Shown: piece by piece, positions 1 through 64,000 of the stretch | Layout of the letters: the number at the start of each line of letters is the position of its first letter | Position numbering within the stretch: position 1 is the first letter of the stretch | Virus record (IMG/VR): IMGVR_UViG_3300011960_000019 | Length of the DNA: 64,000 nt | Direction: 5' to 3' (one strand) | Source of the DNA: a virus | Lineage: Duplodnaviria; Heunggongvirae; Uroviricota; Caudoviricetes | The notes under the pieces: model-generated | Database searches by the model: none | What the model saw: only the letters and a program-made list of their open reading frames with translations | What the model was told of the DNA's origin: nothing | Position numbers and translations under genes: made by a program

Positions 1-8470: not shown

Positions 8471-8689
8471 TGATATTACAGCAAAGGCCAGGGTTGTAAA
8501 GACTTATCTATTTAATTTCGGTAGGCACAAAATCCCAGCATACCGCCATTATACTATGGTTTTTAGGCGATTTGTCACTATTCGCTTACAGAAATAAGTA
8601 AGACGTATCTGATATAGTTGAATTCCATATTGATACAATAGGTAGTAGTATTGCCGAACTTTCAAATGTGTTCAGTTGGATGATATGAA

Positions 8690-8902
8690 ATGAAAAATAT
8701 AACTTCTAAATTGACCGCCCTTGAGGTTGGACACGCATATGCGATTGGACTGGATGGCGTCGCGACGATCCTGACAGAACTAGAATCTGAAGAGCTTCCC
8801 GTGGAAATGGTTGATACGACGGTTTTCACTTTTGAGCTAAAAAATAAACATTTCACTCTCATCAATACCGGTTGCGGCTCCCTTGCCGTGAGAACCATTT
8901 AA
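8690..8902 (+). CDS. small hypothetical protein (70 aa) divergent from the repressor
   Basis: ORF track. Position resembles a cro-like slot, but no HTH is obvious. Confidence 0.35.
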   Translation: MKNITSKLTALEVGHAYAIGLDGVATILTELESEELPVEMVDTTVFTFELKNKHFTLINTGCGSLAVRTI

Positions 8903-8924
8903 AACACATTCCTGCCTATAGATG

Positions 8925-8958
8925 CCTGTACGAACAGCTTAGTTGCCTGTTCGTACAG
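8925..8958. promoter_or_regulatory. 13-bp inverted repeat cctgtacgaacag / ctgttcgtacagg with 8-bp spacer (operator-like)
   Basis: Read directly. Lies about 55 bp upstream of the vWA gene start. Confidence 0.45.
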
Positions 8959-9011
8959 TGATAAATTACGCACATCAGAAAACAAATTGTTTTAATAACA
9001 AGGAAATTCTC

Positions 9012-11384
9012 ATGTCCAAAGCCATGACCAGATCTGTGCTGAAAGAGGTACAGGACTTTCGCGACTGCGTAAAACGAGTTGTAGCGATGCTATCAGGCAA
9101 ACAGATACCTGTTGCAGAGCGAGGCAATGAAGCATATGTCCGCTACAACCGGCGCGGCGAACCAGTGCTGGTAAACATCCCATCTATACCGGACGACGCG
9201 TCACCAACCCTCATGAACGCAGTACGTGGTTTTCTCGACCATGAGGTAGCCCATATCCTCTTTACTGATCCGAAAGTCGCAATGAAGATGCGCGAGAAAG
9301 GAAAGGCTCCGTCTACCGGGCTTTGGAACGCGCTGGAAGACGTTTTTATTGAACGCAGAATGGGACAGGTATTCAACGGAACTCGTCGCAATTTGCTGGC
9401 CACACAGAACCTGGTGATCGACAAATACTTCATGGGCAAAGTTTCAGAGGCGGTTTCAATCTGCCACGGCAACCAGCGTGAATTGTTCCTGAAATTCTTC
9501 CTTTGCCCGGTCGTTCGCGCCTGGGATGGCCAAAGCCCTTTCATCGACTTTATGGAAGAACACTGGCACCTCATCGAGAAGCCTGTGGCCTTGCTCAAAG
9601 AGCATGGTATCGACGTGGCCGTTCGCAATATGTCGAACACAGAAGACTGCGTGAAGGTAGCAGCTGCTATCGCCCAAATCATGCAGGATATGAAAGACAA
9701 GCCAGAGGGCAAATTACCAGAGCTTAAATCGTCTGCTAGGAAGCCGTCGAAGAGTGAGGATGAGTCAGAGGAAACCCCAGAAGCCGGTGACGAACCGACT
9801 CATAGTGAATCAGCACCAAAGCGTACCAAAGGCGAAGACGACGACAAGGAAGAGCAAGAAGATGATGCCTCAGAAGAGGAAGAGTCTGGGGATTCTGATT
9901 TGCCTGAATCAGTAGATAAGGACTTACCTACAGAAAATAAAGAAATTAGTGATACAGAAAGTAAATATACAGAAGCAGGCGAAGAGGAATCAGGAGACAC
10001 CCCAGAATCCGATGATGCCGGCATGGAATCAGGTGATTCTGATGACGAAGGTGGTAGTGATGACACTGGCTCTCCAACGCCTGGTGATGGCATTCGCGAA
10101 GACGCCGATGACTCCGATGGTTATGGCTCTGGCGCCGCTGGCGATGGGGATAGTGATAGTAATGACGGCGAAGACTCCGATGCCGGTCACGGGGAGTCGG
10201 AAGGAGAAGGCGAAGAGGAAGATGATGCCGCCGATCAAACAGACGGCGAAGGTAAAGAAAATGAGGATGCTGCGGAAGCGCCTGAAGACAGTGAGTCAGG
10301 CTTTGTTCCTGCTCCGGATGAAATGACTCTGGAGGACGCACTCAAGGCGCTCGACGAGATGGAAGACGGAACAGGCGAAATGACCGAAGACGCACTGTCG
10401 GCCACCATCAGCAAAGAGCTTATGAGCACCTCACTTTCTGAGTATCGCCCATACGATCGTTCATACGACTTTATCGGGTTGATTGATGAGGCTGAAGAGC
10501 ATGTAAAGCGCACCAGAAAGACGTTCGGCGCAATCCCGATGCACTCACCGGTCGATCGCTACCGCATGGTTCCGGAAGGCAGAAGGCTCTTTGAACTGAA
10601 AATCGAAAAACATCTGTCAGCAGGCGTTTCTTCGACTCTGGCCAAAGACCTGGAGCGAGCTATCGCCAGCCGCAATCGAGTTCAGTTTATCCCAGGCCAG
10701 AGACGTGGGCGGATACATGGCGCGAACCTGTATCGTCTGGCAATGAACGACGACCGCGTGTTCCGCAAGAAAGAAGACCACAGAGCGGTGAACGCGTGCG
10801 TCCAGCAAGTGATCGACTTGTCCGGCTCAATGGGCGGCAGGAAGATTCAACTGGCACTCGCCAGCGCCTACACCATTGCGGATGCTCTGGATCGTATCAA
10901 TGTGCCTAACATCATCACCGGCTTTACCACGTTTGGTAGCCCAGATTATGAAACCATGTCGAAGCGCGGGTTTACTCGTTTCGAGGCGCTAATGCTGCCC
11001 ATTATCAAAAACTGGAATGAGAAAGCTAACTCTCCAGAGATCCGCGCCCGCATGGGCTGCGTGTGTGAGACGTTCCCCCTGCTCAATAACGTCGATGGTG
11101 AGAGCGTCGCGCAGCTGGCGACTCTGTTTGCAGGGCGAATGGAGGACAAGAAGATCATGCTGGTTATGAGCGACGGGGCGCCATGTGCTGCAGGCGATGG
11201 GTTCCATCAGCATTTGCGAACCGTCACCAAAGAAATTGAGACGTTGAGTGACATCGATTTGATGGCTATCGGCGTTCTGACCGACGCACCACGGCGTTAC
11301 TACAAAAATTACGCACTGGTAAACAGCGTAGAAGAGTTAGGGCCGTCAGTCGTCACAGAGCTATCTCGTATCATTCTTGGGTAA
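9012..11384 (+). CDS. vWA-domain protein with long acidic low-complexity linker (CobT-like)
   Basis: C-terminal MIDAS-type VIDLSGSMGG. About 250-aa D/E/S-rich region in the middle. RBS aagga before the Met at 9012; the frame is open from 8943. Confidence 0.75.
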   Translation: MSKAMTRSVLKEVQDFRDCVKRVVAMLSGKQIPVAERGNEAYVRYNRRGEPVLVNIPSIPDDASPTLMNAVRGFLDHEVAHILFTDPKVAMKMREKGKAPSTGLWNALEDVFIERRMGQVFNGTRRNLLATQNLVIDKYFMGKVSEAVSICHGNQRELFLKFFLCPVVRAWDGQSPFIDFMEEHWHLIEKPVALLKEHGIDVAVRNMSNTEDCVKVAAAIAQIMQDMKDKPEGKLPELKSSARKPSKSEDESEETPEAGDEPTHSESAPKRTKGEDDDKEEQEDDASEEEESGDSDLPESVDKDLPTENKEISDTESKYTEAGEEESGDTPESDDAGMESGDSDDEGGSDDTGSPTPGDGIREDADDSDGYGSGAAGDGDSDSNDGEDSDAGHGESEGEGEEEDDAADQTDGEGKENEDAAEAPEDSESGFVPAPDEMTLEDALKALDEMEDGTGEMTEDALSATISKELMSTSLSEYRPYDRSYDFIGLIDEAEEHVKRTRKTFGAIPMHSPVDRYRMVPEGRRLFELKIEKHLSAGVSSTLAKDLERAIASRNRVQFIPGQRRGRIHGANLYRLAMNDDRVFRKKEDHRAVNACVQQVIDLSGSMGGRKIQLALASAYTIADALDRINVPNIITGFTTFGSPDYETMSKRGFTRFEALMLPIIKNWNEKANSPEIRARMGCVCETFPLLNNVDGESVAQLATLFAGRMEDKKIMLVMSDGAPCAAGDGFHQHLRTVTKEIETLSDIDLMAIGVLTDAPRRYYKNYALVNSVEELGPSVVTELSRIILG

Positions 11385-11480
11385 TTGCTTTACCCGTAAA
11401 AATAAGTAATCACTTACTATAAAGCCTATTATATTTATATAAGATATACCCCACGAACGACAAACAGTAAGGAAAAACAC

Positions 11481-14400
11481 ATGACCGCTACTGCACTACA
11501 GCAAGAAGAACATTTGCCGGAAGCCATCGTCTGCAAGTGGTGTGGCAAATCCTTTCATTACCTGAAATCCCATATCTCTATGGGCCGCTGCGAGAACATT
11601 CCTGAGTCCGCGAAAGGTCTGGACGTGGACGAGGTGGTGAAAATGTACACCACTGCGTTTCCGGATGAACCAACGATCTCTCGCACGGCACTGGCCAAAC
11701 TCAATGAGAAGCGTGCCGAAAAGCATTCAGGCGAAGGAAAAGTAGCGGAGATTAGCGCACACCCGGGCTACGCAGGAACGGTCGAATACAAGACCGAACT
11801 GGTGGCCGCGCACGAGCTGCTTGGCGTAACGATCAAAGAGCTGGGAACGCCACGCGGAAAACCACTACAGGTGACAGTCAATGTCAACACGCCATATCCG
11901 GAGTTCGTACCGGAAGCGAAGAAGAACTATGTGTATGGCGACTTCGACCTGATTAAAGACATCTTCATGATGCTGGAAATCGGAATCCCAGGCTATCTCT
12001 GGGGTCATGCAGGAACCGGTAAATCTTCTCTTCCTACGCAGCTATGCGCCCTGCTGAATCGACCACTGATCCGCGCCCAGCATACGGCGTCTATGGAAGA
12101 AGCACACGTTACAGGCCAGATCCTCGCTCGCGATGGCTCCACCTACTTCGAGCCGGGTTTGCTGGCGCTGGCGATGAAAAATGGCTGGGTGTACCTCGCT
12201 GATGAATATGACTTCGCGTTCCCGCAGATTCTGGGTGTGTACCAGCCAGTTCTTGAAGGAGAACCGCTGATCATCAAAGAGGCAACTCCGGACTGGCGCC
12301 GTATCACTCCGCATAAACGCTTTGCCTTCATTGGCACTGGAAACACTAACGGCTCTGGCGACGAAACGGGTCTCTATCAAGGAACGAACATCCAGAACGC
12401 GGCGAACTTCTCGCGCTTCGGCATTGTTTCGAACGTGAAGTACATGAGCACTAAGGCTGAAGTCAACATGCTGGCTGAGGCTGGCGTCATCCGCGAATAC
12501 GCCGAGAAGATGGTGAAATTCGCGAACCTTGTCCGTGAAGGTTATGAACAGCATCTGATCAGCCAGCCAATCGGCCCTCGCGAGCTGCTGCTGTCCGCAA
12601 AAATCGGAATGATGCGCGGTGATTTCTCTGCCGGCATCGAAAAGTCGTTTATCAATAAACTTCCATCCACGTCTGCACAGGCAGCGCGTGAAGCCAACAA
12701 GCGCGAGCAATTCTACTTTGTCCCGCGTCTGGCGCTTGACCAGCTGGCGGCCGCATATGCCAAAGGCAACATCATCCTGCTGACGTCTGACATTGGCAGT
12801 GTATTCCAGCGCCGGGACTTCGCAAAGATTATCGGGACGCTGGTGACAACTGGAGGACGCGATAACTTCTACAGCGTGGTTTATCCGCACCCTACCCCAT
12901 TCTACGACCAGATTAACGTCCGGGCGATGAAAGTGGCGAGCGCACTGAAAATAGAGCCAGTGGCGTTCTATCCTGCTTATTACGAAGCGGTCGACGACGC
13001 TGACATTAAAGACATTGCGCACATGGTTACGAACAACATCAAAATCGACCAGCCGCATCGTCTGCGTATTCCCCACCAGCGAGATAACGCCGTTAATGGT
13101 CGCCGCCATCTCCTTGAAGCGCTGAAAGCCTTCTCCGTTCGAATGGATGTGCCGGTAACATCTGCAATGGCCTCAACAACGCAGGACACCATTATTGAAG
13201 CCTGCACATGGCGCTGGCATGAATTGTCACCAGCACTGCCCAAGATGGCAGACGACGAGCCTGCAACGCTGATGAAGCTGGCTGTCGCGGGGCTGCGCAA
13301 GCGTCTTACTACCAAAGAGTTTGGCTACACACCACCGGCTTCTGAGCACCGTGTGTATGTTGATCGCCTGAAGTACGAAATGGACACTCTGACCCGCCTG
13401 GGCTTCTGTGGTTACTTCCTGATGGTGCGCGACCTGATGAATCACAGCCGTGAAACTGGCATTCCTGTCGGGCCAGGTCGTGGTTCCTCTGCCGGTTCTC
13501 TGGTAGCGTGGTGCATCGGCATAACCAACGTCGATCCTATCCGTCACGGTCTTCTGTTTGAGCGTTTCATTAACCCTGAACGTCTCGACTTGCCGGATGC
13601 GGATCTGGACTTCAGCCAGGCACGTCGACATGAGGTGATCGAGTATCTGAATGAACGCTATGGCGAAGATTACGTTGCAGGTATTCCGAACTTCACCTAT
13701 CTGGGCGCGGCTTCGGCGCTGCGTGACACTGCACGTATTTACGGTGTCGACGCTGCGGATATGGCGGTATCCAAAGAGTTCAAGAATCTGGAAGACGATA
13801 GCCTGTCACTGGAAGAGCTGCGCGAGCAACTGGCCAGCCTGGACAAATACGCCACGAAAAACCCGCAAGCGTTCAAAGCGGCGTGTAAGCTGCAAAACCT
13901 AATGCGTGGTTTTGGCCGTCATGCAGCGGGGATGATCGTCGCTGGCGTTCCATTGGTAGAGCGCACGCCCGTCGAGCTGCGTGGCAACGCTCGCTGTATT
14001 GCGTTCGATAAACGTTACTGCGAGGCGATGGGGCTGATTAAGCTGGACGTTCTCGGTCTGGCAACGCTCGATCTGCTGGATAGCGCTAAACGCTACATCA
14101 AAGAGAGTACCGGGGAAGACATCAATCTCGATGCCATCCCACTGGACGATCGCAAGGTTCTGGATGGGTTCGCTGCAGGGTACACGCAGGGCGTATTCCA
14201 GCTGGAGTCCGGCCCCATGCGCAAGCTGCTTAAAGATCTGGGCGGTGGCATTGAACCAATGAGCTTCAAAACCGTTGTCGCCACTACCGCACTCTTCCGA
14301 CCAGGCCCGATTCAATCCGGCATGTTGGACGACTATGTCTCCGTGGCCAAAGGCTTCATGGCTCCACAGTCGTTGCACCCGGTACTGGACGAACTTACCG

Positions 14401-15863
14401 CGGAAACCAACGGCGTGATTCTGTATCAGGAACAGACGATGAACGCGACACGATTGCTGGCCGGCTTCACGATGGCCGAAGCTGATGGTGTGCGTAAAGC
14501 GATCGGTAAAAAGGATATGGAAAAGATGAAGAGCATGGGCGAGAAGTTCGTCGTTCAGGCTCAAGCTGGTTGGATCGACGTTGAGATGGAAGACGGCACA
14601 ACGCAGCGTATTCACCGCGCGGAACACTTTAAATGTGAGGACGGCGCACTGCGGACGGTCGAAGAAGCGCTGGAGGCTGGTGTGAAATTGCCTATGGCTG
14701 CTGTACGCGTTACAGGGTCACAACCGGGCTTGTCTGAAACGAAAGCGAGGGAGATCTGGGCTGCCTTCGAGAAGAACGGTGCGTATCAGTTCAACAAATC
14801 ACACTCCGTTGCCTACTCGCTGATCAGCTATCAGTCTATGTGGTTAAAGACACATTACCCTGCTGAGTTCTTCGCTGCTGCGCTCACCATTCTGGGAGAG
14901 GATAAGCACCAGGGGCTGGTTAAGGATGCGCTGACCTATGGCATTCGCGTATTACCACCAGACGTTAACGTGTCATCTAACCGAATTGAGATCCGCACGC
15001 TGGAAGACGGCAGCCAGGTACTGTATGCGCCATTCTCTGCTGTGAAAGGCTGCTCTGAGAACGGATGCCAGGCCATCATGAGAGCGCGTGAGAAAGTTGG
15101 CGGCAAATTCGAGTCACTTGAGCAATTTGAGGAAGCGGTCGAGAAGCGTGCGTGTAACAGCCGGGTACGCGAGTCACTGCAAAAAGTAGGTGCGTTCGCA
15201 TCGATTGAGCCTGGCAGTCTGCCAGCGACAGATCCGGAACGACTGCGCGACCAGGCAGAGTTGATGGGCAATCTGGTGATCGACGCTGTAAAAGCCTCTC
15301 GACCGTTCGAGATGACCCCTAAGCGCTCTGCTGAAGTGAATGTACTGATGACTCGCATGGCGGCAGAAATGGGTCTGGGAGACGACCTGATCCGCCCAAG
15401 CATTGGCATTAAGCCGAAAATCATGATCATTCTGGACAACGCGAACGGCAATGATGGGCGTACCGGCTACTTCATGGAGAACGGCTACGACGACTTTAAG
15501 GCGAAGTTGCTTACTGCAGGCGATCTGCGCATGGGCGATCTCTACGTCACCGGCGTGTGCAAAAAGGTAAAGGACAAAGAGAAGGATTACACCAAAGACG
15601 AGATCGGCCAGTTCACCGACTTTATGCGTGAAGAGATCAATCTGGTGCGTCCGACCTATGTGCTGACGTGTGGCAGCCGGGCGACGTCGCTCTTCAACAA
15701 CAAGAGCAAACCATCCGACCTGGTTGGACGCAAAGAGTATCTGCCAGAGCTGGATGTGACCGTTTTCTACGGATTTAACCCGAACATTTTGTACTTTCGC
15801 CCAGAGGAAGGCGAAAAGCTGGAAGCAATTCTGGCAGAGGTAGCGGAGACTATTAGCAAATGA
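11481..15863 (+). CDS. fusion protein: Zn-finger-like N-terminus + MoxR/CobS-like AAA+ ATPase + DNA polymerase III alpha (DnaE)-type polymerase core lacking a recognisable PHP domain
   Basis: - Single uninterrupted 1460-aa ORF.
- Residues ~170-400 carry Walker A GHAGTGKSS and Walker B VYLADEYD.
- Residues ~600-700 carry the DnaE palm motif GFCGYFLMVRDL...GPGRGSSAGSLVAWCIGITNVDP...LFERFINPERLDLPDADLDF.
- The His-rich PHP motifs are not seen upstream of it. Confidence 0.75.
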   Translation: MTATALQQEEHLPEAIVCKWCGKSFHYLKSHISMGRCENIPESAKGLDVDEVVKMYTTAFPDEPTISRTALAKLNEKRAEKHSGEGKVAEISAHPGYAGTVEYKTELVAAHELLGVTIKELGTPRGKPLQVTVNVNTPYPEFVPEAKKNYVYGDFDLIKDIFMMLEIGIPGYLWGHAGTGKSSLPTQLCALLNRPLIRAQHTASMEEAHVTGQILARDGSTYFEPGLLALAMKNGWVYLADEYDFAFPQILGVYQPVLEGEPLIIKEATPDWRRITPHKRFAFIGTGNTNGSGDETGLYQGTNIQNAANFSRFGIVSNVKYMSTKAEVNMLAEAGVIREYAEKMVKFANLVREGYEQHLISQPIGPRELLLSAKIGMMRGDFSAGIEKSFINKLPSTSAQAAREANKREQFYFVPRLALDQLAAAYAKGNIILLTSDIGSVFQRRDFAKIIGTLVTTGGRDNFYSVVYPHPTPFYDQINVRAMKVASALKIEPVAFYPAYYEAVDDADIKDIAHMVTNNIKIDQPHRLRIPHQRDNAVNGRRHLLEALKAFSVRMDVPVTSAMASTTQDTIIEACTWRWHELSPALPKMADDEPATLMKLAVAGLRKRLTTKEFGYTPPASEHRVYVDRLKYEMDTLTRLGFCGYFLMVRDLMNHSRETGIPVGPGRGSSAGSLVAWCIGITNVDPIRHGLLFERFINPERLDLPDADLDFSQARRHEVIEYLNERYGEDYVAGIPNFTYLGAASALRDTARIYGVDAADMAVSKEFKNLEDDSLSLEELREQLASLDKYATKNPQAFKAACKLQNLMRGFGRHAAGMIVAGVPLVERTPVELRGNARCIAFDKRYCEAMGLIKLDVLGLATLDLLDSAKRYIKESTGEDINLDAIPLDDRKVLDGFAAGYTQGVFQLESGPMRKLLKDLGGGIEPMSFKTVVATTALFRPGPIQSGMLDDYVSVAKGFMAPQSLHPVLDELTAETNGVILYQEQTMNATRLLAGFTMAEADGVRKAIGKKDMEKMKSMGEKFVVQAQAGWIDVEMEDGTTQRIHRAEHFKCEDGALRTVEEALEAGVKLPMAAVRVTGSQPGLSETKAREIWAAFEKNGAYQFNKSHSVAYSLISYQSMWLKTHYPAEFFAAALTILGEDKHQGLVKDALTYGIRVLPPDVNVSSNRIEIRTLEDGSQVLYAPFSAVKGCSENGCQAIMRAREKVGGKFESLEQFEEAVEKRACNSRVRESLQKVGAFASIEPGSLPATDPERLRDQAELMGNLVIDAVKASRPFEMTPKRSAEVNVLMTRMAAEMGLGDDLIRPSIGIKPKIMIILDNANGNDGRTGYFMENGYDDFKAKLLTAGDLRMGDLYVTGVCKKVKDKEKDYTKDEIGQFTDFMREEINLVRPTYVLTCGSRATSLFNNKSKPSDLVGRKEYLPELDVTVFYGFNPNILYFRPEEGEKLEAILAEVAETISK

Positions 15864-16303
15864 ACAAAGAGAACACCATGAACGAGGCTCAGAAGATTGC
15901 ACAAGCGCTGGCGGCTATCCCAGCAGATTTTCGGGATAAGGCAGTTGCAGCCACCATGCGGTCGCAGTTCTGGGAAATCATCGACTGCCCGGTCACGTTA
16001 GATCTGGCGCTGGCGTTCGCCGGGCTGGATGGCGCCGATAAAGTCAGTCGTCTGCGTAAATGTGCCAGAGCGCTGGCGCTCAAAACGCAAGATCCGAAGG
16101 CGTGCCAGTATCTGCTGGAGATCTACGAATCGGATAACCCAGAGGAACAGCTGGAGGCGTTCAAAGTGTTCCGCAATCGGCTGGTACTGAAGGTGGCCAA
16201 AGAGTTTATGGAAGTGAACAAGATTGGCGATGTGAGACAGTACAGGCTGAAGCGCCAGACCAGAGTCACGCTATCCAATATTTTTGGTAAGAAAGTCGCT
16301 TAA
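15860..16303 (+). CDS. hypothetical protein (147 aa)
   Basis: ATGA overlap with the polymerase stop. No motif. Confidence 0.45.
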   Translation: MNKENTMNEAQKIAQALAAIPADFRDKAVAATMRSQFWEIIDCPVTLDLALAFAGLDGADKVSRLRKCARALALKTQDPKACQYLLEIYESDNPEEQLEAFKVFRNRLVLKVAKEFMEVNKIGDVRQYRLKRQTRVTLSNIFGKKVA

Positions 16304-16340
16304 TGAAATGGCCCGATTCTTTCGGGCATTTTCATTAATA
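16303..16340. terminator. bidirectional stem-loop terminator
   Basis: aatgaaatggcccgattctttcgggcattttcatt is a perfect palindrome with a GC core and flanking A/T runs, placed between convergent genes. Confidence 0.6.
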
Positions 16341-17258
16341 GTTATATATGTTATTTCTTATGATCTCTTGAATTTGCACATTGACGGGGAAACAGCTTTC
16401 CATTTCATCTTTAAAAATAGAACTCTCACCTCTAAAGTGATATGCCAAATTTGAGAAGTAATCTAGCAGTCGGTCTAAATGAAGATCGCATAGTTCCATA
16501 TATTCCTGAACTACAGGGTATTGCATGACAAGTAGTTTATTATCAGTTTTAAGTCTTAAAAATTCATCATAGTCATTAAGCAATCTATTCAAGGAATGAG
16601 GATAGGTCTCCCAGGCAACAGGGAATTTAAAATCCTCTTCCGGCAAACCTGATTCTTCAATTTCTTCATTTACTTCGTTAATGACTTTCATAAGTTCATG
16701 TTTTGAACTCGTTGCCATCTCAACAACTTCCTTGTCAAGCTCGGTCATCCATAGCTTCGACCAATCCTGCTTGTGCATTGGACGAAGACGATGCTTGTGC
16801 GATTCAAAGATAATATTAGTTTTTGAATCCTTATTTTTTCGTGCCTTCTCAGAATAGTTATCAAGGCTTTCACTATCTAAATGACGCCAGTATATTTCAG
16901 GCTCATCTTTAATATTCATTTCATTAAGACTTACAAGCACAATTACTACCGGCTCATGTTGAGAACTCCAATAGCCAAGGTTATCAAGACCAACTCTAAC
17001 ACTTAAACTTTCTTCCATCTGTCTTGAGGTAGTTTTAACCTGAACAGAAATAAAAGCCCCTGTTGATTTGGTGTCATCTGCAAACATTTCAACCTGAGCA
17101 TCAATTCCCATGTCAACACTCAATAGTCGACAAGGCCAGCCAAAGTATCGTGATATCCAGTAGGCGAATAAATACTCCCCGGCATGTCCGTAGGCACTGG
17201 ATTTTGGGTAAATCATCGCCTCTTTTGGTGACTGGTTGTTTGTCTTTGGTGATTTCAT
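16335..17258 (-). CDS. DUF4365-like PD-(D/E)xK family protein (307 aa), low-GC accessory gene
   Basis: - GHAGEYLFAYWISRYFGWPCRLLSVDMGIDAQVEMF...ISVQVKTT fits the G..GE...D.GID..VE...K nuclease core.
- Start set at the ATG at 17256-17258 with RBS aagga.
- The longer 489-aa track ORF extends antisense into the neighbouring + gene.
- AT-rich. Confidence 0.5.
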   Translation of the reverse strand: MKSPKTNNQSPKEAMIYPKSSAYGHAGEYLFAYWISRYFGWPCRLLSVDMGIDAQVEMFADDTKSTGAFISVQVKTTSRQMEESLSVRVGLDNLGYWSSQHEPVVIVLVSLNEMNIKDEPEIYWRHLDSESLDNYSEKARKNKDSKTNIIFESHKHRLRPMHKQDWSKLWMTELDKEVVEMATSSKHELMKVINEVNEEIEESGLPEEDFKFPVAWETYPHSLNRLLNDYDEFLRLKTDNKLLVMQYPVVQEYMELCDLHLDRLLDYFSNLAYHFRGESSIFKDEMESCFPVNVQIQEIIRNNIYNY

Positions 17259-17384
17259 TTTTAATTCCTTGTTAAAACTCAATCTTCCCCTTTCGCCCCA
17301 AAAATGTCTACCGCCAATCATGGCAGTAACCCTCCATTTGTTTGATATAATCAGATACATAAAAGTAAGCTGGAACCTATCAAT

Positions 17385-17816
17385 ATGAACACCGATATCT
17401 ACGAAAAAATCATGTCCGACCTGGAGTTCGACCGCGACAATCTGGAGGAAGTCTGGCGTCAGCAACCGCGCCTGTTGATGGAGTACGGCTCTAAGCTGGC
17501 GCGGGCAGAACGCGAAGTCGCAGATGCAAAACTCTCCCTCGATGCGATTGAGGCGAAAATCTACGACAATGAGCGTAAGAACCTGAGTATGAACGGCATT
17601 AAGTTCAATGAATCCGTACTGGAGGCGAAGGTTAGAACCAACCCGCAATACCTCGCGAAGCGCCAGAAACTCGACGATGCCCGGCACATTGCAGATCTGT
17701 ACAAGCACGCTGTAGCCGCCTTCTCCCACCGCCGCGACATGATTGTCCAGGCGTCCAAAATGGCTATCGTGGAGATTGAACGTTTGGGCGCCGAACGTTT
17801 CCACTCTCCCCGTTAA
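17385..17816 (+). CDS. hypothetical coiled-coil protein (143 aa)
   Basis: ORF track. Charged, helical-looking sequence. No motif. Confidence 0.4.
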   Translation: MNTDIYEKIMSDLEFDRDNLEEVWRQQPRLLMEYGSKLARAEREVADAKLSLDAIEAKIYDNERKNLSMNGIKFNESVLEAKVRTNPQYLAKRQKLDDARHIADLYKHAVAAFSHRRDMIVQASKMAIVEIERLGAERFHSPR

Positions 17817-17922
17817 TTTATGCTAGATCGTAAGTAAGTACTGATCTATCATTCTTCTCGCTCGAAAGAGCCACGAATAAACGAACGCCCAACGCGCATA
17901 GCGCCAAGACATTCAGGCAGAA

Positions 17923-18279
17923 ATGTCACCGGTAGGTATTGAGGTTATTAGCCTGTCATGGGTGGGCAAACCAGACTACCCGGACACTGTCATCGAATCT
18001 ATCAATGCCAAAGTGACCGCGAACCAGAAAACGCTCCAGCGCCAGCAGGAAGTTGAGCAGCGCAAGGCAGAAGCGAACATGCTGCGTGAACAAGCCGAAG
18101 GTGAAGCCGACGCTATCCGCAAGCGTGCTCAAGCAGAAGCTGATGCCATCAAGTTGCGCGGTGAAGCATTACGTCAGAACCCGAACGTCATGGAGCTGGA
18201 AGCCATCAACAAATGGAATGGTCAGTTGCCTCAGTACATGACTGAAGGGGCTAATACTCCGTTTATCGCGTTGAAGTAA
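17923..18279 (+). pseudogene. C-terminal fragment of an SPFH/band-7 (HflK/HflC-like) protein
   Basis: EQRKAEANMLREQAEGEADAIRKRAQAEADAIKLRGEALRQNPNVMELEAINKWNG is the characteristic C-terminal coiled-coil/tail of band-7 proteins. The N-terminal SPFH core is absent and no proper start is present. Confidence 0.45.
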
Positions 18280-18295
18280 CAGCCTTTTCAAAGAT

Positions 18296-18322
18296 ACGGC
18301 GTCCACTTGGACGCCTTTTTTA
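18296..18322 (+). terminator. rho-independent terminator
   Basis: ggcgtccacttggacgcc stem followed by ttttttatt. Confidence 0.7.
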
Positions 18323-18423
18323 TTTCCGTATTATCACCAACAAGAAAACAAATTGGTTACTAATACGGAATTACCATCCGTAGAAGTACAAAGTGACAAC
18401 GCCACATAGTTGTTCGGCAACGG

Positions 18424-18813
18424 ATGAGAAGGAGATCGGGAATGAAAAATTACAGCGAGATGACGGACTTTGAGATTAACTGCCTAGTCGCGGAAGCCAC
18501 CGGCCATCGACCGCTTATCTCACAATATGGCTGGAAAGGCTCACAGGAAGGCGATTACACCGCAGTAGTCGCCATCGGCCCGAACGGAGCCGGAACCTTC
18601 GACTGGTGTAACGATCCGGAAGATGCGTGGGACATTATTTACCGACACAGAATCGGCGTAATCCCCGCCAGACAGCCAGGTGAGTGGAGAGCGGCCCACA
18701 GAAAGGTGGATAGCTCAACGCCACAACATCTGATCCAGAACCCTAACCCTTTCAGAGCGGCAATGACCGTGTTCCTTTTAATGCAGGAGAAAAAGCGTGA
18801 AGAAACTGTATGA
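18424..18813 (+). CDS. hypothetical protein
   Basis: ORF track. Preceded by a copy of the conserved leader cassette (18326-18360). Confidence 0.4.
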   Translation: MRRRSGMKNYSEMTDFEINCLVAEATGHRPLISQYGWKGSQEGDYTAVVAIGPNGAGTFDWCNDPEDAWDIIYRHRIGVIPARQPGEWRAAHRKVDSSTPQHLIQNPNPFRAAMTVFLLMQEKKREETV

Positions 18814-19207
18814 CGCGGCCAACGCTGCGCTGGATGTCGTGGATACCGAAATTGCCCAGGGCTTCCCGGAGCCAGAATGGGCGACGCAGCTGCGTGAGGC
18901 AATTGCAGAGATGAACGCACCGGAACCTTCAGAAGATGAAGCCGACTGGCAGCGTTTCATCAGAATGTACGCGGAAGAGATTGGCCCGACGCCAACCGCT
19001 GAACAGGCCATGCTGCTCAAGTACTTCAAGGAGGCTGGAGAGAATCTGCCGGTTGATGATACACCGCACTGGTTTCACGCCGCCTGGCGTAAGTTCGACG
19101 TGATCTACACCCGCGGTCTGGGAAGCAAAGATATGGTCGTCTGGCATCTGATGCACATTGATAAAGCTGTAGACCGCACGCTGGAGAAGTTCTTTCCTCC
19201 AGCCTGA
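18797..19207 (+). CDS. hypothetical protein (136 aa)
   Basis: ORF track. Overlaps the previous stop. Confidence 0.4.
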   Translation: MKKLYDAANAALDVVDTEIAQGFPEPEWATQLREAIAEMNAPEPSEDEADWQRFIRMYAEEIGPTPTAEQAMLLKYFKEAGENLPVDDTPHWFHAAWRKFDVIYTRGLGSKDMVVWHLMHIDKAVDRTLEKFFPPA

Positions 19208-19275
19208 ACACAATGATTGTGCGCCGCATGGCGCACATTAATATAAATAAGTACTTACCAACAAGGAGAAATCAC

Positions 19276-19551
19276 ATGAAGATTTTGGTTCGCATTTCAG
19301 CCAGCACCGACTATGACGTTTACCCGTTGTTCATGGTCAAGAGTGATGGGCTGAACGATGAAGAAATTCAATCGGCAATTGAGCGCAATCTCGTTGAGTA
19401 CACTGGCATGGATGCAGATTCTGTGTATGTCGATGATGACGGTGTTTGTTGGCACAACGGTAGTTGCTGGTACGTCGACGACACGATGCCGGTAAGCGAT
19501 GAAGACGCGGCTCATCTTGAGCGTATCTTAGGCATCAGCACTTTTGAGTGA
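19276..19551 (+). CDS. hypothetical protein (91 aa)
   Basis: Internal Met with RBS aaggag. Palindrome-family motif at 19248-19259 upstream. Confidence 0.4.
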   Translation: MKILVRISASTDYDVYPLFMVKSDGLNDEEIQSAIERNLVEYTGMDADSVYVDDDGVCWHNGSCWYVDDTMPVSDEDAAHLERILGISTFE

Positions 19552-19591
19552 TATTTACAGCAAAAAATGTATAAGTTAGTATCTACCTATC

Positions 19592-19771
19592 ATGAAAACT
19601 GTATTAGACACTTTATTACTTATTGTCTCGATAGCTTTTGTGCTCGATTGCATCTTCACCGGAGCAATCCGTAAGGCGCTGGCGCCTGTTAATGGCGCGA
19701 TGGTTAATGCGCTGGCCGTAGTGCTAGTATTCGACTCAGCATTCGGCGTTATCAAAGGAGTCGTGGCATGA
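19592..19771 (+). CDS. small membrane protein (59 aa, two predicted TM helices), below the track's size cutoff
   Basis: Translated by hand as MKTVLDTLLLIVSIAFVLDCIFTGAIRKALAPVNGAMVNALAVVLVFDSAFGVIKGVVA. Its stop overlaps the next start (ATGA). Confidence 0.4.
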   Translation: MKTVLDTLLLIVSIAFVLDCIFTGAIRKALAPVNGAMVNALAVVLVFDSAFGVIKGVVA

Positions 19772-20103
19772 AGAAACTAGCCCTGGCTCTGGCGCTGCTC
19801 TCCCTCCCTGTATACGCGGACACGCACGTCTATGAGTGTGAGATGTCAGTGGCCGAAGTGAAAAACGACGTGATCCGCAATGTCGTCAAAGCCAGCTACG
19901 GCGCGATGGTTGTGGACAGCGGCGAACAGTTTTATGTTGTGCGCGATGATCGCGTCCTGTCTTCCCCCTATCTCACCAAACGTAACGGCAAACTGTCTGG
20001 CGTGGGTGAAGATAAGTTCGTTTACAACAAATCAGGTGATGTCTACGGCGTTCACGCGAAGAACGCCAGCTACCTTTTCGATGACTGCAAGGAGGTTGGT
20101 TGA
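19768..20103 (+). CDS. secreted protein with signal peptide (111 aa)
   Basis: MKKLALALALLSLPVYA signal sequence. Confidence 0.5.
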   Translation: MKKLALALALLSLPVYADTHVYECEMSVAEVKNDVIRNVVKASYGAMVVDSGEQFYVVRDDRVLSSPYLTKRNGKLSGVGEDKFVYNKSGDVYGVHAKNASYLFDDCKEVG

Positions 20104-20315
20104 TGGCGGTTACACTGGCAGGTCTGGAAATCGAAAAAACAAGCGGCTACTGGCGTGCCAAAGGGTTTAAGCAACCCGGCGTGCTGGAGCGACTGGAACG
20201 TGAGGACGGTGTCATTGTCCACCAGCGTCGCGAATGGCGCATGTACGATCCGGAAACAGGTAAGCTCACGACGAAGGCCGGGACACTCTGGGGTCTGCTG
20301 AAGAAAATCCACTGA
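20100..20315 (+). CDS. hypothetical protein (71 aa)
   Basis: ATGA coupling to the previous gene. Confidence 0.35.
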   Translation: MMAVTLAGLEIEKTSGYWRAKGFKQPGVLERLEREDGVIVHQRREWRMYDPETGKLTTKAGTLWGLLKKIH

Positions 20316-20319
20316 CAAC

Positions 20320-20880
20320 CCTAACCACTGCGGTGAGTAGCCAGCTCACCGCGTGCGTATCCGGCCCATAACCACTGTAGTGAGTAAAACGCCTGCCGTG
20401 ACATCCGGTATCCACTGTAGTGAGTAAAGTGGCGATTATCGACGTCGCTATCCACTGTAGGGAGTAAACAGGCGTTCATCCGCAGCAAACAACCACTATA
20501 GAGAGTGATGGAATGCGTTCTCCAGCGGGTATCCACTATGGAGAGTAAACCTTCACTGTTTTCAGCGGATATCTACTCACTACAGTGGTTAGCAAATCCG
20601 GCCAACCGATTCTGCTCTCCACAGTGGATAGCCAATAACAACGGGAACAACGATAACCACTATAGAGAGTGGATTTAACAAGATACCCAGTGACCACTAA
20701 CCTCGCAGCCCTTGTTTCATCTGGGTTTGTAACCACTAACATTTATTTCGTTATTTGAGCGCTACTACCTACAGTGGTTACTCTTCGGTTGTTGTTACTC
20801 ACTACAGTGGATAGCGGATTTCAGATAAACAAAAGGCTCACTACAGTGGATAGTGAGCCTTTCTACTCTCTACAGTGGTT
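20320..20880. repeat. iteron array (about 14 copies of (A/T)CCACT(G/A)TAG(T/A)GAGTA in both orientations), incA-like copy-control locus downstream of repA
   Basis: Direct reading, e.g. aaccactgtagtgagtaaa, atccactgtagtgagtaaa, atccactatggagagtaaa, and reverse copies tactcactacagtggatagc. Confidence 0.8.
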
Positions 20881-20883
20881 GGG

Positions 20884-21948
20884 CTATTTGCGAGCTTTTG
20901 CCTTGCGTAGCTCTTCGAGAATCGCCAGTTCTTCCTTGCTCAACATGACCATCTCACCGTCTTTTTCTTCAGGAACAACATCGATGATGTCCTCCTGATC
21001 ATCACCAGGCAAGCTATCTTCCTGCTCTTCTGGTTCTTCCGGCGCAGCACTAGCTGGTGGCAATGCCGGGCGTAACTTCGGCCGCCTATAGTGGATGATG
21101 AAGTAGACCGAGCTGCCGCGCTTCACTTCGGTGTAATCGAGATAGCCGATCTCCCGCAGCTGCTCCATCGCCTTCCTGACTGTCGCGTTCTGGGTAATGG
21201 TGCGGCTGGTTAAGTTAAGTCTGGCGCGTAAGCGAGCCAACGAGATTGGTGCCGGGTCAGGTGGCAAACTTTCGATGAAGGTGTAGAGCGCCTGCGCGGA
21301 TTCTTTTCTGGAGAGTTCGTTAATTGCCCGGAGTTGCAGAAGAACCTTTTTGTCGAACTGGTAAAGTTCGAAAATCTTAGGATCAGCCTGCAGCGAGACC
21401 GTGTCGTTCTTTGTGCTGTACTTTGCTGTCTGCACAAGGTGCGTCACGTAATACTCATCAGAGCCTTTACTGCGGAATGAGATAGTGTTTGTGGCAATAC
21501 GAGTTAGAGAACTGTCCAGGCGCTTGCGTAACTTCGCGGACGATCTGGCCGTTGGTATGCCACAGAGCCTGACGAACTCGACGAACGGTAATGTGACAGT
21601 GTCGCCAACAACCTTGTGCTTGGCGAACGCGTGGATGATGCCTACCCACGTTTTGAAGTCGTTATCCATATCCAGACGAACGCCGGAGATCCTTATGTCC
21701 TCGTACCCTTCGGCTTTGGCCAGAGACAGCTGTTTGAGTTCAGCAGAGGCGTCCATAGAGACCATTTGCCCCTTTCTGCCCCTGGCGGTCGATTTCAGCG
21801 TCGGAACGAAGAGACCAAGACGCATCAGAGCAACGGGCTGAACTGTGTTGTTGGTGTTAGGAACTAACGTAACAACTTCACCGGTCTTTTTGTCTGTTTC
21901 TGAGAATGCTTCAACGATCGCTATGTTTTTATTGCCGTTTTCGCTCAT
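20884..21948 (-). CDS. repA: RepA-like iteron-binding plasmid replication initiator
   Basis: 354-aa protein flanked on both sides by iteron arrays. Acidic C-terminal tail. P1/IncY-type replicon architecture. Confidence 0.7.
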
Positions 21949-21959
21949 TCCAAGTATCT

Positions 21960-22265
21960 CTTTTTATTCGACCGCTTTGGTGGCCTTTACTGATTACAGT
22001 GGATAGTAGCACTCATCGCAGCGGTTATCCTACCGCCTATAGTGGTTTTTCTACTCTCTACAGTGGTTGGTTTACTCTTCATAGTGGCTGATCTTCTCTC
22101 TATAGTGGATATCGATCCCCTCTAAAGCCATGTGGCACAACGGTTTGCGGGGTGCGGGGATCTTTTTGGGTCTTTGTGGGTCTCTTTGGTTCTCTTTGGG
22201 ATCTGAATTACTGGATCGGGCCTGTGTATAAAAATCAGGTAATTGCAAAACCAGCTATCACTCCC
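21960..22265. promoter_or_regulatory. origin module copy A: five iterons plus a GATC/GGTCT-repeat AT-rich stretch (oriR-like)
   Basis: Iterons at about 21985-22115 immediately upstream of repA, followed by ggggatctttttgggtctttgtgggtctctttggttctctttgggatctga...ggatcgg. Confidence 0.65.
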
Positions 22266-22384
22266 CTTCTGGGGATAATGTGTGGTCGAAACAAACACGC
22301 CTGAACGCAAAACTTCCAACATCTCTATGAATATCAGCCACCTGCGTAGAAAAACAGGCACTGAGTTATCCAGTTAAGACAATG

Positions 22385-22640
22385 TCTCCTACTCACTACA
22401 GTGGATACCGACCACTCTCCAGAGAGGTTGTTTTGCTCTTCATAGCGGTTATTATGCTCTCTACAGAGGTTACTTTCCTCCCCATAGTGGATAGTAACCC
22501 CCTCTCAGGCCAGTAACCGCAACGGCTGGAGACGATCGGGGATCTCTTTTGATCTTCTGTAGGATCTCTCTGGGGATCTAATTATTGGATCGGTCCTGTG
22601 AATAATGGGTATAAGTAAAACAGGCATTTGCAAACATCGG
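22385..22640. promoter_or_regulatory. origin module copy B (diverged duplicate of copy A with six intact GATC sites)
   Basis: Iterons at 22385-22500, then cgatcggggatctcttttgatcttctgtaggatctctctggggatctaattattggatcgg. The downstream flank aligns with copy A. Confidence 0.6.
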
Positions 22641-22691
22641 TGCGCCTTGTCAGTTATCGTTGCCCCGGACAAAACTATTTGAATAAGAATT

Positions 22692-23336
22692 ATGGATCTC
22701 AAACGCACGCGCTGGGTTCGCCGTCTTGAAGATGGCTCCTACACCATTGAATCGAACACTAGCCTGAACAAACAGAAGTTGCTCTGCGACCTGTGCGGCA
22801 TTGCGTCGAAGTGCCCGATTAACGAAACCAGGCTCAAACTCCACGACGCCGGTGCGCACTTCCACCTGAACAGCTGCATACGTTACGTGCCACTGCTGGC
22901 ATTTCGTAAACCGATCATCGGATTAGACGCTCCCTACTTCAACACACTCCGCTCTGGTGTAACATGGCGAGACCGTGTCGAACCTGGCAAGCTCGTTTGT
23001 CTGGTTGAGGCTGATACTGGAAATACCATCCGGTTCGGGAGAGTCGATAAGGTCTACTCCGGCCCGGTGGATGAGATGCTGCGGAAACACAGCCGGTTTA
23101 ACCATCTCTGCATGGGTGGAGAGAAGATCGAGAAGGTTGGCGAAGTGATCCGCAAATCCTACGGACACTTCCTGAACGACGACAGCCTTCTTACGGCCAT
23201 CTACATTCGCCATGTCGATCGGGAGTTCGATACGGAGTATCACAGTGCTGAAGAGTTGAATCTTGTCGACCCTCGCCCAAAAGCTGGGGTAATCGACATC
23301 AGCGTAGCGCGTCAGAAGCCCCCTGAGACGTTTTAA
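22692..23336 (+). CDS. hypothetical protein (214 aa)
   Basis: ORF track. Possible beta-barrel (ASCH/PUA-like) segment. Not confidently assignable. Confidence 0.4.
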   Translation: MDLKRTRWVRRLEDGSYTIESNTSLNKQKLLCDLCGIASKCPINETRLKLHDAGAHFHLNSCIRYVPLLAFRKPIIGLDAPYFNTLRSGVTWRDRVEPGKLVCLVEADTGNTIRFGRVDKVYSGPVDEMLRKHSRFNHLCMGGEKIEKVGEVIRKSYGHFLNDDSLLTAIYIRHVDREFDTEYHSAEELNLVDPRPKAGVIDISVARQKPPETF

Positions 23337-23411
23337 ACGTAAACTCATGGTTTTACCGGGGCATAAAATATGGTGTCTTAGAAAGACACTGAGAGCTTTA
23401 GGGATTAATAC

Positions 23412-23906
23412 ATGAGTGAATTTTATTCTAGGGCAGCAACTGTGGCAGACATGCCATTTATCATGAGTGAGTTCGAAGACGGCGCACGCAAGGGTCACTT
23501 CTACGAAGAGATCCTCACATCAAAGGGGGGTAAAACCTTTGAGAAGCAGACCAGGCTGGCCATCCAGACGAACGAGCAGGGCCAATACTCCGGGCATTAT
23601 ATCTACATCCTGCTGCGCCGTTCTGATGACAAAAAAGCAGGGCTAATCTGGTTCTGTGCCGCACTCGATCCAACCGGTGCGCCACGACTTGAACTCCGTG
23701 CCGTCAGTATCGTCAAAGAGCTGCGCGGGAAAGGCTATGGGTCAATGCTGGTGTCCGACATGATCGATTCAAACCCGAGCCAGCCGATGATGGCGAAGTG
23801 CTACGTCAAATCCTCGCAAATGGCCGACATGCTAAAACGCAGAGGTTTTCACCTTTTCGACACGTCACCCAAAGGCACGCAGATGCTGTTTCGCGATCCA
23901 AAGTAA
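23412..23906 (+). CDS. GNAT family N-acetyltransferase
   Basis: LELRAVSIVKELRGKGYGSMLV matches the acetyl-CoA-binding R-x-x-G-x-G/A motif. A terminator hairpin follows at 23908-23935. Confidence 0.65.
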   Translation: MSEFYSRAATVADMPFIMSEFEDGARKGHFYEEILTSKGGKTFEKQTRLAIQTNEQGQYSGHYIYILLRRSDDKKAGLIWFCAALDPTGAPRLELRAVSIVKELRGKGYGSMLVSDMIDSNPSQPMMAKCYVKSSQMADMLKRRGFHLFDTSPKGTQMLFRDPK

Positions 23907-23937
23907 AAAGCACCCCATATGAGGTGCTTCTGAAGAA

Positions 23938-24441
23938 TTAATCGCAAGTTGTTTTGCCAGTGCCGTCTGGGTATACGATGGATTCGCACGACTTGCCGTT
24001 CAAGAAGCTGTAGCTGCGAATAGTGCCGTCAGGATCGCGTTCTGTGTAGGACTCCAGCTTCTTCGGATCAGCGTTCTTACGGCGCACTTCTTTCAGCTCA
24101 TATTGGGCCTTGTACATCTCCTTGTAGGCTTCCTCTATGCGCTTCATCTTGATCTCCTTTGCCTCTTTGCTACCGAGATAAGCGGCCATTTCAAGATCAC
24201 AGTTGAAACGGATTTTTGGGAATGAAGGCGCGTATTTACCCATGACTTTGGTTAAATCATTGTCGTTGGAGACATAATAGGCATGGCTTCCACACAATTT
24301 GTCGGCTCTGTCTTGGGCAATAGCTACGCTTGAAGTGGAATAAATATCAACGTACCCGCCAGCTAACTTTTCATCTTGAGGCGGCTTTGGCACGCATCCG
24401 ATCAGAGCAATGGCCATCGTCCCTATAATTACGCGTTTCAC
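23938..24441 (-). CDS. lipoprotein (167 aa)
   Basis: Signal peptide plus lipobox MAIALIGC. Lower GC. Confidence 0.55.
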   Translation of the reverse strand: MKRVIIGTMAIALIGCVPKPPQDEKLAGGYVDIYSTSSVAIAQDRADKLCGSHAYYVSNDNDLTKVMGKYAPSFPKIRFNCDLEMAAYLGSKEAKEIKMKRIEEAYKEMYKAQYELKEVRRKNADPKKLESYTERDPDGTIRSYSFLNGKSCESIVYPDGTGKTTCD

Positions 24442-24669
24442 CGTCCGTTCTCCTTTTTCGTTTAGTTGTCATCAATGAGTGACTGCGATTATAGAGTGGC
24501 TTGTAACATTTAGAAATCTATGCCGCTTCATAAAATAGGTATTCACTTACTTATATATTTTGTCATAATCGTGTCCCTGTAGATTTTCTTCTGTGCCGTG
24601 TTGTCTGGGTTGATCGCCTCTCAAGCACGCTTAACATCTGTATCAAAATAACCACAAAGGAAAAGACAC

Positions 24670-25755
24670 ATGACATTGCCATACGGGGTGATATCAGATC
24701 CCCATTATCATCGTTGGGATGCTTTTGCGACAACAAACGCTGACGGGCTGAACTCTCGACTGGAGATCCAACTGGACGCCACGAAAGAAGCAGCCAAAGC
24801 CATGAAAGCTGCGGGCTGTAAGTACATGCTGGTGGCTGGTGATACTTTCCATGTTCGTGGTGCTATATCACCTTCCGTCCTGCATTTCGTGACCGAAACT
24901 TACGAGTGGATCATCAAAGAGTTGGGCCTCGAAGTGGTTATGCTGGCCGGCAACCACGACCTCGAAACCAACGATTCCGTATACAGCGCCAATGCAGCGG
25001 CCTCTCTGCGCTCAATCGGTGTGGAAATCGTCTGCGGCAAACGTCCTCACTCCATCAAAATGGGCGACGTTACCGTCCATCTGATTAGCTGGCGCAATAA
25101 CCACGCAGAGCTTATCAGCGACCTCAAAACACTGCGTTCCGGGCTGGATGGCGACAACCACGATGTCGTTGTGCATACCTCAATCAACAAAGCGATCCCC
25201 ACCATGCCTGATGTCGGCATCGACGCACAGGAACTGAAAGATATCGGCTTCCGTTTGTTGCTGTCCGGACACTACCACAACCACAAAGAAGTGCTGCCTG
25301 GAGTGGTTAGCATCGGGGCGCTGACGCACCAGAATTGGGGCGATGTTGGCTCGCTGGCTGGCTTCATGATCGTCAACCCTGACGGCACATTCACCCACCA
25401 CGAAACCTCCGCACCCAAGTTCGTCAACCTTGAGGACGATGTGGAAGACGACCAAATTCGCGGTAACTACGTGCGCTTCCGTGCCTTTGTGGAGAGCGAT
25501 GAAGAGGGCATCAAAATCCAGAACGTCCTGAAAACAATGGGCGCGAAGGGTGTCGTCTGCAACTTCATCCGCAAGGCATCGATGATGGAAGGCACTGCCA
25601 GTACTGCGGAGACCAGCAAAATAGACAGCCTGGGAGAGTCCGTCGCGGCGTACTGCAAGATCGTTCACGACACTGACGGCGGTTTCGACCTGAGCAAGCT
25701 GGACATGCTGTGTCAGGAGATCCTGACCGAAGCGGAGAGTGCGGAGGCAATGTGA
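24670..25755 (+). CDS. sbcD: SbcD/Mre11-like metallophosphoesterase nuclease
   Basis: Calcineurin-like motifs DPHYH, GDTFH, GNHD and GHYH in canonical order. Confidence 0.8.
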   Translation: MTLPYGVISDPHYHRWDAFATTNADGLNSRLEIQLDATKEAAKAMKAAGCKYMLVAGDTFHVRGAISPSVLHFVTETYEWIIKELGLEVVMLAGNHDLETNDSVYSANAAASLRSIGVEIVCGKRPHSIKMGDVTVHLISWRNNHAELISDLKTLRSGLDGDNHDVVVHTSINKAIPTMPDVGIDAQELKDIGFRLLLSGHYHNHKEVLPGVVSIGALTHQNWGDVGSLAGFMIVNPDGTFTHHETSAPKFVNLEDDVEDDQIRGNYVRFRAFVESDEEGIKIQNVLKTMGAKGVVCNFIRKASMMEGTASTAETSKIDSLGESVAAYCKIVHDTDGGFDLSKLDMLCQEILTEAESAEAM

Positions 25756-25796
25756 GTACGAGCCATTCTGGGAGCTTTCGGGACTTCATCTCCACG

Positions 25797-25988
25797 ATGA
25801 AAAGACTTGAACGAGGCCAGACGGTGATGTTCCACAAGCCCTACCCACCCAACGGAAACCCTGTGGCGTTTTATCTGGGAAGACTGAGCAAACAAGGCGT
25901 ACTGAAACGCCGATCTTTCCCAGCCCACACGGAGTTTCAACTGCGAAAAGGCCAGCATTTGAATCAAAAAGTTAGAGGCATTGTATGA
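25797..25988 (+). CDS. small protein between sbcD and sbcC (63-79 aa)
   Basis: Frame open from GTG at 25752 (overlapping the sbcD stop) or ATG at 25797. Its stop overlaps the sbcC start (ATGA). Confidence 0.4.
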   Translation: MKRLERGQTVMFHKPYPPNGNPVAFYLGRLSKQGVLKRRSFPAHTEFQLRKGQHLNQKVRGIV

Positions 25989-27901
25989 AATTTCTAAAGC
26001 TCCAGGTTGAGAACTTCATGGCGTTAGCCAGCGCCGAAGTTGAGTTAGACCAACGCGGTCTGGTGCTCATTCAGGGTGTTAACAGTGGCGACTCTTCCGC
26101 TGCCAGCAATGGCGCGGGCAAATCGACTTTGATGAACAGCCTGATGTGGTGTCTGTATGGCGAAACTGCGCATGGCGTCAAAGGTGACGACGTGCTCTCT
26201 ACAGGCCACGAGAAAAACTGTCGCGTGATGGTGACTGTTGAGGATGAAGGAAAGCGTTACGCCATCATTCGCCACCGCAAACACAAAGAGTTCAAGAACC
26301 GGCTGATCGTCCGTGGCGAAGACGGTGATATGACCAAAGGCAAAGACACACTGACGCAGGAGTTCGTTGAACGCCTGATTGGTGCATCGAAAGAGGTGTT
26401 CATGGCGTCCATCTACGCCAGTCAGGAAGCAATGCCAGATCTGCCTGGTATGTCCGATAAGAACCTCAAAACCATCGTTGAAGAAGCCGCTGGCGTCGAC
26501 CGGTTAACGCGAGCCTATGCCATTGCTCGCGAGCGTGCTAATGCAGCTGCCGCACGCATGGATGTTACCAAATCCAAAATGGACGCCTGTCTCACGCTTA
26601 TCGAGACCGCGCAGTCAGAGATTGAGGCGGCCAAAGCGTCCTCTGATAGTTGGGAACGCGATCGCGGCGAACGTCTGGACAAGGCCCGCGTCGATTTGGC
26701 TGGCGCGGAGGTAACGCTGTCTGAAGTCGTGATGGAAATTCGCTCGCTGCCGGAACAGATCCGGGATACGGAAAACGCGATTGCTGGCGAACGCAGCAAG
26801 CTGGCCTCCAAAGAAGAGCATGACGCCAAACTGCTGAAGGTGCGCGGTGCGATTACGGAGATCCGCTCAAGCATCCGCACTTCAGAAGCGGCACAGAACG
26901 AGTCGATGAACCGTGCTCGCTCGTTTAAAACCAAAGCAGAAGAGGTCAGCACAAAGGTCGGAGCACCTTGTGTTACGTGCGGAAAGCCCTACTGCGAAGA
27001 AGATTTGTCCACCGTGAAGGAGAGTTTCATTGAACAAGCGCGTAATGAGATCGGCCAGGCGCAGGCATCAGCAGCGGCAGTGGCTCAACACAAAGCTCGT
27101 CTTGAGAAAGCGCTCGGCATCGAGTCTGCACTGGTCGCAGCCACACCCGACGTCTCAGAAATCATCGCCAGAATCGAACGTCTGACCAATGAGTTAAGTG
27201 CATTACGCCATCGCGAACGTGAGGTCGCGGCCGTCGAAGCGATGGTGGCGCGGGCGCGTACTGACGTGAATCGCATCATGGCAGAGGTAAACCCATTTCT
27301 GGCTGTCATTAAGCGCCACGAAGACAACCTGGCTGCCAATAAATCTAATCATGCAGTACTTAAAAAAGAGTTAAAAAGCATTCAGGAACAGGCTCTGTTG
27401 CTGGAGAAAGCTCGCCAGGTTTACTCCCCAGCTGGCGTGCGTTCACACATCCTGACTTCTGTTACGCCTTTCCTGAACATCAGGACTGCGGAGTATCTCA
27501 ACACGCTGTCGGACGGCAATATCGTTGCCGAATGGTCGACAATGGAGACAACGAAGAAAGGCGAGTATCGCGACAAATTCAATATCAGCGTGACCAAAAC
27601 AGGTTCCAGCAAATCCTTCCAGATGTTGTCTGGTGGTGAGAAGCGTAAGGTACGCATTGCGTGCTCTCTTGCCTTGCAGGATCTGGTTGCCAGTCGTGCC
27701 AGTAAGAATATCGAGCTGTTTATCGGGGATGAAATTGACGACGCGCTCGACACTGCCGGTCTGGAGCGTCTCATGGGGATTCTGGAAGCCAAAGCGCGTG
27801 AACGCGGCACAGTGATGATCATTTCCCACAAAGAGATGAAATCGTGGTTCCGGGAAACCATCACAGTCGAAGTCAAAGAGGGTCGCAGCTATGTCGTTTA
27901 A
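25985..27901 (+). CDS. sbcC: SbcC/Rad50-like SMC-family ATPase
   Basis: Walker A NGAGKST. Long coiled coil with a CVTCGKPYC zinc hook. C-terminal signature LSGGEKRK and Walker B LFIGDEIDDALD. Confidence 0.85.
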   Translation: MKFLKLQVENFMALASAEVELDQRGLVLIQGVNSGDSSAASNGAGKSTLMNSLMWCLYGETAHGVKGDDVLSTGHEKNCRVMVTVEDEGKRYAIIRHRKHKEFKNRLIVRGEDGDMTKGKDTLTQEFVERLIGASKEVFMASIYASQEAMPDLPGMSDKNLKTIVEEAAGVDRLTRAYAIARERANAAAARMDVTKSKMDACLTLIETAQSEIEAAKASSDSWERDRGERLDKARVDLAGAEVTLSEVVMEIRSLPEQIRDTENAIAGERSKLASKEEHDAKLLKVRGAITEIRSSIRTSEAAQNESMNRARSFKTKAEEVSTKVGAPCVTCGKPYCEEDLSTVKESFIEQARNEIGQAQASAAAVAQHKARLEKALGIESALVAATPDVSEIIARIERLTNELSALRHREREVAAVEAMVARARTDVNRIMAEVNPFLAVIKRHEDNLAANKSNHAVLKKELKSIQEQALLLEKARQVYSPAGVRSHILTSVTPFLNIRTAEYLNTLSDGNIVAEWSTMETTKKGEYRDKFNISVTKTGSSKSFQMLSGGEKRKVRIACSLALQDLVASRASKNIELFIGDEIDDALDTAGLERLMGILEAKARERGTVMIISHKEMKSWFRETITVEVKEGRSYVV

Positions 27902-28637
27902 CTTGAGCCGAACGCAGTTTTTGCAGATGTTTGCCGTGATGCAGTCTATAAAGCTGATAAACCACCATACGGCAAAAGCAGCTGCGCCTGCACTTTTGTG
28001 GAAAAACGAAAACATCAATGACGACCAGTTCTCGGTATTAACCAGTCTGTTGTCATCGACTCCGTTGATGCCGAGTTTGTCTATGCTGCCGTCAGGAAGC
28101 ACTGCGCCGATCCTTATTAATCCATTTACGGAAGGTGGATATCTCCCACATTCTGGGCCGGGGTTCGTTGTGATTCCTGAAACCGGAACGCTGAACATCC
28201 AAGAAAATGCGCTCTTCAATGCGATGGAGACGCACATCAGCACCGCATTCACTAATCTGATTCGACACGCTAACGCACGCGCAGATCACGTTGCAATGCC
28301 GGGTGCTGCCTTCGCCAGCTTCTCTGTTGACTATGATCGGCACGCGCCAATCTCAAAGCGGGCGAAACTTTGCTTTTACGAGGAGGGATGTGAAGTAGCG
28401 GTTATTGAAGTTCTTCTCCCCCATGTATTCAGCGCGAATGAAACGGCTGCACGCCATCTGATCGACATCATGCGACATTTCATCGGTCAGAGCATGATTG
28501 ATGCAGACATTGCGGCAGGCGTTCTAACCAACGATAGCATTCATGTTGTTAGCGACATTCCGAAGCCGCCAACTCGCGAGCCGGAGAAGACACTTGAACA
28601 GAAACTAATGGAATGCCCAACCTGGGCTACGTGGTAA
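27891..28637 (+). CDS. hypothetical protein (248 aa)
   Basis: Overlaps the sbcC stop by 11 nt. Confidence 0.45.
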   Translation: MSFNLSRTQFLQMFAVMQSIKLINHHTAKAAAPALLWKNENINDDQFSVLTSLLSSTPLMPSLSMLPSGSTAPILINPFTEGGYLPHSGPGFVVIPETGTLNIQENALFNAMETHISTAFTNLIRHANARADHVAMPGAAFASFSVDYDRHAPISKRAKLCFYEEGCEVAVIEVLLPHVFSANETAARHLIDIMRHFIGQSMIDADIAAGVLTNDSIHVVSDIPKPPTREPEKTLEQKLMECPTWATW

Positions 28638-28648
28638 GGAGACGAAAA

Positions 28649-29170
28649 ATGAGTAAAACCATTCGTGTGGTCGGCGTCGACCCTTCAATGAGCAACTTTG
28701 GCCTGGCGATTGGCACGCTGGATCTGGAAACGGATAAGCTGGACATTCATGGCCTGACATTGGTGGAAACCAAAGCAGGCGGCAACAAGAAGACCGTTCG
28801 CGTAAACAGCGACGATCTGCGCCGCGCCAACGAAATCTGGCGTACAGCCAAGCCCATAATCGAACAGGCCCATATGGTGTTTTGTGAACTTCCGGTTGGT
28901 AGCCAGTCCAGTCGCGCACAAACCTCATACGGCATCTGCATTGGCGTACTGGCGTGCGTGGATAAGCCACTGATACAGGTCACGCCAAACGAGATTAAGC
29001 ACTATGTCGGGAATAAGCTGACCACGTCGAAGGAAGAGATCATTCAGTGGGCTACGCAGAAGCAGCTACCGAGGATGGGAAGCGCCCACGCCTGGAAGAG
29101 CTGGCGTTCTCACTTGGGTTCACTTACGACCGTGAGAAGGCCCACAGCGCTCTCTACGATACTGACCTGA
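28649..29170 (+). CDS. RuvC-like Holliday junction resolvase (YqgF/RuvC fold), apparently frameshifted near its 3' end
   Basis: - IRVVGVDPSMSNFGLAIG is the RuvC N-terminal catalytic motif.
- After about residue 130 the frame yields an implausible tail (MGSAHAWKSWRSHLGSLTTVRRP).
- An overlapping frame (29047-29238) gives a more protein-like continuation. Confidence 0.6.
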   Translation: MSKTIRVVGVDPSMSNFGLAIGTLDLETDKLDIHGLTLVETKAGGNKKTVRVNSDDLRRANEIWRTAKPIIEQAHMVFCELPVGSQSSRAQTSYGICIGVLACVDKPLIQVTPNEIKHYVGNKLTTSKEEIIQWATQKQLPRMGSAHAWKSWRSHLGSLTTVRRPTALSTILT

Positions 29171-29238
29171 TGATGCAGTGTTTCTTCAAAGCCCGAGAGA
29201 AATACGGCTTCTTCAAACTCCCATTCGAAAGCGCCTGA
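29047..29238 (+). pseudogene. probable out-of-frame C-terminal segment of the RuvC-like gene
   Basis: Frame B opens at 29017 and reads ...ATEDGKRPRLEELAFSLGFTYDREKAHSALYDTDLMMQCFFKAREKYG, overlapping the end of 28649..29170. Confidence 0.35.
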
Positions 29239-29366
29239 TGGCGCTTTTTCTTTGCCTTCAGTTCTTCTAACTGCCTGTAATTATGACTTTTCCGCCTGAT
29301 AGGTTTTGCCAGAATACGCTCAACCAAAACTCGGAAACGCACCAACGAAAACATAAGGAGTTAAAA

Positions 29367-30209
29367 ATGAGCGCAGTTACAAACACTGTTAAAAACGATG
29401 ACCTGGACGAACTGACTGCAATGTTGCAATCTCTCGACGAACCAGTGCAGAAAGCTGCGAAAATGAGCGGTGTCGACGAGATCGACGATCTTCTCTCTGG
29501 TCTGGATGATGCAATCGCAAAACCAGTCGAGGCGGTGGCGGATGAAGTCATGAATGCCAGCTCTACCGGCGATCTGAGTAGCGTTCTGGAAGAGCTTGAG
29601 ATTGAGCACGAATCGGTGAAGGTCGAGGAACCAGAGCGTGACCTTGTTGCGGAGATAGTGAACGAGCCAGCGCCTGAACTTGACGCTCGAAGTACTGAGA
29701 CTACCGGTACAGATCCAACCCCTTTACCTTCAGTGGCGTCAGAGCCTAAACCTGAAGAAGAGCAGCCAAAACGCCAGAAGGCAAAATCAGAGCGTACCCC
29801 GGCCAAACCTCGCTTCACGCTGGAAGGTAAGGACGAATCGTTCTATGCGACAGCCGGTCTGGAAAGTGAGAGCTTTACTGCCGCATTCGAAGGGGCGCCA
29901 GTCAAAGCGAAAGACAAGATCTTAAACCTTTTGAACTGGTTTAGTGGTGGGCCGGAAATCAGCGTCTACACGGTAATCGCAATGCGCCATATCCTTGACG
30001 CGAACACGGCGACCAGCAATAGCATTAAACTGGCGCTAATGAGCAACCCGGAGAAACCATATCCGCTCAACACCGCTTCGACTCAGGCTGGCCAGATGAT
30101 GGCTGTGTTTCCAGCTACTGGCATTGCCACCAGGGAAGGTGGAAATCTAACCCTTAATAAAGAGTCGCCGATCGTCAAAAAATTCATAGCGGAGTATTCC
30201 ATTGGATGA
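29367..30209 (+). CDS. hypothetical protein with acidic N-terminal half (280 aa)
   Basis: Met with RBS aaggag. Terminator hairpins follow at 30250-30345. Confidence 0.45.
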   Translation: MSAVTNTVKNDDLDELTAMLQSLDEPVQKAAKMSGVDEIDDLLSGLDDAIAKPVEAVADEVMNASSTGDLSSVLEELEIEHESVKVEEPERDLVAEIVNEPAPELDARSTETTGTDPTPLPSVASEPKPEEEQPKRQKAKSERTPAKPRFTLEGKDESFYATAGLESESFTAAFEGAPVKAKDKILNLLNWFSGGPEISVYTVIAMRHILDANTATSNSIKLALMSNPEKPYPLNTASTQAGQMMAVFPATGIATREGGNLTLNKESPIVKKFIAEYSIG

Positions 30210-30394
30210 TGTTCCCCTACCCGATCTAAAGCCCCCTGACAGCTTTAGGACGCTGGGTAAGCTAATTGCATACCCAGCATCGATAAAACGCGCCAGAGAG
30301 CTTCCCGTTTGCGAATCTGGCGCGTTCTTCTTTGTTTGCTATCCGTTTGATTAAATGAAAAAATAGGTAAGCATTTACCTATCAAAGCAAGATA

Positions 30395-30988
30395 ATGATC
30401 GCAGCCGAAAAAATCAAAAAGCGAGAGCGTGATGCCTCTCTTCGCGACCTTTGGCGCACACCGCAGTGGTTGTTTGTCGCCATCCAACGTTACATAGGCG
30501 TAAAGTTCGATGTGGACGTCGCCTGCAACAAAGATAACGCTCTCCTGCCGAACTTTATCGGTATTGAGCGTGATGCGCTCAAGTGCAGCTGGGGAGAACC
30601 TGGCACTGTGGCGTTCCTTAACCCGCCCTACTCCAAAATCACCCCCTGGATAGACGCAGCCATCCGCGAGCAGGCGCGTGGAGTGACGACGGTCATGTTG
30701 ATACCACAATCCCTCGATACGCAGTGGTACGAGCGTGCGGCTGAATGCGCCAACGAAACCGTCATCTTGTCTGGCGGCCGCGTGGCGTTCGTTGAGCCAG
30801 ATGTTGAACTTGGGCTGGTGGAGGTGAACATCAACCCTGGTGGCAGCATGTTGCTTATCTTCCGTGGCTACTGTCAGGAAGCTGGGCACACCATCAGCAA
30901 GATACCGCTGGCGGTGATGAAAAAGCTGGGTGGTTATGATCCTGCCAATGTTGTCAGGAAGAAGAGACCACGTAAAAAGGCAGCGTAA
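30395..30988 (+). CDS. dam: phage-type DNA N6-adenine methyltransferase (Dam-like)
   Basis: DLWRTPQWLF...FDVDVACNKDN...VAFLNPPYS (motif IV NPPY)...TTVMLIPQSLDTQWYER is typical of the phage N6A-MTase family. Confidence 0.75.
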   Translation: MIAAEKIKKRERDASLRDLWRTPQWLFVAIQRYIGVKFDVDVACNKDNALLPNFIGIERDALKCSWGEPGTVAFLNPPYSKITPWIDAAIREQARGVTTVMLIPQSLDTQWYERAAECANETVILSGGRVAFVEPDVELGLVEVNINPGGSMLLIFRGYCQEAGHTISKIPLAVMKKLGGYDPANVVRKKRPRKKAA

Positions 30989-31190
30989 ACACCAGTCTGG
31001 GAGTTAGTTTGAGAACCTGCTTCCGTATATATAAATAACTAAGTACTAATTATTAATATATACAGACGCAGGCTTTTTAAGACGTGATTTCCAAACAACT
31101 CCCAGACCGTTTTACACCTCCAGAACCCACTGGAACCCCTCTTCAGACGCTCTAGAATCGATTTTATGAACCACAGTAAGGAAAACTATC

Positions 31191-31421
31191 ATGGTATACC
31201 CGACGAACGTCGTAGCGCTCGTTGAGAGCGATTTTCTGGCCAAAGTGCGCGACATGATGAAAGATCGCGATAAGGCTTTCAGTCTCTACGAATGGTCGCT
31301 CAAATGTCTTCATTCAGGCGAGCACAAAGAGCTGGTGGAGCAGCTGTTAGGGGAACTCATCAATGAGGTGTTTGCCCTGAACGTCCAGCTTCATGGTCGA
31401 GAAAATAATCAATCGAAATAA
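31191..31421 (+). CDS. hypothetical protein (76 aa)
   Basis: ORF track. Confidence 0.35.
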   Translation: MVYPTNVVALVESDFLAKVRDMMKDRDKAFSLYEWSLKCLHSGEHKELVEQLLGELINEVFALNVQLHGRENNQSK

Positions 31422-32055
31422 TCGGTAAGTACTTACCATTTAAAACGCAGATCGCCAGTGATAAAATCTACCCGCTTTCCGGATTGATTCCGGCAGCTCG
31501 ACCTGATGGGTGGGGGATAGCGTCACTGGCGTCAGGTTTAAAAAAGCTCACTACCAGCGTAGAACCGGCACCGTTTAGGGGTTGGGGAAGGGGGAACCAA
31601 AGTGGGCAGAGAGAAGGGTCACTTTATGATTGTCGAGTCTGGAGTATTTCGAGAGGTTGAATCCAGTGCTCCCCTTCATAAAGTGTGGGAAGATCTCGGT
31701 TCTGGGGTGCTGTCATCCATAACTTCCCAAGCCTAAGCTGGCAGTAGACTTAGGTCATAACTTTTCAGGTTATGAAACGACCAGGTTGGTGAGGAAATTC
31801 TGTACTCACCTCCCTGGGAGAGTATTACCTGAAAAGACAACCTCTCACTTCGTTCGAGGTGAACTTCACTCACTTCGTTCGTTCAGTTCAGGTTTTATTA
31901 AAACCTGTTCTGGGAAGTAAGTTTTTATTTTCTAGAAAATTTTTAATATTTACATGCACGCGTGCGAGGGAAAAAATCGCCCATTGTAATGTCTTCAATG
32001 TGCCAGAAGCGGACGTTAAACCAATACCCGGTAGTGAGCATCACCGGGCATGAAG

Positions 32056-32781
32056 TTATTCTTGAGTTGCTTTGTAACGAGCTTCCAGCTTATCCAGGAA
32101 ACCAAACAACACCTGATTCATTTCGCTGTAATCGTGCGCCCGGAGTGCTTCAGGTGTGTTAACGAAACGGTATTCTGCGGCGCGGCTCAGGTCTTTTTCA
32201 GAATGCGCAATCAGCAGTTCAACTACTTCCAGCGTCAGTTCCATATGGCACTGGAAACCAAATATACGATCTGAATACGCAACGATCTGTCGTGGACAAC
32301 CTTCGCTGTAAGCAATAATTTTTGCTTCTGGTGTCAGGCCCGGCATGTCGTTATGCCAGTGTCCGACTTCCAGCGTACAGCCAAAGTGAGAGAACATCTC
32401 ATCTTTGCTGCCAACTTCCGTCAGTGTGATCGGAAATTTACCTATCTCTTTTTCGGGGCTGTGCGCGAATGGCGCGCCCAGCGCTTCACCGATTAACTGT
32501 GAGCCAAGGCAGATACCGATCACGGCTTTATCAGCCTGAATAGCAGAAGCAATCAACGCCTGTTCACCTTTGGAATCAAAGTGCGGGCATTCTTCCAGAG
32601 TAGTGACTGGATTTTGCGGACCGCCCATAACGATCAGGAAATCGATGCCTTCCGCGTCTGCTGGCAGCACGTCACCTGCGTACACACGTGAATACGTCAG
32701 ATCATGACCGCGGTTACTTGCCCATGTTTCATAAGCCCCCGGGGCTTCAAAACTTTCATGTACGATAAAGTGGACTCGCAT
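32056..32781 (-). CDS. class I glutamine amidotransferase-like protein
   Basis: AVIGICLGSQLIGEALGA carries the catalytic Cys of the GATase1 nucleophile elbow; the HxE region follows further on. Confidence 0.7.
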   Translation of the reverse strand: MRVHFIVHESFEAPGAYETWASNRGHDLTYSRVYAGDVLPADAEGIDFLIVMGGPQNPVTTLEECPHFDSKGEQALIASAIQADKAVIGICLGSQLIGEALGAPFAHSPEKEIGKFPITLTEVGSKDEMFSHFGCTLEVGHWHNDMPGLTPEAKIIAYSEGCPRQIVAYSDRIFGFQCHMELTLEVVELLIAHSEKDLSRAAEYRFVNTPEALRAHDYSEMNQVLFGFLDKLEARYKATQE

Positions 32782-32899
32782 GGGGTATGCTCCTGTAATA
32801 TCAATGATAATTTGAATGATGAATCACTCACCCATCCATTAAGGCTATACTGCGGGTGACTCTAACGTCGATATCATAATTGCAGGGGCTAAATCTGAA

Positions 32900-33673
32900 A
32901 TGCCAGGTAGTATAGATAAAGCGCCAAGACATGATGAAGCAACAGGCTGGTCAGGCACAGCGATAAGCTATCAACGTGGAGAGGCGGACCCTCCCCATCA
33001 TCATGTTGAGGGGCAGTTATTGTTTGCCACCAGAGGCGTGATGCTGGTTGAAACAGAGAGTGACCGCTGGGTAATACCCCCTCAGCGGGCATTATGGATA
33101 CCGCCTCTTCAGATCCATAGTTACAACCTGCTTTCACAAACAGACCTGCGTGCTGTTTATTTCAGCAGCAGCCTTATCGCTGAATGCACGAATTTTACAA
33201 AGAGTCATCAGGTGCATGTGATTACAGCTACGGCACTGGTGAAAGAGCTGATAGCCGGGCTATTCAGTGAGGATTACCAGAGGCCGAGTCAACGGAAAAT
33301 GGCCCTGTTGCTTCTGGAAATTCTCAGCGAGACTCCTCCCTTAACTACGGAGCTTCCTATGCCGCATGATGAGAGATTATTCCGTGCGGCCAGAGAACTG
33401 TTGGTTAATCAGCGCTGGGAAGCATCGCTGAGCGAACTGGCTTTTATCGCAGCCATGTCTGAACGTACATTTTCGCGATTGTTTATTAAGGATACTGGTT
33501 TCAGTTATAGAACGTGGAAGCAGAGAGCCAGAATTTGTGCTTCGTTAGATCTTCTCGCGAATGGCATCCCAATCAAACAAGTTGCTTACCTGCTAGGTTT
33601 CTCATGCCCGGCATCATTTACAGCCGCTTTTCGGTTCATTCTGGGCTCAACGCCGCGCGATTTTTTGCCTTAG
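32900..33673 (+). CDS. AraC-family transcriptional regulator (cupin N-domain + AraC HTH)
   Basis: C-terminal TFSRLFIKDTGFSYRTWKQRARI...IKQVAYLLGFSCPASFTAAFRFILGSTPRDF is an AraC-type HTH. Divergent from the amidotransferase. Confidence 0.8.
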   Translation: MPGSIDKAPRHDEATGWSGTAISYQRGEADPPHHHVEGQLLFATRGVMLVETESDRWVIPPQRALWIPPLQIHSYNLLSQTDLRAVYFSSSLIAECTNFTKSHQVHVITATALVKELIAGLFSEDYQRPSQRKMALLLLEILSETPPLTTELPMPHDERLFRAARELLVNQRWEASLSELAFIAAMSERTFSRLFIKDTGFSYRTWKQRARICASLDLLANGIPIKQVAYLLGFSCPASFTAAFRFILGSTPRDFLP

Positions 33674-33763
33674 TCTTTATATCAATGTCCGCTCTTCGCT
33701 CACAGCGGACCTTCAGCCCACGAAGCCCGACCGCGTCGAGTAATATGCGGACAGACTGTAGTG

Positions 33764-34366
33764 CTAACTGCATTGTAGCTGTGAGATTTCACCATCGATG
33801 GCTTCTATAACCTGTTTATAGCGCATCATGACCTCTTCATGAATCATCATTAATCCGCGGCCGTACTCTGTGGCTAGGATTGTGTATCTTTTCAGGTGTG
33901 CAAGATGCTCTTTGTTGCCAGTAATGTCACTGGCAACCTGCGTGGAGTCCAGTCTTTCGATAAGGGCATTATTACCGCGATAGGAATCAATTAGGCTTCT
34001 TGCGCTTGTATAAAAAGCCACAATTTTTGATAGTGTTTCTCTATGAACTTCAGGTAGAGATGCCGAGTTAGCTTCATAGAAAGTGAAGTAGTTTTGAGTA
34101 ATCGGGAAAATGTTATCGAACGGTGAGTTCCGGTCGTATTTTTCGATTTCCTCTTCCATTCTGGCCTTATACAACTTAATCAGTGAGTCTATTTCCTCTC
34201 TGACACCCAATAGCGTTGTGATACGCTTCTCACTGGCCGCTGTTGCCCGCTGTTTTGCCTGCTGTTTCGCTTGAACTATCACTCCTATCATCGTGAAACA
34301 GCCACCTAAAAGAGCCGCTAAAAATGCGGAGATGAGATCTAAATATTCGTGCCAGAAGGCTAGCAT
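33764..34366 (-). CDS. membrane-anchored hypothetical protein (200 aa), low GC
   Basis: N-terminal TM LISAFLAALLGGCFTMIGVIV. No motif. Confidence 0.4.
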   Translation of the reverse strand: MLAFWHEYLDLISAFLAALLGGCFTMIGVIVQAKQQAKQRATAASEKRITTLLGVREEIDSLIKLYKARMEEEIEKYDRNSPFDNIFPITQNYFTFYEANSASLPEVHRETLSKIVAFYTSARSLIDSYRGNNALIERLDSTQVASDITGNKEHLAHLKRYTILATEYGRGLMMIHEEVMMRYKQVIEAIDGEISQLQCS

Positions 34367-34604
34367 GGCTAAGATTCCATTGGGTTAGATTGTGTCTATT
34401 TAACCACATCATGATACGAACATACCTTCCAAAATGTTGCCATGAACTCATCTGTTGCCGTCTGGGGTATTAGCACCGTGCTCTCTCGTTATCAAAGGCT
34501 TGGTCCAATCCTCTCTCAAAGCCGATCTATTGAACGGCCTGCTCTGATCGCCTCCTACTCCGCAGCTGATATGCCTTACAAGCGTGACATTGGATTTTTG
34601 TCAT

Positions 34605-34636
34605 AAAATGATAGGTAAGTATTTACCTATCATTTT
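34605..34636. promoter_or_regulatory. 32-bp near-perfect palindrome aaaatgataggtaagtatttacctatcatttt (dispersed palindrome family)
   Basis: Read directly. Intergenic. Confidence 0.55.
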
Positions 34637-35016
34637 AAATCAAGTATCTTACCGTTCGTCAGGATGACGAAGTACCGGTTAGGTACTGTTCCAGGATGGA
34701 ACGCCAAAAGGCGGCTGGCTAGGCCAGCCGCAACTCTTTCTGACACTGAATGGAATCCAAATGGCACGTCAAACGCCTTTCACTTCTTTCAATAAACGTC
34801 CCCGTTCAATTCGCCTGGTTCTGGCCGAGCTGTTTAGCGGTCGTGTTTCTGCACGCCTTGCGGAACTGGAAGAACGAGTGTTTGAGCTGGAGAAGCGCAT
34901 TGATGCGCAAGCTACCGCCATAGCAAATCTGGGCGCGACAGTAGGCATGGGGAAGGTGCGTGATTCCGTCGCCTCTCGTGTGTTGCGTGAATCCCAGGCA
35001 CACAAGGACAGTTCTC

Positions 35017-35268
35017 ATGGAAAATTTTCAACGAAATCGACTGAAGCCAATGGCCTACGGAGTAATTTTAGCAACCCTGGCAGCGGTAGCCGTACCAGCC
35101 GGTCAGAGTCTGTTGATACCGGACAAAACTACTTCCACCACAACCCTGCAGACGACACCCCTGCCAGAACGACCCCCTGTCTCTCTGGATGGGATGCTGC
35201 TGGACACGATTCCAGCTCGACCTGCAACTCCGGATCTTCCTTCTACTGTGACTGAGGCTATTGCATGA
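35017..35268 (+). CDS. small Pro/Thr-rich protein with N-terminal signal-anchor (83 aa)
   Basis: RBS aaggacag. MENFQRNRLKPMAYGVILATLAAVAVPA. Its stop overlaps the next start (ATGA). Overlaps the alternative track ORF 34761..35255. Confidence 0.35.
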   Translation: MENFQRNRLKPMAYGVILATLAAVAVPAGQSLLIPDKTTSTTTLQTTPLPERPPVSLDGMLLDTIPARPATPDLPSTVTEAIA

Positions 35269-35453
35269 AATGGAGCTTCCAGAAAGTCACCGCGATGATT
35301 GTTGGCCTCGCCATTTTTCTGCTTGGTGGCTGGATCATGAATCTGGTGAAACTCGTGAACGGTGGCGATCTTCAGTTTGATGCCGGAATGACACTTGCGC
35401 GTGTCGTGGGAATTTTCGTTGTTCCGGTGGGCAGCATTCTTGGATTTTTTTAA
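35265..35453 (+). CDS. small two-TM membrane protein (62 aa)
   Basis: MKWSFQKVTAMIVGLAIFLLGGWIM...VVGIFVVPVGSILGFF. Confidence 0.4.
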   Translation: MKWSFQKVTAMIVGLAIFLLGGWIMNLVKLVNGGDLQFDAGMTLARVVGIFVVPVGSILGFF

Positions 35454-35532
35454 CAATGAAGACCTTCAGCGTGGGCGTCCGCCTTTACGTAGCGTTTGCC
35501 CACCTTTTCAGTCACGCCACAATAACGCCATC

Positions 35533-35555
35533 GAGAAAACAACTTGTTTAAAAAC
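35533..35555 (+). promoter_or_regulatory. conserved promoter-leader cassette (AAACAA-N-TTGTTT family)
   Basis: gagaaaacaacttgtttaaaaac about 20 nt upstream of the ATG at 35571. Confidence 0.5.
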
Positions 35556-35570
35556 ATAAGGAAAAAACAC

Positions 35571-36143
35571 ATGTGCGAAAAATGCAAAAAAACTAATGCC
35601 AAAGTTGAAAACGTGATTAAAAAAGTTGGTGCGGCCGAACTGGTTGAGATCATGGGTCTTGTGGTTGGTCACGAAGACGACGCCTCCCCTATCGACCGCC
35701 TTTTCAGCGTTCTCAAGTTCTCAAGCATGATTGATGATCCGATTGAAATTGTGATGCTGGCGCGTCATTTCGGCGAAGCGTATCTGGAAGAGAAAGAACG
35801 CGCCGACAAACTTCAGGCAACTCTGGAAATGGTAAGCAAGCCGAAGTGCTCACCGGATTCAGTCAAGGCAGATGAAACCAACGCCAGCAAAGATCGCGAA
35901 ATCGCCGGACTGAAGTCTTCTCTGGCGATGTTGCTGGCTGCCTTCAAACTGATGTCTTCCCAGGCTGGGTTCAAAATGCCTGAGCTGAACAGCGACGATC
36001 CGATGGCCGTTCGCCAGCTGCTGGGGCCAATGGCCGACCAGCTTGACGACACCAAGAGCCGTCTTGAAGACATGATGCGCGAGCTGACCCATCGCCACGA
36101 CCTGAACAAACAGCCGCACAAAACGCAGCACGTACACCACTAA
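35571..36143 (+). CDS. hypothetical protein (190 aa)
   Basis: RBS aaggaaaaaac. Terminator at 36161-36183 (gggggcgaaagccccc plus T-run). Confidence 0.45.
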   Translation: MCEKCKKTNAKVENVIKKVGAAELVEIMGLVVGHEDDASPIDRLFSVLKFSSMIDDPIEIVMLARHFGEAYLEEKERADKLQATLEMVSKPKCSPDSVKADETNASKDREIAGLKSSLAMLLAAFKLMSSQAGFKMPELNSDDPMAVRQLLGPMADQLDDTKSRLEDMMRELTHRHDLNKQPHKTQHVHH

Positions 36144-36243
36144 TTTCTCACCTGCCGACAGGGGGCGAAAGCCCCCTTTTTTACGCCTTAAATCAGCTGC
36201 AACGCCTGTGAATGCTGCTTTTACGCCTTTTCAACTTTGGGAA

Positions 36244-36273
36244 AATAACACCAACAAGAAAACATTTTGTTTA
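36244..36273 (+). promoter_or_regulatory. conserved promoter-leader cassette
   Basis: aataacaccaacaagaaaacattttgttta. Confidence 0.5.
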
Positions 36274-36284
36274 ATGGTGCAATC

Positions 36285-37619
36285 ATGAATACAGCCCTTT
36301 CCATCATTGACGCTATCACCCCAAACACTGATATCGACTACCGGCAGGAAATGAACGTCATCCACGAAATTGTGGCCGAGTGCGAGAAAGAGATCGCATT
36401 CATGCATCAGGTTCACGACTTCGTTTATGGCGACGAACGCCACAACATGATTAACCGCCTGCTGCGACTCAACCACCGGCCGGATGACGAGCGCACACGC
36501 TTTAACAGAGCCTGGCTGGACAAGGTCGACCTTGAATGGGTGAAACAGAATATCTGGGCCGAGTACTGGAAGAAGGTCACGGATATGACAAACGTTCTGC
36601 TGATCATGCCAGCTTCCCGCCGCGACGAGTGGCGTGAGCAGTTTATCGAGGGCAAGCAGGAGACCATCAGGACTGACAGAACCGGCTACCAGATGAAGGT
36701 TAAGGAGTTCGTTGGTGTGCCGGAGTTCAAAGCAGAAACGGTCATCCCAACGATGCTCAATCTGCTGAATGACAGGCACAAATATCTCTCTGAGCGCGTG
36801 TATGGCTTGTTTAAAGCGCTGAGTCCTGCCCACAAGACCAATAAGACGAACGGCTTTAGCGAGCGTCTGATCATCGCCAACTGCATTTCCGATTTCTGGC
36901 GGGACAGCGTCAGCGTGAACTACCGGAAAGAGGACTACATCGACGACCTGCGCGTCATGCTTCATTTCTTCGCACACAAAGAGTTCATCACCATCAACCG
37001 CACAACTGAGATGCTATCAGCTGCGTACCGGGCAAACGACTGCCAGACCGGTGACTGGATGAATGTCGACGGAAACCTGATGCGCGTGAAGATGTTCAAG
37101 AACGGCAACGTTCACTTTGAAATACATCCTGACGTGGCCTGGAAGCTGAATGAGGTGCTGGCTTACAGTATGCCTGCAGCAATCCCGGCGCCATGCCGTA
37201 CTGCACCCAAAACACGGGCACCAAAAGAGTTCGGGTTAATCCAGAAGACGATCTCCGAGCCGGCTCGTACCGCGCTGCGCGAGGGGCGATTCAGCAAAGA
37301 CAAAGGCGTCTGGTACTTCTCTGATTCCAACCTCCAGAAGTCGCAGGTGGAAGAGCTTGAGCGCACACTGAACTTCATTGGCGGCGTACAGGAGAAAAAG
37401 CACTGGCAGTTCCCGTATGAGATCGGCCATACGCTCAATACGATTGTGGCCACCGGCTTAATACCGGATACAAAATCACACCAGTTCTACCCTACCCCAC
37501 GTTTGATAGCGGAGTACGTTGCCAGAGCCATTGAGCTGAAGCCAGGTGAGAAGCTGCTGGAGCCTGAAGCCGGGCGTGGAGATCTGCTGGCCTGCATCGA
37601 CGCTAATCCGGAATCATAA
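36285..37619 (+). CDS. protein with uncharacterised N-terminal domain and C-terminal AdoMet-MTase motif I (truncated N6-adenine methyltransferase-like)
   Basis: The last 45 residues, FYPTPRLIAEYVARAIELKPGEKLLEPEAGRGDLLACIDANPES*, match motif X/I of gamma/beta-class N6A MTases. The ORF stops 10 aa after motif I, and no NPPY/DPPY motif is present. Confidence 0.5.
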   Translation: MNTALSIIDAITPNTDIDYRQEMNVIHEIVAECEKEIAFMHQVHDFVYGDERHNMINRLLRLNHRPDDERTRFNRAWLDKVDLEWVKQNIWAEYWKKVTDMTNVLLIMPASRRDEWREQFIEGKQETIRTDRTGYQMKVKEFVGVPEFKAETVIPTMLNLLNDRHKYLSERVYGLFKALSPAHKTNKTNGFSERLIIANCISDFWRDSVSVNYRKEDYIDDLRVMLHFFAHKEFITINRTTEMLSAAYRANDCQTGDWMNVDGNLMRVKMFKNGNVHFEIHPDVAWKLNEVLAYSMPAAIPAPCRTAPKTRAPKEFGLIQKTISEPARTALREGRFSKDKGVWYFSDSNLQKSQVEELERTLNFIGGVQEKKHWQFPYEIGHTLNTIVATGLIPDTKSHQFYPTPRLIAEYVARAIELKPGEKLLEPEAGRGDLLACIDANPES

Positions 37620-37911
37620 AGTTGCGCAGAGAGAGGGAAATCGACGCAGAAACGGCCAGAAATGTGTGGGACGAAGCTGAAAAAGCTGATGACGTAAAAG
37701 AGAGTTGCTGCTGTTTCGGAGTAGGTAACGAACTGCTGAGTTTGTTTGGCGATGATCCGTGGTATGCAGGCTGGCCAACGGTGCCAAATCCAGCATACCA
37801 ATACCTTGAGCGTATTGTCAGAGCGGTACGTGATGGACTGAAAGTGCTTGACGATCAGTCGAGAGAAGCAGTCGGTTAAGTGATATAGTCAGGCGCTTTT
37901 GTATTTTTGGA

Positions 37912-38616
37912 GTGAATATGAAAAATATCCTACTGGCATCATTGTTGGTGGCATCGCCGGTCTCATTTGCAGCCAGCTTTGACTGCCATAAGGCTTCGAC
38001 AGAAATCGAACACAAAATCTGTGACAACGAACGCCTGTCAAAATTAGACGAACAACTTAGCGCAACCTATTCCAGCGCGCTCAAGGCTAACCCAGAAAAT
38101 GCAGACACCCTAAAGACGGTTCAACGTCAGTGGATAAATATGCGTGGAAAACTCACTGATGATAAGGCTCTTGAGCTGGCTTATCTTATCCAAATTAATG
38201 GACTCAAGGGGTTGGATGGTTCGGCCAGCACAGCGGTGGTCAATGAGACACCGAAGCCGGTGCAGAAGCAGCCTGAAGTTCAGGAAAAGACAAGCAAGGC
38301 AGACGCAAAGCAGGCTAAGAGCGGTGATGAGCTAACTCTGGAGTCATTCCGAGCTAAGTATATTGAAGTTGACGGTGAATACTACAGCACGACATCCCTT
38401 CCCAGAGGGAGTTCGTTCTTATTCACCTGCGCCAGTCGCATTGCCGATGACCAAGTTAATGTCTGGAAGAAGTACGCAGCAAAAGAGGGCAAGATCGACC
38501 TATTCTTTGAGCTTGAGACTAGAATACACACCGCGATGCTGAATGCCAATTTTCAGAAGCTGAATAGTGATTTAACTAAAACAGGCATTTGCGATCTGAT
38601 TACCGCTGTTCCGTAA
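37912..38616 (+). CDS. secreted protein with N-terminal LprI/DUF1311-like (lysozyme-inhibitor-like) domain
   Basis: Signal peptide, then FDCHKASTEIEHKICDNERLSKLDEQLSATYSSALK...QRQWI matching the DUF1311 Cys pair and helical pattern as I recall it. Confidence 0.45.
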   Translation: MNMKNILLASLLVASPVSFAASFDCHKASTEIEHKICDNERLSKLDEQLSATYSSALKANPENADTLKTVQRQWINMRGKLTDDKALELAYLIQINGLKGLDGSASTAVVNETPKPVQKQPEVQEKTSKADAKQAKSGDELTLESFRAKYIEVDGEYYSTTSLPRGSSFLFTCASRIADDQVNVWKKYAAKEGKIDLFFELETRIHTAMLNANFQKLNSDLTKTGICDLITAVP

Positions 38617-38671
38617 GCCAGATAAGGCCACTATTTGTGGCCTTAAACAATTTGTTTTATAGGTGGTGAAA

Positions 38672-38875
38672 TTAATGGAACCCCAGGCGAACTAAATCCA
38701 TTGGGCAGAACAGACCCTCCACACCTTCGATAGACACGCAGTCAGAACGGCGTAATTGTTCTTCTGATTTGCCTTCTCCGCAGATTTCCTTGATGACTCC
38801 CGTTGCACCATTCGTTGCCACCATCACTCGGCTGCCGGTAGTGATAGCGTTACGGTTGCGATCATAGGTCTTCAT
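38672..38875 (-). CDS. hypothetical protein (67 aa)
   Basis: A leader cassette in minus orientation at 38958-38992 precedes it. Confidence 0.4.
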   Translation of the reverse strand: MKTYDRNRNAITTGSRVMVATNGATGVIKEICGEGKSEEQLRRSDCVSIEGVEGLFCPMDLVRLGFH

Positions 38876-39061
38876 CGTTTCCTCCTTTCACTTGGGTCAA
38901 ATCAGGTTTCAAAAATTGCCGCTTTTCATGTATGTGCGGTTTGCAAAATCTCAAGTTCCGAAACAAATTGTTTTCACCACCTTGTTATTCAATTAACCAG
39001 TAAAGTTGACCAGTACCGTAAAAAATACAACTGTTTATACATTCAGTGTTGAGGGTGAACA

Positions 39062-39328
39062 ATGGGTAGCAAGAATTCCAAATATGTGATCGTCTATAGG
39101 GGCGAAGCACTCGAGCACTTAATACCTGGACAGTTCGTTTTCTTCCAACGTAAAAAAGAATACGGCGATGGATTCTGGCTTGGTAAAACGCATGAGGACG
39201 GGTTCGAGTTTGTGCTGGAACAACCCACTTCACTTAGTTACGGGCTTGCGTATCTGATCAGTCTGTCTAGTGTTGAAGCCAGACATATGGAGTTTGTGGA
39301 CGACATAGATGATTTTAAATTGACCTAA
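39062..39328 (+). CDS. hypothetical protein (88 aa)
   Basis: ORF track. Confidence 0.4.
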   Translation: MGSKNSKYVIVYRGEALEHLIPGQFVFFQRKKEYGDGFWLGKTHEDGFEFVLEQPTSLSYGLAYLISLSSVEARHMEFVDDIDDFKLT

Positions 39329-39412
39329 TTACCCCTTAAACATTTTGTTTTCAGTCTTTTGTTATCTGAGATAATAACGCATATAAGAAAACAATTTGTT
39401 TAAGGAGTTGGT

Positions 39413-39730
39413 ATGTTGAAGCTCACGGAAGTCTACAAAACGGCAGTGATCAGCACCGCTCATGTAACGGCAGCGGATTCAGAACGGCTACCCATTGCCT
39501 GCTTCGACCCACTTACTGATCGCGGGTTGAATTGGGTACACGGTACACAGTACGGCTGGATTGTTCGTGCTGGAATGCGAGGGAATGACTGGAAAGAAGA
39601 GCTGCGTGAGTATGGCATTTCCGAAGAGACGATCTCTAACATACAGACCATAGTGGATGCCGGCTTTGACGCGGTTCACTTCGATTGCGACGCCGAGCTG
39701 GTGGACGGATTACCTGGCTGGGACTGGTAA
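39413..39730 (+). CDS. hypothetical protein (105 aa)
   Basis: RBS aaggag. Leader cassette at 39368-39405. An 11-bp IR hairpin follows at 39752-39797. Confidence 0.45.
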   Translation: MLKLTEVYKTAVISTAHVTAADSERLPIACFDPLTDRGLNWVHGTQYGWIVRAGMRGNDWKEELREYGISEETISNIQTIVDAGFDAVHFDCDAELVDGLPGWDW

Positions 39731-39811
39731 GCCTTTTTTTGTCGTGGACAGATCGGCTCTCCATGTGAGATACCAGATATCAGAGCCGATCTCATAAGGG
39801 ACATTTTCTGC

Positions 39812-40648
39812 ATGGAACTATTCCAGTACCTTCAGTCGCTATACCCGCAGCTGACCCCAAATAACAGCAAAATTCATTTAGCCAGCACCAACGAATATAA
39901 AGAAAACCCGATACAGGAGTTCGTGAAAGAGACGTTCGACGACTGGCAATGCCTGCAGAAGCTGAAAAGCTTCAATCGTACCTACGTTGTCTCTCTTATT
40001 CAGACTGAAGATAAGGCGCGATTTCTCTATGCTGGCACCTATCTCAACGTTGGGTGTTCTCTGACAGCATCACATGCAGTACCTGGCCGGAACGAAGACT
40101 ACTATCTCTATCAACTGACACCTGTTCCTGAACTGGATGAATATCGTGGACGTTTGTATGTCAGTGCGGAGCGTCCTCGCAGATCTATTTTGAACGGCGA
40201 AACTCTTGCCGGAAAACTGCGAGTCGTTGAGATTGCGCCATCCTGTCTATCATTTGGCGAGTTTCCCGGCTACAAAGACGTAGTTCTGGACAGAGCCAGT
40301 CTCGGAACCATCATTCGGCAGGAGTTAAAGTCGTGGAGAACTGCACTGAGTATTGTCAAAGGCATCTACCTGCTGACTGATGTTGATGGCGAGAAGTTGT
40401 ATGTTGGCCAGGCAAACGGCAAAGGCGGAATATGGGGAAGATGGAAGACCTACTTTAAAACGGGTCACGGCGGGAATGCTGGCCTGATTGAAGCGTTTGG
40501 AACCGGCGATGAGGAAAGGCTCAAGAATGTCACGTTCTCTATTCTGGAAATCATGGACATTAACAGTGACGCCTGCGAGATAAACCGACGAGAATCACAC
40601 TGGAAACGCATACTGCTTTCTCGTTCAGTAGGACACAATAGGAATTGA
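39812..40648 (+). CDS. protein with unknown N-terminal domain and C-terminal GIY-YIG nuclease domain
   Basis: GIYLLTDVDGEKLYVGQANGKGGIWGRW...E...N in the last 100 aa. Confidence 0.55.
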   Translation: MELFQYLQSLYPQLTPNNSKIHLASTNEYKENPIQEFVKETFDDWQCLQKLKSFNRTYVVSLIQTEDKARFLYAGTYLNVGCSLTASHAVPGRNEDYYLYQLTPVPELDEYRGRLYVSAERPRRSILNGETLAGKLRVVEIAPSCLSFGEFPGYKDVVLDRASLGTIIRQELKSWRTALSIVKGIYLLTDVDGEKLYVGQANGKGGIWGRWKTYFKTGHGGNAGLIEAFGTGDEERLKNVTFSILEIMDINSDACEINRRESHWKRILLSRSVGHNRN

Positions 40649-40789
40649 GTTATTGTCGAAATTGTAGCGTTTATTTGTTTACACATATAAGAAAACAAAT
40701 AAATAACAAGAGCTATAATATCTTGGCTAAGTAGTTGATCGGCCCCCTTAGTCAACCGATTACTGGAACGAGACATTTAAGAGGACAAT

Positions 40790-41980
40790 ATGACGGATAC
40801 AGCTTTTTCGAAATCGTTACAAAAGGAAGTCGACCCCGAGCAGTACTTGGCACTTAAAAATTTAGATGATAGCTCAGTTCATGCTGTCGCTCGTGAAGAC
40901 ATCATCTGTCCAATTTGCAAAGTCGGAGGTGGCTCGTTTGTTAGAGCCTCTAGGAATGATGGTTATCACAAGAAGGCGCATTTCAGATTTACTGGTGAAG
41001 CTGGCCAAGGCCACCATCCATCATGTGACTTCTACGGAGATAGGTTAACATCTGAGGTAAGGCAGCACCTTGTCACATTCACGAAAGATCGAACAAAGTA
41101 TTCGCAGGTAATACGAAAACTGGTATGCGCCGGCATACAGGAAGGGATTTTTACGCAAGAAAAAATGTGGCAGATGAGGGAATGGTTCTTCAATAAGCGT
41201 AAGGACTCCACATTTGAAATATGGCTGGAAAAGGGTCATTTGGATTGGCTTGACTATATTAGCGGGTTACGTGAATCATATTTGGCATGGACAAACCCGG
41301 ATATTATGCCTTTCTCACCCATTCAGGCTACTGTGCCTGGTTTTTCTTGGTCTCGTGCAATTGACAAAGAGGTGCTAAGAGTTCACATCAAGACTCTCCA
41401 GCAATTGCGTAAAATTTCAGTATCCCATAGAGACATTTCGGCAATCTTAGAACACATAGATAATAATCGTGGCCGTGCAATTCTCGACCCATCGCTTTTG
41501 GAAGATGAGATAAATAAGACTTACAAGCTTACTGGGTTTGTGATGAGCAATTACATTGAGTTTAAGACAAAAACGGTTAGCGACAGAGCATATGGAGAGG
41601 CTAAGTTTCTGGCATTTGCCGCACTGCTGTTATTCGTGTCTGATTGGGATCTCAACATTGCTATTGGTAAGTTTTCCAAGATTGCCAGAGTGAAGGAGGT
41701 TGATGACATGCTGGCTGGTAATTTCATTGGTCTTAACCCTTACTTCCGGTACGACGTGGCTAAAGCTGTGAAGAAATTGCAGGATAACTGGCCGATTGAA
41801 TACCAAGAGTTGGAACATTGGGATGTAGAAAAATCTATGCGTGAGGCATATGAAAAGTGGTGTTCGACAGAGCCAGAATTCGCTCCACCTCTTTTACCCG
41901 ACCTGTATGTTACCCAACACGAGAAAGAAGTCGCACGAGACGAGGAAATCAGGCAGTGGATTAAGAACGGAGATGTTTGA
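40790..41980 (+). CDS. hypothetical 396-aa protein with N-terminal Cys/His cluster
   Basis: CPICK...H...HHPSCDFYG suggests a zinc-binding module. The rest is unassignable. Confidence 0.45.
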   Translation: MTDTAFSKSLQKEVDPEQYLALKNLDDSSVHAVAREDIICPICKVGGGSFVRASRNDGYHKKAHFRFTGEAGQGHHPSCDFYGDRLTSEVRQHLVTFTKDRTKYSQVIRKLVCAGIQEGIFTQEKMWQMREWFFNKRKDSTFEIWLEKGHLDWLDYISGLRESYLAWTNPDIMPFSPIQATVPGFSWSRAIDKEVLRVHIKTLQQLRKISVSHRDISAILEHIDNNRGRAILDPSLLEDEINKTYKLTGFVMSNYIEFKTKTVSDRAYGEAKFLAFAALLLFVSDWDLNIAIGKFSKIARVKEVDDMLAGNFIGLNPYFRYDVAKAVKKLQDNWPIEYQELEHWDVEKSMREAYEKWCSTEPEFAPPLLPDLYVTQHEKEVARDEEIRQWIKNGDV

Positions 41981-42417
41981 GCACAACTAGCTTAATCAAT
42001 CCGTTGACATTGGCGGTCACAAATTGAGGATTTCTATAAGAGTCCGTTGATCGCCACTTTCCCCACCTCTCCAACCTACCCCAACCCAGGCGTGACAGGG
42101 CATTTAAGCAAGTTACACCCATAAGAAAACAAATAAATAACATATCAACGAAAAGTCAACGCTTTTCCCTGATTTGGTCTAAAAAGTTGACGTTTTCGCA
42201 CGCCATCTCTTATATCCAAAATCCTGCGCACCAGAATCCATCTCCCTGCGACCAAAACGCCAAAAACGACTCGTGATACCACCCCAAAACAGACACACTC
42301 AGAAGCGCTCCCGTTGCGTTATATTGGACGTCTAAACAAGTTGTTTTCATGCACAAGAAAACAAGTTAACCACACCCACAGGAAACCCAGAGACGCCACT
42401 GCCCACAATCCCGGAAA

Positions 42418-42509
42418 CACCCACCTCTTCCTGTCAGGCTACCGAAAAGACCCACCTCTTTGCCCCAGGCTACAGACCACCCACCTAATCTTCCCAGGCA
42501 ACCGAGAAC
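42418..42509. repeat. three tandem ~30-bp direct repeats ACCCACCTCTT-N5-CAGGCTACCGA
   Basis: Units at 42418-42448, 42449-42477 and 42478-42509. A fourth copy lies at 45650-45684. Confidence 0.7.
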
Positions 42510-42529
42510 GCAGCTCGCGAATGCAAACC

Positions 42530-42800
42530 CCTACACGCCATTACCCAATACACGGAGAAGAACAACCAGAACGAAACCCCGGACAAACCCAGACCAGAAC
42601 AGGAACCGTCGCCATCTCGCTTACCCACCATTACCCCGGAAGAGAACGCAAATTCCTGAATTGCAGGGAACGCCTTTACTTCATATGCGGAGAACAGCAA
42701 AAGCGCCCTACTGCCATTACCCACACTTCCACCATTTCACGTAAACGGAGAGAAAAGCGCACCTGCCATTACTCAATACACGGAGAAGAAAACTCACCAA
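42530..42800. repeat. four spaced copies of (T)GCCATTACCCAATACACGGAGAAGAA-like repeat at ~80-bp intervals
   Basis: Copies beginning at about 42536, 42617, 42711 and 42762. Confidence 0.6.
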
Positions 42801-43127
42801 AACGACGAGAACAACCCAGACGAAAACACAAAGAAGAACCACCTCAAGAAGAACAAAACCACATACGCCGGTAGAGAGAACAAACCACCCATTTCACCCA
42901 AAGGAATACTCGCCGTATAGAGCGTTATCAGGGGGAAGGTTTGCACGTCCACAGGAGAGAAAATCCGTAGAGATTTAACTGGAGGTATAAGTGGGAAGAG
43001 GGAGAGGGGTATCGCTACTTTCTCCGTAGAAATTCAAGCCATAGTTTTCATCCCTCGTAATGTCTCTCTCCACCCCTTCGGTCAACCTTCGGGACATCCA
43101 GGGAAAAGGCCATGTCCCTTTTCAGAA

Positions 43128-43290
43128 ACGGGAGCGTCGCAGCAGGGAAACGGCTGGAGATTTTCAGGGAAACGGTGGGAATCCCGCTATACGAACCGGG
43201 AAAAGGCTGGCTGCCGGTCGGGAAACGGGTACATCCCGGTACAGAGCGAGGGACGGCTGCGGGAGCGGTGCGGGAAATCCTCGGGAGTGC
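43128..43290. repeat. cluster of GGGAAACGG(C/T)(T/G)GG direct repeats
   Basis: agggaaacggctgg, agggaaacggtggg, cgggaaaaggctgg, cgggaaacgggtac, cgggaaatcctcgg. Confidence 0.6.
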
Positions 43291-43392
43291 GCCTTACTCT
43301 TCGCTCGCCTGAAAATCGCGGGGGAGTGTCGTTCCCTCTCGTGCAGCTGCTGAACTCCATTCTGCCAGACCATCCTCGGGTCTCAAGCGATT

Positions 43393-43602
43393 TCAGTAGG
43401 TTTTCGGGGGAGTTTTCTTCTGTTTCTTCTCTTCTCGCAACCTGCGGGCCAATTGCTTGATTTCTTCATCTCGTGCTTTTTGTTTCTTGCCAAGTGGTGT
43501 TTTGGAATGTCTCCATCCGCGCCATGAGCAGTAAACGATTGTGAAAACAATAAGCACGGCATCCCACGAAAGAAAGCCATTTTTGTAGAGCCAGTCGACC
43601 AT
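43393..43602 (-). CDS. small membrane protein with basic C-terminus (69 aa)
   Basis: LIVFTIVYCSW TM segment, then KQKARDEEIKQLARRLREEKKQKK. Confidence 0.4.
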   Translation of the reverse strand: MVDWLYKNGFLSWDAVLIVFTIVYCSWRGWRHSKTPLGKKQKARDEEIKQLARRLREEKKQKKTPPKTY

Positions 43603-43706
43603 TATATACCCCCATTAGATTGCTTAGGTTGTACAACTTATGAGTCGCTTCAGCAATGTAAAAATAGTTGCTGCCCTTGATATTATTCTTTTTCGCCTAT
43701 GTCTTA

Positions 43707-43746
43707 TTGCGATAATAACACCAACAAAAAAACAACGTGTTTAGGC
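43707..43746 (+). promoter_or_regulatory. promoter-leader cassette with extended -10 (TTGCGATAAT) and AAACAA-N-TTGTTT leader
   Basis: ttgcgataataacaccaacaaaaaaacaacgtgtttagg. Confidence 0.55.
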
Positions 43747-43759
43747 AAATGAGAAACAC

Positions 43760-43975
43760 ATGTACGAGCATCTGAATATCAGCATCACTCTCTGTGGCGA
43801 GGAAGCGTCATCCGAGTGTGAGATCTCCCTCGATGACGTTATCCGTTCCCTGGATGTTGCTGGTCGCGTGGCGACGCTCATCTCTGAAGGACGCAGAGAG
43901 GGGACGTTTGATTTCCATATCGAGGACAACCCAATGTCCGTCGCGTGGAACTGCACGACGTCAGAAACGAAGTGA
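43760..43975 (+). CDS. hypothetical protein (71 aa)
   Basis: ORF track. Confidence 0.4.
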   Translation: MYEHLNISITLCGEEASSECEISLDDVIRSLDVAGRVATLISEGRREGTFDFHIEDNPMSVAWNCTTSETK

Positions 43976-43985
43976 GGGTGAAGAG

Positions 43986-44204
43986 ATGATTAAGATGCCT
44001 GTGATGGTTGAGGTGTGGAGCGTGGATTCCTTGGCTGAGTGCCTGGATGCTGTGGGGCCGGAGTTGTACCGCAAGTTGTGGTCGTTCGTCCCGGCTGAAG
44101 GGGAATCACCCAAAGGGAAGGATATCTGGCATCTGCTCAGTGAAGATGAACAGCGGGAGCTGGTGGACGCGGTACACATCGAGTTCCCGGACGACGAAGA
44201 TTAA
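43986..44204 (+). CDS. hypothetical acidic protein (72 aa)
   Basis: Internal Met of track ORF 43794..44204 with RBS gaggg. The upstream part of that ORF overlaps the previous gene out of frame. Confidence 0.4.
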   Translation: MIKMPVMVEVWSVDSLAECLDAVGPELYRKLWSFVPAEGESPKGKDIWHLLSEDEQRELVDAVHIEFPDDED

Positions 44205-44295
44205 GCGTGAGGCCACCGTGCTGGTGGCTTTTTGCTGTTTGCAACCTCCGGGGCAGCGTAGCACCGTAACGCTATGCTTTGTAGCCGTTTTCTCG

Positions 44296-44336
44296 CTGGT
44301 ATTATTTACACCAACAAGAAAACAAGTTGTTTACGG
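44296..44336 (+). promoter_or_regulatory. promoter-leader cassette
   Basis: ctggtattatttacaccaacaagaaaacaagttgtttacgg. Confidence 0.55.
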
Positions 44337-44344
44337 AGTGAATT

Positions 44345-44656
44345 ATGAAGAACGCGATGATCACCAAACTGAGCGCGGGCCAGCCACGTAAAGAAAAACC
44401 AACCGTAATGAGCCAACTGACCCTGCTCGATATCATTGCCAACGGCACTGCCATTCGCCTGTTCAAAGAGACGCTGGTCTCGTTCGACAATGGTTACCGC
44501 ACGCGTTACGTAATGAGTGTGCGTCGCCAGAGTGGAAGAGGGTGGATGGCAAAACAGATCATCTGGCCAGAAGGAGAGCTGGAACAGGCGCTACTGGAGG
44601 CGAACAAAGTAGCCCAGCAAGAAATCCAGCGTGCCTCTCTCCTGGCGACAGCCTGA
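44345..44656 (+). CDS. hypothetical protein (103 aa)
   Basis: Terminator at 44684-44712. Confidence 0.45.
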   Translation: MKNAMITKLSAGQPRKEKPTVMSQLTLLDIIANGTAIRLFKETLVSFDNGYRTRYVMSVRRQSGRGWMAKQIIWPEGELEQALLEANKVAQQEIQRASLLATA

Positions 44657-44784
44657 CATGTGCAAAAGCGATTAGTCGTCCCTACGACAGCCCCGTCCAT
44701 CCTTCGGGGCTTTTTTGCTTACCTGTATTGTAAGTACTTACCTATGACAATAATATAATCAGGTCAACAACAGGGAGACCAAAA

Positions 44785-45180
44785 ATGACTGTAATTCGTG
44801 AAAACCTGGTTCTTGATTTGTACTATGCGTCAGAAACAACCTCAGGCGGAAAAGTTGCAAAACTGACCGCTATTCTGCGTGACAGCACGAACGGGACTGA
44901 AGTGCTCACCACCACCCTGATCCGCACCGGGACAGAAGAGGATTGGGTGTACACCGTAGGCTTCCAGAGCATCAGCGACGCATCCGAACCAATGCTGCTG
45001 AAACTGGAAACGTATTTCCGCGGCGTAGACAAAGAGATGTTTGAGAAGATGATGGTGAAAGCAGACGAGCTGTACACCTCCTACTTGAACCCGAGCAACA
45101 CCTGGCTTGGACAATACGGTCTGCGCATCGTGTCCAACGAACCGGTTGAAAACTACATCCCGGAAAGCGTATTCGCTTAA
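44785..45180 (+). CDS. hypothetical protein (131 aa)
   Basis: Palindrome-family motif and promoter at 44720-44760. Terminator at 45186-45212. Confidence 0.45.
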   Translation: MTVIRENLVLDLYYASETTSGGKVAKLTAILRDSTNGTEVLTTTLIRTGTEEDWVYTVGFQSISDASEPMLLKLETYFRGVDKEMFEKMMVKADELYTSYLNPSNTWLGQYGLRIVSNEPVENYIPESVFA

Positions 45181-45251
45181 TCCCTCCAATGGCGCGTACC
45201 CCGCGCCATTTTCTTATCCCCGATAACAAAATGTTTTTTGCCTTATCCACA

Positions 45252-45290
45252 TTGCGATAATTACACCAACAAGAAAACAAGATGTTTACG
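45252..45290 (+). promoter_or_regulatory. promoter-leader cassette
   Basis: ttgcgataattacaccaacaagaaaacaagatgtttacg. Confidence 0.55.
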
Positions 45291-45291
45291 C

Positions 45292-45588
45292 ATGGCGGAT
45301 ATGCACATGACCGATTTCACTATCTCCCCTAAAGCTGAAAACGTATGGCTGGAATCCTGGCTCGACCTGTCGCCGGAAGAACAGCAGGAAATGGATCACG
45401 TTGAACAGGACGAACAATATGATGCCCGCTTCTTCCGCTTTGAGGACAGCGTTTATGATATTGCCGACTTCATGCGCGATGACCGCTTCCCGGACTGGCA
45501 CGCAGGCTACCCATTAAATGCCTTCGCCATGCTGATGATCCGCGTGGATGGCTCCGGCGATACCATCGACGTCGGTCTGCTCCACTAA
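45292..45588 (+). CDS. hypothetical acidic protein (98 aa)
   Basis: Met immediately after the leader cassette. Terminator at 45593-45620. Confidence 0.45.
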   Translation: MADMHMTDFTISPKAENVWLESWLDLSPEEQQEMDHVEQDEQYDARFFRFEDSVYDIADFMRDDRFPDWHAGYPLNAFAMLMIRVDGSGDTIDVGLLH

Positions 45589-45740
45589 GAGAACGAGGCC
45601 ACCCATGCCGGTGGCCTTAAATGACCATCCTGTTTCCCGCAGGCTAAAAACACCCACCTCTTGTCGCCAGGCTACCGAACAACCCTCCGACTCCCTGCCG
45701 GCCACCAGCTGCCGGAACAGAACGCTTGGACGCCTTATGC

Positions 45741-45785
45741 GCGTAGCGATAATTAAACCAACAAGAAAACAAGTTGTTTAAAGGA
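45741..45785 (+). promoter_or_regulatory. promoter-leader cassette
   Basis: gcgtagcgataattaaaccaacaagaaaacaagttgtttaaagg. Confidence 0.55.
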
Positions 45786-45793
45786 TTATCACC

Positions 45794-46276
45794 ATGAACT
45801 TTATCGCTACTGTTAACACCCCTGCGCATGGCCATATTTCTGTGACGTTCTCTGATAACGAGAAAAGCGTGCTGGGCGCCTGGCGTGACAATGTAACCAT
45901 CGAGCTGTCCGGGAAAGAGAAACAGCAGATCACCAATGACATTATCTGCAACCGTCGCCATAAACGCGTATTTGAAAAAGCGTATGTCTCCACTTCGGGA
46001 TTTGGCGTATTCATCTTCCCGGTACGCAGCGGTCGCTTCTGCCAGTCAAAACTCATCGAGTTCGCCACGCAGATCGCGCTATGGGTTAAAACAGAATCCG
46101 GGTTCGACTTCAGCGAACAGGAAGCAGTGGGGGAGGGGATGCGTATCGCCAACAATGCCATCAAGTGCAAAAACGTCACCTACGAAGCAGGAATCGACTC
46201 GTGGAGTGTCTCGTGCGGGGAATACGTGAAAGAGGTGTACGGAAAGAACCGCATTCACATCCTGACTGGCAAGTAA
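45794..46276 (+). CDS. hypothetical protein (160 aa)
   Basis: Terminator at 46280-46310. Confidence 0.45.
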   Translation: MNFIATVNTPAHGHISVTFSDNEKSVLGAWRDNVTIELSGKEKQQITNDIICNRRHKRVFEKAYVSTSGFGVFIFPVRSGRFCQSKLIEFATQIALWVKTESGFDFSEQEAVGEGMRIANNAIKCKNVTYEAGIDSWSVSCGEYVKEVYGKNRIHILTGK

Positions 46277-46334
46277 GAGGGGAGGGGCTGGAAACGCCCC
46301 TTTCTTTTCGTCCACCAGCTGCCGCAGGGATATT

Positions 46335-46405
46335 CAGAAACGGCCAGAGGGCTGTCCGGGGAACCGAAGGGAAACGGCCAGGGAATTTTCGGGAAACGGC
46401 TGGGT
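46335..46405. repeat. second cluster of GGGAAACGGC direct repeats
   Basis: cagaaacggccagagg, agggaaacggccaggg, cgggaaacggctgggt. Confidence 0.55.
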
Positions 46406-46920
46406 TTGCCTTTATGTAGAAAACAGAGCGGGAGAAGTCCAGAATCCTGCCAGAAAATATCGCAGGGGCGCTGGGGTAACGCTGGTGGAGTTTCAGCCCC
46501 TGAGCCATCCAGATAGCTTTCGCTATGTGATTATGTGAATCCGTGGGTAAACCACTGCAAGCGCGTACACGTCGCGCCAACGTGCCAATGATACGCGAGC
46601 GCCCACGGATAGCGCCAACATTGCCGACACGTCCCGAAGGATAGCGCGGATCACGTCGCCAGCTATCGCCAGACGATCACGCCCACGACACGACAAAATA
46701 AACCACGCGCTAAAACGCTGTAAAACGCGCTATAACGTGTTTTTTATTGTGGGTAATGGGTATGACCACCACACATAAAAACGCGTTAAATTGGCGCGTT
46801 TATGGCGCTTATTTTGGGTCTGTTTTGGCTGACTTCAGACAATAAAAAACGCGCCAACAATGGCGCGTTATGATGTGCGGATCTTGAAACGAAAAAAGCG
46901 CCCACTATGGGCGCTATTGC

Positions 46921-47124
46921 TTAAATGCTGTTTTGCAGTTTTCCGATCATTTCAGATAAGCGCAAATATTCACGTTTGCGTTTACAGTCTCTTTTGCTGT
47001 TAAGCAAATCAGAAAACGTAAAATTTAATTTGTCACGTTGCGCTTTTAAGTCGCCGATTAATTCAAGTTTATAAGCGCGATATTTTGCGCGATATTCCGC
47101 GCGGATCTGGTCATAACTAATCAT
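46921..47124 (-). CDS. small basic hypothetical protein (67 aa), low GC
   Basis: Flanked by near-identical hairpins agcgcccactatgggcgct (46897-46915) and agcgcccatagtgggcgct (47144-47162). Confidence 0.4.
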   Translation of the reverse strand: MISYDQIRAEYRAKYRAYKLELIGDLKAQRDKLNFTFSDLLNSKRDCKRKREYLRLSEMIGKLQNSI

Positions 47125-47174
47125 GATTTTTATCCTTAAAACTAGCGCCCATAGTGGGCGCTATATCCATCTAA

Positions 47175-47825
47175 TTACGCTTTGAAAGCATCAGCCAGAT
47201 AGTTATAAAAATCATTCTTGATAAAGCGATATTGTTGCGATCCGTTTTTAGCAGCGCCCATTCCTTTGATTTTCTCGACCAGTCCGAGACGTTCACACAA
47301 ATTGATAAGCTGATTGGCTTGAGTGTAGCCAGCGTCTAATTTAATCTCACATGCTTTTTTAGCTTCATTCATTAAATCGAATACAGCGCCATTTGTGAAT
47401 GTCTCCATTTCATCATTAATCATTTCGATTAATGCGAATACGCGAGATCCGGACATATCAGCGACGGAATAAACGCATTTACCAGACTTGATAGATTTAA
47501 CCAGATAAACCAATTTTTCGAGTGAATAGCTATTGGTCATAGCTTCGCGGAAAAACACTTCTGGCGCTTGTTTGCTTGCTTTAATCGCGTAGTAAAAGAC
47601 ACCAGCTAATTTCTCATCATTAACAGCGTTTAAAACGTTGTTGGTGAAGTATGCAAGTTTGGTAGTCGCTGCAAGCATGTTAGCTTTATCTGCTTTTGTG
47701 TGCGTACCATTCTGATAATGATTGTTATAAGTCTGAGTAGCGTTGTTGGCTGCAACTTGCAATTCATTAGCGATAACTACAGCAGCGTCGATGATGGATT
47801 TTTTAGAGATAGCAACGTTAGACAT
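47175..47825 (-). CDS. hypothetical protein (216 aa), low GC
   Basis: ORF track. AT-rich flanks. No motif. Confidence 0.45.
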   Translation of the reverse strand: MSNVAISKKSIIDAAVVIANELQVAANNATQTYNNHYQNGTHTKADKANMLAATTKLAYFTNNVLNAVNDEKLAGVFYYAIKASKQAPEVFFREAMTNSYSLEKLVYLVKSIKSGKCVYSVADMSGSRVFALIEMINDEMETFTNGAVFDLMNEAKKACEIKLDAGYTQANQLINLCERLGLVEKIKGMGAAKNGSQQYRFIKNDFYNYLADAFKA

Positions 47826-48148
47826 GATATTAATCCTTATGTAATATTGATAACTTAATTTGTTATTTGTTTATCGTTAGCGTGTTCGCTTTCGATGTGA
47901 CTAATTATCGATATACAGAAATTAAAATCAAGAGTTTTTTACGCGGGAACGAAAAAAATTTTTCTTCAATAAAAATCAAAGTCTTAGAAATAAAACGCGT
48001 TTTCTCGAAGGTGTTGCCTAAATAAATTCCCTATTCGGTCAATCACACTTATATATTTAAAACGGAATAGGGATTAGGGGAAATAAATATAACGGGAAGT
48101 GACACATAAAATAATAACCGGACTTAGCCGGTTATTACCCTTATAGAT

Positions 48149-48712
48149 TTAAAACGGTAAAATCCGTTCGACCCAATCGAACATGACGACTGTCTTCCGA
48201 CCGTCCCCCATGTTGAGCGTGACCTGGCAAGCGTCAACGCCTGAAGACACACCCTCAATTTCACGGCCATCCGCCATGTAGACCCTTATAGACTTCTGCA
48301 TCTCATGAGCCTGGCGACAAATTTTGAAGAAATCACGGCGAGATGGCCGATTGTCCACATAGTCTGGGTGTACCGTTGTCCGACCCGTGAAATCGTGCGC
48401 AATGCCTTCTGTCACACCTGATTCAATCGTACTGATTCGCTCAAGTGGGAGCCTTATACGATTTTCTTTGTCGAACGGGGCAGGGCAAAGGTCGACTTTG
48501 TTGCGCGACGACATGAGACCCTGAACGTACATGCAGAACACCTGACCATCTTCCATCGTGACCCTTACAGGAATGAGAGACTTACGCCAGAACATCAGCG
48601 CCTTCTCCACGTTGGTGTAATCGCGCGGCCAGACTTCTGCAGGAATCCCGTAGGTGATGTCAGTAATATTCGTCATATCGTCACAGTGTCGTTGGTAGGA
48701 TATCGATGTCAC
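48149..48712 (-). CDS. hypothetical protein (175-187 aa)
   Basis: ORF track. The start may be the internal Met at 48676. Confidence 0.4.
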   Translation of the reverse strand: MTSISYQRHCDDMTNITDITYGIPAEVWPRDYTNVEKALMFWRKSLIPVRVTMEDGQVFCMYVQGLMSSRNKVDLCPAPFDKENRIRLPLERISTIESGVTEGIAHDFTGRTTVHPDYVDNRPSRRDFFKICRQAHEMQKSIRVYMADGREIEGVSSGVDACQVTLNMGDGRKTVVMFDWVERILPF

Positions 48713-49103
48713 CTGCGTTGCTGGTGAACACCCGGAAGACTTTCGTCTCGCCAGCTTTGGTGATGGTCTCGCGTTCCTGACGAGCAGGGTTCAGTGCGCA
48801 CAGCCCGGCGCCTTCCAGTGAAGCGCCAACAATCCATTGCCCGGCATCAAGATGGAACGTCGCTTTTTCACCGGTCTCAAGTTTCGCAACCGTCTCACCA
48901 TTGATGAAGATGGATGCGTCACAGCCCGCACCTATCATACCTTTGTCCCTCATAACCACCAGCGTGGTTGGTGCAGACGTCTGGTATTTGAAAACTCTGG
49001 CCTGCGGAGCCGGTTTTGCATCAGCTACAGACACAGGGCGGGATGAACATGCACTCAGGAGTAAAACGGGGATGGTAATCAGTGGAAGTAGAACGTGTTT
49101 CAT
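48681..49103 (-). CDS. lipoprotein (140 aa)
   Basis: Signal peptide with lipobox LLSAC. Confidence 0.55.
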   Translation of the reverse strand: MKHVLLPLITIPVLLLSACSSRPVSVADAKPAPQARVFKYQTSAPTTLVVMRDKGMIGAGCDASIFINGETVAKLETGEKATFHLDAGQWIVGASLEGAGLCALNPARQERETITKAGETKVFRVFTSNAGDIDILPTTL

Positions 49104-49162
49104 GGCTTGAACTAAATCCTTATCACTTCAACGAACAAGGCGTCTTGCGACGCCCTTAATGC

Positions 49163-49441
49163 TTAATCGAGACGTTTGAGAATATCGGCCAGATCTTCTT
49201 TGGTCATGCCAGAGGATTCGTAAATCTTCATGACCTTTTCACGGGCCTTTGCAGAAGCCTCTAATGACGTAGCTGCCTTATCAAAATCAGCCATCGTCAT
49301 GTTGGACAGCACCAGATTGATGATGTCTGCCTTTGACAGCTTAATATTGCGTTCACGCAGTCGATTCTGAAAGGTTTCCAGCTTGTCGTTTGCTTTTTCG
49401 GTTAACTGAACCTGGCAGTGTATAGCGCGTTTCTCGCTCAT
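49163..49441 (-). CDS. hypothetical protein (92 aa)
   Basis: Start overlaps the helicase stop. Confidence 0.4.
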   Translation of the reverse strand: MSEKRAIHCQVQLTEKANDKLETFQNRLRERNIKLSKADIINLVLSNMTMADFDKAATSLEASAKAREKVMKIYESSGMTKEDLADILKRLD

Positions 49442-49443
49442 GC

Positions 49444-51003
49444 TTACTCTCTATTCAAAACAGTGAAATCGAATGTGCTACCCACCGGCAAAACGCCCTC
49501 GGCAAACCCAGGCGTCGTGTCGATAATGTGCTTCCGCTCATATGAATGCGACATGAGATATTTGTTGCTCACGTCGATAAAGTCGGTAATAAAGCACACG
49601 TTAGCCTGATTCTTTTTGGCTCGAAGACCGCGACCAACACGTTGGCGCATCTCAACTTCGGCTTTGCCGCCACCACCCAGAATCACCGCCCCTACGCTTG
49701 GAACGTCGACACCAACATCCAGAATGGTTGAACCAATCAGAACATCTATCTTGCCTGCCGCCAGACTGTTGAGCTTTGCTTGTCGGGTAGTCTGGTTTGA
49801 TTCTCCGTAGATGAAATCGACCTTCAGGCCGCTTTCCTTCATCATTTCCATCAAAATCTGACCATGACGCTTCAAACGAACCAGCGTCATACAGTTCAGA
49901 CCGTGACTTTTGTACATTAACGCTTCGCGCACAATAGCCTCGTTGCGGCCCAGATTGTAAACGATGCCTAACTGATAGGCTTTCTGGTAAGCCGTACTCA
50001 TTCCAACCCGAAAGTTCAGGTGTTTCGAAGCAAGTTCAGCCCTAATCCGCACCTCGTCTGGAGTGTACGCGATTTTATGATATAGAAAGTATGGTTTCGC
50101 TAAAATACCTCGATCGATCAAATATTTCTCCGTTACCTTTATCTCAATGCGGCCGGCAACGGCCATGAGACGCATATTTGCCTCGGTCGAGTCCTTCATG
50201 AACGGCGTAGCTGTCAGCGCCAGACGGTAATCGGCATTGATGCACAACCGGGCGATATCGTAGAAGTTTGAACCAGATGATTCGTGTGCCTCTTCCAGAA
50301 TCAGCAGAGAAACGCTGGACAGAAAGCGCTTAACCAGTTCCCGGCGCTTCAGGTGGTACTGTTTTTTCTCCGGTGATGCGTCGCGCGGTGGCTCTTCGAG
50401 AAAACTGGCCAGGGTCTGCACCGTGGCAACGTTGATATGGCGCGAGACCTGGAACTCACCAGATCCAATCACCCCAACTTTCTGGCCTTTCAGCCACGGC
50501 TCGCCATTCTCCGCGCGGTAATCGATGGATTTCTGGAAGTTCTCTGCCATCTGGAACATCAGAACCGAGCGCGTGGTTAAAAACAGCGTCATACGACCAA
50601 TGCGAGCAGCTGCCTTACACGCTACGTTCGATTTACCGCCACCCGTCGCAATCTGGGCAATCATCATCCCTTCGCGCACCAGTGTTTCCACAGTCTGATC
50701 CTGATACGCATAGTCCGGGTTATACGGGAATGGGTTAACTACCGGGTTCGGCTTGCCCAGCGCGGGGGCTTTTTCCTTGCGCACATGCACGCATTTGATG
50801 CCAGCTTTCAGAAGGTTGGCCGCTACTGGCTTCGCAAACCCAGCCGGGAACGCGTTTTTGCTCCAGTTGAACATCGTGCTGGTTCCTTTCCAGTCACCAG
50901 CCTCCACTTCATAGCTCAACATCTCCTGAACGAGCCGTTTCACGTTGTCATCAGCGCCAGAAATCAGCGCATTGACTGCATTCGATACAATCCGAACTGT
51001 CAT
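49444..51003 (-). CDS. SF2 DEAD/DEAH-box family DNA helicase
   Basis: Motif I ATGGGKSN, motif II LILEEAHE, motif III TATP, motif VI QRVGRGLR. Confidence 0.8.
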   Translation of the reverse strand: MTVRIVSNAVNALISGADDNVKRLVQEMLSYEVEAGDWKGTSTMFNWSKNAFPAGFAKPVAANLLKAGIKCVHVRKEKAPALGKPNPVVNPFPYNPDYAYQDQTVETLVREGMMIAQIATGGGKSNVACKAAARIGRMTLFLTTRSVLMFQMAENFQKSIDYRAENGEPWLKGQKVGVIGSGEFQVSRHINVATVQTLASFLEEPPRDASPEKKQYHLKRRELVKRFLSSVSLLILEEAHESSGSNFYDIARLCINADYRLALTATPFMKDSTEANMRLMAVAGRIEIKVTEKYLIDRGILAKPYFLYHKIAYTPDEVRIRAELASKHLNFRVGMSTAYQKAYQLGIVYNLGRNEAIVREALMYKSHGLNCMTLVRLKRHGQILMEMMKESGLKVDFIYGESNQTTRQAKLNSLAAGKIDVLIGSTILDVGVDVPSVGAVILGGGGKAEVEMRQRVGRGLRAKKNQANVCFITDFIDVSNKYLMSHSYERKHIIDTTPGFAEGVLPVGSTFDFTVLNRE

Positions 51004-51085
51004 AAACCTCTTTCCTTCGTGCCTTTTGTATGGTAATTGGCTATTATAGTAAGTAAGTACTTATACAATTGATTGTATCAGAATT

Positions 51086-51766
51086 ATGGATGTGAAAATT
51101 ACGATTCTGCAGGTGGAAGTCGCGAACCTGCGTCCGAATCCCTGGAATACCAACTCCGTTGGGGCGCAAAACTTCGAAAAACTGAAAGGCTCTATCGAAA
51201 AATTGGGCTTTTTTAAGCCAATTCTGGCGCGGGAGCTGGACGGGGGCGTTTTTGAGATCCTCGGTGGCGAACACCGCTGGCGTGCCGCGATGGAGCAGGG
51301 CATTTCAACGGTTCCCGTCATCTCCGTGGGCAAAATTAACGACCTGGTGGCCAAACAGATGTCCCTCGTCGATAACGAGCGCTACGGCGAAGACGATCAG
51401 GTCGCTTTGCAGCGCTTAATCGAAGAAATCCAGTCTGAAATCGACTACCGGTTGTCCGATATCGCCCCGTATGACGACGAAATGGCGGCAACACTCGCCA
51501 AAGCGTCCGTTATCGATCTTGAGGCGCTGGAAGCGCTCTCCCGTGGCGATGACGAGCCGGTCGATAAGGACAAACGCGAGAAAACCGAGCGAGTCGGCGC
51601 TGAACACCAGACGATGCGTTTCAAAGTGACGTTTGATGCGTCAGATCGCGTCGCCGACACCATCAAAACCATCATCAAAGAGCAGGGAATCAATACCGGT
51701 AACGAAATGGAGAACGCCGGGGAAGCCCTGGTGTGGCTGGTCGACTACTACAAGGAGCGTATGTAA
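51086..51766 (+). CDS. ParB/Srx-like nuclease-domain protein 1
   Basis: LRPNPWN...FEILGGEHRWRAAMEQGISTVPVI is the ParB N-terminal domain signature. Confidence 0.7.
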   Translation: MDVKITILQVEVANLRPNPWNTNSVGAQNFEKLKGSIEKLGFFKPILARELDGGVFEILGGEHRWRAAMEQGISTVPVISVGKINDLVAKQMSLVDNERYGEDDQVALQRLIEEIQSEIDYRLSDIAPYDDEMAATLAKASVIDLEALEALSRGDDEPVDKDKREKTERVGAEHQTMRFKVTFDASDRVADTIKTIIKEQGINTGNEMENAGEALVWLVDYYKERM

Positions 51767-52434
51767 TGACCAAAAACTTTGAAATCGTCTATCGAAACCC
51801 GGCAGAACTCATCCCGTATGAGATGAACGCCAAAAAACATGACGAACAGCAGATCCGCGACCTGGCGGCCGCCATCAAAAAGCGCGGTTTTGACCAGCCG
51901 ATCACGGTCGACAAGCATGACGTCATCATTACTGGCCACGGTCGTCGCGAGGCGGCTCTTCTGGCTGGTCTGGAGCGTGTGCCGGTCATCGTTCGCGACG
52001 ATCTGAGCGAAGAAGAAGTGAAGGCGAAGCGTCTGGAAGACAACCGCCTGGCCAGTATTGACTACGACGCCATCAAATTGCAGCAGGAACTGGAATCCCT
52101 GGTGCTGGGAGAGGTCGAGGTCTTCGGTTTTGAAGAGCGCGAGCTGAACGTGCTTGTTGGTAGCATGACCGAAGAGATGGAAACCGGCTCTCTGGTGCTC
52201 GATCTGGGCGAAGAGACGGAACGCCAGAAAGAAGAGCACACCGAGATCAGTCGCGAAGTGGCCTCTGAAGAAGTCCGCGTCATCGACGTATTGGGCTTTA
52301 AAACGCTCCCTGCTGGCTCTGCCATTGTGGTTGGGGATTTGCTTGCCCACATGGAAGAAATCACGGGAGAGAGCGGGGTAGACGCTTTCGTGGCGTATGC
52401 GGAGAAAGTTTCTTCTGGGGAGCTGGCTGCATGA
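51766..52434 (+). CDS. ParB/Srx-like nuclease-domain protein 2
   Basis: YEMNAKKHDEQQIRDLAAAIKKRGFDQPITV...ITGHGRREAALLAGLERVPVIV. TAATG overlap with the previous gene; the frame is open from 51733. Confidence 0.65.
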   Translation: MTKNFEIVYRNPAELIPYEMNAKKHDEQQIRDLAAAIKKRGFDQPITVDKHDVIITGHGRREAALLAGLERVPVIVRDDLSEEEVKAKRLEDNRLASIDYDAIKLQQELESLVLGEVEVFGFEERELNVLVGSMTEEMETGSLVLDLGEETERQKEEHTEISREVASEEVRVIDVLGFKTLPAGSAIVVGDLLAHMEEITGESGVDAFVAYAEKVSSGELAA

Positions 52435-53069
52435 GCAAATACACCATCAACGTATCGTTTCAGACCCGCGTGAACAAAACCACGCGCACGCTGGAGATTG
52501 CCGAATCGTTCGGTCTTGGCCTGGACGAAAAAGAGTGGACGCTTTACGACAATCTGGAGCTGGAAGTGAAGCAGGGCGATGTGGTGTACATCACCGGCCA
52601 ATCCGGTTCCGGTAAATCCGTTGTGCTGCGCGAGCTGCAACGCCAGATGAAGGATGAAGGGCTTTCTGTAGCCTCCATCGATGACTTTGCCTTCGACAAT
52701 GAGGTTAACGTCATTGACCAGCTGGGCAAAACCACCAGCGAAGCTCTGGGGCTGCTGTCTATGGCCGGATTGAATGACGCCTATCTCTTTGTGCGCAAGC
52801 CATCCGAGATGTCTGATGGTCAGAAATACCGTCTCAAGATCGCCAAGCTGATCGAGTCAGGCGCCAAAGTCTGGGCAGCCGACGAATTTGGCGCTGTTCT
52901 CGACCGTGTAACCGCTCAGGTTGTGGCGTCGAACCTCCAGCGTGCCGCCCGAAAGGTTGGTGCGACGGTAATGGTGGCGACGACCCACGAAGACCTGAAG
53001 AACGCGCTGCGCCCGGATATGCAGATCACCAAGCACTACAAAGAACGCGTGAAGGTCGAATATGCCTGA
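52431..53069 (+). CDS. compact ABC-type ATPase (212 aa)
   Basis: Walker A GQSGSGKS. Signature-like MSDGQKYRL. Walker B VWAADEFGAVLD. H-loop TTHED. ATGA overlap with the previous gene. Confidence 0.65.
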   Translation: MSKYTINVSFQTRVNKTTRTLEIAESFGLGLDEKEWTLYDNLELEVKQGDVVYITGQSGSGKSVVLRELQRQMKDEGLSVASIDDFAFDNEVNVIDQLGKTTSEALGLLSMAGLNDAYLFVRKPSEMSDGQKYRLKIAKLIESGAKVWAADEFGAVLDRVTAQVVASNLQRAARKVGATVMVATTHEDLKNALRPDMQITKHYKERVKVEYA

Positions 53070-53253
53070 TTTGAAGATCGTAGAGCTGAAGCCATCTAAA
53101 GAGGCTGACAACAACAACGTTGAAGTCATCCGCCTGCTTGAAGAAGCACTCCAGTACGCCAGAGAAGGCAAAAGCCAGAGCCTGGCGCTGCTGATGATCA
53201 ACAACGACGGCAGTGTTCTGGATTGCTGGCATAACGGTGGCCGATCAGTTGGA
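53062..53253 (+). CDS. small ORF coupled to the ABC ATPase (about 63 aa of plausible sequence)
   Basis: ATGCCTGA overlap with the ATPase stop. The track ORF continues to 53523, but in the alternative frame over the tape-measure fragment. Confidence 0.3.
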
Positions 53254-54325
53254 AAACAGCTGGAGCAACCTGTTCAGCAACATGACGGATACGCTGACCG
53301 ACTTCGTCATGAAGGGGAAATTGGACTTCTCCAGCCTAGCAGAATCCATTCTCCGCGACATCACCAACATGGTTGTGAAGACGCAGATCACCCTGCCTCT
53401 CATGAACATGCTGGGGATGGGGACGACGGCAGCGGGCAGCTCTCAGAGTGGCAATCTGCTTTCTGGTGTCGCGTCAGCGGTTGCCAACCAAGGCGTCCGG
53501 ATGAATGCGGTCAACGGCGATAAGAGCGTGGGTGAGGCGACGAAAGAGACCTCCAGCTCGGTCTCCGGTCTGGGGCAGACCACTCAGCAGACGACCAGCG
53601 CGATTGGCTCTGCAACCAACGCGATCGGCAGCTGGGTGAATGGACTGTTCACCAGTACTGAAGCCAAAGACGCGGAAACCAAAGCGGTGAAGACATCCAT
53701 CTTCTCCATGCAGAACCTTAGCTCTGTCACGGGGGCGCTTTCTGCCGCGTTTGCCATGCTGGGCGCAAACATGTCCGGCTCTGGCAATAAGTGGTTGAGC
53801 TTCGGCGCTACCATTGCCTCCGGGCTGGTGTCTGCCTGGGCTGGTGGCGGCTTCGACAACATCGGATCGGGTTCATCCGGCTCTAACTCCGGGTTCAACA
53901 ATCTCACCGGATCGGCATCTGATGGTACTGGCGGCATCCCGGCAATTCCGAAGTTCGCCAAAGGCGGCATTTTCGGGAAAGACGGCGTGGTTCCGCTGCG
54001 TGCGTACCAGAAAGGTGGCATCGCTGACTCTCCACAGCTGGCGCTGTTTGGTGAAGGGGATATGAACGAAGCCTACGTTCCGCTTCCGGATGGGCGTTCC
54101 ATCCCGGTCACGCTCAACGCAGAGGGTGTTAAAGGCGGCGGTGGCGTTTTCTCACCTGTCAGCATTGAGATCAACGTCAACAGCGACGGCAGTGTCTCGG
54201 AGAACAGCAATTCCGAAGGCGCATGGAGTCAGGCAGCGCAGCGCATGAAGGCGATCGCGCTTGAAACCATCGCTCAGGAGAAGCGGCCAGGCGGTTCGCT
54301 CAACCCTAACTCTCAACGTAACTAA
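53213..54325 (+). pseudogene. C-terminal fragment of tail tape-measure protein (lambda gpH-like)
   Basis: - Gly/Ser-rich, with a GKDGVVPLRAYQKGGIADSPQLALFGEGDMNEAYVPLPDGRSIPVTLNAEG tail typical of the gpH C-terminus.
- Only 370 aa; the frame opens at 53198 with no ATG or RBS.
- Sits directly upstream of the M-L-K-I-J genes. Confidence 0.6.
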
Positions 54326-54366
54326 CCACGGCTGCCCCGGAAGGGGCAGTCTCACAAGGATGTGAG

Positions 54367-54702
54367 ATGGAAAGACTGACTTTTAACTGGTATCCCGACT
54401 ACGAGTCGGAAAAGACCGTGAAGCCTAACGTGACGGTGCTGAATTTCGGTGACGATTACGAACAGCGCCAGGCCAAAGGTCTCAATCGCATTAAAGAAGA
54501 GTGGAGCCTGACATTTACGCGCTCTTACGACGTTATTAATGCCGTCGATGACTTTCTGACGGCACGCGCGGCCGTTGAGTCGTTCTACTGGATGAATCCT
54601 CGTGGCAAAAAGATGGTTGTGGTGTGCGACAGCCATACTGTGAAGCGTTACCAGGGCTATCTCGTTCTCACTGCGACCTTCCGACAAATTTATGAAGGAT
54701 AA
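54367..54702 (+). CDS. minor tail protein M (lambda gpM-like)
   Basis: 111 aa in the canonical position after the tape measure. Recognisable by position and size; MERLTFNWYPDYESEKTVKPNVTVLNFGDDYEQRQAKGLN. Confidence 0.65.
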   Translation: MERLTFNWYPDYESEKTVKPNVTVLNFGDDYEQRQAKGLNRIKEEWSLTFTRSYDVINAVDDFLTARAAVESFYWMNPRGKKMVVVCDSHTVKRYQGYLVLTATFRQIYEG

Positions 54703-54791
54703 TTTAACCCACTAGATAAGTAAGCACTTATTTACTATCATCTATAGGCGCTGACAGGATGTTGGCGTCTCTTTATTTCAAGGAAGAAACG

Positions 54792-55490
54792 ATGGGTATT
54801 AAAGCTGATATTCAGAGCTTGTCGCCCTCCGCGCTCATTGAGCTGTTCGAACTTGATATGTCGAACACCACCTCTGGGGGCAAGCTGTTTTTCCACGCTG
54901 GTACAAACGAACTGATGGAGCCAGTCGTTTGGCAAGGCGTGTCTTACGAACCGTGGCCAATCAAGGCGTCAGGCTTTGATAAGACTGGTCAGGGTACTTT
55001 GCCGCGTCCAAAAATCCAGGTCTCCAACTTTGCCGGAACTGTCTCCGCTGAAGTTCAGGCAAACGACGATCTGGTGGGCTGCCGCATCATCCGCAAGATG
55101 ACGCTGGCGCGTTTTCTCGACGCGGCCAACTTCAAAGACGGGAATCCAACCGCAGATCCAAATCAGCACTTCCCGGATGAGATGTGGTTCATCGAACAGA
55201 AGACTCTCGAAACCCATGAGGTTGTCGAGTTTGAGCTGTCGAGTGTGTTCGATCTGATGGGCGTGCAACTGCCGTACCGCCAGATCATCAAAAACACCTG
55301 CCCGTGGAAATACCGCGGTCCAGAGTGCGGCTACACCGGCCCCTATTTCGACAAAAACAACCAGCAAACCACCATGTCAGGCGCGGATTACTGCACGAAA
55401 CGCTACGACTCATGCAACGCACGCCGTAACTACTTTGCCAATGGCGTAATCCACTTTGGCGGGTTCATTGGAGCAACGCGTTATGGGTAA
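54792..55490 (+). CDS. minor tail protein L (lambda gpL-like)
   Basis: C-terminal Cys cluster CPWKYRGPECGY...CTKRYDSCNARRNYFANG typical of gpL. RBS aaggaag. Confidence 0.75.
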   Translation: MGIKADIQSLSPSALIELFELDMSNTTSGGKLFFHAGTNELMEPVVWQGVSYEPWPIKASGFDKTGQGTLPRPKIQVSNFAGTVSAEVQANDDLVGCRIIRKMTLARFLDAANFKDGNPTADPNQHFPDEMWFIEQKTLETHEVVEFELSSVFDLMGVQLPYRQIIKNTCPWKYRGPECGYTGPYFDKNNQQTTMSGADYCTKRYDSCNARRNYFANGVIHFGGFIGATRYG

Positions 55491-56280
55491 TAGAGCTTTC
55501 CCTGAGCTTGGTTCGGACGTTATGCAGGAAATCTATCTGACAGCCATCAAACGCTACCCGAACGAAGCGTGTGGCTTTCTGGTGCGTACCACTGGCGAGA
55601 AATATTGCTTCATGGAAGCCCGGAACGTGTCGGAAAACCCGGAAAACACGTTTGTTATGCACGCTGACGACATTATCGCAGCGGAAGATGCGGGATACGT
55701 GGTTGCCATCTGGCACTCCCACACTGACGAATCAGCTGAAGCGTCATACGCCGACCGCGCCGGATGCGAGGCAACGGAAGTTCCGTGGCTGATTCTGGCT
55801 GTTAGGAAGAATGTCGAGGGCGATGCGCCATTTCACTTCAGTGAGATGAATGTGATCACCCCAGACGGCTTTGAGATGCCTTATCTGGGGCGGCCCTATG
55901 TGTTTGGTGTCTTCGACTGCTGGATGCTGTGCCGCGACTACCTGAAGCGTGAGTTCAACGTCGAGTTGAATCCAAACCCGCACCTGCATATTCCATCGTG
56001 GTACACGGGCGATACCGACATTCTCGACCAGAACTACCGCAATGAAGGGCTTGTTCGTCTGGCGCCGGGGACGGAACCCCAGCGTGGTGACGTCTTCTTC
56101 ATTCAGTACGGAAAGATGCCTGACCACTGCGCGGTGTACATCGGAGACGGAATGATCCTGCACCACCAGATCGACCGTCTGAGCTGTCGCGCTTATTACG
56201 GTGGCATGTACCAGAAACACACGACGCACCACCTGCGTCACAGAGACTTACTCAAGGGAGATGAAACGTGTCTGAGTTAG
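55483..56280 (+). CDS. tail assembly protein K (MPN/JAMM + NlpC/P60 domains)
   Basis: JAMM motif AIWHSHTDESAEAS, and an NlpC/P60 Cys/His pair (FDCWMLCRDY...MILHH). Confidence 0.8.
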   Translation: MGNRAFPELGSDVMQEIYLTAIKRYPNEACGFLVRTTGEKYCFMEARNVSENPENTFVMHADDIIAAEDAGYVVAIWHSHTDESAEASYADRAGCEATEVPWLILAVRKNVEGDAPFHFSEMNVITPDGFEMPYLGRPYVFGVFDCWMLCRDYLKREFNVELNPNPHLHIPSWYTGDTDILDQNYRNEGLVRLAPGTEPQRGDVFFIQYGKMPDHCAVYIGDGMILHHQIDRLSCRAYYGGMYQKHTTHHLRHRDLLKGDETCLS

Positions 56281-56855
56281 TTCATGTGCAACTTGGTGGC
56301 CCGATGGCCAGACATTTCGGCCGCCACTGGCATTTAAAAGTGCGCAACACCAAACAGGCGTTGGATTTGGTCGAAGCCAATCGTCCGGGCTTAAAAGCAT
56401 GGATGAAGCGCAACATGAAGACCTACGACAGTTACCACATCCAGATCACCAATAAGCAGGGACACAAGTGGTCGGTTGATGAGAGCGAGTTTCAAATGAT
56501 GGGGCAGTCCGACAACATCGCGAAGATCCGCATCACACCGGTTCCTCGCGGTAGTGGCGGTAAGGCTTTTGGTTGGTTCCAGACAGTCGTAGGGGCACTC
56601 GTCATGGTTGCCTCATTCTGGTTCCCAGCGCTGGCCCCGCTCGGCTTGTCGCTAATGATGGGCGGTATTTCGCAGCTAATTTCGCCCCAGGCGACCAATG
56701 ACAGCGTAAGGCAGGCAGATAACTCGAACTCGTTTTATTTCGACGGGCCACAAAACACCACTAACCAGGGCAACCCGGTTCAGCTCATTTATGGCGAGGA
56801 AATTCTGGTCGGCTCACAGGTTGTGAGTTCTTCGATCACCATCGACCAGCTTTAG
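56268..56855 (+). CDS. tail assembly protein I (lambda gpI-like)
   Basis: Ubiquitin-like N-terminus plus a hydrophobic C-terminal segment. Canonical position between K and J. Confidence 0.7.
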   Translation: MSELVHVQLGGPMARHFGRHWHLKVRNTKQALDLVEANRPGLKAWMKRNMKTYDSYHIQITNKQGHKWSVDESEFQMMGQSDNIAKIRITPVPRGSGGKAFGWFQTVVGALVMVASFWFPALAPLGLSLMMGGISQLISPQATNDSVRQADNSNSFYFDGPQNTTNQGNPVQLIYGEEILVGSQVVSSSITIDQL

Positions 56856-56870
56856 TAAGAAGGGAAATTT

Positions 56871-59800
56871 TTGAACATGGAACAGTTCAAGAAGAAGAGA
56901 CTGCCTCTCCTGATTGCAGGTGCTGGCGGTAAGAAAAGCAGTGGCTCCAGCCGCACGCCGGTTGAAGCCGACGATACCGTAAACTCGCGTGCTATGGCGT
57001 CCATCCTCGACCTGCTCGGGGAGGGTGTCATTGGCGGGCTGGTGGATGGCGCAAAGTCGATCTTCGTTGATGATCTGCCAATCCTTAACGAAGACGGGTC
57101 TCCAAACTTTAGCGGTATCACGTGGGACTTCCGCGATGGTTCACAAGACCAGACGCCGATGTCCGGGTTCGATTTCGTTGAAACGCCGAAGTCAGTCAAC
57201 ATCCAGCTGAAAAGAATGCACGACGTTACGATTGCCATCGATAACGATGAGGCAGACCGTGTCCGCGTCATTCTGAAGTTCCCGTCTCTGCGTAGCATTG
57301 ACAAAAAGACCGGTGATACCAACGGTACGACCGTGAAGTACAAATTCCAGATTGCCAATGGCGATAATGCCTTCAAGGACGCCATCGCAGAAGGGGAGAG
57401 CACTTCCGAAATTACGCTGACGGCAAAAAAGACGGGCGTCTACTACCGCAGCTATGAGCTAAAACTGCCCAAGCCAGGTCGTGCCTACAAGGTTCGCGTG
57501 CTTCGTCTGACCGATGACAGCAACACTCAGTACATCTTTAACGATACGTGGGTAGACTCTGTCGGTGAGATTGTTGATACGCCGATGAACTACCCGAACT
57601 CCGCGCTGGTCGGCCTCAAGGTCAACTCAGAGCAGTTCGGCAGCTCGATGCCGTCTCGTTCGTATCTGGTGCGTGGCCTTAAGATCCGCATCCCGTCCAA
57701 CTACGACGAGCACACAAACACCTATATCGGCGTATGGGATGGCACATTCAAGCTGTTGTCATCTTCCAACCCTGCCTGGATTCTCTTCGACCTGCTTACC
57801 AACGCCCGTTATGGCCTGGGGCAGTACGTTTCTGAGTCCATGATTGACCTCGGGCAGATCTACCAGATTGGGCGCTACTGCGACGAAGAGATTGACGATG
57901 GTTTCGGTGGCAAAGAGAAGCGCTTCGCTATCAACACCCAGATCACCAGCCGTCAGGACGCGTACCGACTGATTCAGGATATCGCTGGCGCCTTCCGCGG
58001 AATGGTCTTCTGGGCTGGCGGCATGGTTAACGTCATGCAGGATAGTCCGTCAGATCCGGTCATGATGTTCACCAACGCGAACGTCAAAGATGGCATGTTC
58101 AGTTACAAGGGATCTGCGCGTAAAGACCGTCCTTCAGTGGCTCTTGTGACCTACAACAACAAGGAAGACGGCTACAAGCAGAACATCGAGTACGTCGAAG
58201 ACCAGGAGGCGATGCGTCGTTATGGCGAGCGCAAAACCGAAGTGGTTGCGTTTGGCTGTACCAGCCGTGGCCAGGCGCATCGTGTCGGTCTGTGGCTGCT
58301 GTATACCGCACGCATGGAGTCCGACGTTATCAGCTTTACGGCAGGGCTGGATGCTTCTTTCCTGATGCCGGGCGAAACGGTGCTGATTCAGAACAAATAC
58401 CGTGCTGGTAAACGCAACTCTGGCCGCATTGTGGCGTTCACAAAGAACAGCATCACTCTCGACGCACCGGTTACGCTGAATAAGGCTGGTAGCTACATCC
58501 GGATCTTGAATCAGGAAGGAGAAATCGTTGAGCGCGATATTCTTGAGACCGGGGAAGACATTACCAAAGTGACCTTCTCCAAAGCGCTCAATTCTGGTGA
58601 TATGCCGGTTATGAATGGCGTCTGGACGATTACCGAGCCAGATCTGGAACCAATGCGCGTGCGTGTTATCAACGTTGCCCAGGGCGAGGCTCAGGGGACG
58701 TTTGACGTTACCGTTGTCCAGAATAACGCATCGAAGTACGAAGCCATCGACAACGGCGCGACGCTGATCCCCGAGAACAACACCGTTCTCGACCCGACTT
58801 ATTCGAAGCCGACCAACCTGCAGGTGACGGAAGGGACGTATATCTCCAGTCCGGGCAACCTCTCAATCAAGCTCGTTGCCACCTGGGAAGGTAAGTCTGC
58901 GGAATATTGGATCAGCTGGCGTCGTTCCGATGAGAACAACGTCTCTAACTGGCAGTCCGCACGCGTTACCGAAGAGCAGTTCGAGATCCTCAATATTGCC
59001 GAGAATGGTCAGTACGACATTCAGCTCTATGCGGTTTCGTTCAGCGGCAAGAAGACGGATATCATCAGCACCGTTTATCAGGTGAAAGGTACGATGACGC
59101 CGCCAGGCTCTCCTACCTCTCTGACGGCCGTGGGTGACTACCGCAACGTGATTCTGAATTGGGTCAACCCGGACTCAATCGACCTCGATCACATCAACGT
59201 GTACGCCTCCCAGACCAACGATCTGGAAACGGCAAAGTTGATTGCAGAGGCTGCCAGCACCACGTTCACCCATGCCGGTCTTGGGGATAGCGAGACCTGG
59301 TACTATTGGGTTCGCGCGGTGAACAAGCGTGGCATGTTAAGCCCGCCGAACTCCAATCTGGGTACGGAAGCGATGACGCGAGACGTCCTCTCATTCCTTA
59401 CCGGGAAGATCACCTCTTCCGAGCTGGGACAGGAGCTGCTGGAGGAAATCGACTCTAAAGCCTCTCAGGATGCGGTCGACGCCATCAACAAACAGATGGA
59501 AGAAAGCCTGAAAGAGCTTGATCAGTCCGTTACCGATCTGGACAGCAAACTGGAAGACACCAGCGGTCGGCTTGAACAGGCCCAGAACGACCTCAAAAAT
59601 GAAGTCTCTGGCACGCTGGACAAGGTCAACGACGCGCTGCAACAGGTTGAGGACTCTAATGCGGCTCTGGTTGAGTTGCAGGAGGCCGTTTCCGAGCAGG
59701 GCAAAGCCGTTGCAGGTGCTGTGGAAGCGGCACACGCTGCGCTCGACAATGCTTCCGCGCTGATTGCTGAAGAGCGTGAAGCCCGTGTCGAAGGCGATAA

Positions 59801-61565
59801 GGCAAATGCCAAACAGATTGAGGCAATGAAATCCTCCGTCGATGACAGCGTTGCCGCCGTCGAAGAGATGAAAAAGACCGTTGCCGAAGTCGAACGCGCC
59901 AGCGCGGAAGTATCGACCAATATCGAGGCTCTGGCCAAAACCAATATTGACCTCGCTCTGCGTCAGGATGAAGACCAGCACAAGCAAATGGTCAATAACG
60001 CGAAGATCGCCACCACTCAGAAGACGTTTGCCGACGATATGTCTGCAATGGCCTCAAAAGTGGAAGAGATCCGCGCAGAAATTGGTGAGGACATCCGGGC
60101 ATCGATTCTGGAAGAGACAACGGCTCGCGTAGAGGCTGATAAGGCGATCGCAACACAAATCACCAAGTTGGAAGCCCAGATCAATGATGATATTTCTGCG
60201 GCCATTGTTTCTGAGCAGGAGGCCAGAGCCACTGCGGATGAATCCCTGTCCAGGCAGATTACGTCACTGCAGGCGAAGGTAGAAGGTGACATTAGTGCGG
60301 CTCTTACCGAAGAGCAGATCGCCCGAGCTTCGGGGGATGAGGCATTATCCAAACAGATTACCAGCCTCAAGGCCCAGACGGGTGAGGATATTAAGGCGGC
60401 AGTTGCCAGTGAAACGAAAGCGCGTACTGACGCAGATAGCGCACTGGCAACTCAGATCAGCACGTTAAAGGCCCAGACTGCGCAGAACATCAAAGCAGCG
60501 GTTGCTACTGAGACTAAAGCTCGTACCGATGCCGATTCGGCGCTGGCCGGGCAGATCGCAAGCCTGAAAGCCCAGACTGGCAAGGATATTAATGCAGCAG
60601 TTACGTCCGAGGCGAACGCCAGGGCAAATGCTGATGGGGCGTTGGGATCACGTATCGATACGCTAAAAGCCTCTGTTGACGGTAACTCTGCAACGATTAA
60701 ACAACAGGCGACAGCTATTGCGGACACCAATAAAAAAGTCTCTACAGCCTGGACGCTTAAGATGGAGACATCGACAAGCGGTGGGCAGAAGTATGTTGCC
60801 GGCATTGCGTTGGGGATCGACAGCACTGGTCTGTCTCAATTCCTTGTTCAAGCCGACCGTTTTGGATTGGTGAACTCAGTGAATGGAAAGGTTACAACGC
60901 CTTTCGTCATTGAAAACGGTGTGGCATATATGAGCGGAGCTTGGATACAAAATGGCACTATCGATAATGCAAAAATAGGGCAGTTCATTCAGTCTAACGA
61001 CTTTCAAAGTGGTGTCAGAGGATGGAATATAAACAAAAATGGCTCTTCTGAATTTCAGAACATCAAAGCCAGAGGGGAGATTATTGCAACAACGGGAAGG
61101 ATGAGTAATGTCGTAATTGATGAGACATGTACTGTTAAAAAGCTATTCGCTGAAAACATCTATGGAGACATTATTACAGCATCATCCAATTTGACCGATA
61201 AGGTTTGGGGAAATACAACTGGCACTAGCTCGGGTACGCGTTACCCAATTGCAACCATACATGGTGCACCTTTCGAAAGAGTTTTTTTATTTTTAGGGAC
61301 AACTGCTGCGCATACCCTTTGGCGACAGAACGTCACAATTAGATGTGATGAGTCGATCGTTTTCCAATATGACACAGGAAACGATGGTTCAAGTGGCGAT
61401 TCTACAAAAAAATGGAATAACTTGTTATTAAGGATACCGGCTTCGTCGTATGGCGCGACCCAAAATCTGACAGTTCAGTTTCCAAACAGGGGCGATAGAG
61501 GATATCTCCAGTTCACCGGAATTCTAATGCTATATAAAATTTCTGGTTCGGTGACAATTCATTAA
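56871..61565 (+). CDS. host specificity / central tail fiber protein J (1564 aa)
   Basis: N-terminal RLPLLIAGAGGKKSSGSS...WDFRDGSQDQTPMSGFDFVETP is the lambda gpJ-family opening. The C-terminal third contains about ten tandem ~30-aa coiled-coil repeats (AxTDADSALAxQIxSLKAQTGxDIKAAV). Confidence 0.85.
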   Translation: MNMEQFKKKRLPLLIAGAGGKKSSGSSRTPVEADDTVNSRAMASILDLLGEGVIGGLVDGAKSIFVDDLPILNEDGSPNFSGITWDFRDGSQDQTPMSGFDFVETPKSVNIQLKRMHDVTIAIDNDEADRVRVILKFPSLRSIDKKTGDTNGTTVKYKFQIANGDNAFKDAIAEGESTSEITLTAKKTGVYYRSYELKLPKPGRAYKVRVLRLTDDSNTQYIFNDTWVDSVGEIVDTPMNYPNSALVGLKVNSEQFGSSMPSRSYLVRGLKIRIPSNYDEHTNTYIGVWDGTFKLLSSSNPAWILFDLLTNARYGLGQYVSESMIDLGQIYQIGRYCDEEIDDGFGGKEKRFAINTQITSRQDAYRLIQDIAGAFRGMVFWAGGMVNVMQDSPSDPVMMFTNANVKDGMFSYKGSARKDRPSVALVTYNNKEDGYKQNIEYVEDQEAMRRYGERKTEVVAFGCTSRGQAHRVGLWLLYTARMESDVISFTAGLDASFLMPGETVLIQNKYRAGKRNSGRIVAFTKNSITLDAPVTLNKAGSYIRILNQEGEIVERDILETGEDITKVTFSKALNSGDMPVMNGVWTITEPDLEPMRVRVINVAQGEAQGTFDVTVVQNNASKYEAIDNGATLIPENNTVLDPTYSKPTNLQVTEGTYISSPGNLSIKLVATWEGKSAEYWISWRRSDENNVSNWQSARVTEEQFEILNIAENGQYDIQLYAVSFSGKKTDIISTVYQVKGTMTPPGSPTSLTAVGDYRNVILNWVNPDSIDLDHINVYASQTNDLETAKLIAEAASTTFTHAGLGDSETWYYWVRAVNKRGMLSPPNSNLGTEAMTRDVLSFLTGKITSSELGQELLEEIDSKASQDAVDAINKQMEESLKELDQSVTDLDSKLEDTSGRLEQAQNDLKNEVSGTLDKVNDALQQVEDSNAALVELQEAVSEQGKAVAGAVEAAHAALDNASALIAEEREARVEGDKANAKQIEAMKSSVDDSVAAVEEMKKTVAEVERASAEVSTNIEALAKTNIDLALRQDEDQHKQMVNNAKIATTQKTFADDMSAMASKVEEIRAEIGEDIRASILEETTARVEADKAIATQITKLEAQINDDISAAIVSEQEARATADESLSRQITSLQAKVEGDISAALTEEQIARASGDEALSKQITSLKAQTGEDIKAAVASETKARTDADSALATQISTLKAQTAQNIKAAVATETKARTDADSALAGQIASLKAQTGKDINAAVTSEANARANADGALGSRIDTLKASVDGNSATIKQQATAIADTNKKVSTAWTLKMETSTSGGQKYVAGIALGIDSTGLSQFLVQADRFGLVNSVNGKVTTPFVIENGVAYMSGAWIQNGTIDNAKIGQFIQSNDFQSGVRGWNINKNGSSEFQNIKARGEIIATTGRMSNVVIDETCTVKKLFAENIYGDIITASSNLTDKVWGNTTGTSSGTRYPIATIHGAPFERVFLFLGTTAAHTLWRQNVTIRCDESIVFQYDTGNDGSSGDSTKKWNNLLLRIPASSYGATQNLTVQFPNRGDRGYLQFTGILMLYKISGSVTIH

Positions 61566-61628
61566 TTACAATGGTAGGTATGTACTTACTTATGTGGGCG
61601 GGAATGCCCGCACTTTCAAGGAGCGAAT

Positions 61629-64000
61629 ATGTGGTACAGGGAAGGTACTATCACATTTACAAAGGGAAGTGACACACTTGAGGGCACTGGTACGTTTTGG
61701 AACGTCACAGCCAATGGTGTATTGCCGGGTATGATTGTCATCGGACCCGATAACAGGCTGTACGAAATTAAGCGCGTGCTAAATGACACCCGCTTGACAC
61801 TCATGGAGCAGTACACTGGTGAGACCCAGAATGAGGTCCCATGCCGGATCATCACTACCTATGAAGGCGATCTGACCCAGTTCAGCGCCCGCTTTACAGC
61901 ATTGATGACCCGAATGTCAGCCGACTCGAAGACAATGAGAAGCTGGTTAACTGCCATTGATGAAGTGACACTCGAACGCGAGGATGGTACTGAGGTAACG
62001 GTTAAATCGCTCACCCAAATCGTCGATGAGCATAACGCAAACCAGAAATGGTATACGGATAACGCCGACGTTATCAATGCCGCTGGCGACAAGGCCAGGG
62101 AAGCTGCTGCCAGTGCCGCGGCCGCTGCGGAAAGCGCCAATACAGCGTCTACCAAAGCCACCGAAGCAAGCCAGAGTGCTGCCGCAGCTGCTGCATCAGA
62201 AAACGCTGCCGGTGCAAGCGCTTCCGCTGCCAAAACGTCTGAAACCAATGCTGAGAGCTTCAAGGTAGAAGCTGCTGCGTCTGCCGCGACAGCGTCTACC
62301 AAAGCGACTGAAGCGGGAGAATCAGCCACGAGTGCCGCGGCATCCAAAGATGCGGCGAAAGCATCTGAAACTCAGGCTGCGACCAGCGCGTCCGAAGCCT
62401 CTGCTTCAGCGTCTGCTGCGTCTGACTCTGCTGCTGCTGCCAAAACCTCTGAAACCAATGCCTCTGCCTCAGAGCAGGCCGCCGCTGGCAGTGCAGCTGA
62501 TGCGCTGGCCTCAAAAAATGCGGCTAAGGAATCAGAAACCCATGCTGCTTCGAGCGCCGGTGAGTCGGCGGCAAGTGCTGCGGCTGCCAAAACGTCAGAA
62601 ACCAACGCCGACGCATCACAGAAGGCTGCTGCTGCCAGCGAGTCAGCTGCCGCATCCAGCGCGAACGCCGCTTCCGAAAGCGCCACCGCTGCAGGTGAGT
62701 CTGCTGACGCCGCTTTAGCGAGTAAAAATGCTGCTGCGTCCAGCGAACAGAAGGCAAAAACTTCGGAGACCAATGCAAAGGCGTCCGAGACAGCTGCATC
62801 GGAGAGCGCAACGGCTGCCGAAGCATCAAAAGCGGCTGCCCAGAACTCAGAAGCCCACGCAGTGGAAAGTGCCGCTGCCGCAGCTGGCAGTGCTGATGCT
62901 GCGAGCAAATCCGCTACCGCGGCTGCCGATTCGGCCACAACTGCAACAGAGAAGGCCAACGTTGCCAGTGAACAGGCGACAGCTTCTGAGGCATCTGCCG
63001 CAGCCGCCAAAACCTCTGAAACCAACGCGAAGTCTGCTGAGACCGCCGCTGAAGGATCTGCAACAGCTGCTGCCAAATCCGCAGGTGAGGCTGCTGCTTC
63101 CGCAACGACTGCGACCGAAGCGATGGCAGTGGCTGAAGCTAAAGCCAAAAAAGCCTCTGACTCTGCTGCTCTGGCATCCACGAAAGCAACTGAGGCGACC
63201 GATGCGGCTGCCGGGGCGAAAACTTCTGAACTGAATGCCAAAGAATCAGAAACGAAGGCTTATGAGTACGCCCAGAACGCCCAGGCCAGTGTTGCCAGTG
63301 TGAAATGGAAAGGGACTTCGGCTGAAATGGACATGGCTACCGATGCGCCGAAGTGGGTGAAAGTGTCCACGGCACGTATGCCACAGTCGACCAGCACCGT
63401 ATACATCGAAGTGATCGGCGGGGCAGGGTACGAAGCCGGGCAGCCAGGGCTTGCTGCAATGGCCGATATTGTGCTGCGAACTGCTGCAGGCGATCCGAAA
63501 TCGTTGAATGCGGTCGCTTATCGCACTATGGATTCGGCTGTGTTGACTGTAGCTACCGTTAACACGACTGACGATAATTACGACATTTACCTCAAAGCCG
63601 GTGCTGGCTCTCAGAAGCTGGTCGTCAACCTGCAATCTGCCGGTGCTGTGGTCGAAACTCTGGAAGTACTTGAGGTTGTGGATACGCTGCCTGAAGACGC
63701 TGTAGAAGGGACTGTCTACCATCGCGTCATTTCTGATCAGGATGGCTCCATTACCGGTTCGCTGGTGGGTAATGCCAGCACTGCGACCGTACTTCAAACC
63801 GCTCGCCATATTGGTGGTGTTAGTTTTGATGGCTCTACCGATATCAATCTGCCTGGTGTAAATATTCAGGGTAATCAGAACACCACTGGTAATGCCGCCA
63901 CTGCAACCAAACTGCAAACGCCACGGACAATTAACAGTGTAACGTTCGATGGCTCTGCCAACATTACCATCCCGACACTGGTGTCTCGTGGGCGCATTAG
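61629..64000 (+). CDS. side tail fiber protein (5' partial view; runs off window end)
   Basis: Open frame from the ATG at 61629 with RBS aaggagcg. Long Ala/Ser-rich tandem repeats with recurring AAKTSETNA. C-terminal region carries tail-fiber repeat motifs (...TATVLQTARHIGGVSFDGSTDINLPG / TATKLQTPRTINSVTFDGSANITIP). Not in the ORF track because no stop occurs before the window end. Confidence 0.8.
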   Translation, partial: MWYREGTITFTKGSDTLEGTGTFWNVTANGVLPGMIVIGPDNRLYEIKRVLNDTRLTLMEQYTGETQNEVPCRIITTYEGDLTQFSARFTALMTRMSADSKTMRSWLTAIDEVTLEREDGTEVTVKSLTQIVDEHNANQKWYTDNADVINAAGDKAREAAASAAAAAESANTASTKATEASQSAAAAAASENAAGASASAAKTSETNAESFKVEAAASAATASTKATEAGESATSAAASKDAAKASETQAATSASEASASASAASDSAAAAKTSETNASASEQAAAGSAADALASKNAAKESETHAASSAGESAASAAAAKTSETNADASQKAAAASESAAASSANAASESATAAGESADAALASKNAAASSEQKAKTSETNAKASETAASESATAAEASKAAAQNSEAHAVESAAAAAGSADAASKSATAAADSATTATEKANVASEQATASEASAAAAKTSETNAKSAETAAEGSATAAAKSAGEAAASATTATEAMAVAEAKAKKASDSAALASTKATEATDAAAGAKTSELNAKESETKAYEYAQNAQASVASVKWKGTSAEMDMATDAPKWVKVSTARMPQSTSTVYIEVIGGAGYEAGQPGLAAMADIVLRTAAGDPKSLNAVAYRTMDSAVLTVATVNTTDDNYDIYLKAGAGSQKLVVNLQSAGAVVETLEVLEVVDTLPEDAVEGTVYHRVISDQDGSITGSLVGNASTATVLQTARHIGGVSFDGSTDINLPGVNIQGNQNTTGNAATATKLQTPRTINSVTFDGSANITIPTLVSRGRI

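Follow-up and report, generated by a model that had tools for sequence, protein, structure and literature searches.

The stretch of DNA analysed here (the window, 64,000 nt) carries a repeated cassette that, judging from its sequence in the window and in relatives, is a genuine lineage-wide control unit made of a promoter, an A-rich leader and a 13-bp palindrome, AAACAANTTGTTT. Our preferred reading, held with modest confidence, is that the palindrome most likely lets one putative regulator silence many gene units in the plasmid state. The source of the window is an SSU5-like phage-plasmid with 99.8% identity to Enterobacter pMS-37c. No description of the palindrome motif was found in the literature searched. 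An initial annotation had noticed the repeat and offered an interpretation; the observation is partly confirmed and the interpretation partly supported.

Enrichment and copies of the motif

The repeated element reported in the initial annotation is enriched far beyond chance. In the window, the palindrome core has 14 matches at one mismatch or fewer against 0.17 expected (16 against 4.4 at up to two mismatches), the 26-mer ACACCAACAAGAAAACAAGTTGTTTA has 6 matches at up to three mismatches against 0 expected, and AAGAAAACAA, the A-rich left part, has 8 exact matches against 0.28 expected. The sequence TTGCGATAAT, proposed as the defining extended -10 element, is not enriched by itself (7 matches in the window against 4.8 expected) and is exact in only two copies; the general promoter feature is a TGn-extended -10 with GATAAT, TATTAT or GAAAAT.

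Fourteen places had been listed as copies of one cassette. Palindrome units are present at many of them, but the set is heterogeneous: the copy at 39331 is inverted, that at 38641 adjoins a terminator, that at 38958 is separated from ydfZ downstream by 85 nt, those at 40671 and 42117 keep the left half, and that at 42338 is a palindrome with a half copy. Moreover, two copies were missing from the list, one at 8980, ahead of the cobT-like gene, and one at 45224. Nine promoter-leader units reach a start codon (palindromes at 8980, 18346, 35537, 36260, 39389, 43730, 44320, 45275 and 45767), and the palindromes at 38645 and 42334 have no promoter geometry (Table 1). The association of terminators with the cassettes holds in so far as terminator-like hairpins are enriched in the 35.5-46.3 kb block (32 against 14 +/- 4) and lie upstream of several cassettes.

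Table 1. Cassette copies and candidate regulator genes in the window
Feature	Position	Strand	Details
CI-like HTH repressor	8040..8426	-	adjoins integrase
A-type cassette	8959..9014	+	TGATAAAT -10 region, leader, exact palindrome 8980-8992, ATG 9012; CobT-like gene behind (+; Pfam CobT/CobT_C)
A-type cassette	18329..18444	+	TATTAT 18329-18334, palindrome 18346-18358 (1 mismatch), ATG 18442; NinX/DUF2591-like gene behind; terminator GGCGTCCAcTTGGACGCC then T-run 5' of cassette
A-type cassette, weak -10	35518..35573	+	exact palindrome 35537-35549, ATG 35571
A-type cassette	36238..36287	+	TGgGAAAAT extended -10, palindrome 36260-36272 (1 mismatch), ATG 36285 of DUF4942 protein
Exact palindrome	38645..38657		adjoins bidirectional terminator hairpin between LprI-like gene (+) and ydfZ (-)
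Exact palindrome	38961..38973	-	divergent region, ydfZ (-, ATG 38875) / ORF 39062-39328 (+); flanks indicate minus strand
Paired cassette	39338..39415	+	B palindrome 39338-39350 inverted over -35 region, 19 bp 5' of TGaGATAAT (39367-39375); A palindrome 39389-39401, 51 bp from B; ATG 39413 of DUF5983 protein
Left-half-only copy	40671..40707	+	AAGAAAACAAATAAATAAC at 40689-40707, inverted half TTATTTGTTT before; upstream of gene 40790-41980
Second left-half-only copy	42123..42141	+	AAGAAAACAAATAAATAAC; kept in relatives
Palindrome plus half copy	42334..42364		exact 42334-42346, then half AAGAAAACAAGTTAACC (from 42355); in 1.1-kb unannotated C/A-rich repeat region
A-type cassette	43708..43762	+	TGcGATAAT, palindrome 43730-43742 (1 mismatch), ATG 43760
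A-type cassette	44297..44347	+	TGgTATTAT, exact palindrome 44320-44332, ATG 44345; terminator 44209-44231 upstream
Paired cassette	45224..45309	+	degenerate inverted B palindrome 45224-45236 (2 mismatches) over -35 region; DnaA-box-like TTATCCACA 45243-45251, TGcGATAAT; A palindrome 45275-45287 (51 bp from B), ATG 45307
A-type cassette	45748..45796	+	GATAAT 45748-45753, exact palindrome 45767-45779, ATG 45794
FljA-family protein	48149..48676	-	PF03614, E = 4.5e-97; candidate binder of A-rich leader RNA
92-aa protein	49163..49441	-	shares lysogen-expressed operon with helicase 49444-51003; expression seen for Cyrano homologue

Promoter geometry and conservation

The palindrome takes two fixed positions at the promoter. 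At the A-type position it lies 13-14 bp downstream of the -10; among the 269 non-identical sites of the window and 52 relatives, the end of a -10 hexamer stands 14-15 nt ahead of the palindrome, and the last T of the hexamer is kept in 242. At the B-type position it lies exactly 19 bp upstream of the TGn-extended -10. With the start site predicted from sequence, the two positions would be about +8 to +20 and about -44 to -32. They are paired at a distance of 51 bp in 57 distinct contexts, at 50 bp twice and at 52 bp never. Every A-type site falls within the 5' leader and shares the polarity of its gene, usually standing 0-8 nt ahead of the Shine-Dalgarno sequence. The non-homologous parA promoter of the relative Cyrano (TTTACA-17-TAGGCT) has the palindrome at the equivalent place with a gap of 15, and in K. 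pneumoniae pfekpn2511-2 seven promoters carry the full palindrome solely upstream of the -10, outside the mRNA, while their leaders retain AAGAAAACAA only. The site is incompletely symmetric: its flanks, GA...A, are always oriented toward the promoter core, the left half is more conserved than the right (31 deviations against 84 in the 269 sites), and the right half is absent in about 30% of AGAAAACAA contexts. The half-site centres are 7 bp apart, which is unusual for helix-turn-helix dimers.

With regard to conservation in related elements, on which the initial annotation had let its reading depend, the motif is kept across deeply diverged SSU5-like lineages. The palindrome is identical across lineages whose proteins are 30-70% identical, and the motif is invariant in elements of Escherichia, Klebsiella, Salmonella, Yersinia, Enterobacter and Cronobacter. 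Its family is restricted to SSU5-like contigs in a scan that lay outside host chromosomes, other contigs having one match each, or two in two cases. The proposed early or host-takeover block at 35.5-46.3 kb is not supported, because in complete relatives the family is dispersed genome-wide and stands additionally 5' of terS, parA, the replicative helicase, nrdB and cobT. The idea of promoter-plus-leader cassettes common to a co-regulated gene set is supported.

The palindrome as a putative operator

The palindrome had been suggested to act either as an RNA hairpin or as an operator for a dedicated regulator. The hairpin option is not supported: in folding, the cassette leaders do not surpass shuffled sequences (z-scores between -1.5 and +0.9), the palindrome forms no consistent hairpin, and Rfam gave no relevant matches. 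Because of this folding result, and because one lineage keeps the full palindrome mostly upstream of the promoter with AAGAAAACAA alone in the leader, we regard the palindrome as a putative DNA operator, distinct from the A-rich leader, which would be an element of its own. The operator option is favoured by the fixed distance to the -10, the untranscribed site 19 bp upstream, the 51-bp pairs, the invariance of the motif and the silence of the cassette genes in a lysogen. In the Cyrano lysogen of LF82, expression of the genes that immediately follow A-type sites does not rise above background (5.7-12.9; median 9.8), with parA (49.8), CYRAN_32 (21) and CYRAN_111 (25.5) as exceptions above it (PMC9928086 S1 Table). 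Most prophage genes are equally silent in the lysogen, and thus this silence is no proof of repression.

In the mechanism that we propose, each cassette would consist of an extended -10 promoter used by host sigma-70 and, behind it, a short A/C-rich leader without structure that leads directly into the ribosome-binding site. AAACAANTTGTTT would be a DNA operator downstream of the start site, over the -35 region, or at both places 51 bp apart. A protein bound at either position would exclude RNA polymerase, so that one conserved regulator may keep about 15-20 dispersed transcription units silent in the plasmid-prophage state, or shut them off together. AAGAAAACAA would be a separable leader element. 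On our inference, binding represses and the binder is one of the element's own proteins.

Candidate regulators and alternative readings

Upstream of the CI-like repressor gene there is another dispersed palindrome, GGTAAGTGCTTACT at 8458. A ribbon-helix-helix reading of the 92-aa protein was not confirmed. The conserved lysogen-expressed operon encodes proteins that evolve fast: between lineages the FljA-like protein is 34% identical and the small protein is barely detectable, a poor match for an invariant site. Every SSU5-like element examined has the FljA-family gene. An AF2 model of its product (pLDDT 83.5) has two modules, each of a helix and five strands, and its approximately 50 top matches in the PDB are nearly all Hfq (TM 0.7-0.84, rmsd 1.0-1.7 A); we predict an RNA binder with two tandem Hfq/Sm-like domains. 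The protein is only about 35% identical to flagellar FljA, and lysogens express its Cyrano homologue (at log2 7-8 under several conditions; PMC9928086 S1 Table). Given this predicted fold, the A-rich leader half may have another RNA-level role, being read on the mRNA by the FljA-like protein.

It seems unlikely that the palindrome and the rest of the conserved leader together form an RNA operator, an A-rich/U-rich stretch beside the ribosome-binding site to which the FljA-family protein would bind, blocking translation and destabilising mRNAs as FljA does with fliC mRNA; PMC2652032 cites FljA as preventing translation of that mRNA. The clear PF03614 match, ubiquity, Hfq likeness and lysogen expression of the protein fit such a role, as do the A-type sites just 5' of the Shine-Dalgarno sequence and the AAN/ARN triplets (AAC AAG AAA) of the leader. 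The fliC leader of Salmonella/Citrobacter also has CAAGTTGT about 24 nt 5' of its ATG, and its local similarity to the cassette leader was reached by 98 of 5000 shuffles; on the other hand, the E. coli fliC leader has no such similarity (2244 of 5000). Moreover, B-type copies lie outside the regulated mRNA, yet in one lineage they rank first in conservation among the full palindromes, and the exact 19-bp and 51-bp spacings are tied to the promoter and not to the start codon. The leaders have no stable hairpin, the protein is 32-34% identical between lineages while the motif is invariant, and a ring-forming Sm protein offers no reason for a perfect palindrome.

Less probable still is a binder made only after induction, with the ParB_N-ParB_N-ATPase-88-aa operon upstream of terS as candidate, acting as a temporal switch that shuts off units with downstream sites and possibly activates those centred near -38. 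The window encodes two ParB_N proteins (51086-52434), and the operon is 66-88% identical between diverged lineages and ends in relatives at a palindrome pair before terS; a site centred near -38 is placed much like class I KorB operators or class II activators. However, in the lysogen these operon genes stand at background and the cassette genes are already silent, extended -10 promoters should need no activator, and the terS-proximal part of the operon is lost from the window. There is a slim chance that a conserved host factor reads the site, namely IHF, H-NS through the A-tract/T-tract DNA, or host Hfq through the A-rich leader. Across six host genera the motif stays invariant while the candidate regulators of the element diverge, and it is two mismatches from WATCAANNNNTTR, which we take to be the IHF consensus; but its restriction to SSU5-like contigs in the scan outside host chromosomes, and a strictness of both halves and of spacer length beyond the needs of degenerate IHF/H-NS sites, speak against this. 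Very improbable is shared ancestry only, in which duplicated terminator-promoter-leader modules are recombination joints for gene shuffling and the palindrome has no binding partner. Six copies do have 26 nt in common together with pieces of one terminator (TTGGACGCC then a T-run), and homology breakpoints with 50+ relatives cluster at cassettes (39.3-39.4, 43.65, 44.25-44.3 and 45.2 kb). Breakpoints cluster at cassette-free intergenic sites too, however, and the palindrome is kept while its flanks diverge, occurring in the non-homologous parA promoter and in two exact geometries; regulation is in any case compatible with a recombination role.

The preferred reading, a DNA operator shared by dispersed promoters, has parallels in known systems. 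The P1 plasmid-prophage likewise has scattered units, each with one operator overlapping its promoter, and a single repressor silences its whole lytic programme. The P1 genome paper (Lobocka et al. 2004) reportedly gives an asymmetric 17-bp C1 operator, ATTGCTCTAATAAATTT, which differs from the 13-bp palindrome here and is unrelated in sequence. The KorB OB operator of the IncP plasmid RK2 (with KorA OA as companion) is a 13-bp palindrome, TTTAGCSGCTAAA, in about a dozen dispersed copies, of which class I lies just upstream of the -35, at about -39/-40. This is close to the B-type position at about -38, and the present element encodes ParB_N proteins; however, the two operator sequences are unlike, the ParB_N genes of Cyrano are not expressed in the lysogen, and most sites here are found on the downstream side of the -10, a position outside the KorB classes. 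With regard to FljA and the fliC leader of Salmonella, the element encodes a clear PF03614 member, a short 5' leader directly before the ribosome-binding site would be its target, and CAAGTTGT and an A-rich run are common to both leaders. A single target is known for FljA, in contrast to a would-be regulon of 15-20 leaders here, and the leader similarity is weak (p ~ 0.02) and absent in E. coli. The gp71 stoperators of mycobacteriophage L5 are also many 13-bp sites scattered over the genome of a temperate phage, with one orientation to transcription preferred, but they are asymmetric and block elongation in transcribed regions away from promoters, whereas the sites here are palindromic and at fixed distances from the -10. 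Finally, the PeSL (promoter-early stem-loop) cassettes of T4-type phages and the moron boundaries of lambdoid phages are similarly repeated modules of terminator or stem-loop and promoter among many small uncharacterised ORFs of a plastic region, and are plausible joints for modular exchange, a role that may also apply here. PeSL cassettes have no operator; the most conserved part of the present cassette is the palindrome with its fixed geometry.

Copy classes and conservation of the cassette

It is evident that the repeated promoter-leader element in the window is real and lies far above chance, but the 14 copies listed for it in the initial annotation are heterogeneous and belong to several classes (Table). 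The palindrome AAACAANTTGTTT with at most one mismatch is present in 14 copies against 0.17 in Markov simulations of the 64-kb window, and with at most two mismatches in 16 copies (4.4 expected); its A-rich left part AAGAAAACAA matches eight times (0.28 expected) and a 26-mer of the leader with at most three mismatches six times (0 expected). The extended -10 string TTGCGATAAT, which had been part of the proposed definition, is not enriched when taken alone (7 against 4.8 expected). In A-type copies, one of which (8980) was absent from that list, the palindrome follows the -10 after 13-14 nt (11 at 18346) and precedes the ATG by 11-21 nt (83 at 18346). B-type copies carry it upstream of the -10, while others have no promoter geometry or keep the left half only. 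The terminators that had been assigned to the small genes are borne out in that the block has more terminator-like hairpins than expected (32 versus 14 ± 4), and several cassettes are preceded by them.

Some copies lie in peculiar surroundings. An 8-bp inverted repeat (CCGTATTA ... TAATACGG) encloses the one at 18346, and at another place the half-sites stand in reverse order with 12 nt between them (TTATTTGTTT-N12-AAACAAATAA). An 88-aa ORF has exact or near-exact palindromes on both sides (38961 and 39338); it belongs to phrog_2100 of unknown function and is annotated in Salmonella phage SSU5 and left unannotated in Enterobacter hormaechei plasmid pMS-37c. A 1.1-kb stretch without annotated gene in pMS-37c is strongly C/A-rich on the plus strand. 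It harbours a degenerate direct repeat with a unit of about 31 bp (CACCCACCTCTTCCTGTCAGGCTACCGAAAA, three times), the string GCCATTACCCAATACACGGAGAAGAA, likewise in triplicate, and GTCAACG/GTTGACG boxes in inverted orientation, and may be an origin-like or protein-binding array. The 45275 cassette contains the only perfect DnaA-box sequence of the window, TTATCCACA, between its upstream palindrome and its -10.

Coordinates of cassette copies and associated features (window positions unless a relative is named)
Feature	Position	Strand
A-type palindromes (nine)	8980, 18346, 35537, 36260, 39389, 43730, 44320, 45275, 45767	
B-type inverted upstream copies (two)	39338, 45224	
Palindromes without promoter geometry (three)	38645, 38961, 42334	
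Left-half-only copies (three)	40689, 42123, 42355	
8-bp inverted repeat around a copy	18326-18368	
Half-sites in reverse order	40671-40702	
88-aa ORF (phrog_2100)	39062-39328	
C/A-rich stretch with repeats	41980-43110	
DnaA-box sequence	45243-45251	
Second palindrome copies	3952, 8458, 9915, 19246, 30366, 31424, 34614, 44729, 58552, 61577; also about 51045-51065	
CI-like gene	8040-8426	-
FljA-like gene	48149-48676	-
92-aa protein gene	49163-49441	-
Accessory cargo 5' of integrase	1431-2414, 3992-4789, 5725-6768, 1174-1248	
terS double palindrome and hairpin, Cyrano (L005)	55-135	
terS double palindrome and hairpin, L059	about 4060-4135	

The motif is conserved in related elements, being found in 47 of the 50 relatives fetched via the FljA-like gene; the other three are short contigs of 4-7 kb. 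Moreover, it is present in lineages whose FljA-like protein is only 55-58% or 32% identical. Cyrano, a complete related phage-plasmid of the LF82 lysogen, is about 75% identical in nucleotides to the window over the matching block and has 18 palindromes across its whole 108 kb, which precede terS (two), parA, the replicative helicase, cobT, nrdB, tciA and many small genes. This spread replaces the label of an "early block" at 35.5-46.3 kb by that of a genome-wide putative regulon. When IMG/VR was scanned for AAGAAAACAANTTGTTTA, the SSU5-like contigs recovered had several palindromes each, whereas unrelated contigs gave single matches, or two in two contigs, and these stray matches were taken as chance and not as members of the family outside SSU5-like elements. 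Six motif strings did not occur in the literature searched, nor did we find there a published account of lysis-lysogeny or plasmid-maintenance circuitry in SSU5-like elements. The cassette is a genuine control element of a widespread phage-plasmid family, undescribed as far as we could find.

Promoter geometry and the level of action

To define the promoter anatomy, we combined 269 non-identical sites taken from the window, from Cyrano and from the 50 IMG/VR relatives. The -10 hexamer, with its last T kept in 242 of the sites, stops 14-15 nt short of the palindrome; the palindrome is flanked by AGA on the 5' side and A on the 3' side, and the GG of the RBS follows 2-4 nt further. In the window, TGn with GAAAAT, GATAAT or TATTAT occurs at 36260, 39389, 43730, 44320 and 45275, and GATAAT without TG at 45767. 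By their sequence, the cassettes thus have the features of putative sigma-70 extended -10 promoters, namely A at position 2 and T at position 6 of the hexamer and TGn before it. A generic promoter scan recovered only the copy at 39348-39375, since the others have no -35. If the start is placed 6-9 nt after the hexamer, the A-type palindrome would cover about +8 to +20. The B-type palindrome precedes a TGn-extended -10 by exactly 19 bp, which would place it at about -44 to -32. For paired A and B sites we counted 57 distinct contexts with a spacing of 51 bp, two with 50 bp and none with 52 bp; in a second arrangement, seen in 18 contexts and chiefly ahead of terS, the spacing is 25 bp. Whether upstream or downstream of the -10, the palindrome has its GA flank toward the promoter core. 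The parA promoter of Cyrano has unrelated hexamers (TTTACA-17-TAGGCT), yet its palindrome stands 15 nt past the -10.

Ahead of the terS start, related elements have two palindromes at 25-bp spacing and then a GC-rich hairpin with a T-run (GAGCGCatggacGCGCTC...). This arrangement suggests that the late operon may be controlled there by a putative operator and a terminator; the terS-proximal double-palindrome region is deleted in the window.

The palindrome had been proposed to act either as an operator or as an RNA hairpin. With regard to the hairpin, eight leaders folded no better than their shuffles (z from -1.48 to +0.89), the palindrome was not seen as a consistent hairpin in these leaders, and Rfam gave no relevant family match. 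Deviations from the palindrome are single-sided and mostly at inner positions, with no paired changes. We regard the comparison with the K. pneumoniae element pfekpn2511-2 as decisive: seven of its promoters have the full palindrome only upstream, 19 bp before TGnGATAAT (with TGn in 7/7 of these B-type promoters), and their leaders contain just AAGAAAACAA or a shorter A-rich run. An element 5' of the start at an exact distance from the -10 cannot work through the regulated mRNA, so that we conclude, from sequence comparison, that the palindrome would work on DNA and that the A-rich leader would be a separable element. This split fits the better conservation of the left half (31 deviations versus 84 in the right half among the 269 sites) and the AGAAAACAA contexts without right half (about 30%), several of which run directly into the Shine-Dalgarno sequence. 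The operator option is therefore the best reading, in the form of a promoter-proximal putative DNA operator at two fixed positions, by which one sequence would serve many dispersed units.

Published RNA-seq data on the LF82 (Cyrano) lysogen show background levels for the genes that A-type sites immediately precede (5.7-12.9 versus a median of 9.8), except for parA (49.8), helicase (21) and CYRAN_111 (25.5), and expression was found for RepA, the CI-like repressor, toxin-antitoxin genes and the helicase operon (PMC9928086 S1 Table). Promoters that look self-sufficient yet are silent fit repression, but this is only consistent with it, as most prophage genes are silent too.

Candidate binders and a second palindrome family

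The binder candidates expressed in the lysogen are the CI-like, the 92-aa and the FljA-like protein, the latter two from a conserved lysogen-expressed operon that also encodes a UvsW-like helicase. The helix-turn-helix of the CI-like protein is invariant between the window and Cyrano, and in both elements the region upstream of its gene carries a different palindrome, GGTAAGTGCTTAC(T/C). This palindrome belongs to a second dispersed family, (ATA)GGTAAGNNCTTACC(TAT), which has ten matches in the window against 1.19 expected, one directly 5' of the CI-like gene and one in the promoter of the gene at 44785-45180; the divergent helicase-operon promoter region holds a related copy. In Cyrano, copies precede tail fibre, holin, nrdA and dam genes. 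Because its own upstream region carries that palindrome, we provisionally assign the CI-like protein to this second family as a putative binder. The second palindrome probably represents a second regulon, of CI operators or of late-promoter sites, and two dispersed palindromes suggest at least two layered regulons.

The partition systems presumably differ among these elements (e.g. P1-type in pMT1), and the partition ParB was set aside as a binder for this reason. A ParB_N pair, an ATPase and an 88-aa protein encoded 5' of terS are 66-88% identical between lineages, and their genes are silent in the Cyrano lysogen (PMC9928086 S1 Table). In the window, the ParB_N pair is encoded at 51086-52434. 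The 92-aa protein had been taken from an initial sequence reading for a CopG-like ribbon-helix-helix repressor, which no tool confirmed: Pfam had no match for its Cyrano homologue, in PHROGs the window protein falls into a family without known function, an AF2 monomer was all-helical (pLDDT 67.6), Foldseek and a PDB profile search gave noise only, hhalign with CopG, Arc and Mnt returned only 0.7% probability, and its narrow family of 25 representatives had no RHH Pfam matches. Moreover, its putative DNA-facing residues vary between lineages. Together with the FljA-like protein (32-34% identity), it is among the fastest-evolving products between lineages, barely or not detectable in pfekpn2511-2. 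Since the same motif is kept in lineages where the FljA-like proteins are 55-58% and 32% identical, the invariant motif would, if anything, speak against a fast-evolving binder.

The FljA-like protein matches PF03614 over its full length (E = 4.5e-97, 323 bits). Its model (pLDDT 83.5) has two tandem helix-plus-five-strand modules, whose closest solved structures are almost all Hfq (TM 0.7-0.84, rmsd 1.0-1.7 Å), so that an RNA-binding Hfq/Sm-like fold without helix-turn-helix is predicted; its predicted oligomer is a trimer with a ring of six domains. The RNA-binding fold agrees with a passage in PMC2652032 that cites FljA as blocking translation of fliC mRNA. In the literature searched, FljA was linked neither to Sm/Hfq folds nor to phage-plasmids. 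The Salmonella and Citrobacter fliC leaders have CAAGTTGT about 24 nt before the ATG, a string that also occurs in the cassette palindrome, where it stands comparably far from the start codon; the likeness to the cassette is modest, its score being equalled in 98 of 5000 shuffles (p about 0.02), versus 2244 of 5000 for the E. coli leader. The 5' leader carries AACATCAAGTTGTAAT in Salmonella and Citrobacter (among the fliC loci L181-L190) and ATCAACGACTTGCAAT instead in E. coli (L008).

The FljA-like tandem Hfq-like protein may act on the A-rich leader RNA as a second layer. In a wider form, the FljA family would be tandem Hfq-like rather than helix-turn-helix proteins, the SSU5-type member a global post-transcriptional repressor of 15-20 phage mRNAs via AAGAAAACAA with or without UUGUUU, flagellar FljA its domesticated relative (or vice versa), and the same units would be locked a second time, at transcription, by the DNA palindrome; we consider this whole scheme rather unlikely. 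If right, the tandem Hfq-like prediction would explain mRNA binding by the long-known flagellar "repressor" FljA.

The element and comparison with known systems

Identity over the 43.6-46.4-kb block is 99.8% to pMS-37c and 91.8% to SSU5, and this block matches 749 PLSDB plasmids, nearly all non-mobilizable and including Yersinia and Salmonella plasmids. The gene content (RepA, DNA polymerase III alpha, CobT-like, tape-measure, integrase, CI-like repressor) fits the assignment to SSU5-type phage-plasmids, among which we also count pHCM2 (S. Typhi) and pMT1 (Y. pestis). Several deletions are present relative to pMS-37c: homology ends at 53240, where the ParB-like/ATPase operon runs straight into the tape-measure C-terminus (53213-54325), the terS-to-tape-measure segment, the nrdAB/thyA block and a 4-kb recombination-gene block are absent, and further junctions lie at 17906/17907 and 29065/29066. 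The element looks like a deleted and probably defective phage-plasmid. Its accessory cargo 5' of the integrase encodes an AbiH abortive-infection protein, a PhoH-like ATPase, a YafO-type toxin with an adjoining small gene, and tRNA-Asn. SSU5-like phage-plasmids are very common in clinical Enterobacteriaceae, and the invariant 13-bp site with two exact promoter geometries offers a direct experimental handle as pull-down bait, as reporter and for regulon definition.

With regard to known systems, the likeness to the P1 C1 network is one operator sequence at many promoters over the whole genome, as in the 14 copies of the window and the 18 of Cyrano. The RK2 KorB network resembles it in its dispersed putative operators, and the 13-bp length and symmetry agree, but the KorB operator TTTAGCSGCTAAA, bound by a ParB-family protein, differs in sequence from AAACAANTTGTTT; membership in IncP KorB was rejected on this mismatch and because the ParB_N proteins, though present, have silent Cyrano homologues in the lysogen. 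L5 stoperators are asymmetric, lie within transcription units and are promoter-independent, unlike the cassette sites, and an L5-type stoperator was rejected because the window sites are palindromic and stand 13-14 bp after or exactly 19 bp before the -10. As for a likeness to PeSL/moron elements, HSP ends accumulate at several cassettes and likewise at intergenic sites that have none, and such homology breakpoints are only suggestive of cassette-mediated shuffling. The kind of system is known, while its sequences, geometry and players are new.

Follow-up and report, generated by a model that had tools for sequence, protein, structure and literature searches.

A conserved, ORF-free and strand-biased repeat locus in SSU5/pHCM2-type phage-plasmids

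Phage-plasmids of the SSU5/pHCM2 type, which carry resistance and defence cargo, are frequently met in clinical Klebsiella, E. coli, Enterobacter, Salmonella and Citrobacter. Among the described systems with which the locus reported here can be compared are the lambda nutL and nutR sites, where one trans-acting partner serves two sites, and phage P4, whose ori and crr are two sites with shared repeats and whose Psu protein is an example of the Rho inhibition known to benefit phages. A loading site for Rho itself needs approximately 80-100 nt of RNA. P1 parS is built from box A heptamers and box B hexamers in a fixed arrangement around an IHF site.

The DNA analysed here is a 64-kb stretch (IMGVR_UViG_3300011960_000019, hereafter the window) representing an SSU5/pHCM2-type phage-plasmid. 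At the junction of variable cargo genes with the conserved early-gene cluster it contains an ORF-free locus (41981-43392, approximately 1.3-1.4 kb) that is bounded by the stops of a 396-aa ORF (41980) and a minus-strand 69-aa ORF (43393) and for which we found no description in the literature searched. Our analysis indicates that this locus is most likely an early control region and not a centromere or plasmid origin.

Coding status and conservation of the locus

Among 39 non-redundant homologues no ORF is kept in position or frame on either strand of 41981-43392, in agreement with a preliminary description of the sequence which had read the span as non-coding. That description had also set aside the 186-aa ORF at 42314-42874 as a low-complexity artefact and we likewise find this ORF restricted to the window and its close relatives. 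A 66-aa ORF annotated by PGAP at 43112-43312, overlying the GGGAAACGG cluster, was rejected as it is not conserved among clades, and in most plasmids PGAP gives no annotation for the locus.

The locus was matched in 859 plasmid records as well as in phages SSU5 and Cyrano, and the distant relative L203 displays the same architecture though its 160-aa protein is only 49% identical. Full-length identity of the locus to Cyrano is ~70% in comparison with 34-36% at the four-fold degenerate sites of the helicase and 160-aa genes. The two small genes adjoining the locus have no detectable nucleotide similarity to Cyrano and the neighbouring 131-aa product is 42-50% identical at the protein level. As the locus has kept this identity while the four-fold sites of its neighbours are down to ~35% we conclude that it is under strong purifying selection, and it is among the best-conserved non-coding sequences of the SSU5 family. 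The preliminary description had proposed that the repeats mark a functional non-coding locus and had named their absence from related elements as grounds against this; they are present in all related elements.

The genes upstream vary by clade, with the leftmost conserved block of the locus (block a, below) forming the left edge of conserved synteny, and in Klebsiella elements the upstream genes are oriented away from the locus. An analogous region is absent from pSg1-3, a member of another phage-plasmid family that shares the 131-aa protein. Scanning a genome collection with ACCTCTTNNNNNCAGGCTA returned chance matches only, and a scan of viral contigs for paired GGGAAACGG returned family members mixed with chance matches. 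Conserved blocks such as TTTCTATAAGANNNCGTTGATCGCC are usable as a family-specific marker. The A+C strand bias, the promoter-like elements, the second repeat copies 3.2 kb downstream and the family-wide purifying selection are features that the preliminary description did not contain.

Promoter-like elements and direct repeats

The left end of the locus is formed by its most conserved 55 bp (block a, 42000-42058, plus strand), which contains the promoter-like P1, two CCGTTGA words (42001 and 42044) and the invariant TCTATAAGAG, and which has 96% column identity over 42031-42055 across the 39 homologues. P1 consists of a -35 TTGACA (42004-42009), a 16-nt spacer and a -10 GAGGAT (42026-42031); the arrangement TTGACA-16-GAGGAT/GATTCT is present in 38 of 40 sequences and absent from the distant L203, and its weakness is the poor -10. 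Readings of block a as a Xer/cer-like, sigma-54, RfaH-ops or DnaA-box site were rejected, being partial matches by eye only that are lost in L203. Further along the plus strand lies TTACACCCATAAGAAAACAAATAAATAACA (42113-42145), an early-gene module variant paralogous to 40679-40708 upstream of the 396-aa gene (93% identity over 30 nt and 100% over 22 nt). The near-invariant stretch at 42150-42216 on the plus strand comprises an inverted repeat (CGAAAAGTCAAC / GTTGACGTTTTCG) followed by the promoter-like P2 with an A-tract, a -35 TTGACG (42187-42192), a 17/18-nt spacer and TTATAT/TATATC (42210-42216). L203 has kept P2 as TTGACA-17-TTATAC with a diverged spacer sequence and a T-tract upstream; the weakness of P2 is a -10 that has no T at -7.

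Next on the plus strand is an early-gene promoter/5'UTR module (P3, 42313-42375) with a -10-like TATATT (42320-42325), the palindrome AAACAAGTTGTTT (42334-42346) and AAGAAAACAA (42355-42364), the last being a word over-represented upstream of plus-strand genes. Modules of this type also stand upstream of at least nine small genes on the plus strand. Here neither a ribosome-binding site nor a start codon follows the module, and its -10 is retained in some clades only. A likeness to the fliC 5'UTR, the FljA target, was rejected as the two 8-mers in common with the E. coli leader are approximately the chance expectation. At the other end of the locus a putative leftward sigma-70-like promoter (43359-43386, minus strand) is composed of TTGAGA, a 16-nt spacer and the extended -10 TGgCAGAAT. 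It is found in 27 of 40 homologues, with variants recognisable in the L030 clade and L203, and the SSU5 clade has other sequence in its place. Judged by sequence comparison the promoter-like elements are conserved.

All three repeat families noted in the preliminary description are real, as is the lack of an ORF; its interpretation, an uncommitted list of possible cis-acting and RNA functions, is partly supported with several items failing as set out below. The three tandem ~30-nt repeats it had reported correspond to ACCCACCTCTT-N5-CAGGCTACCGAAAAG (family D1, 42418-42508, plus strand, motif starts 42419, 42450 and 42480), which are 71-77% identical and of which copies 1 and 2 are near-invariant in the family. 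Tandem Repeats Finder at a score of 30 found nothing because the repeats are too divergent. The GCCATTAC...CGGAGAAGAA units (D2; D3, D5) follow the pattern GCCATTAC(C/T)C-N-ATACACGGAGAAGAAC between 42537 and 42795 on the plus strand, with clear copies at 42537, 42672 and 42765 and degenerate ones at 42627 and 42713 as well as, in relatives, 42397. Four such units ~80 bp apart had been described; the family stands and the period is approximate only, the actual spacing being 140/90/45/42/51 nt. While GCCATTAC by itself is not above chance in the window, the family is considered real on the strength of the 26-nt unit and its conservation across clades, the best-conserved unit being 42763-42790 with related units in L203.

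To the right of the A/C-rich body a polypurine tract GGGAAGAGGGAGAGGGG (42993-43009) pairs with a pyrimidine tract CTTTCTCC (43018-43025) in a plus-strand hairpin (42993-43025) that is terminator-like in Cyrano and in clades where CGTATTTATTC comes next. This hairpin folds in 28 of 30 distinct homologues with a register that slips, hence the lack of column covariation, and the polypurine tract is purine-only in all clades while its sequence varies. Beyond it are five plus-strand copies of GGGAAA(A/C)GG (GGGAAAMGG) at 43101-43228, spaced 44, 22, 31 and 22 nt apart with degenerate copies on to ~43275. The preliminary description had the number of copies right and placed them slightly too far to the right (43128-43290). 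GGGAAAMGG occurs seven times in the window against 0.86 expected, a count that no shuffle reached, and it is strictly kept in all clades including L203, where the spacing is not (34, 24 and 33 nt).

Two of the repeat families reappear on the same strand around the 160-aa gene 3.2 kb downstream of the locus. The 30-nt family has a second plus-strand cluster at 45599-45723, flanked by the terminator of a 93-aa gene on one side and the 160-aa gene's promoter module on the other, with paralogous repeats at 45624-45680 (copies at 45624 and 45652), and this cluster is rut-like on the plus strand. Just past the 160-aa gene terminator a second GGGAAACGG pair (46369 and 46391, within 46345-46493) is C-rich when read on the minus strand and is rut-like on that strand. 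Each cluster is rut-like on the strand of the transcripts that would enter the 160-aa gene. The 30-nt motif is conserved at both loci in six clades, and L203 has CACCACTC at both where most clades have ACCCACCTCTT, a concerted change that fits one trans-acting partner as with lambda nutL/nutR. Pfam gave no match to the 160-aa protein, nor did a PDB fold search with its structural model, which is confident at pLDDT 89 (best E 0.4). On these grounds it was dismissed both as a toxin like ToxN and as a recognisable binder of DNA or RNA, and a type III toxin-antitoxin (ToxIN-like) system was rejected on the same grounds and as the repeats are only 71-77% identical. Neither the window nor 36 kb of a sister plasmid yielded a trans-antisense target of the locus or a complement to one of its repeats.

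Strand bias, transcription and competing explanations

The body of the locus (42167-42919, plus strand) is A/C-rich and G/T-poor. A+C is 69-75% in all clades with A<->C the most frequent mismatch class, and the bin 42001-43000 is the extreme compositional outlier of the window (G-C = -127, A-T = +175). The composition itself is under selection, which is a rare situation. Using a rut-like criterion of C of at least 30%, G of at most 18% and C at least twice G per 78 nt, the plus-strand run in the body measures 753 nt in comparison with a maximum of 179 nt elsewhere on the plus strand, a more than four-fold difference. Folding the plus-strand RNA gives a minimum free energy of -100.8 kcal/mol, 6.9 SD weaker than the -208 +/- 16 of other 681-nt segments, and the minus-strand RNA has an ordinary value of -199.8. 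The plus-strand RNA thus has little folding potential and a rut-like composition, and the body has the properties of a rut site, which calls for some 80 nt or more of RNA that is neither translated nor folded and in which C clearly exceeds G. YC, CA and ACA are enriched 1.5- to 2.5-fold in the locus, and every repeat family and module of the locus is in direct orientation on the plus strand. The structured non-coding RNA suggested earlier was not borne out: at the Rfam 15 gathering score the only match in the window is a tRNA (1174-1245), at E<=10 nothing meaningful was returned for 41500-43900, and no covariation-supported helix was found on either strand by RNAalifold windows, an all-pairs helix scan of 39 sequences or manual inspection.

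Strand-specific RNA-seq of E. coli LF82 with Cyrano, covering one strain under non-lytic conditions only, gave log2(FPKM+5) values of 9.2 for the upstream gene CYRAN_102, a floor of 2.3-4.3 for the plus-strand pseudo-ORF CYRAN_103 located 111 nt past the CYRAN_102 stop, and 7.8 for the downstream gene CYRAN_105 (PMC9928086). In this one non-lytic strain the transcript level therefore falls from 9.2 to the floor within ~110 nt with no intrinsic terminator between. In Cyrano no intrinsic-terminator-like site is present from the CYRAN_102 stop to the purine/pyrimidine hairpin ~970 nt on, and in the window none follows the 396-aa gene. Plus-strand RNA of the locus is low in the lysogen.

Our preferred reading, held tentatively and at somewhat below an even chance, is that the locus is a family-specific, lysogeny-repressed early control region acting through RNA, in which an untranslated and unstructured leader loads Rho and insulates cargo from the early genes. 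The left ~370 bp would contain rightward promoters (P1, P2 and the early-gene module) and overlapping protein-binding sites and would be off in the lysogen. When active these promoters would transcribe a 0.8-1.0 kb A/C-only untranslated leader, unable to pair with itself, whose C-rich/G-poor sequence could act as a substrate for Rho loading. Rightward transcripts entering the locus, both cargo read-through and its own, would be uncoupled from ribosomes and terminated, making the locus a polarity zone or insulator before the early lytic genes. A phage factor co-evolving with the 30-nt and GCCATTAC motifs may bind them and would tune termination much as happens at lambda nut sites, with the 30-nt motif also guarding the second transcription unit 3.2 kb downstream. 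The purine/pyrimidine hairpin would provide the 3' end of the unit, and the GGGAAACGG array (CCGUUUCCC on the opposite strand) together with the leftward promoter would handle transcription from the right. Promoter activity, Rho dependence, factor binding and an antitermination logic are all part of what we infer here. Several points count against Rho loading. The low RNA level in the lysogen equally fits an untranscribed DNA-level element, 750 nt exceeds what loading needs, the U depletion and the conserved 26-nt blocks are left unexplained by it, and the GGGAAACGG cluster in the locus is below the rut-like threshold on the minus strand. As the Klebsiella upstream genes point away, shielding against cargo read-through cannot by itself account for the locus.

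The main rival, which is possible yet on balance doubtful, is that the locus serves lytic replication as a DNA element, either an origin activated by transcription or an R-loop, or an enhancer of replication, comparable to T4 oriF/oriG and ColE1. Repressed promoters would send an untranslated RNA into the polypurine tract and G clusters, where an RNA-DNA hybrid would form and be converted to a primer while the repeats bind replication proteins. In favour of such an auxiliary or lytic origin are the complexity, conservation and lack of an ORF in the locus together with its promoter-like elements, the tract that is purine-only in all clades with G-rich repeats downstream of it, and a local GC skew that changes sign from minus to plus close to 42900. 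By annotation the family has a replisome of its own, which includes a UvsW-type helicase (49444-51003 in the window), RNase H, 5'-3' exonuclease, Pol III alpha, DnaB-like helicase and primase, with no lytic initiator recognised; the locus is silent in the lysogen and the same repeats at two sites recall P4 ori/crr. Set against this, the locus has a GC of 45-60% with no A+T-rich unwinding element, its repeats are all direct on one strand with no dyad symmetry except at 42150-42198, and the GGGAAACGG spacing differs in L203, so that a constant helical phasing is lacking. The window-scale cumulative skew has no turning point at the locus, an A/C-rich RNA that is mostly not purine-rich would form hybrids of ordinary stability, and a more classical candidate exists at 46420-46920, where the window has tandem 10-mers and L203 has approximately ten tandem 8-mers with GATC and an A+T-rich stretch.

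That the locus is instead a double-stranded scaffold of protein-binding repeats, acting as a centromere, packaging site or incompatibility determinant, is very unlikely despite its several direct-repeat families, the two ParB_N-domain proteins encoded at 51086-52434 and GGGAAACGG spacings that in this window are near helical-turn multiples. The likeness to P1 parS boxes A and B proposed in the preliminary description did not survive, as the words have a chance frequency (the window has 16 ATTTCAC against 10.7 expected and 81 TCGCCA, with two of each in the locus) and the 21-nt P1 parS core (GTGAAAT-CGCCA-CG-ATTTCAC) has no match with up to three mismatches. The two ParB_N-domain genes, the nearest of their kind, are 8 kb off and matched in the N-terminal domain only, in the sister plasmid and in Cyrano the ParA-type ATPase is encoded outside the neighbourhood of the locus, and no adjoining ParA/ParB operon or nearby P1-type ParB was recognised. 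An incompatibility locus, taken as a RepA-titrating locus or plasmid origin, also fails: the 19 close matches to the RepA iteron CTCNCTACAGTGGWTA flank repA at 20322-22493, with none inside 41981-43392, and GGTCACAAATTGAGG was rejected as a RepA iteron since the true iterons are unrelated. The suggested packaging site lacks supporting evidence, the terminase genes being ~12 kb away. A scaffold of this kind does not account for the conserved 900-nt strand-specific A+C bias either, and the repeat spacing is not conserved.

Three further explanations were weighed. It is unlikely that the locus is a gene for a trans-acting unstructured lncRNA made early in the lytic cycle and soaking up a host ssRNA-binding factor, most obviously Rho and otherwise Hfq, S1 or an ACA-type-cutting endoribonuclease toxin. 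It does look self-contained, promoter-like elements being followed by a 0.8-1 kb body and then by a hairpin which several clades have in terminator-like form, its composition is conserved rather than its sequence alone, and both the weak folding and the YC, CA and ACA enrichment point the same way, as does the gain that phages draw from Rho inhibition. Yet an untranslated Rho substrate would tend to terminate before full length, GGA of the CsrA type is neither enriched nor conserved, and the two motif families beside another gene argue for a role in cis. A CsrA-sponge RNA was rejected accordingly: 32 GGA in the locus against 21 expected from the window average are not counted as enriched, the other strand has similar counts, and the E. 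coli clade does not keep the positions. The narrower proposal that the A/C-only transcript is a phage decoy RNA sequestering Rho or another ssRNA-binding factor and so lifting the Rho silencing of phage operons is improbable, and an RNA decoy of Rho would to our knowledge be without precedent. Similarly improbable is a sense/antisense switch in which convergent promoters (P1/P2 against P(-)) over the same 1.3 kb set a lysis-lysogeny or timing decision, the A/C-only and G/U-rich RNAs having little structure and annealing fast with transcriptional interference or duplex formation as the outcome. The leftward extended -10 site of most clades including L203, the conserved rightward sites at the other end and the want of an ORF in either transcript are consistent with it, but the SSU5 clade has unrelated sequence in place of the leftward promoter, minus-strand RNA folds like average sequence, plus-strand RNA is at the floor in the lysogen, and no minus-strand terminator is conserved (a candidate at 42205-42175 was rejected as its U-run is lost in L203). 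Least probable of all is that the locus has no function of its own, consisting of decayed small gene cassettes with a terminator and promoter module, or is a structured RNA of an undescribed family. Module-like fragments (42113-42145, 42313-42375 and another in L203) recall such remnants, but purifying selection far above that at synonymous sites, the conserved composition and the lack of Rfam matches and covariation argue against both.

Comparison with known systems

The locus offers a handle on how SSU5-type elements separate cargo from lytic-gene expression, or on how they start lytic replication. If its RNA engages Rho, a mobile element would here be dealing in a new manner with the principal host silencer of foreign DNA, and if the decoy reading were true the transcript would be an RNA counterpart of P4 Psu, a protein Rho inhibitor.

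The likeness to P1 parS is confined to isolated ATTTCAC and TCGCCA words, which in the locus are at chance frequency, lie hundreds of bp apart and do not form the A2-B2-A3 core. With the CsrB/RsmZ and CrcZ sponges the locus has in common a non-coding RNA of reiterated short motifs in a single-stranded context, whereas it is much longer and has no hairpin-presented GGA. T4 oriF/oriG and ColE1 RNA II resemble it in combining a promoter, an untranslated transcript and a purine/G-rich segment, and the element encodes a UvsW-type helicase and RNase H; unlike them it has no A+T-rich unwinding element or folded preprimer and its antisense promoter is at the far end, not the 5' end. The RNA immunity leaders of P4, N15 and P1 (CI RNA with seqA/seqC and the Rho-dependent timm; c4 RNA) are likewise long untranslated repeat-bearing leaders in a plasmid-prophage, and P4 exerts its control at premature termination by Rho. 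Those leaders differ in using a complementary RNA segment (seqB; a', b'), none of which was found in the window or the sister-plasmid sequence, and the locus is 3-4 times longer.

The lambda early leaders (nutR - tR1 with rutA/rutB; nutL) differ in that the locus is about ten times longer, is depleted of U as well as G, and reiterates its motif two to three times per site. A boxB-type hairpin and a boxA consensus match are lacking, the longest pairing that the 30-nt repeats allow being 3 bp (CCU/AGG), and an N-like protein was not identified; a palindrome does come after the CGCTC at 42306, with its pairing disrupted in the E. coli clade. The likenesses to lambda are an untranslated C-rich/G-poor RNA below repressor-controlled early promoters, which for the locus are predicted, many terminators inside the early gene cluster, and a short motif at two early transcription units that differs in concert between related phages.

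A conserved non-coding region in a phage-plasmid family

The region (41981-43392, 1412 nt) runs from the stop of a 396-aa ORF at 41980 to that of a 69-aa minus-strand ORF at 43393, within an element of the SSU5/pHCM2 phage-plasmid type. The span shares 99.8% identity with plasmid pMS-37c of Enterobacter hormaechei and 92.8% with Salmonella phage SSU5, and a sensitive search matched 859 plasmid records, at identities down to ~66%, from Klebsiella, Escherichia, Enterobacter, Salmonella, Citrobacter, Cronobacter and other hosts, most of the records having no annotated feature under the match. pMS-37c (NZ_CP053193.1), the closest complete plasmid, is colinear with the window around the region and incompletely so overall; the window is mosaic relative to it, with plasmid segments lacking a megablast match at ~29065 (plasmid 92.7-101.2 kb, including nrdAB), ~12692 and ~17906, and with 53243-56820 too divergent for megablast. 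The genes upstream of the region (40790-41980 (+) and neighbours further upstream) vary by lineage and include those for a 396-aa Cys/His-rich phrog_12525 protein, DUF262 with a type I R-M system, DUF1380 proteins, a coiled-coil protein and MetRS. As the immediately upstream genes differ between lineages, the left edge of the region is the border of a cargo hotspot. On the right, only the window's lineage has the 69-aa ORF (43393-43602 (-)), whose product has a hydrophobic N-terminus and a tail rich in lysine and arginine; in E. coli and Klebsiella relatives its place is taken by a conserved non-coding stretch of ~190 bp, which ends in TTATTGCGATAATAACACCAACAAG ahead of the next gene.

In total, 67 related loci were gathered from viral contigs by an invariant 25-mer and, together with annotated records, gave an alignment of 39 sequences less than 97% identical. 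No ORF of at least 45 aa is conserved in position and frame across the clades of this set, and on these grounds both the 186-aa ORF and a 66-aa ORF annotated by PGAP over the G-rich cluster were rejected as genes. The span is thus ORF-free and repeat-dense, as the preliminary description had proposed, and contains its three repeat families: three tandem ~30-nt repeats (42418-42508), GCCATTAC units (42537-42795), which are irregularly spaced and not periodic as first described, and a GGGAAAMGG cluster, whose location is corrected to 43101-43228.

Conservation of the region is blocky, the best conserved blocks being 42003-42056 (up to 96%), 42122-42215 (~90%), 42296-42370, the first two 30-nt repeats, ACGCCATT.CCCAA, GCCATTACTC.ATACAC.GAGAAGAA, CCGTATAGA, TATAAG...GAGGGG..TCGC...ATTCAA and the GGGAAACGG copies. 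Each third is 70-72% identical, over almost its full length, to the related phage Cyrano of E. coli LF82 and 76-82% identical to a Klebsiella element. Four-fold degenerate sites are saturated in the Cyrano comparison (36% identical over 223 sites in the helicase and 34% in a gene for a 160-aa protein), nucleotide similarity is undetectable in two adjoining small genes, and the protein identity of a 131-aa neighbour is only 42-50%. Judged from these comparisons, the region is under strong selection. A distant relative, found via its 160-aa protein (49% identity), has a gene-free interval at the equivalent place with its elements in the same order: TTTCTATAAG...GTTGATC, a module-like A-rich block, ATCAACG/GTCAA/TTGAC, TTGACA-17-TTATAC, an A/C-rich body with three ~30-nt repeats and TGCCAT units, purine-rich tracts, AAATTCAAGC and four GGGAAACGG copies.

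Strand-specific composition and second repeat sites

Composition is the most unusual feature of the region. In the bin 42001-43000 G-C is -127, A-T +175 and keto-minus-amino -302, while in all other 1-kb bins of the window G-C ranges from -53 to +67 and keto-minus-amino is at least -126. The A/C-rich body has an A+C content of 69-75% in every clade, the distant relative included, and its commonest mismatch class is A<->C; therefore the composition itself is maintained while the sequence drifts. As + strand RNA, 42220-42900 has a minimum free energy of -100.8 kcal/mol compared with a mean of -208 +/- 16 for 13 other 681-nt segments, and that of its minus-strand RNA is ordinary (-199.8). An unbroken stretch of 753 nt (42167-42919) is rut-like (per 78 nt, C>=30%, G<=18% and C>=2G); no other such stretch on the window's + strand exceeds 179 nt. 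All repeat families and modules are in direct orientation on the + strand, which is that of the flanking genes. Such strand-specific composition and one-strand repeats are unexplained by a double-stranded protein-binding site and point to a region acting as a single strand, most simply RNA.

Rfam returned nothing for the region, no covariation emerged from RNAalifold windows, from an exhaustive scan for helices or on manual inspection, and its GGA motifs are not conserved. No repeat has a complementary partner in the window or in 36 kb of a sister plasmid, which sets the region apart from the P1 c4 and P4 CI immunity leaders.

Two of the repeat families recur around the gene for the 160-aa protein (45794-46276 (+)). 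The 30-nt motif is found elsewhere only at 45624-45680, in the interval separating the terminator of a 93-aa gene from the 160-aa gene's module, and GGGAAACGG only at 46369 and 46391, directly past the terminator of the 160-aa gene; both second sites are kept in the distant relative, in Cyrano and SSU5 and in the lineages of Klebsiella, Salmonella and E. coli. At both sites the distant relative has CACCACTC in place of ACCCACCTCTT as the first half of the 30-nt motif, a concerted change that suggests a single partner acting in trans. Of the two second-site clusters, that of the 30-nt motif scores as rut-like on the + strand and that of GGGAAACGG on the minus strand, each being the strand that transcripts heading into the 160-aa gene would have. 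The protein itself (phrog_1641) is family-restricted, 71-78% conserved between clades and confidently modelled by AlphaFold (pLDDT 89, pTM 0.77); it has no Pfam family and no PDB fold match by Foldseek (best E 0.4), and gives no clue to function.

The gene lies between two directly repeated, exact copies of a 13-mer, CCACCAGCTGCCG, which includes Chi's complement; the copies are spaced 610 bp apart (45702-45714 and 46312-46324 (+)). Chi (GCTGGTGG) occurs 17 times in the window against 1.8 expected, a count that no shuffle reached; the region has none in the window, and in the E. coli and Klebsiella clades one lies at the right edge of their own version of it.

Promoter-like elements and transcription

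A simple sigma-70 scan of all homologues, mapped onto the alignment, identified three conserved elements that may be promoters: TTGACA-16-GAGGAT (42004-42031, rightward, in 38/40 sequences), TTGACG-17/18-TTATAT/TATATC (42187-42216, rightward, in all) and TTGAGA-16-TGnCAGAAT (43386-43359, leftward, in 27/40). The rightward sites have weak -10 elements. In the distant relative the second keeps its hexamers and spacing with a diverged spacer; two more lineages carry recognisable variants of the leftward element, and the SSU5 clade has other sequence in its place.

The region also contains copies of what appears to be a family-specific early-gene module, in which a terminator tail CGCCTTTT is followed by N12-13, gcGATAATaAC, aCCAAC, AAGAAAACAAnTTGTTTAa and, 8-20 nt on, the start codon (ATG). 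AAGAAAACAA is part of this promoter/5'UTR module ahead of at least nine small + strand genes (8976, 18342, 35533, 36256, 39385, 43726, 44316, 45271 and 45763), with variants at 40689, 42123 and 42355. A complete module within the region (42313-42375) has no start codon after it, and a variant (42113-42145) has a twin upstream of the 396-aa gene. Because it contains the palindrome AAACAAnTTGTTT, the module could be an operator or translational-control site common to early genes. FljA is an RNA-binding translational repressor of flagellin mRNA, and a 175-aa protein encoded at 48149-48676 (-) matches Pfam Flag1_repress (FljA; E 4.5e-97); as a copy kept in a phage-plasmid, it might control host motility or the 5'UTR module common to the early genes. 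In a comparison with the fliC leader of E. coli, the region was no more similar than expected by chance.

In 28/30 distinct homologues a polypurine tract of 17 nt, located towards the right end of the body, forms a hairpin with a pyrimidine tract, in a register that shifts from clade to clade; a U-rich run comes after it in the L006, E. coli and Klebsiella clades, where it scores as terminator-like.

Transcript levels were taken from a per-gene table of strand-specific RNA-seq of Cyrano-carrying E. coli LF82 under five conditions (PMC9928086). CYRAN_102 (+), just upstream of the region, has a log2(FPKM+5) of 5.6-9.2, CYRAN_103, a + strand pseudo-ORF, 2.3-4.3 (floor 2.32), CYRAN_104 2.6-4.7 and CYRAN_105, the next real gene, up to 7.8 (PMC9928086). 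CYRAN_103 begins 111 nt past the CYRAN_102 stop and is equivalent to 42105-42465, and CYRAN_104 to ~42985-43385. As RNA falls at CYRAN_103 with no intrinsic-terminator-like site between the CYRAN_102 stop and the purine/pyrimidine hairpin, rightward RNA is lost at the left edge without a hairpin terminator; the window likewise has no intrinsic terminator after the 396-aa gene. In this one strain the region's own putative promoters are off in lysogens and macrophages.

Candidate functions of the region

The explanation we prefer, tentatively and at well below even confidence, is an early control region, repressed in lysogeny, followed by a deliberately unstructured, untranslated leader that would act as an outsized Rho-loading zone and shield the early lytic genes from transcription of the cargo. 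In this reading a co-evolving factor, also active at the 160-aa gene, would bind the reiterated motifs. What is observed is that the region is constrained, has its unusual composition, lacks structure and is rut-like, that its promoter-like sites are conserved, that two repeat families have copies at second sites and that RNA drops in one strain; we infer promoter activity, Rho dependence and the motif-binding factor. Rho loading leaves unexplained the 750-nt length, the avoidance of U besides G and the long conserved motif blocks, and an insulating role is limited by Klebsiella elements, in which the genes upstream of the region point away.

The main rival, a lytic origin activated by transcription or an R-loop, is rather improbable; it agrees with the presence of a polypurine tract and G clusters and with the UvsW-type helicase and RNase H that the family encodes, but the region lacks an A+T-rich element, and 46420-46920 offers a more classical combination of repeats, hairpins and A+T. 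That interval, intergenic between convergent genes, has tandem 10-mers (CGCTAAAACG/CTGTAAAACG/CGCTATAACG), GGATAGCGC repeats and several AACGCGCCAA...TTGGCGCGTT hairpins, and its counterpart in the distant relative (L203 10700-11150) has ~10 tandem 8-mers (CTAAAYNG), GATC palindromes and an A+T-rich stretch; these features are origin- or centromere-like and make it a more classical candidate for a lytic origin or a centromere than the region is. A trans-acting decoy RNA and a convergent sense/antisense switch are also compatible with the data; both are unlikely, the switch slightly more so. Centromere, packaging and incompatibility readings, all raised by the preliminary description, are, even taken jointly, very improbable, and the likeness to P1 parS boxes that it reported is at chance level. 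The plasmid-prophage replicon is formed by repA (~20884-21948, minus strand) and the surrounding array of ~19 close-matching copies of the 19-nt CTACTCACTACAGTGGATA, in both orientations on either side of it (20322-20881 and 21987-22493). We rejected a RepA iteron locus for the region, as the real iterons flank repA at 20322-22493 and are absent here.

We found no earlier description of the region in the searchable literature. Among known kinds it comes closest to R-loop origins and to Rho-dependent early leaders that have nut-like sites, and it differs from both in its size, its conserved A/C-only composition and its repeat architecture.
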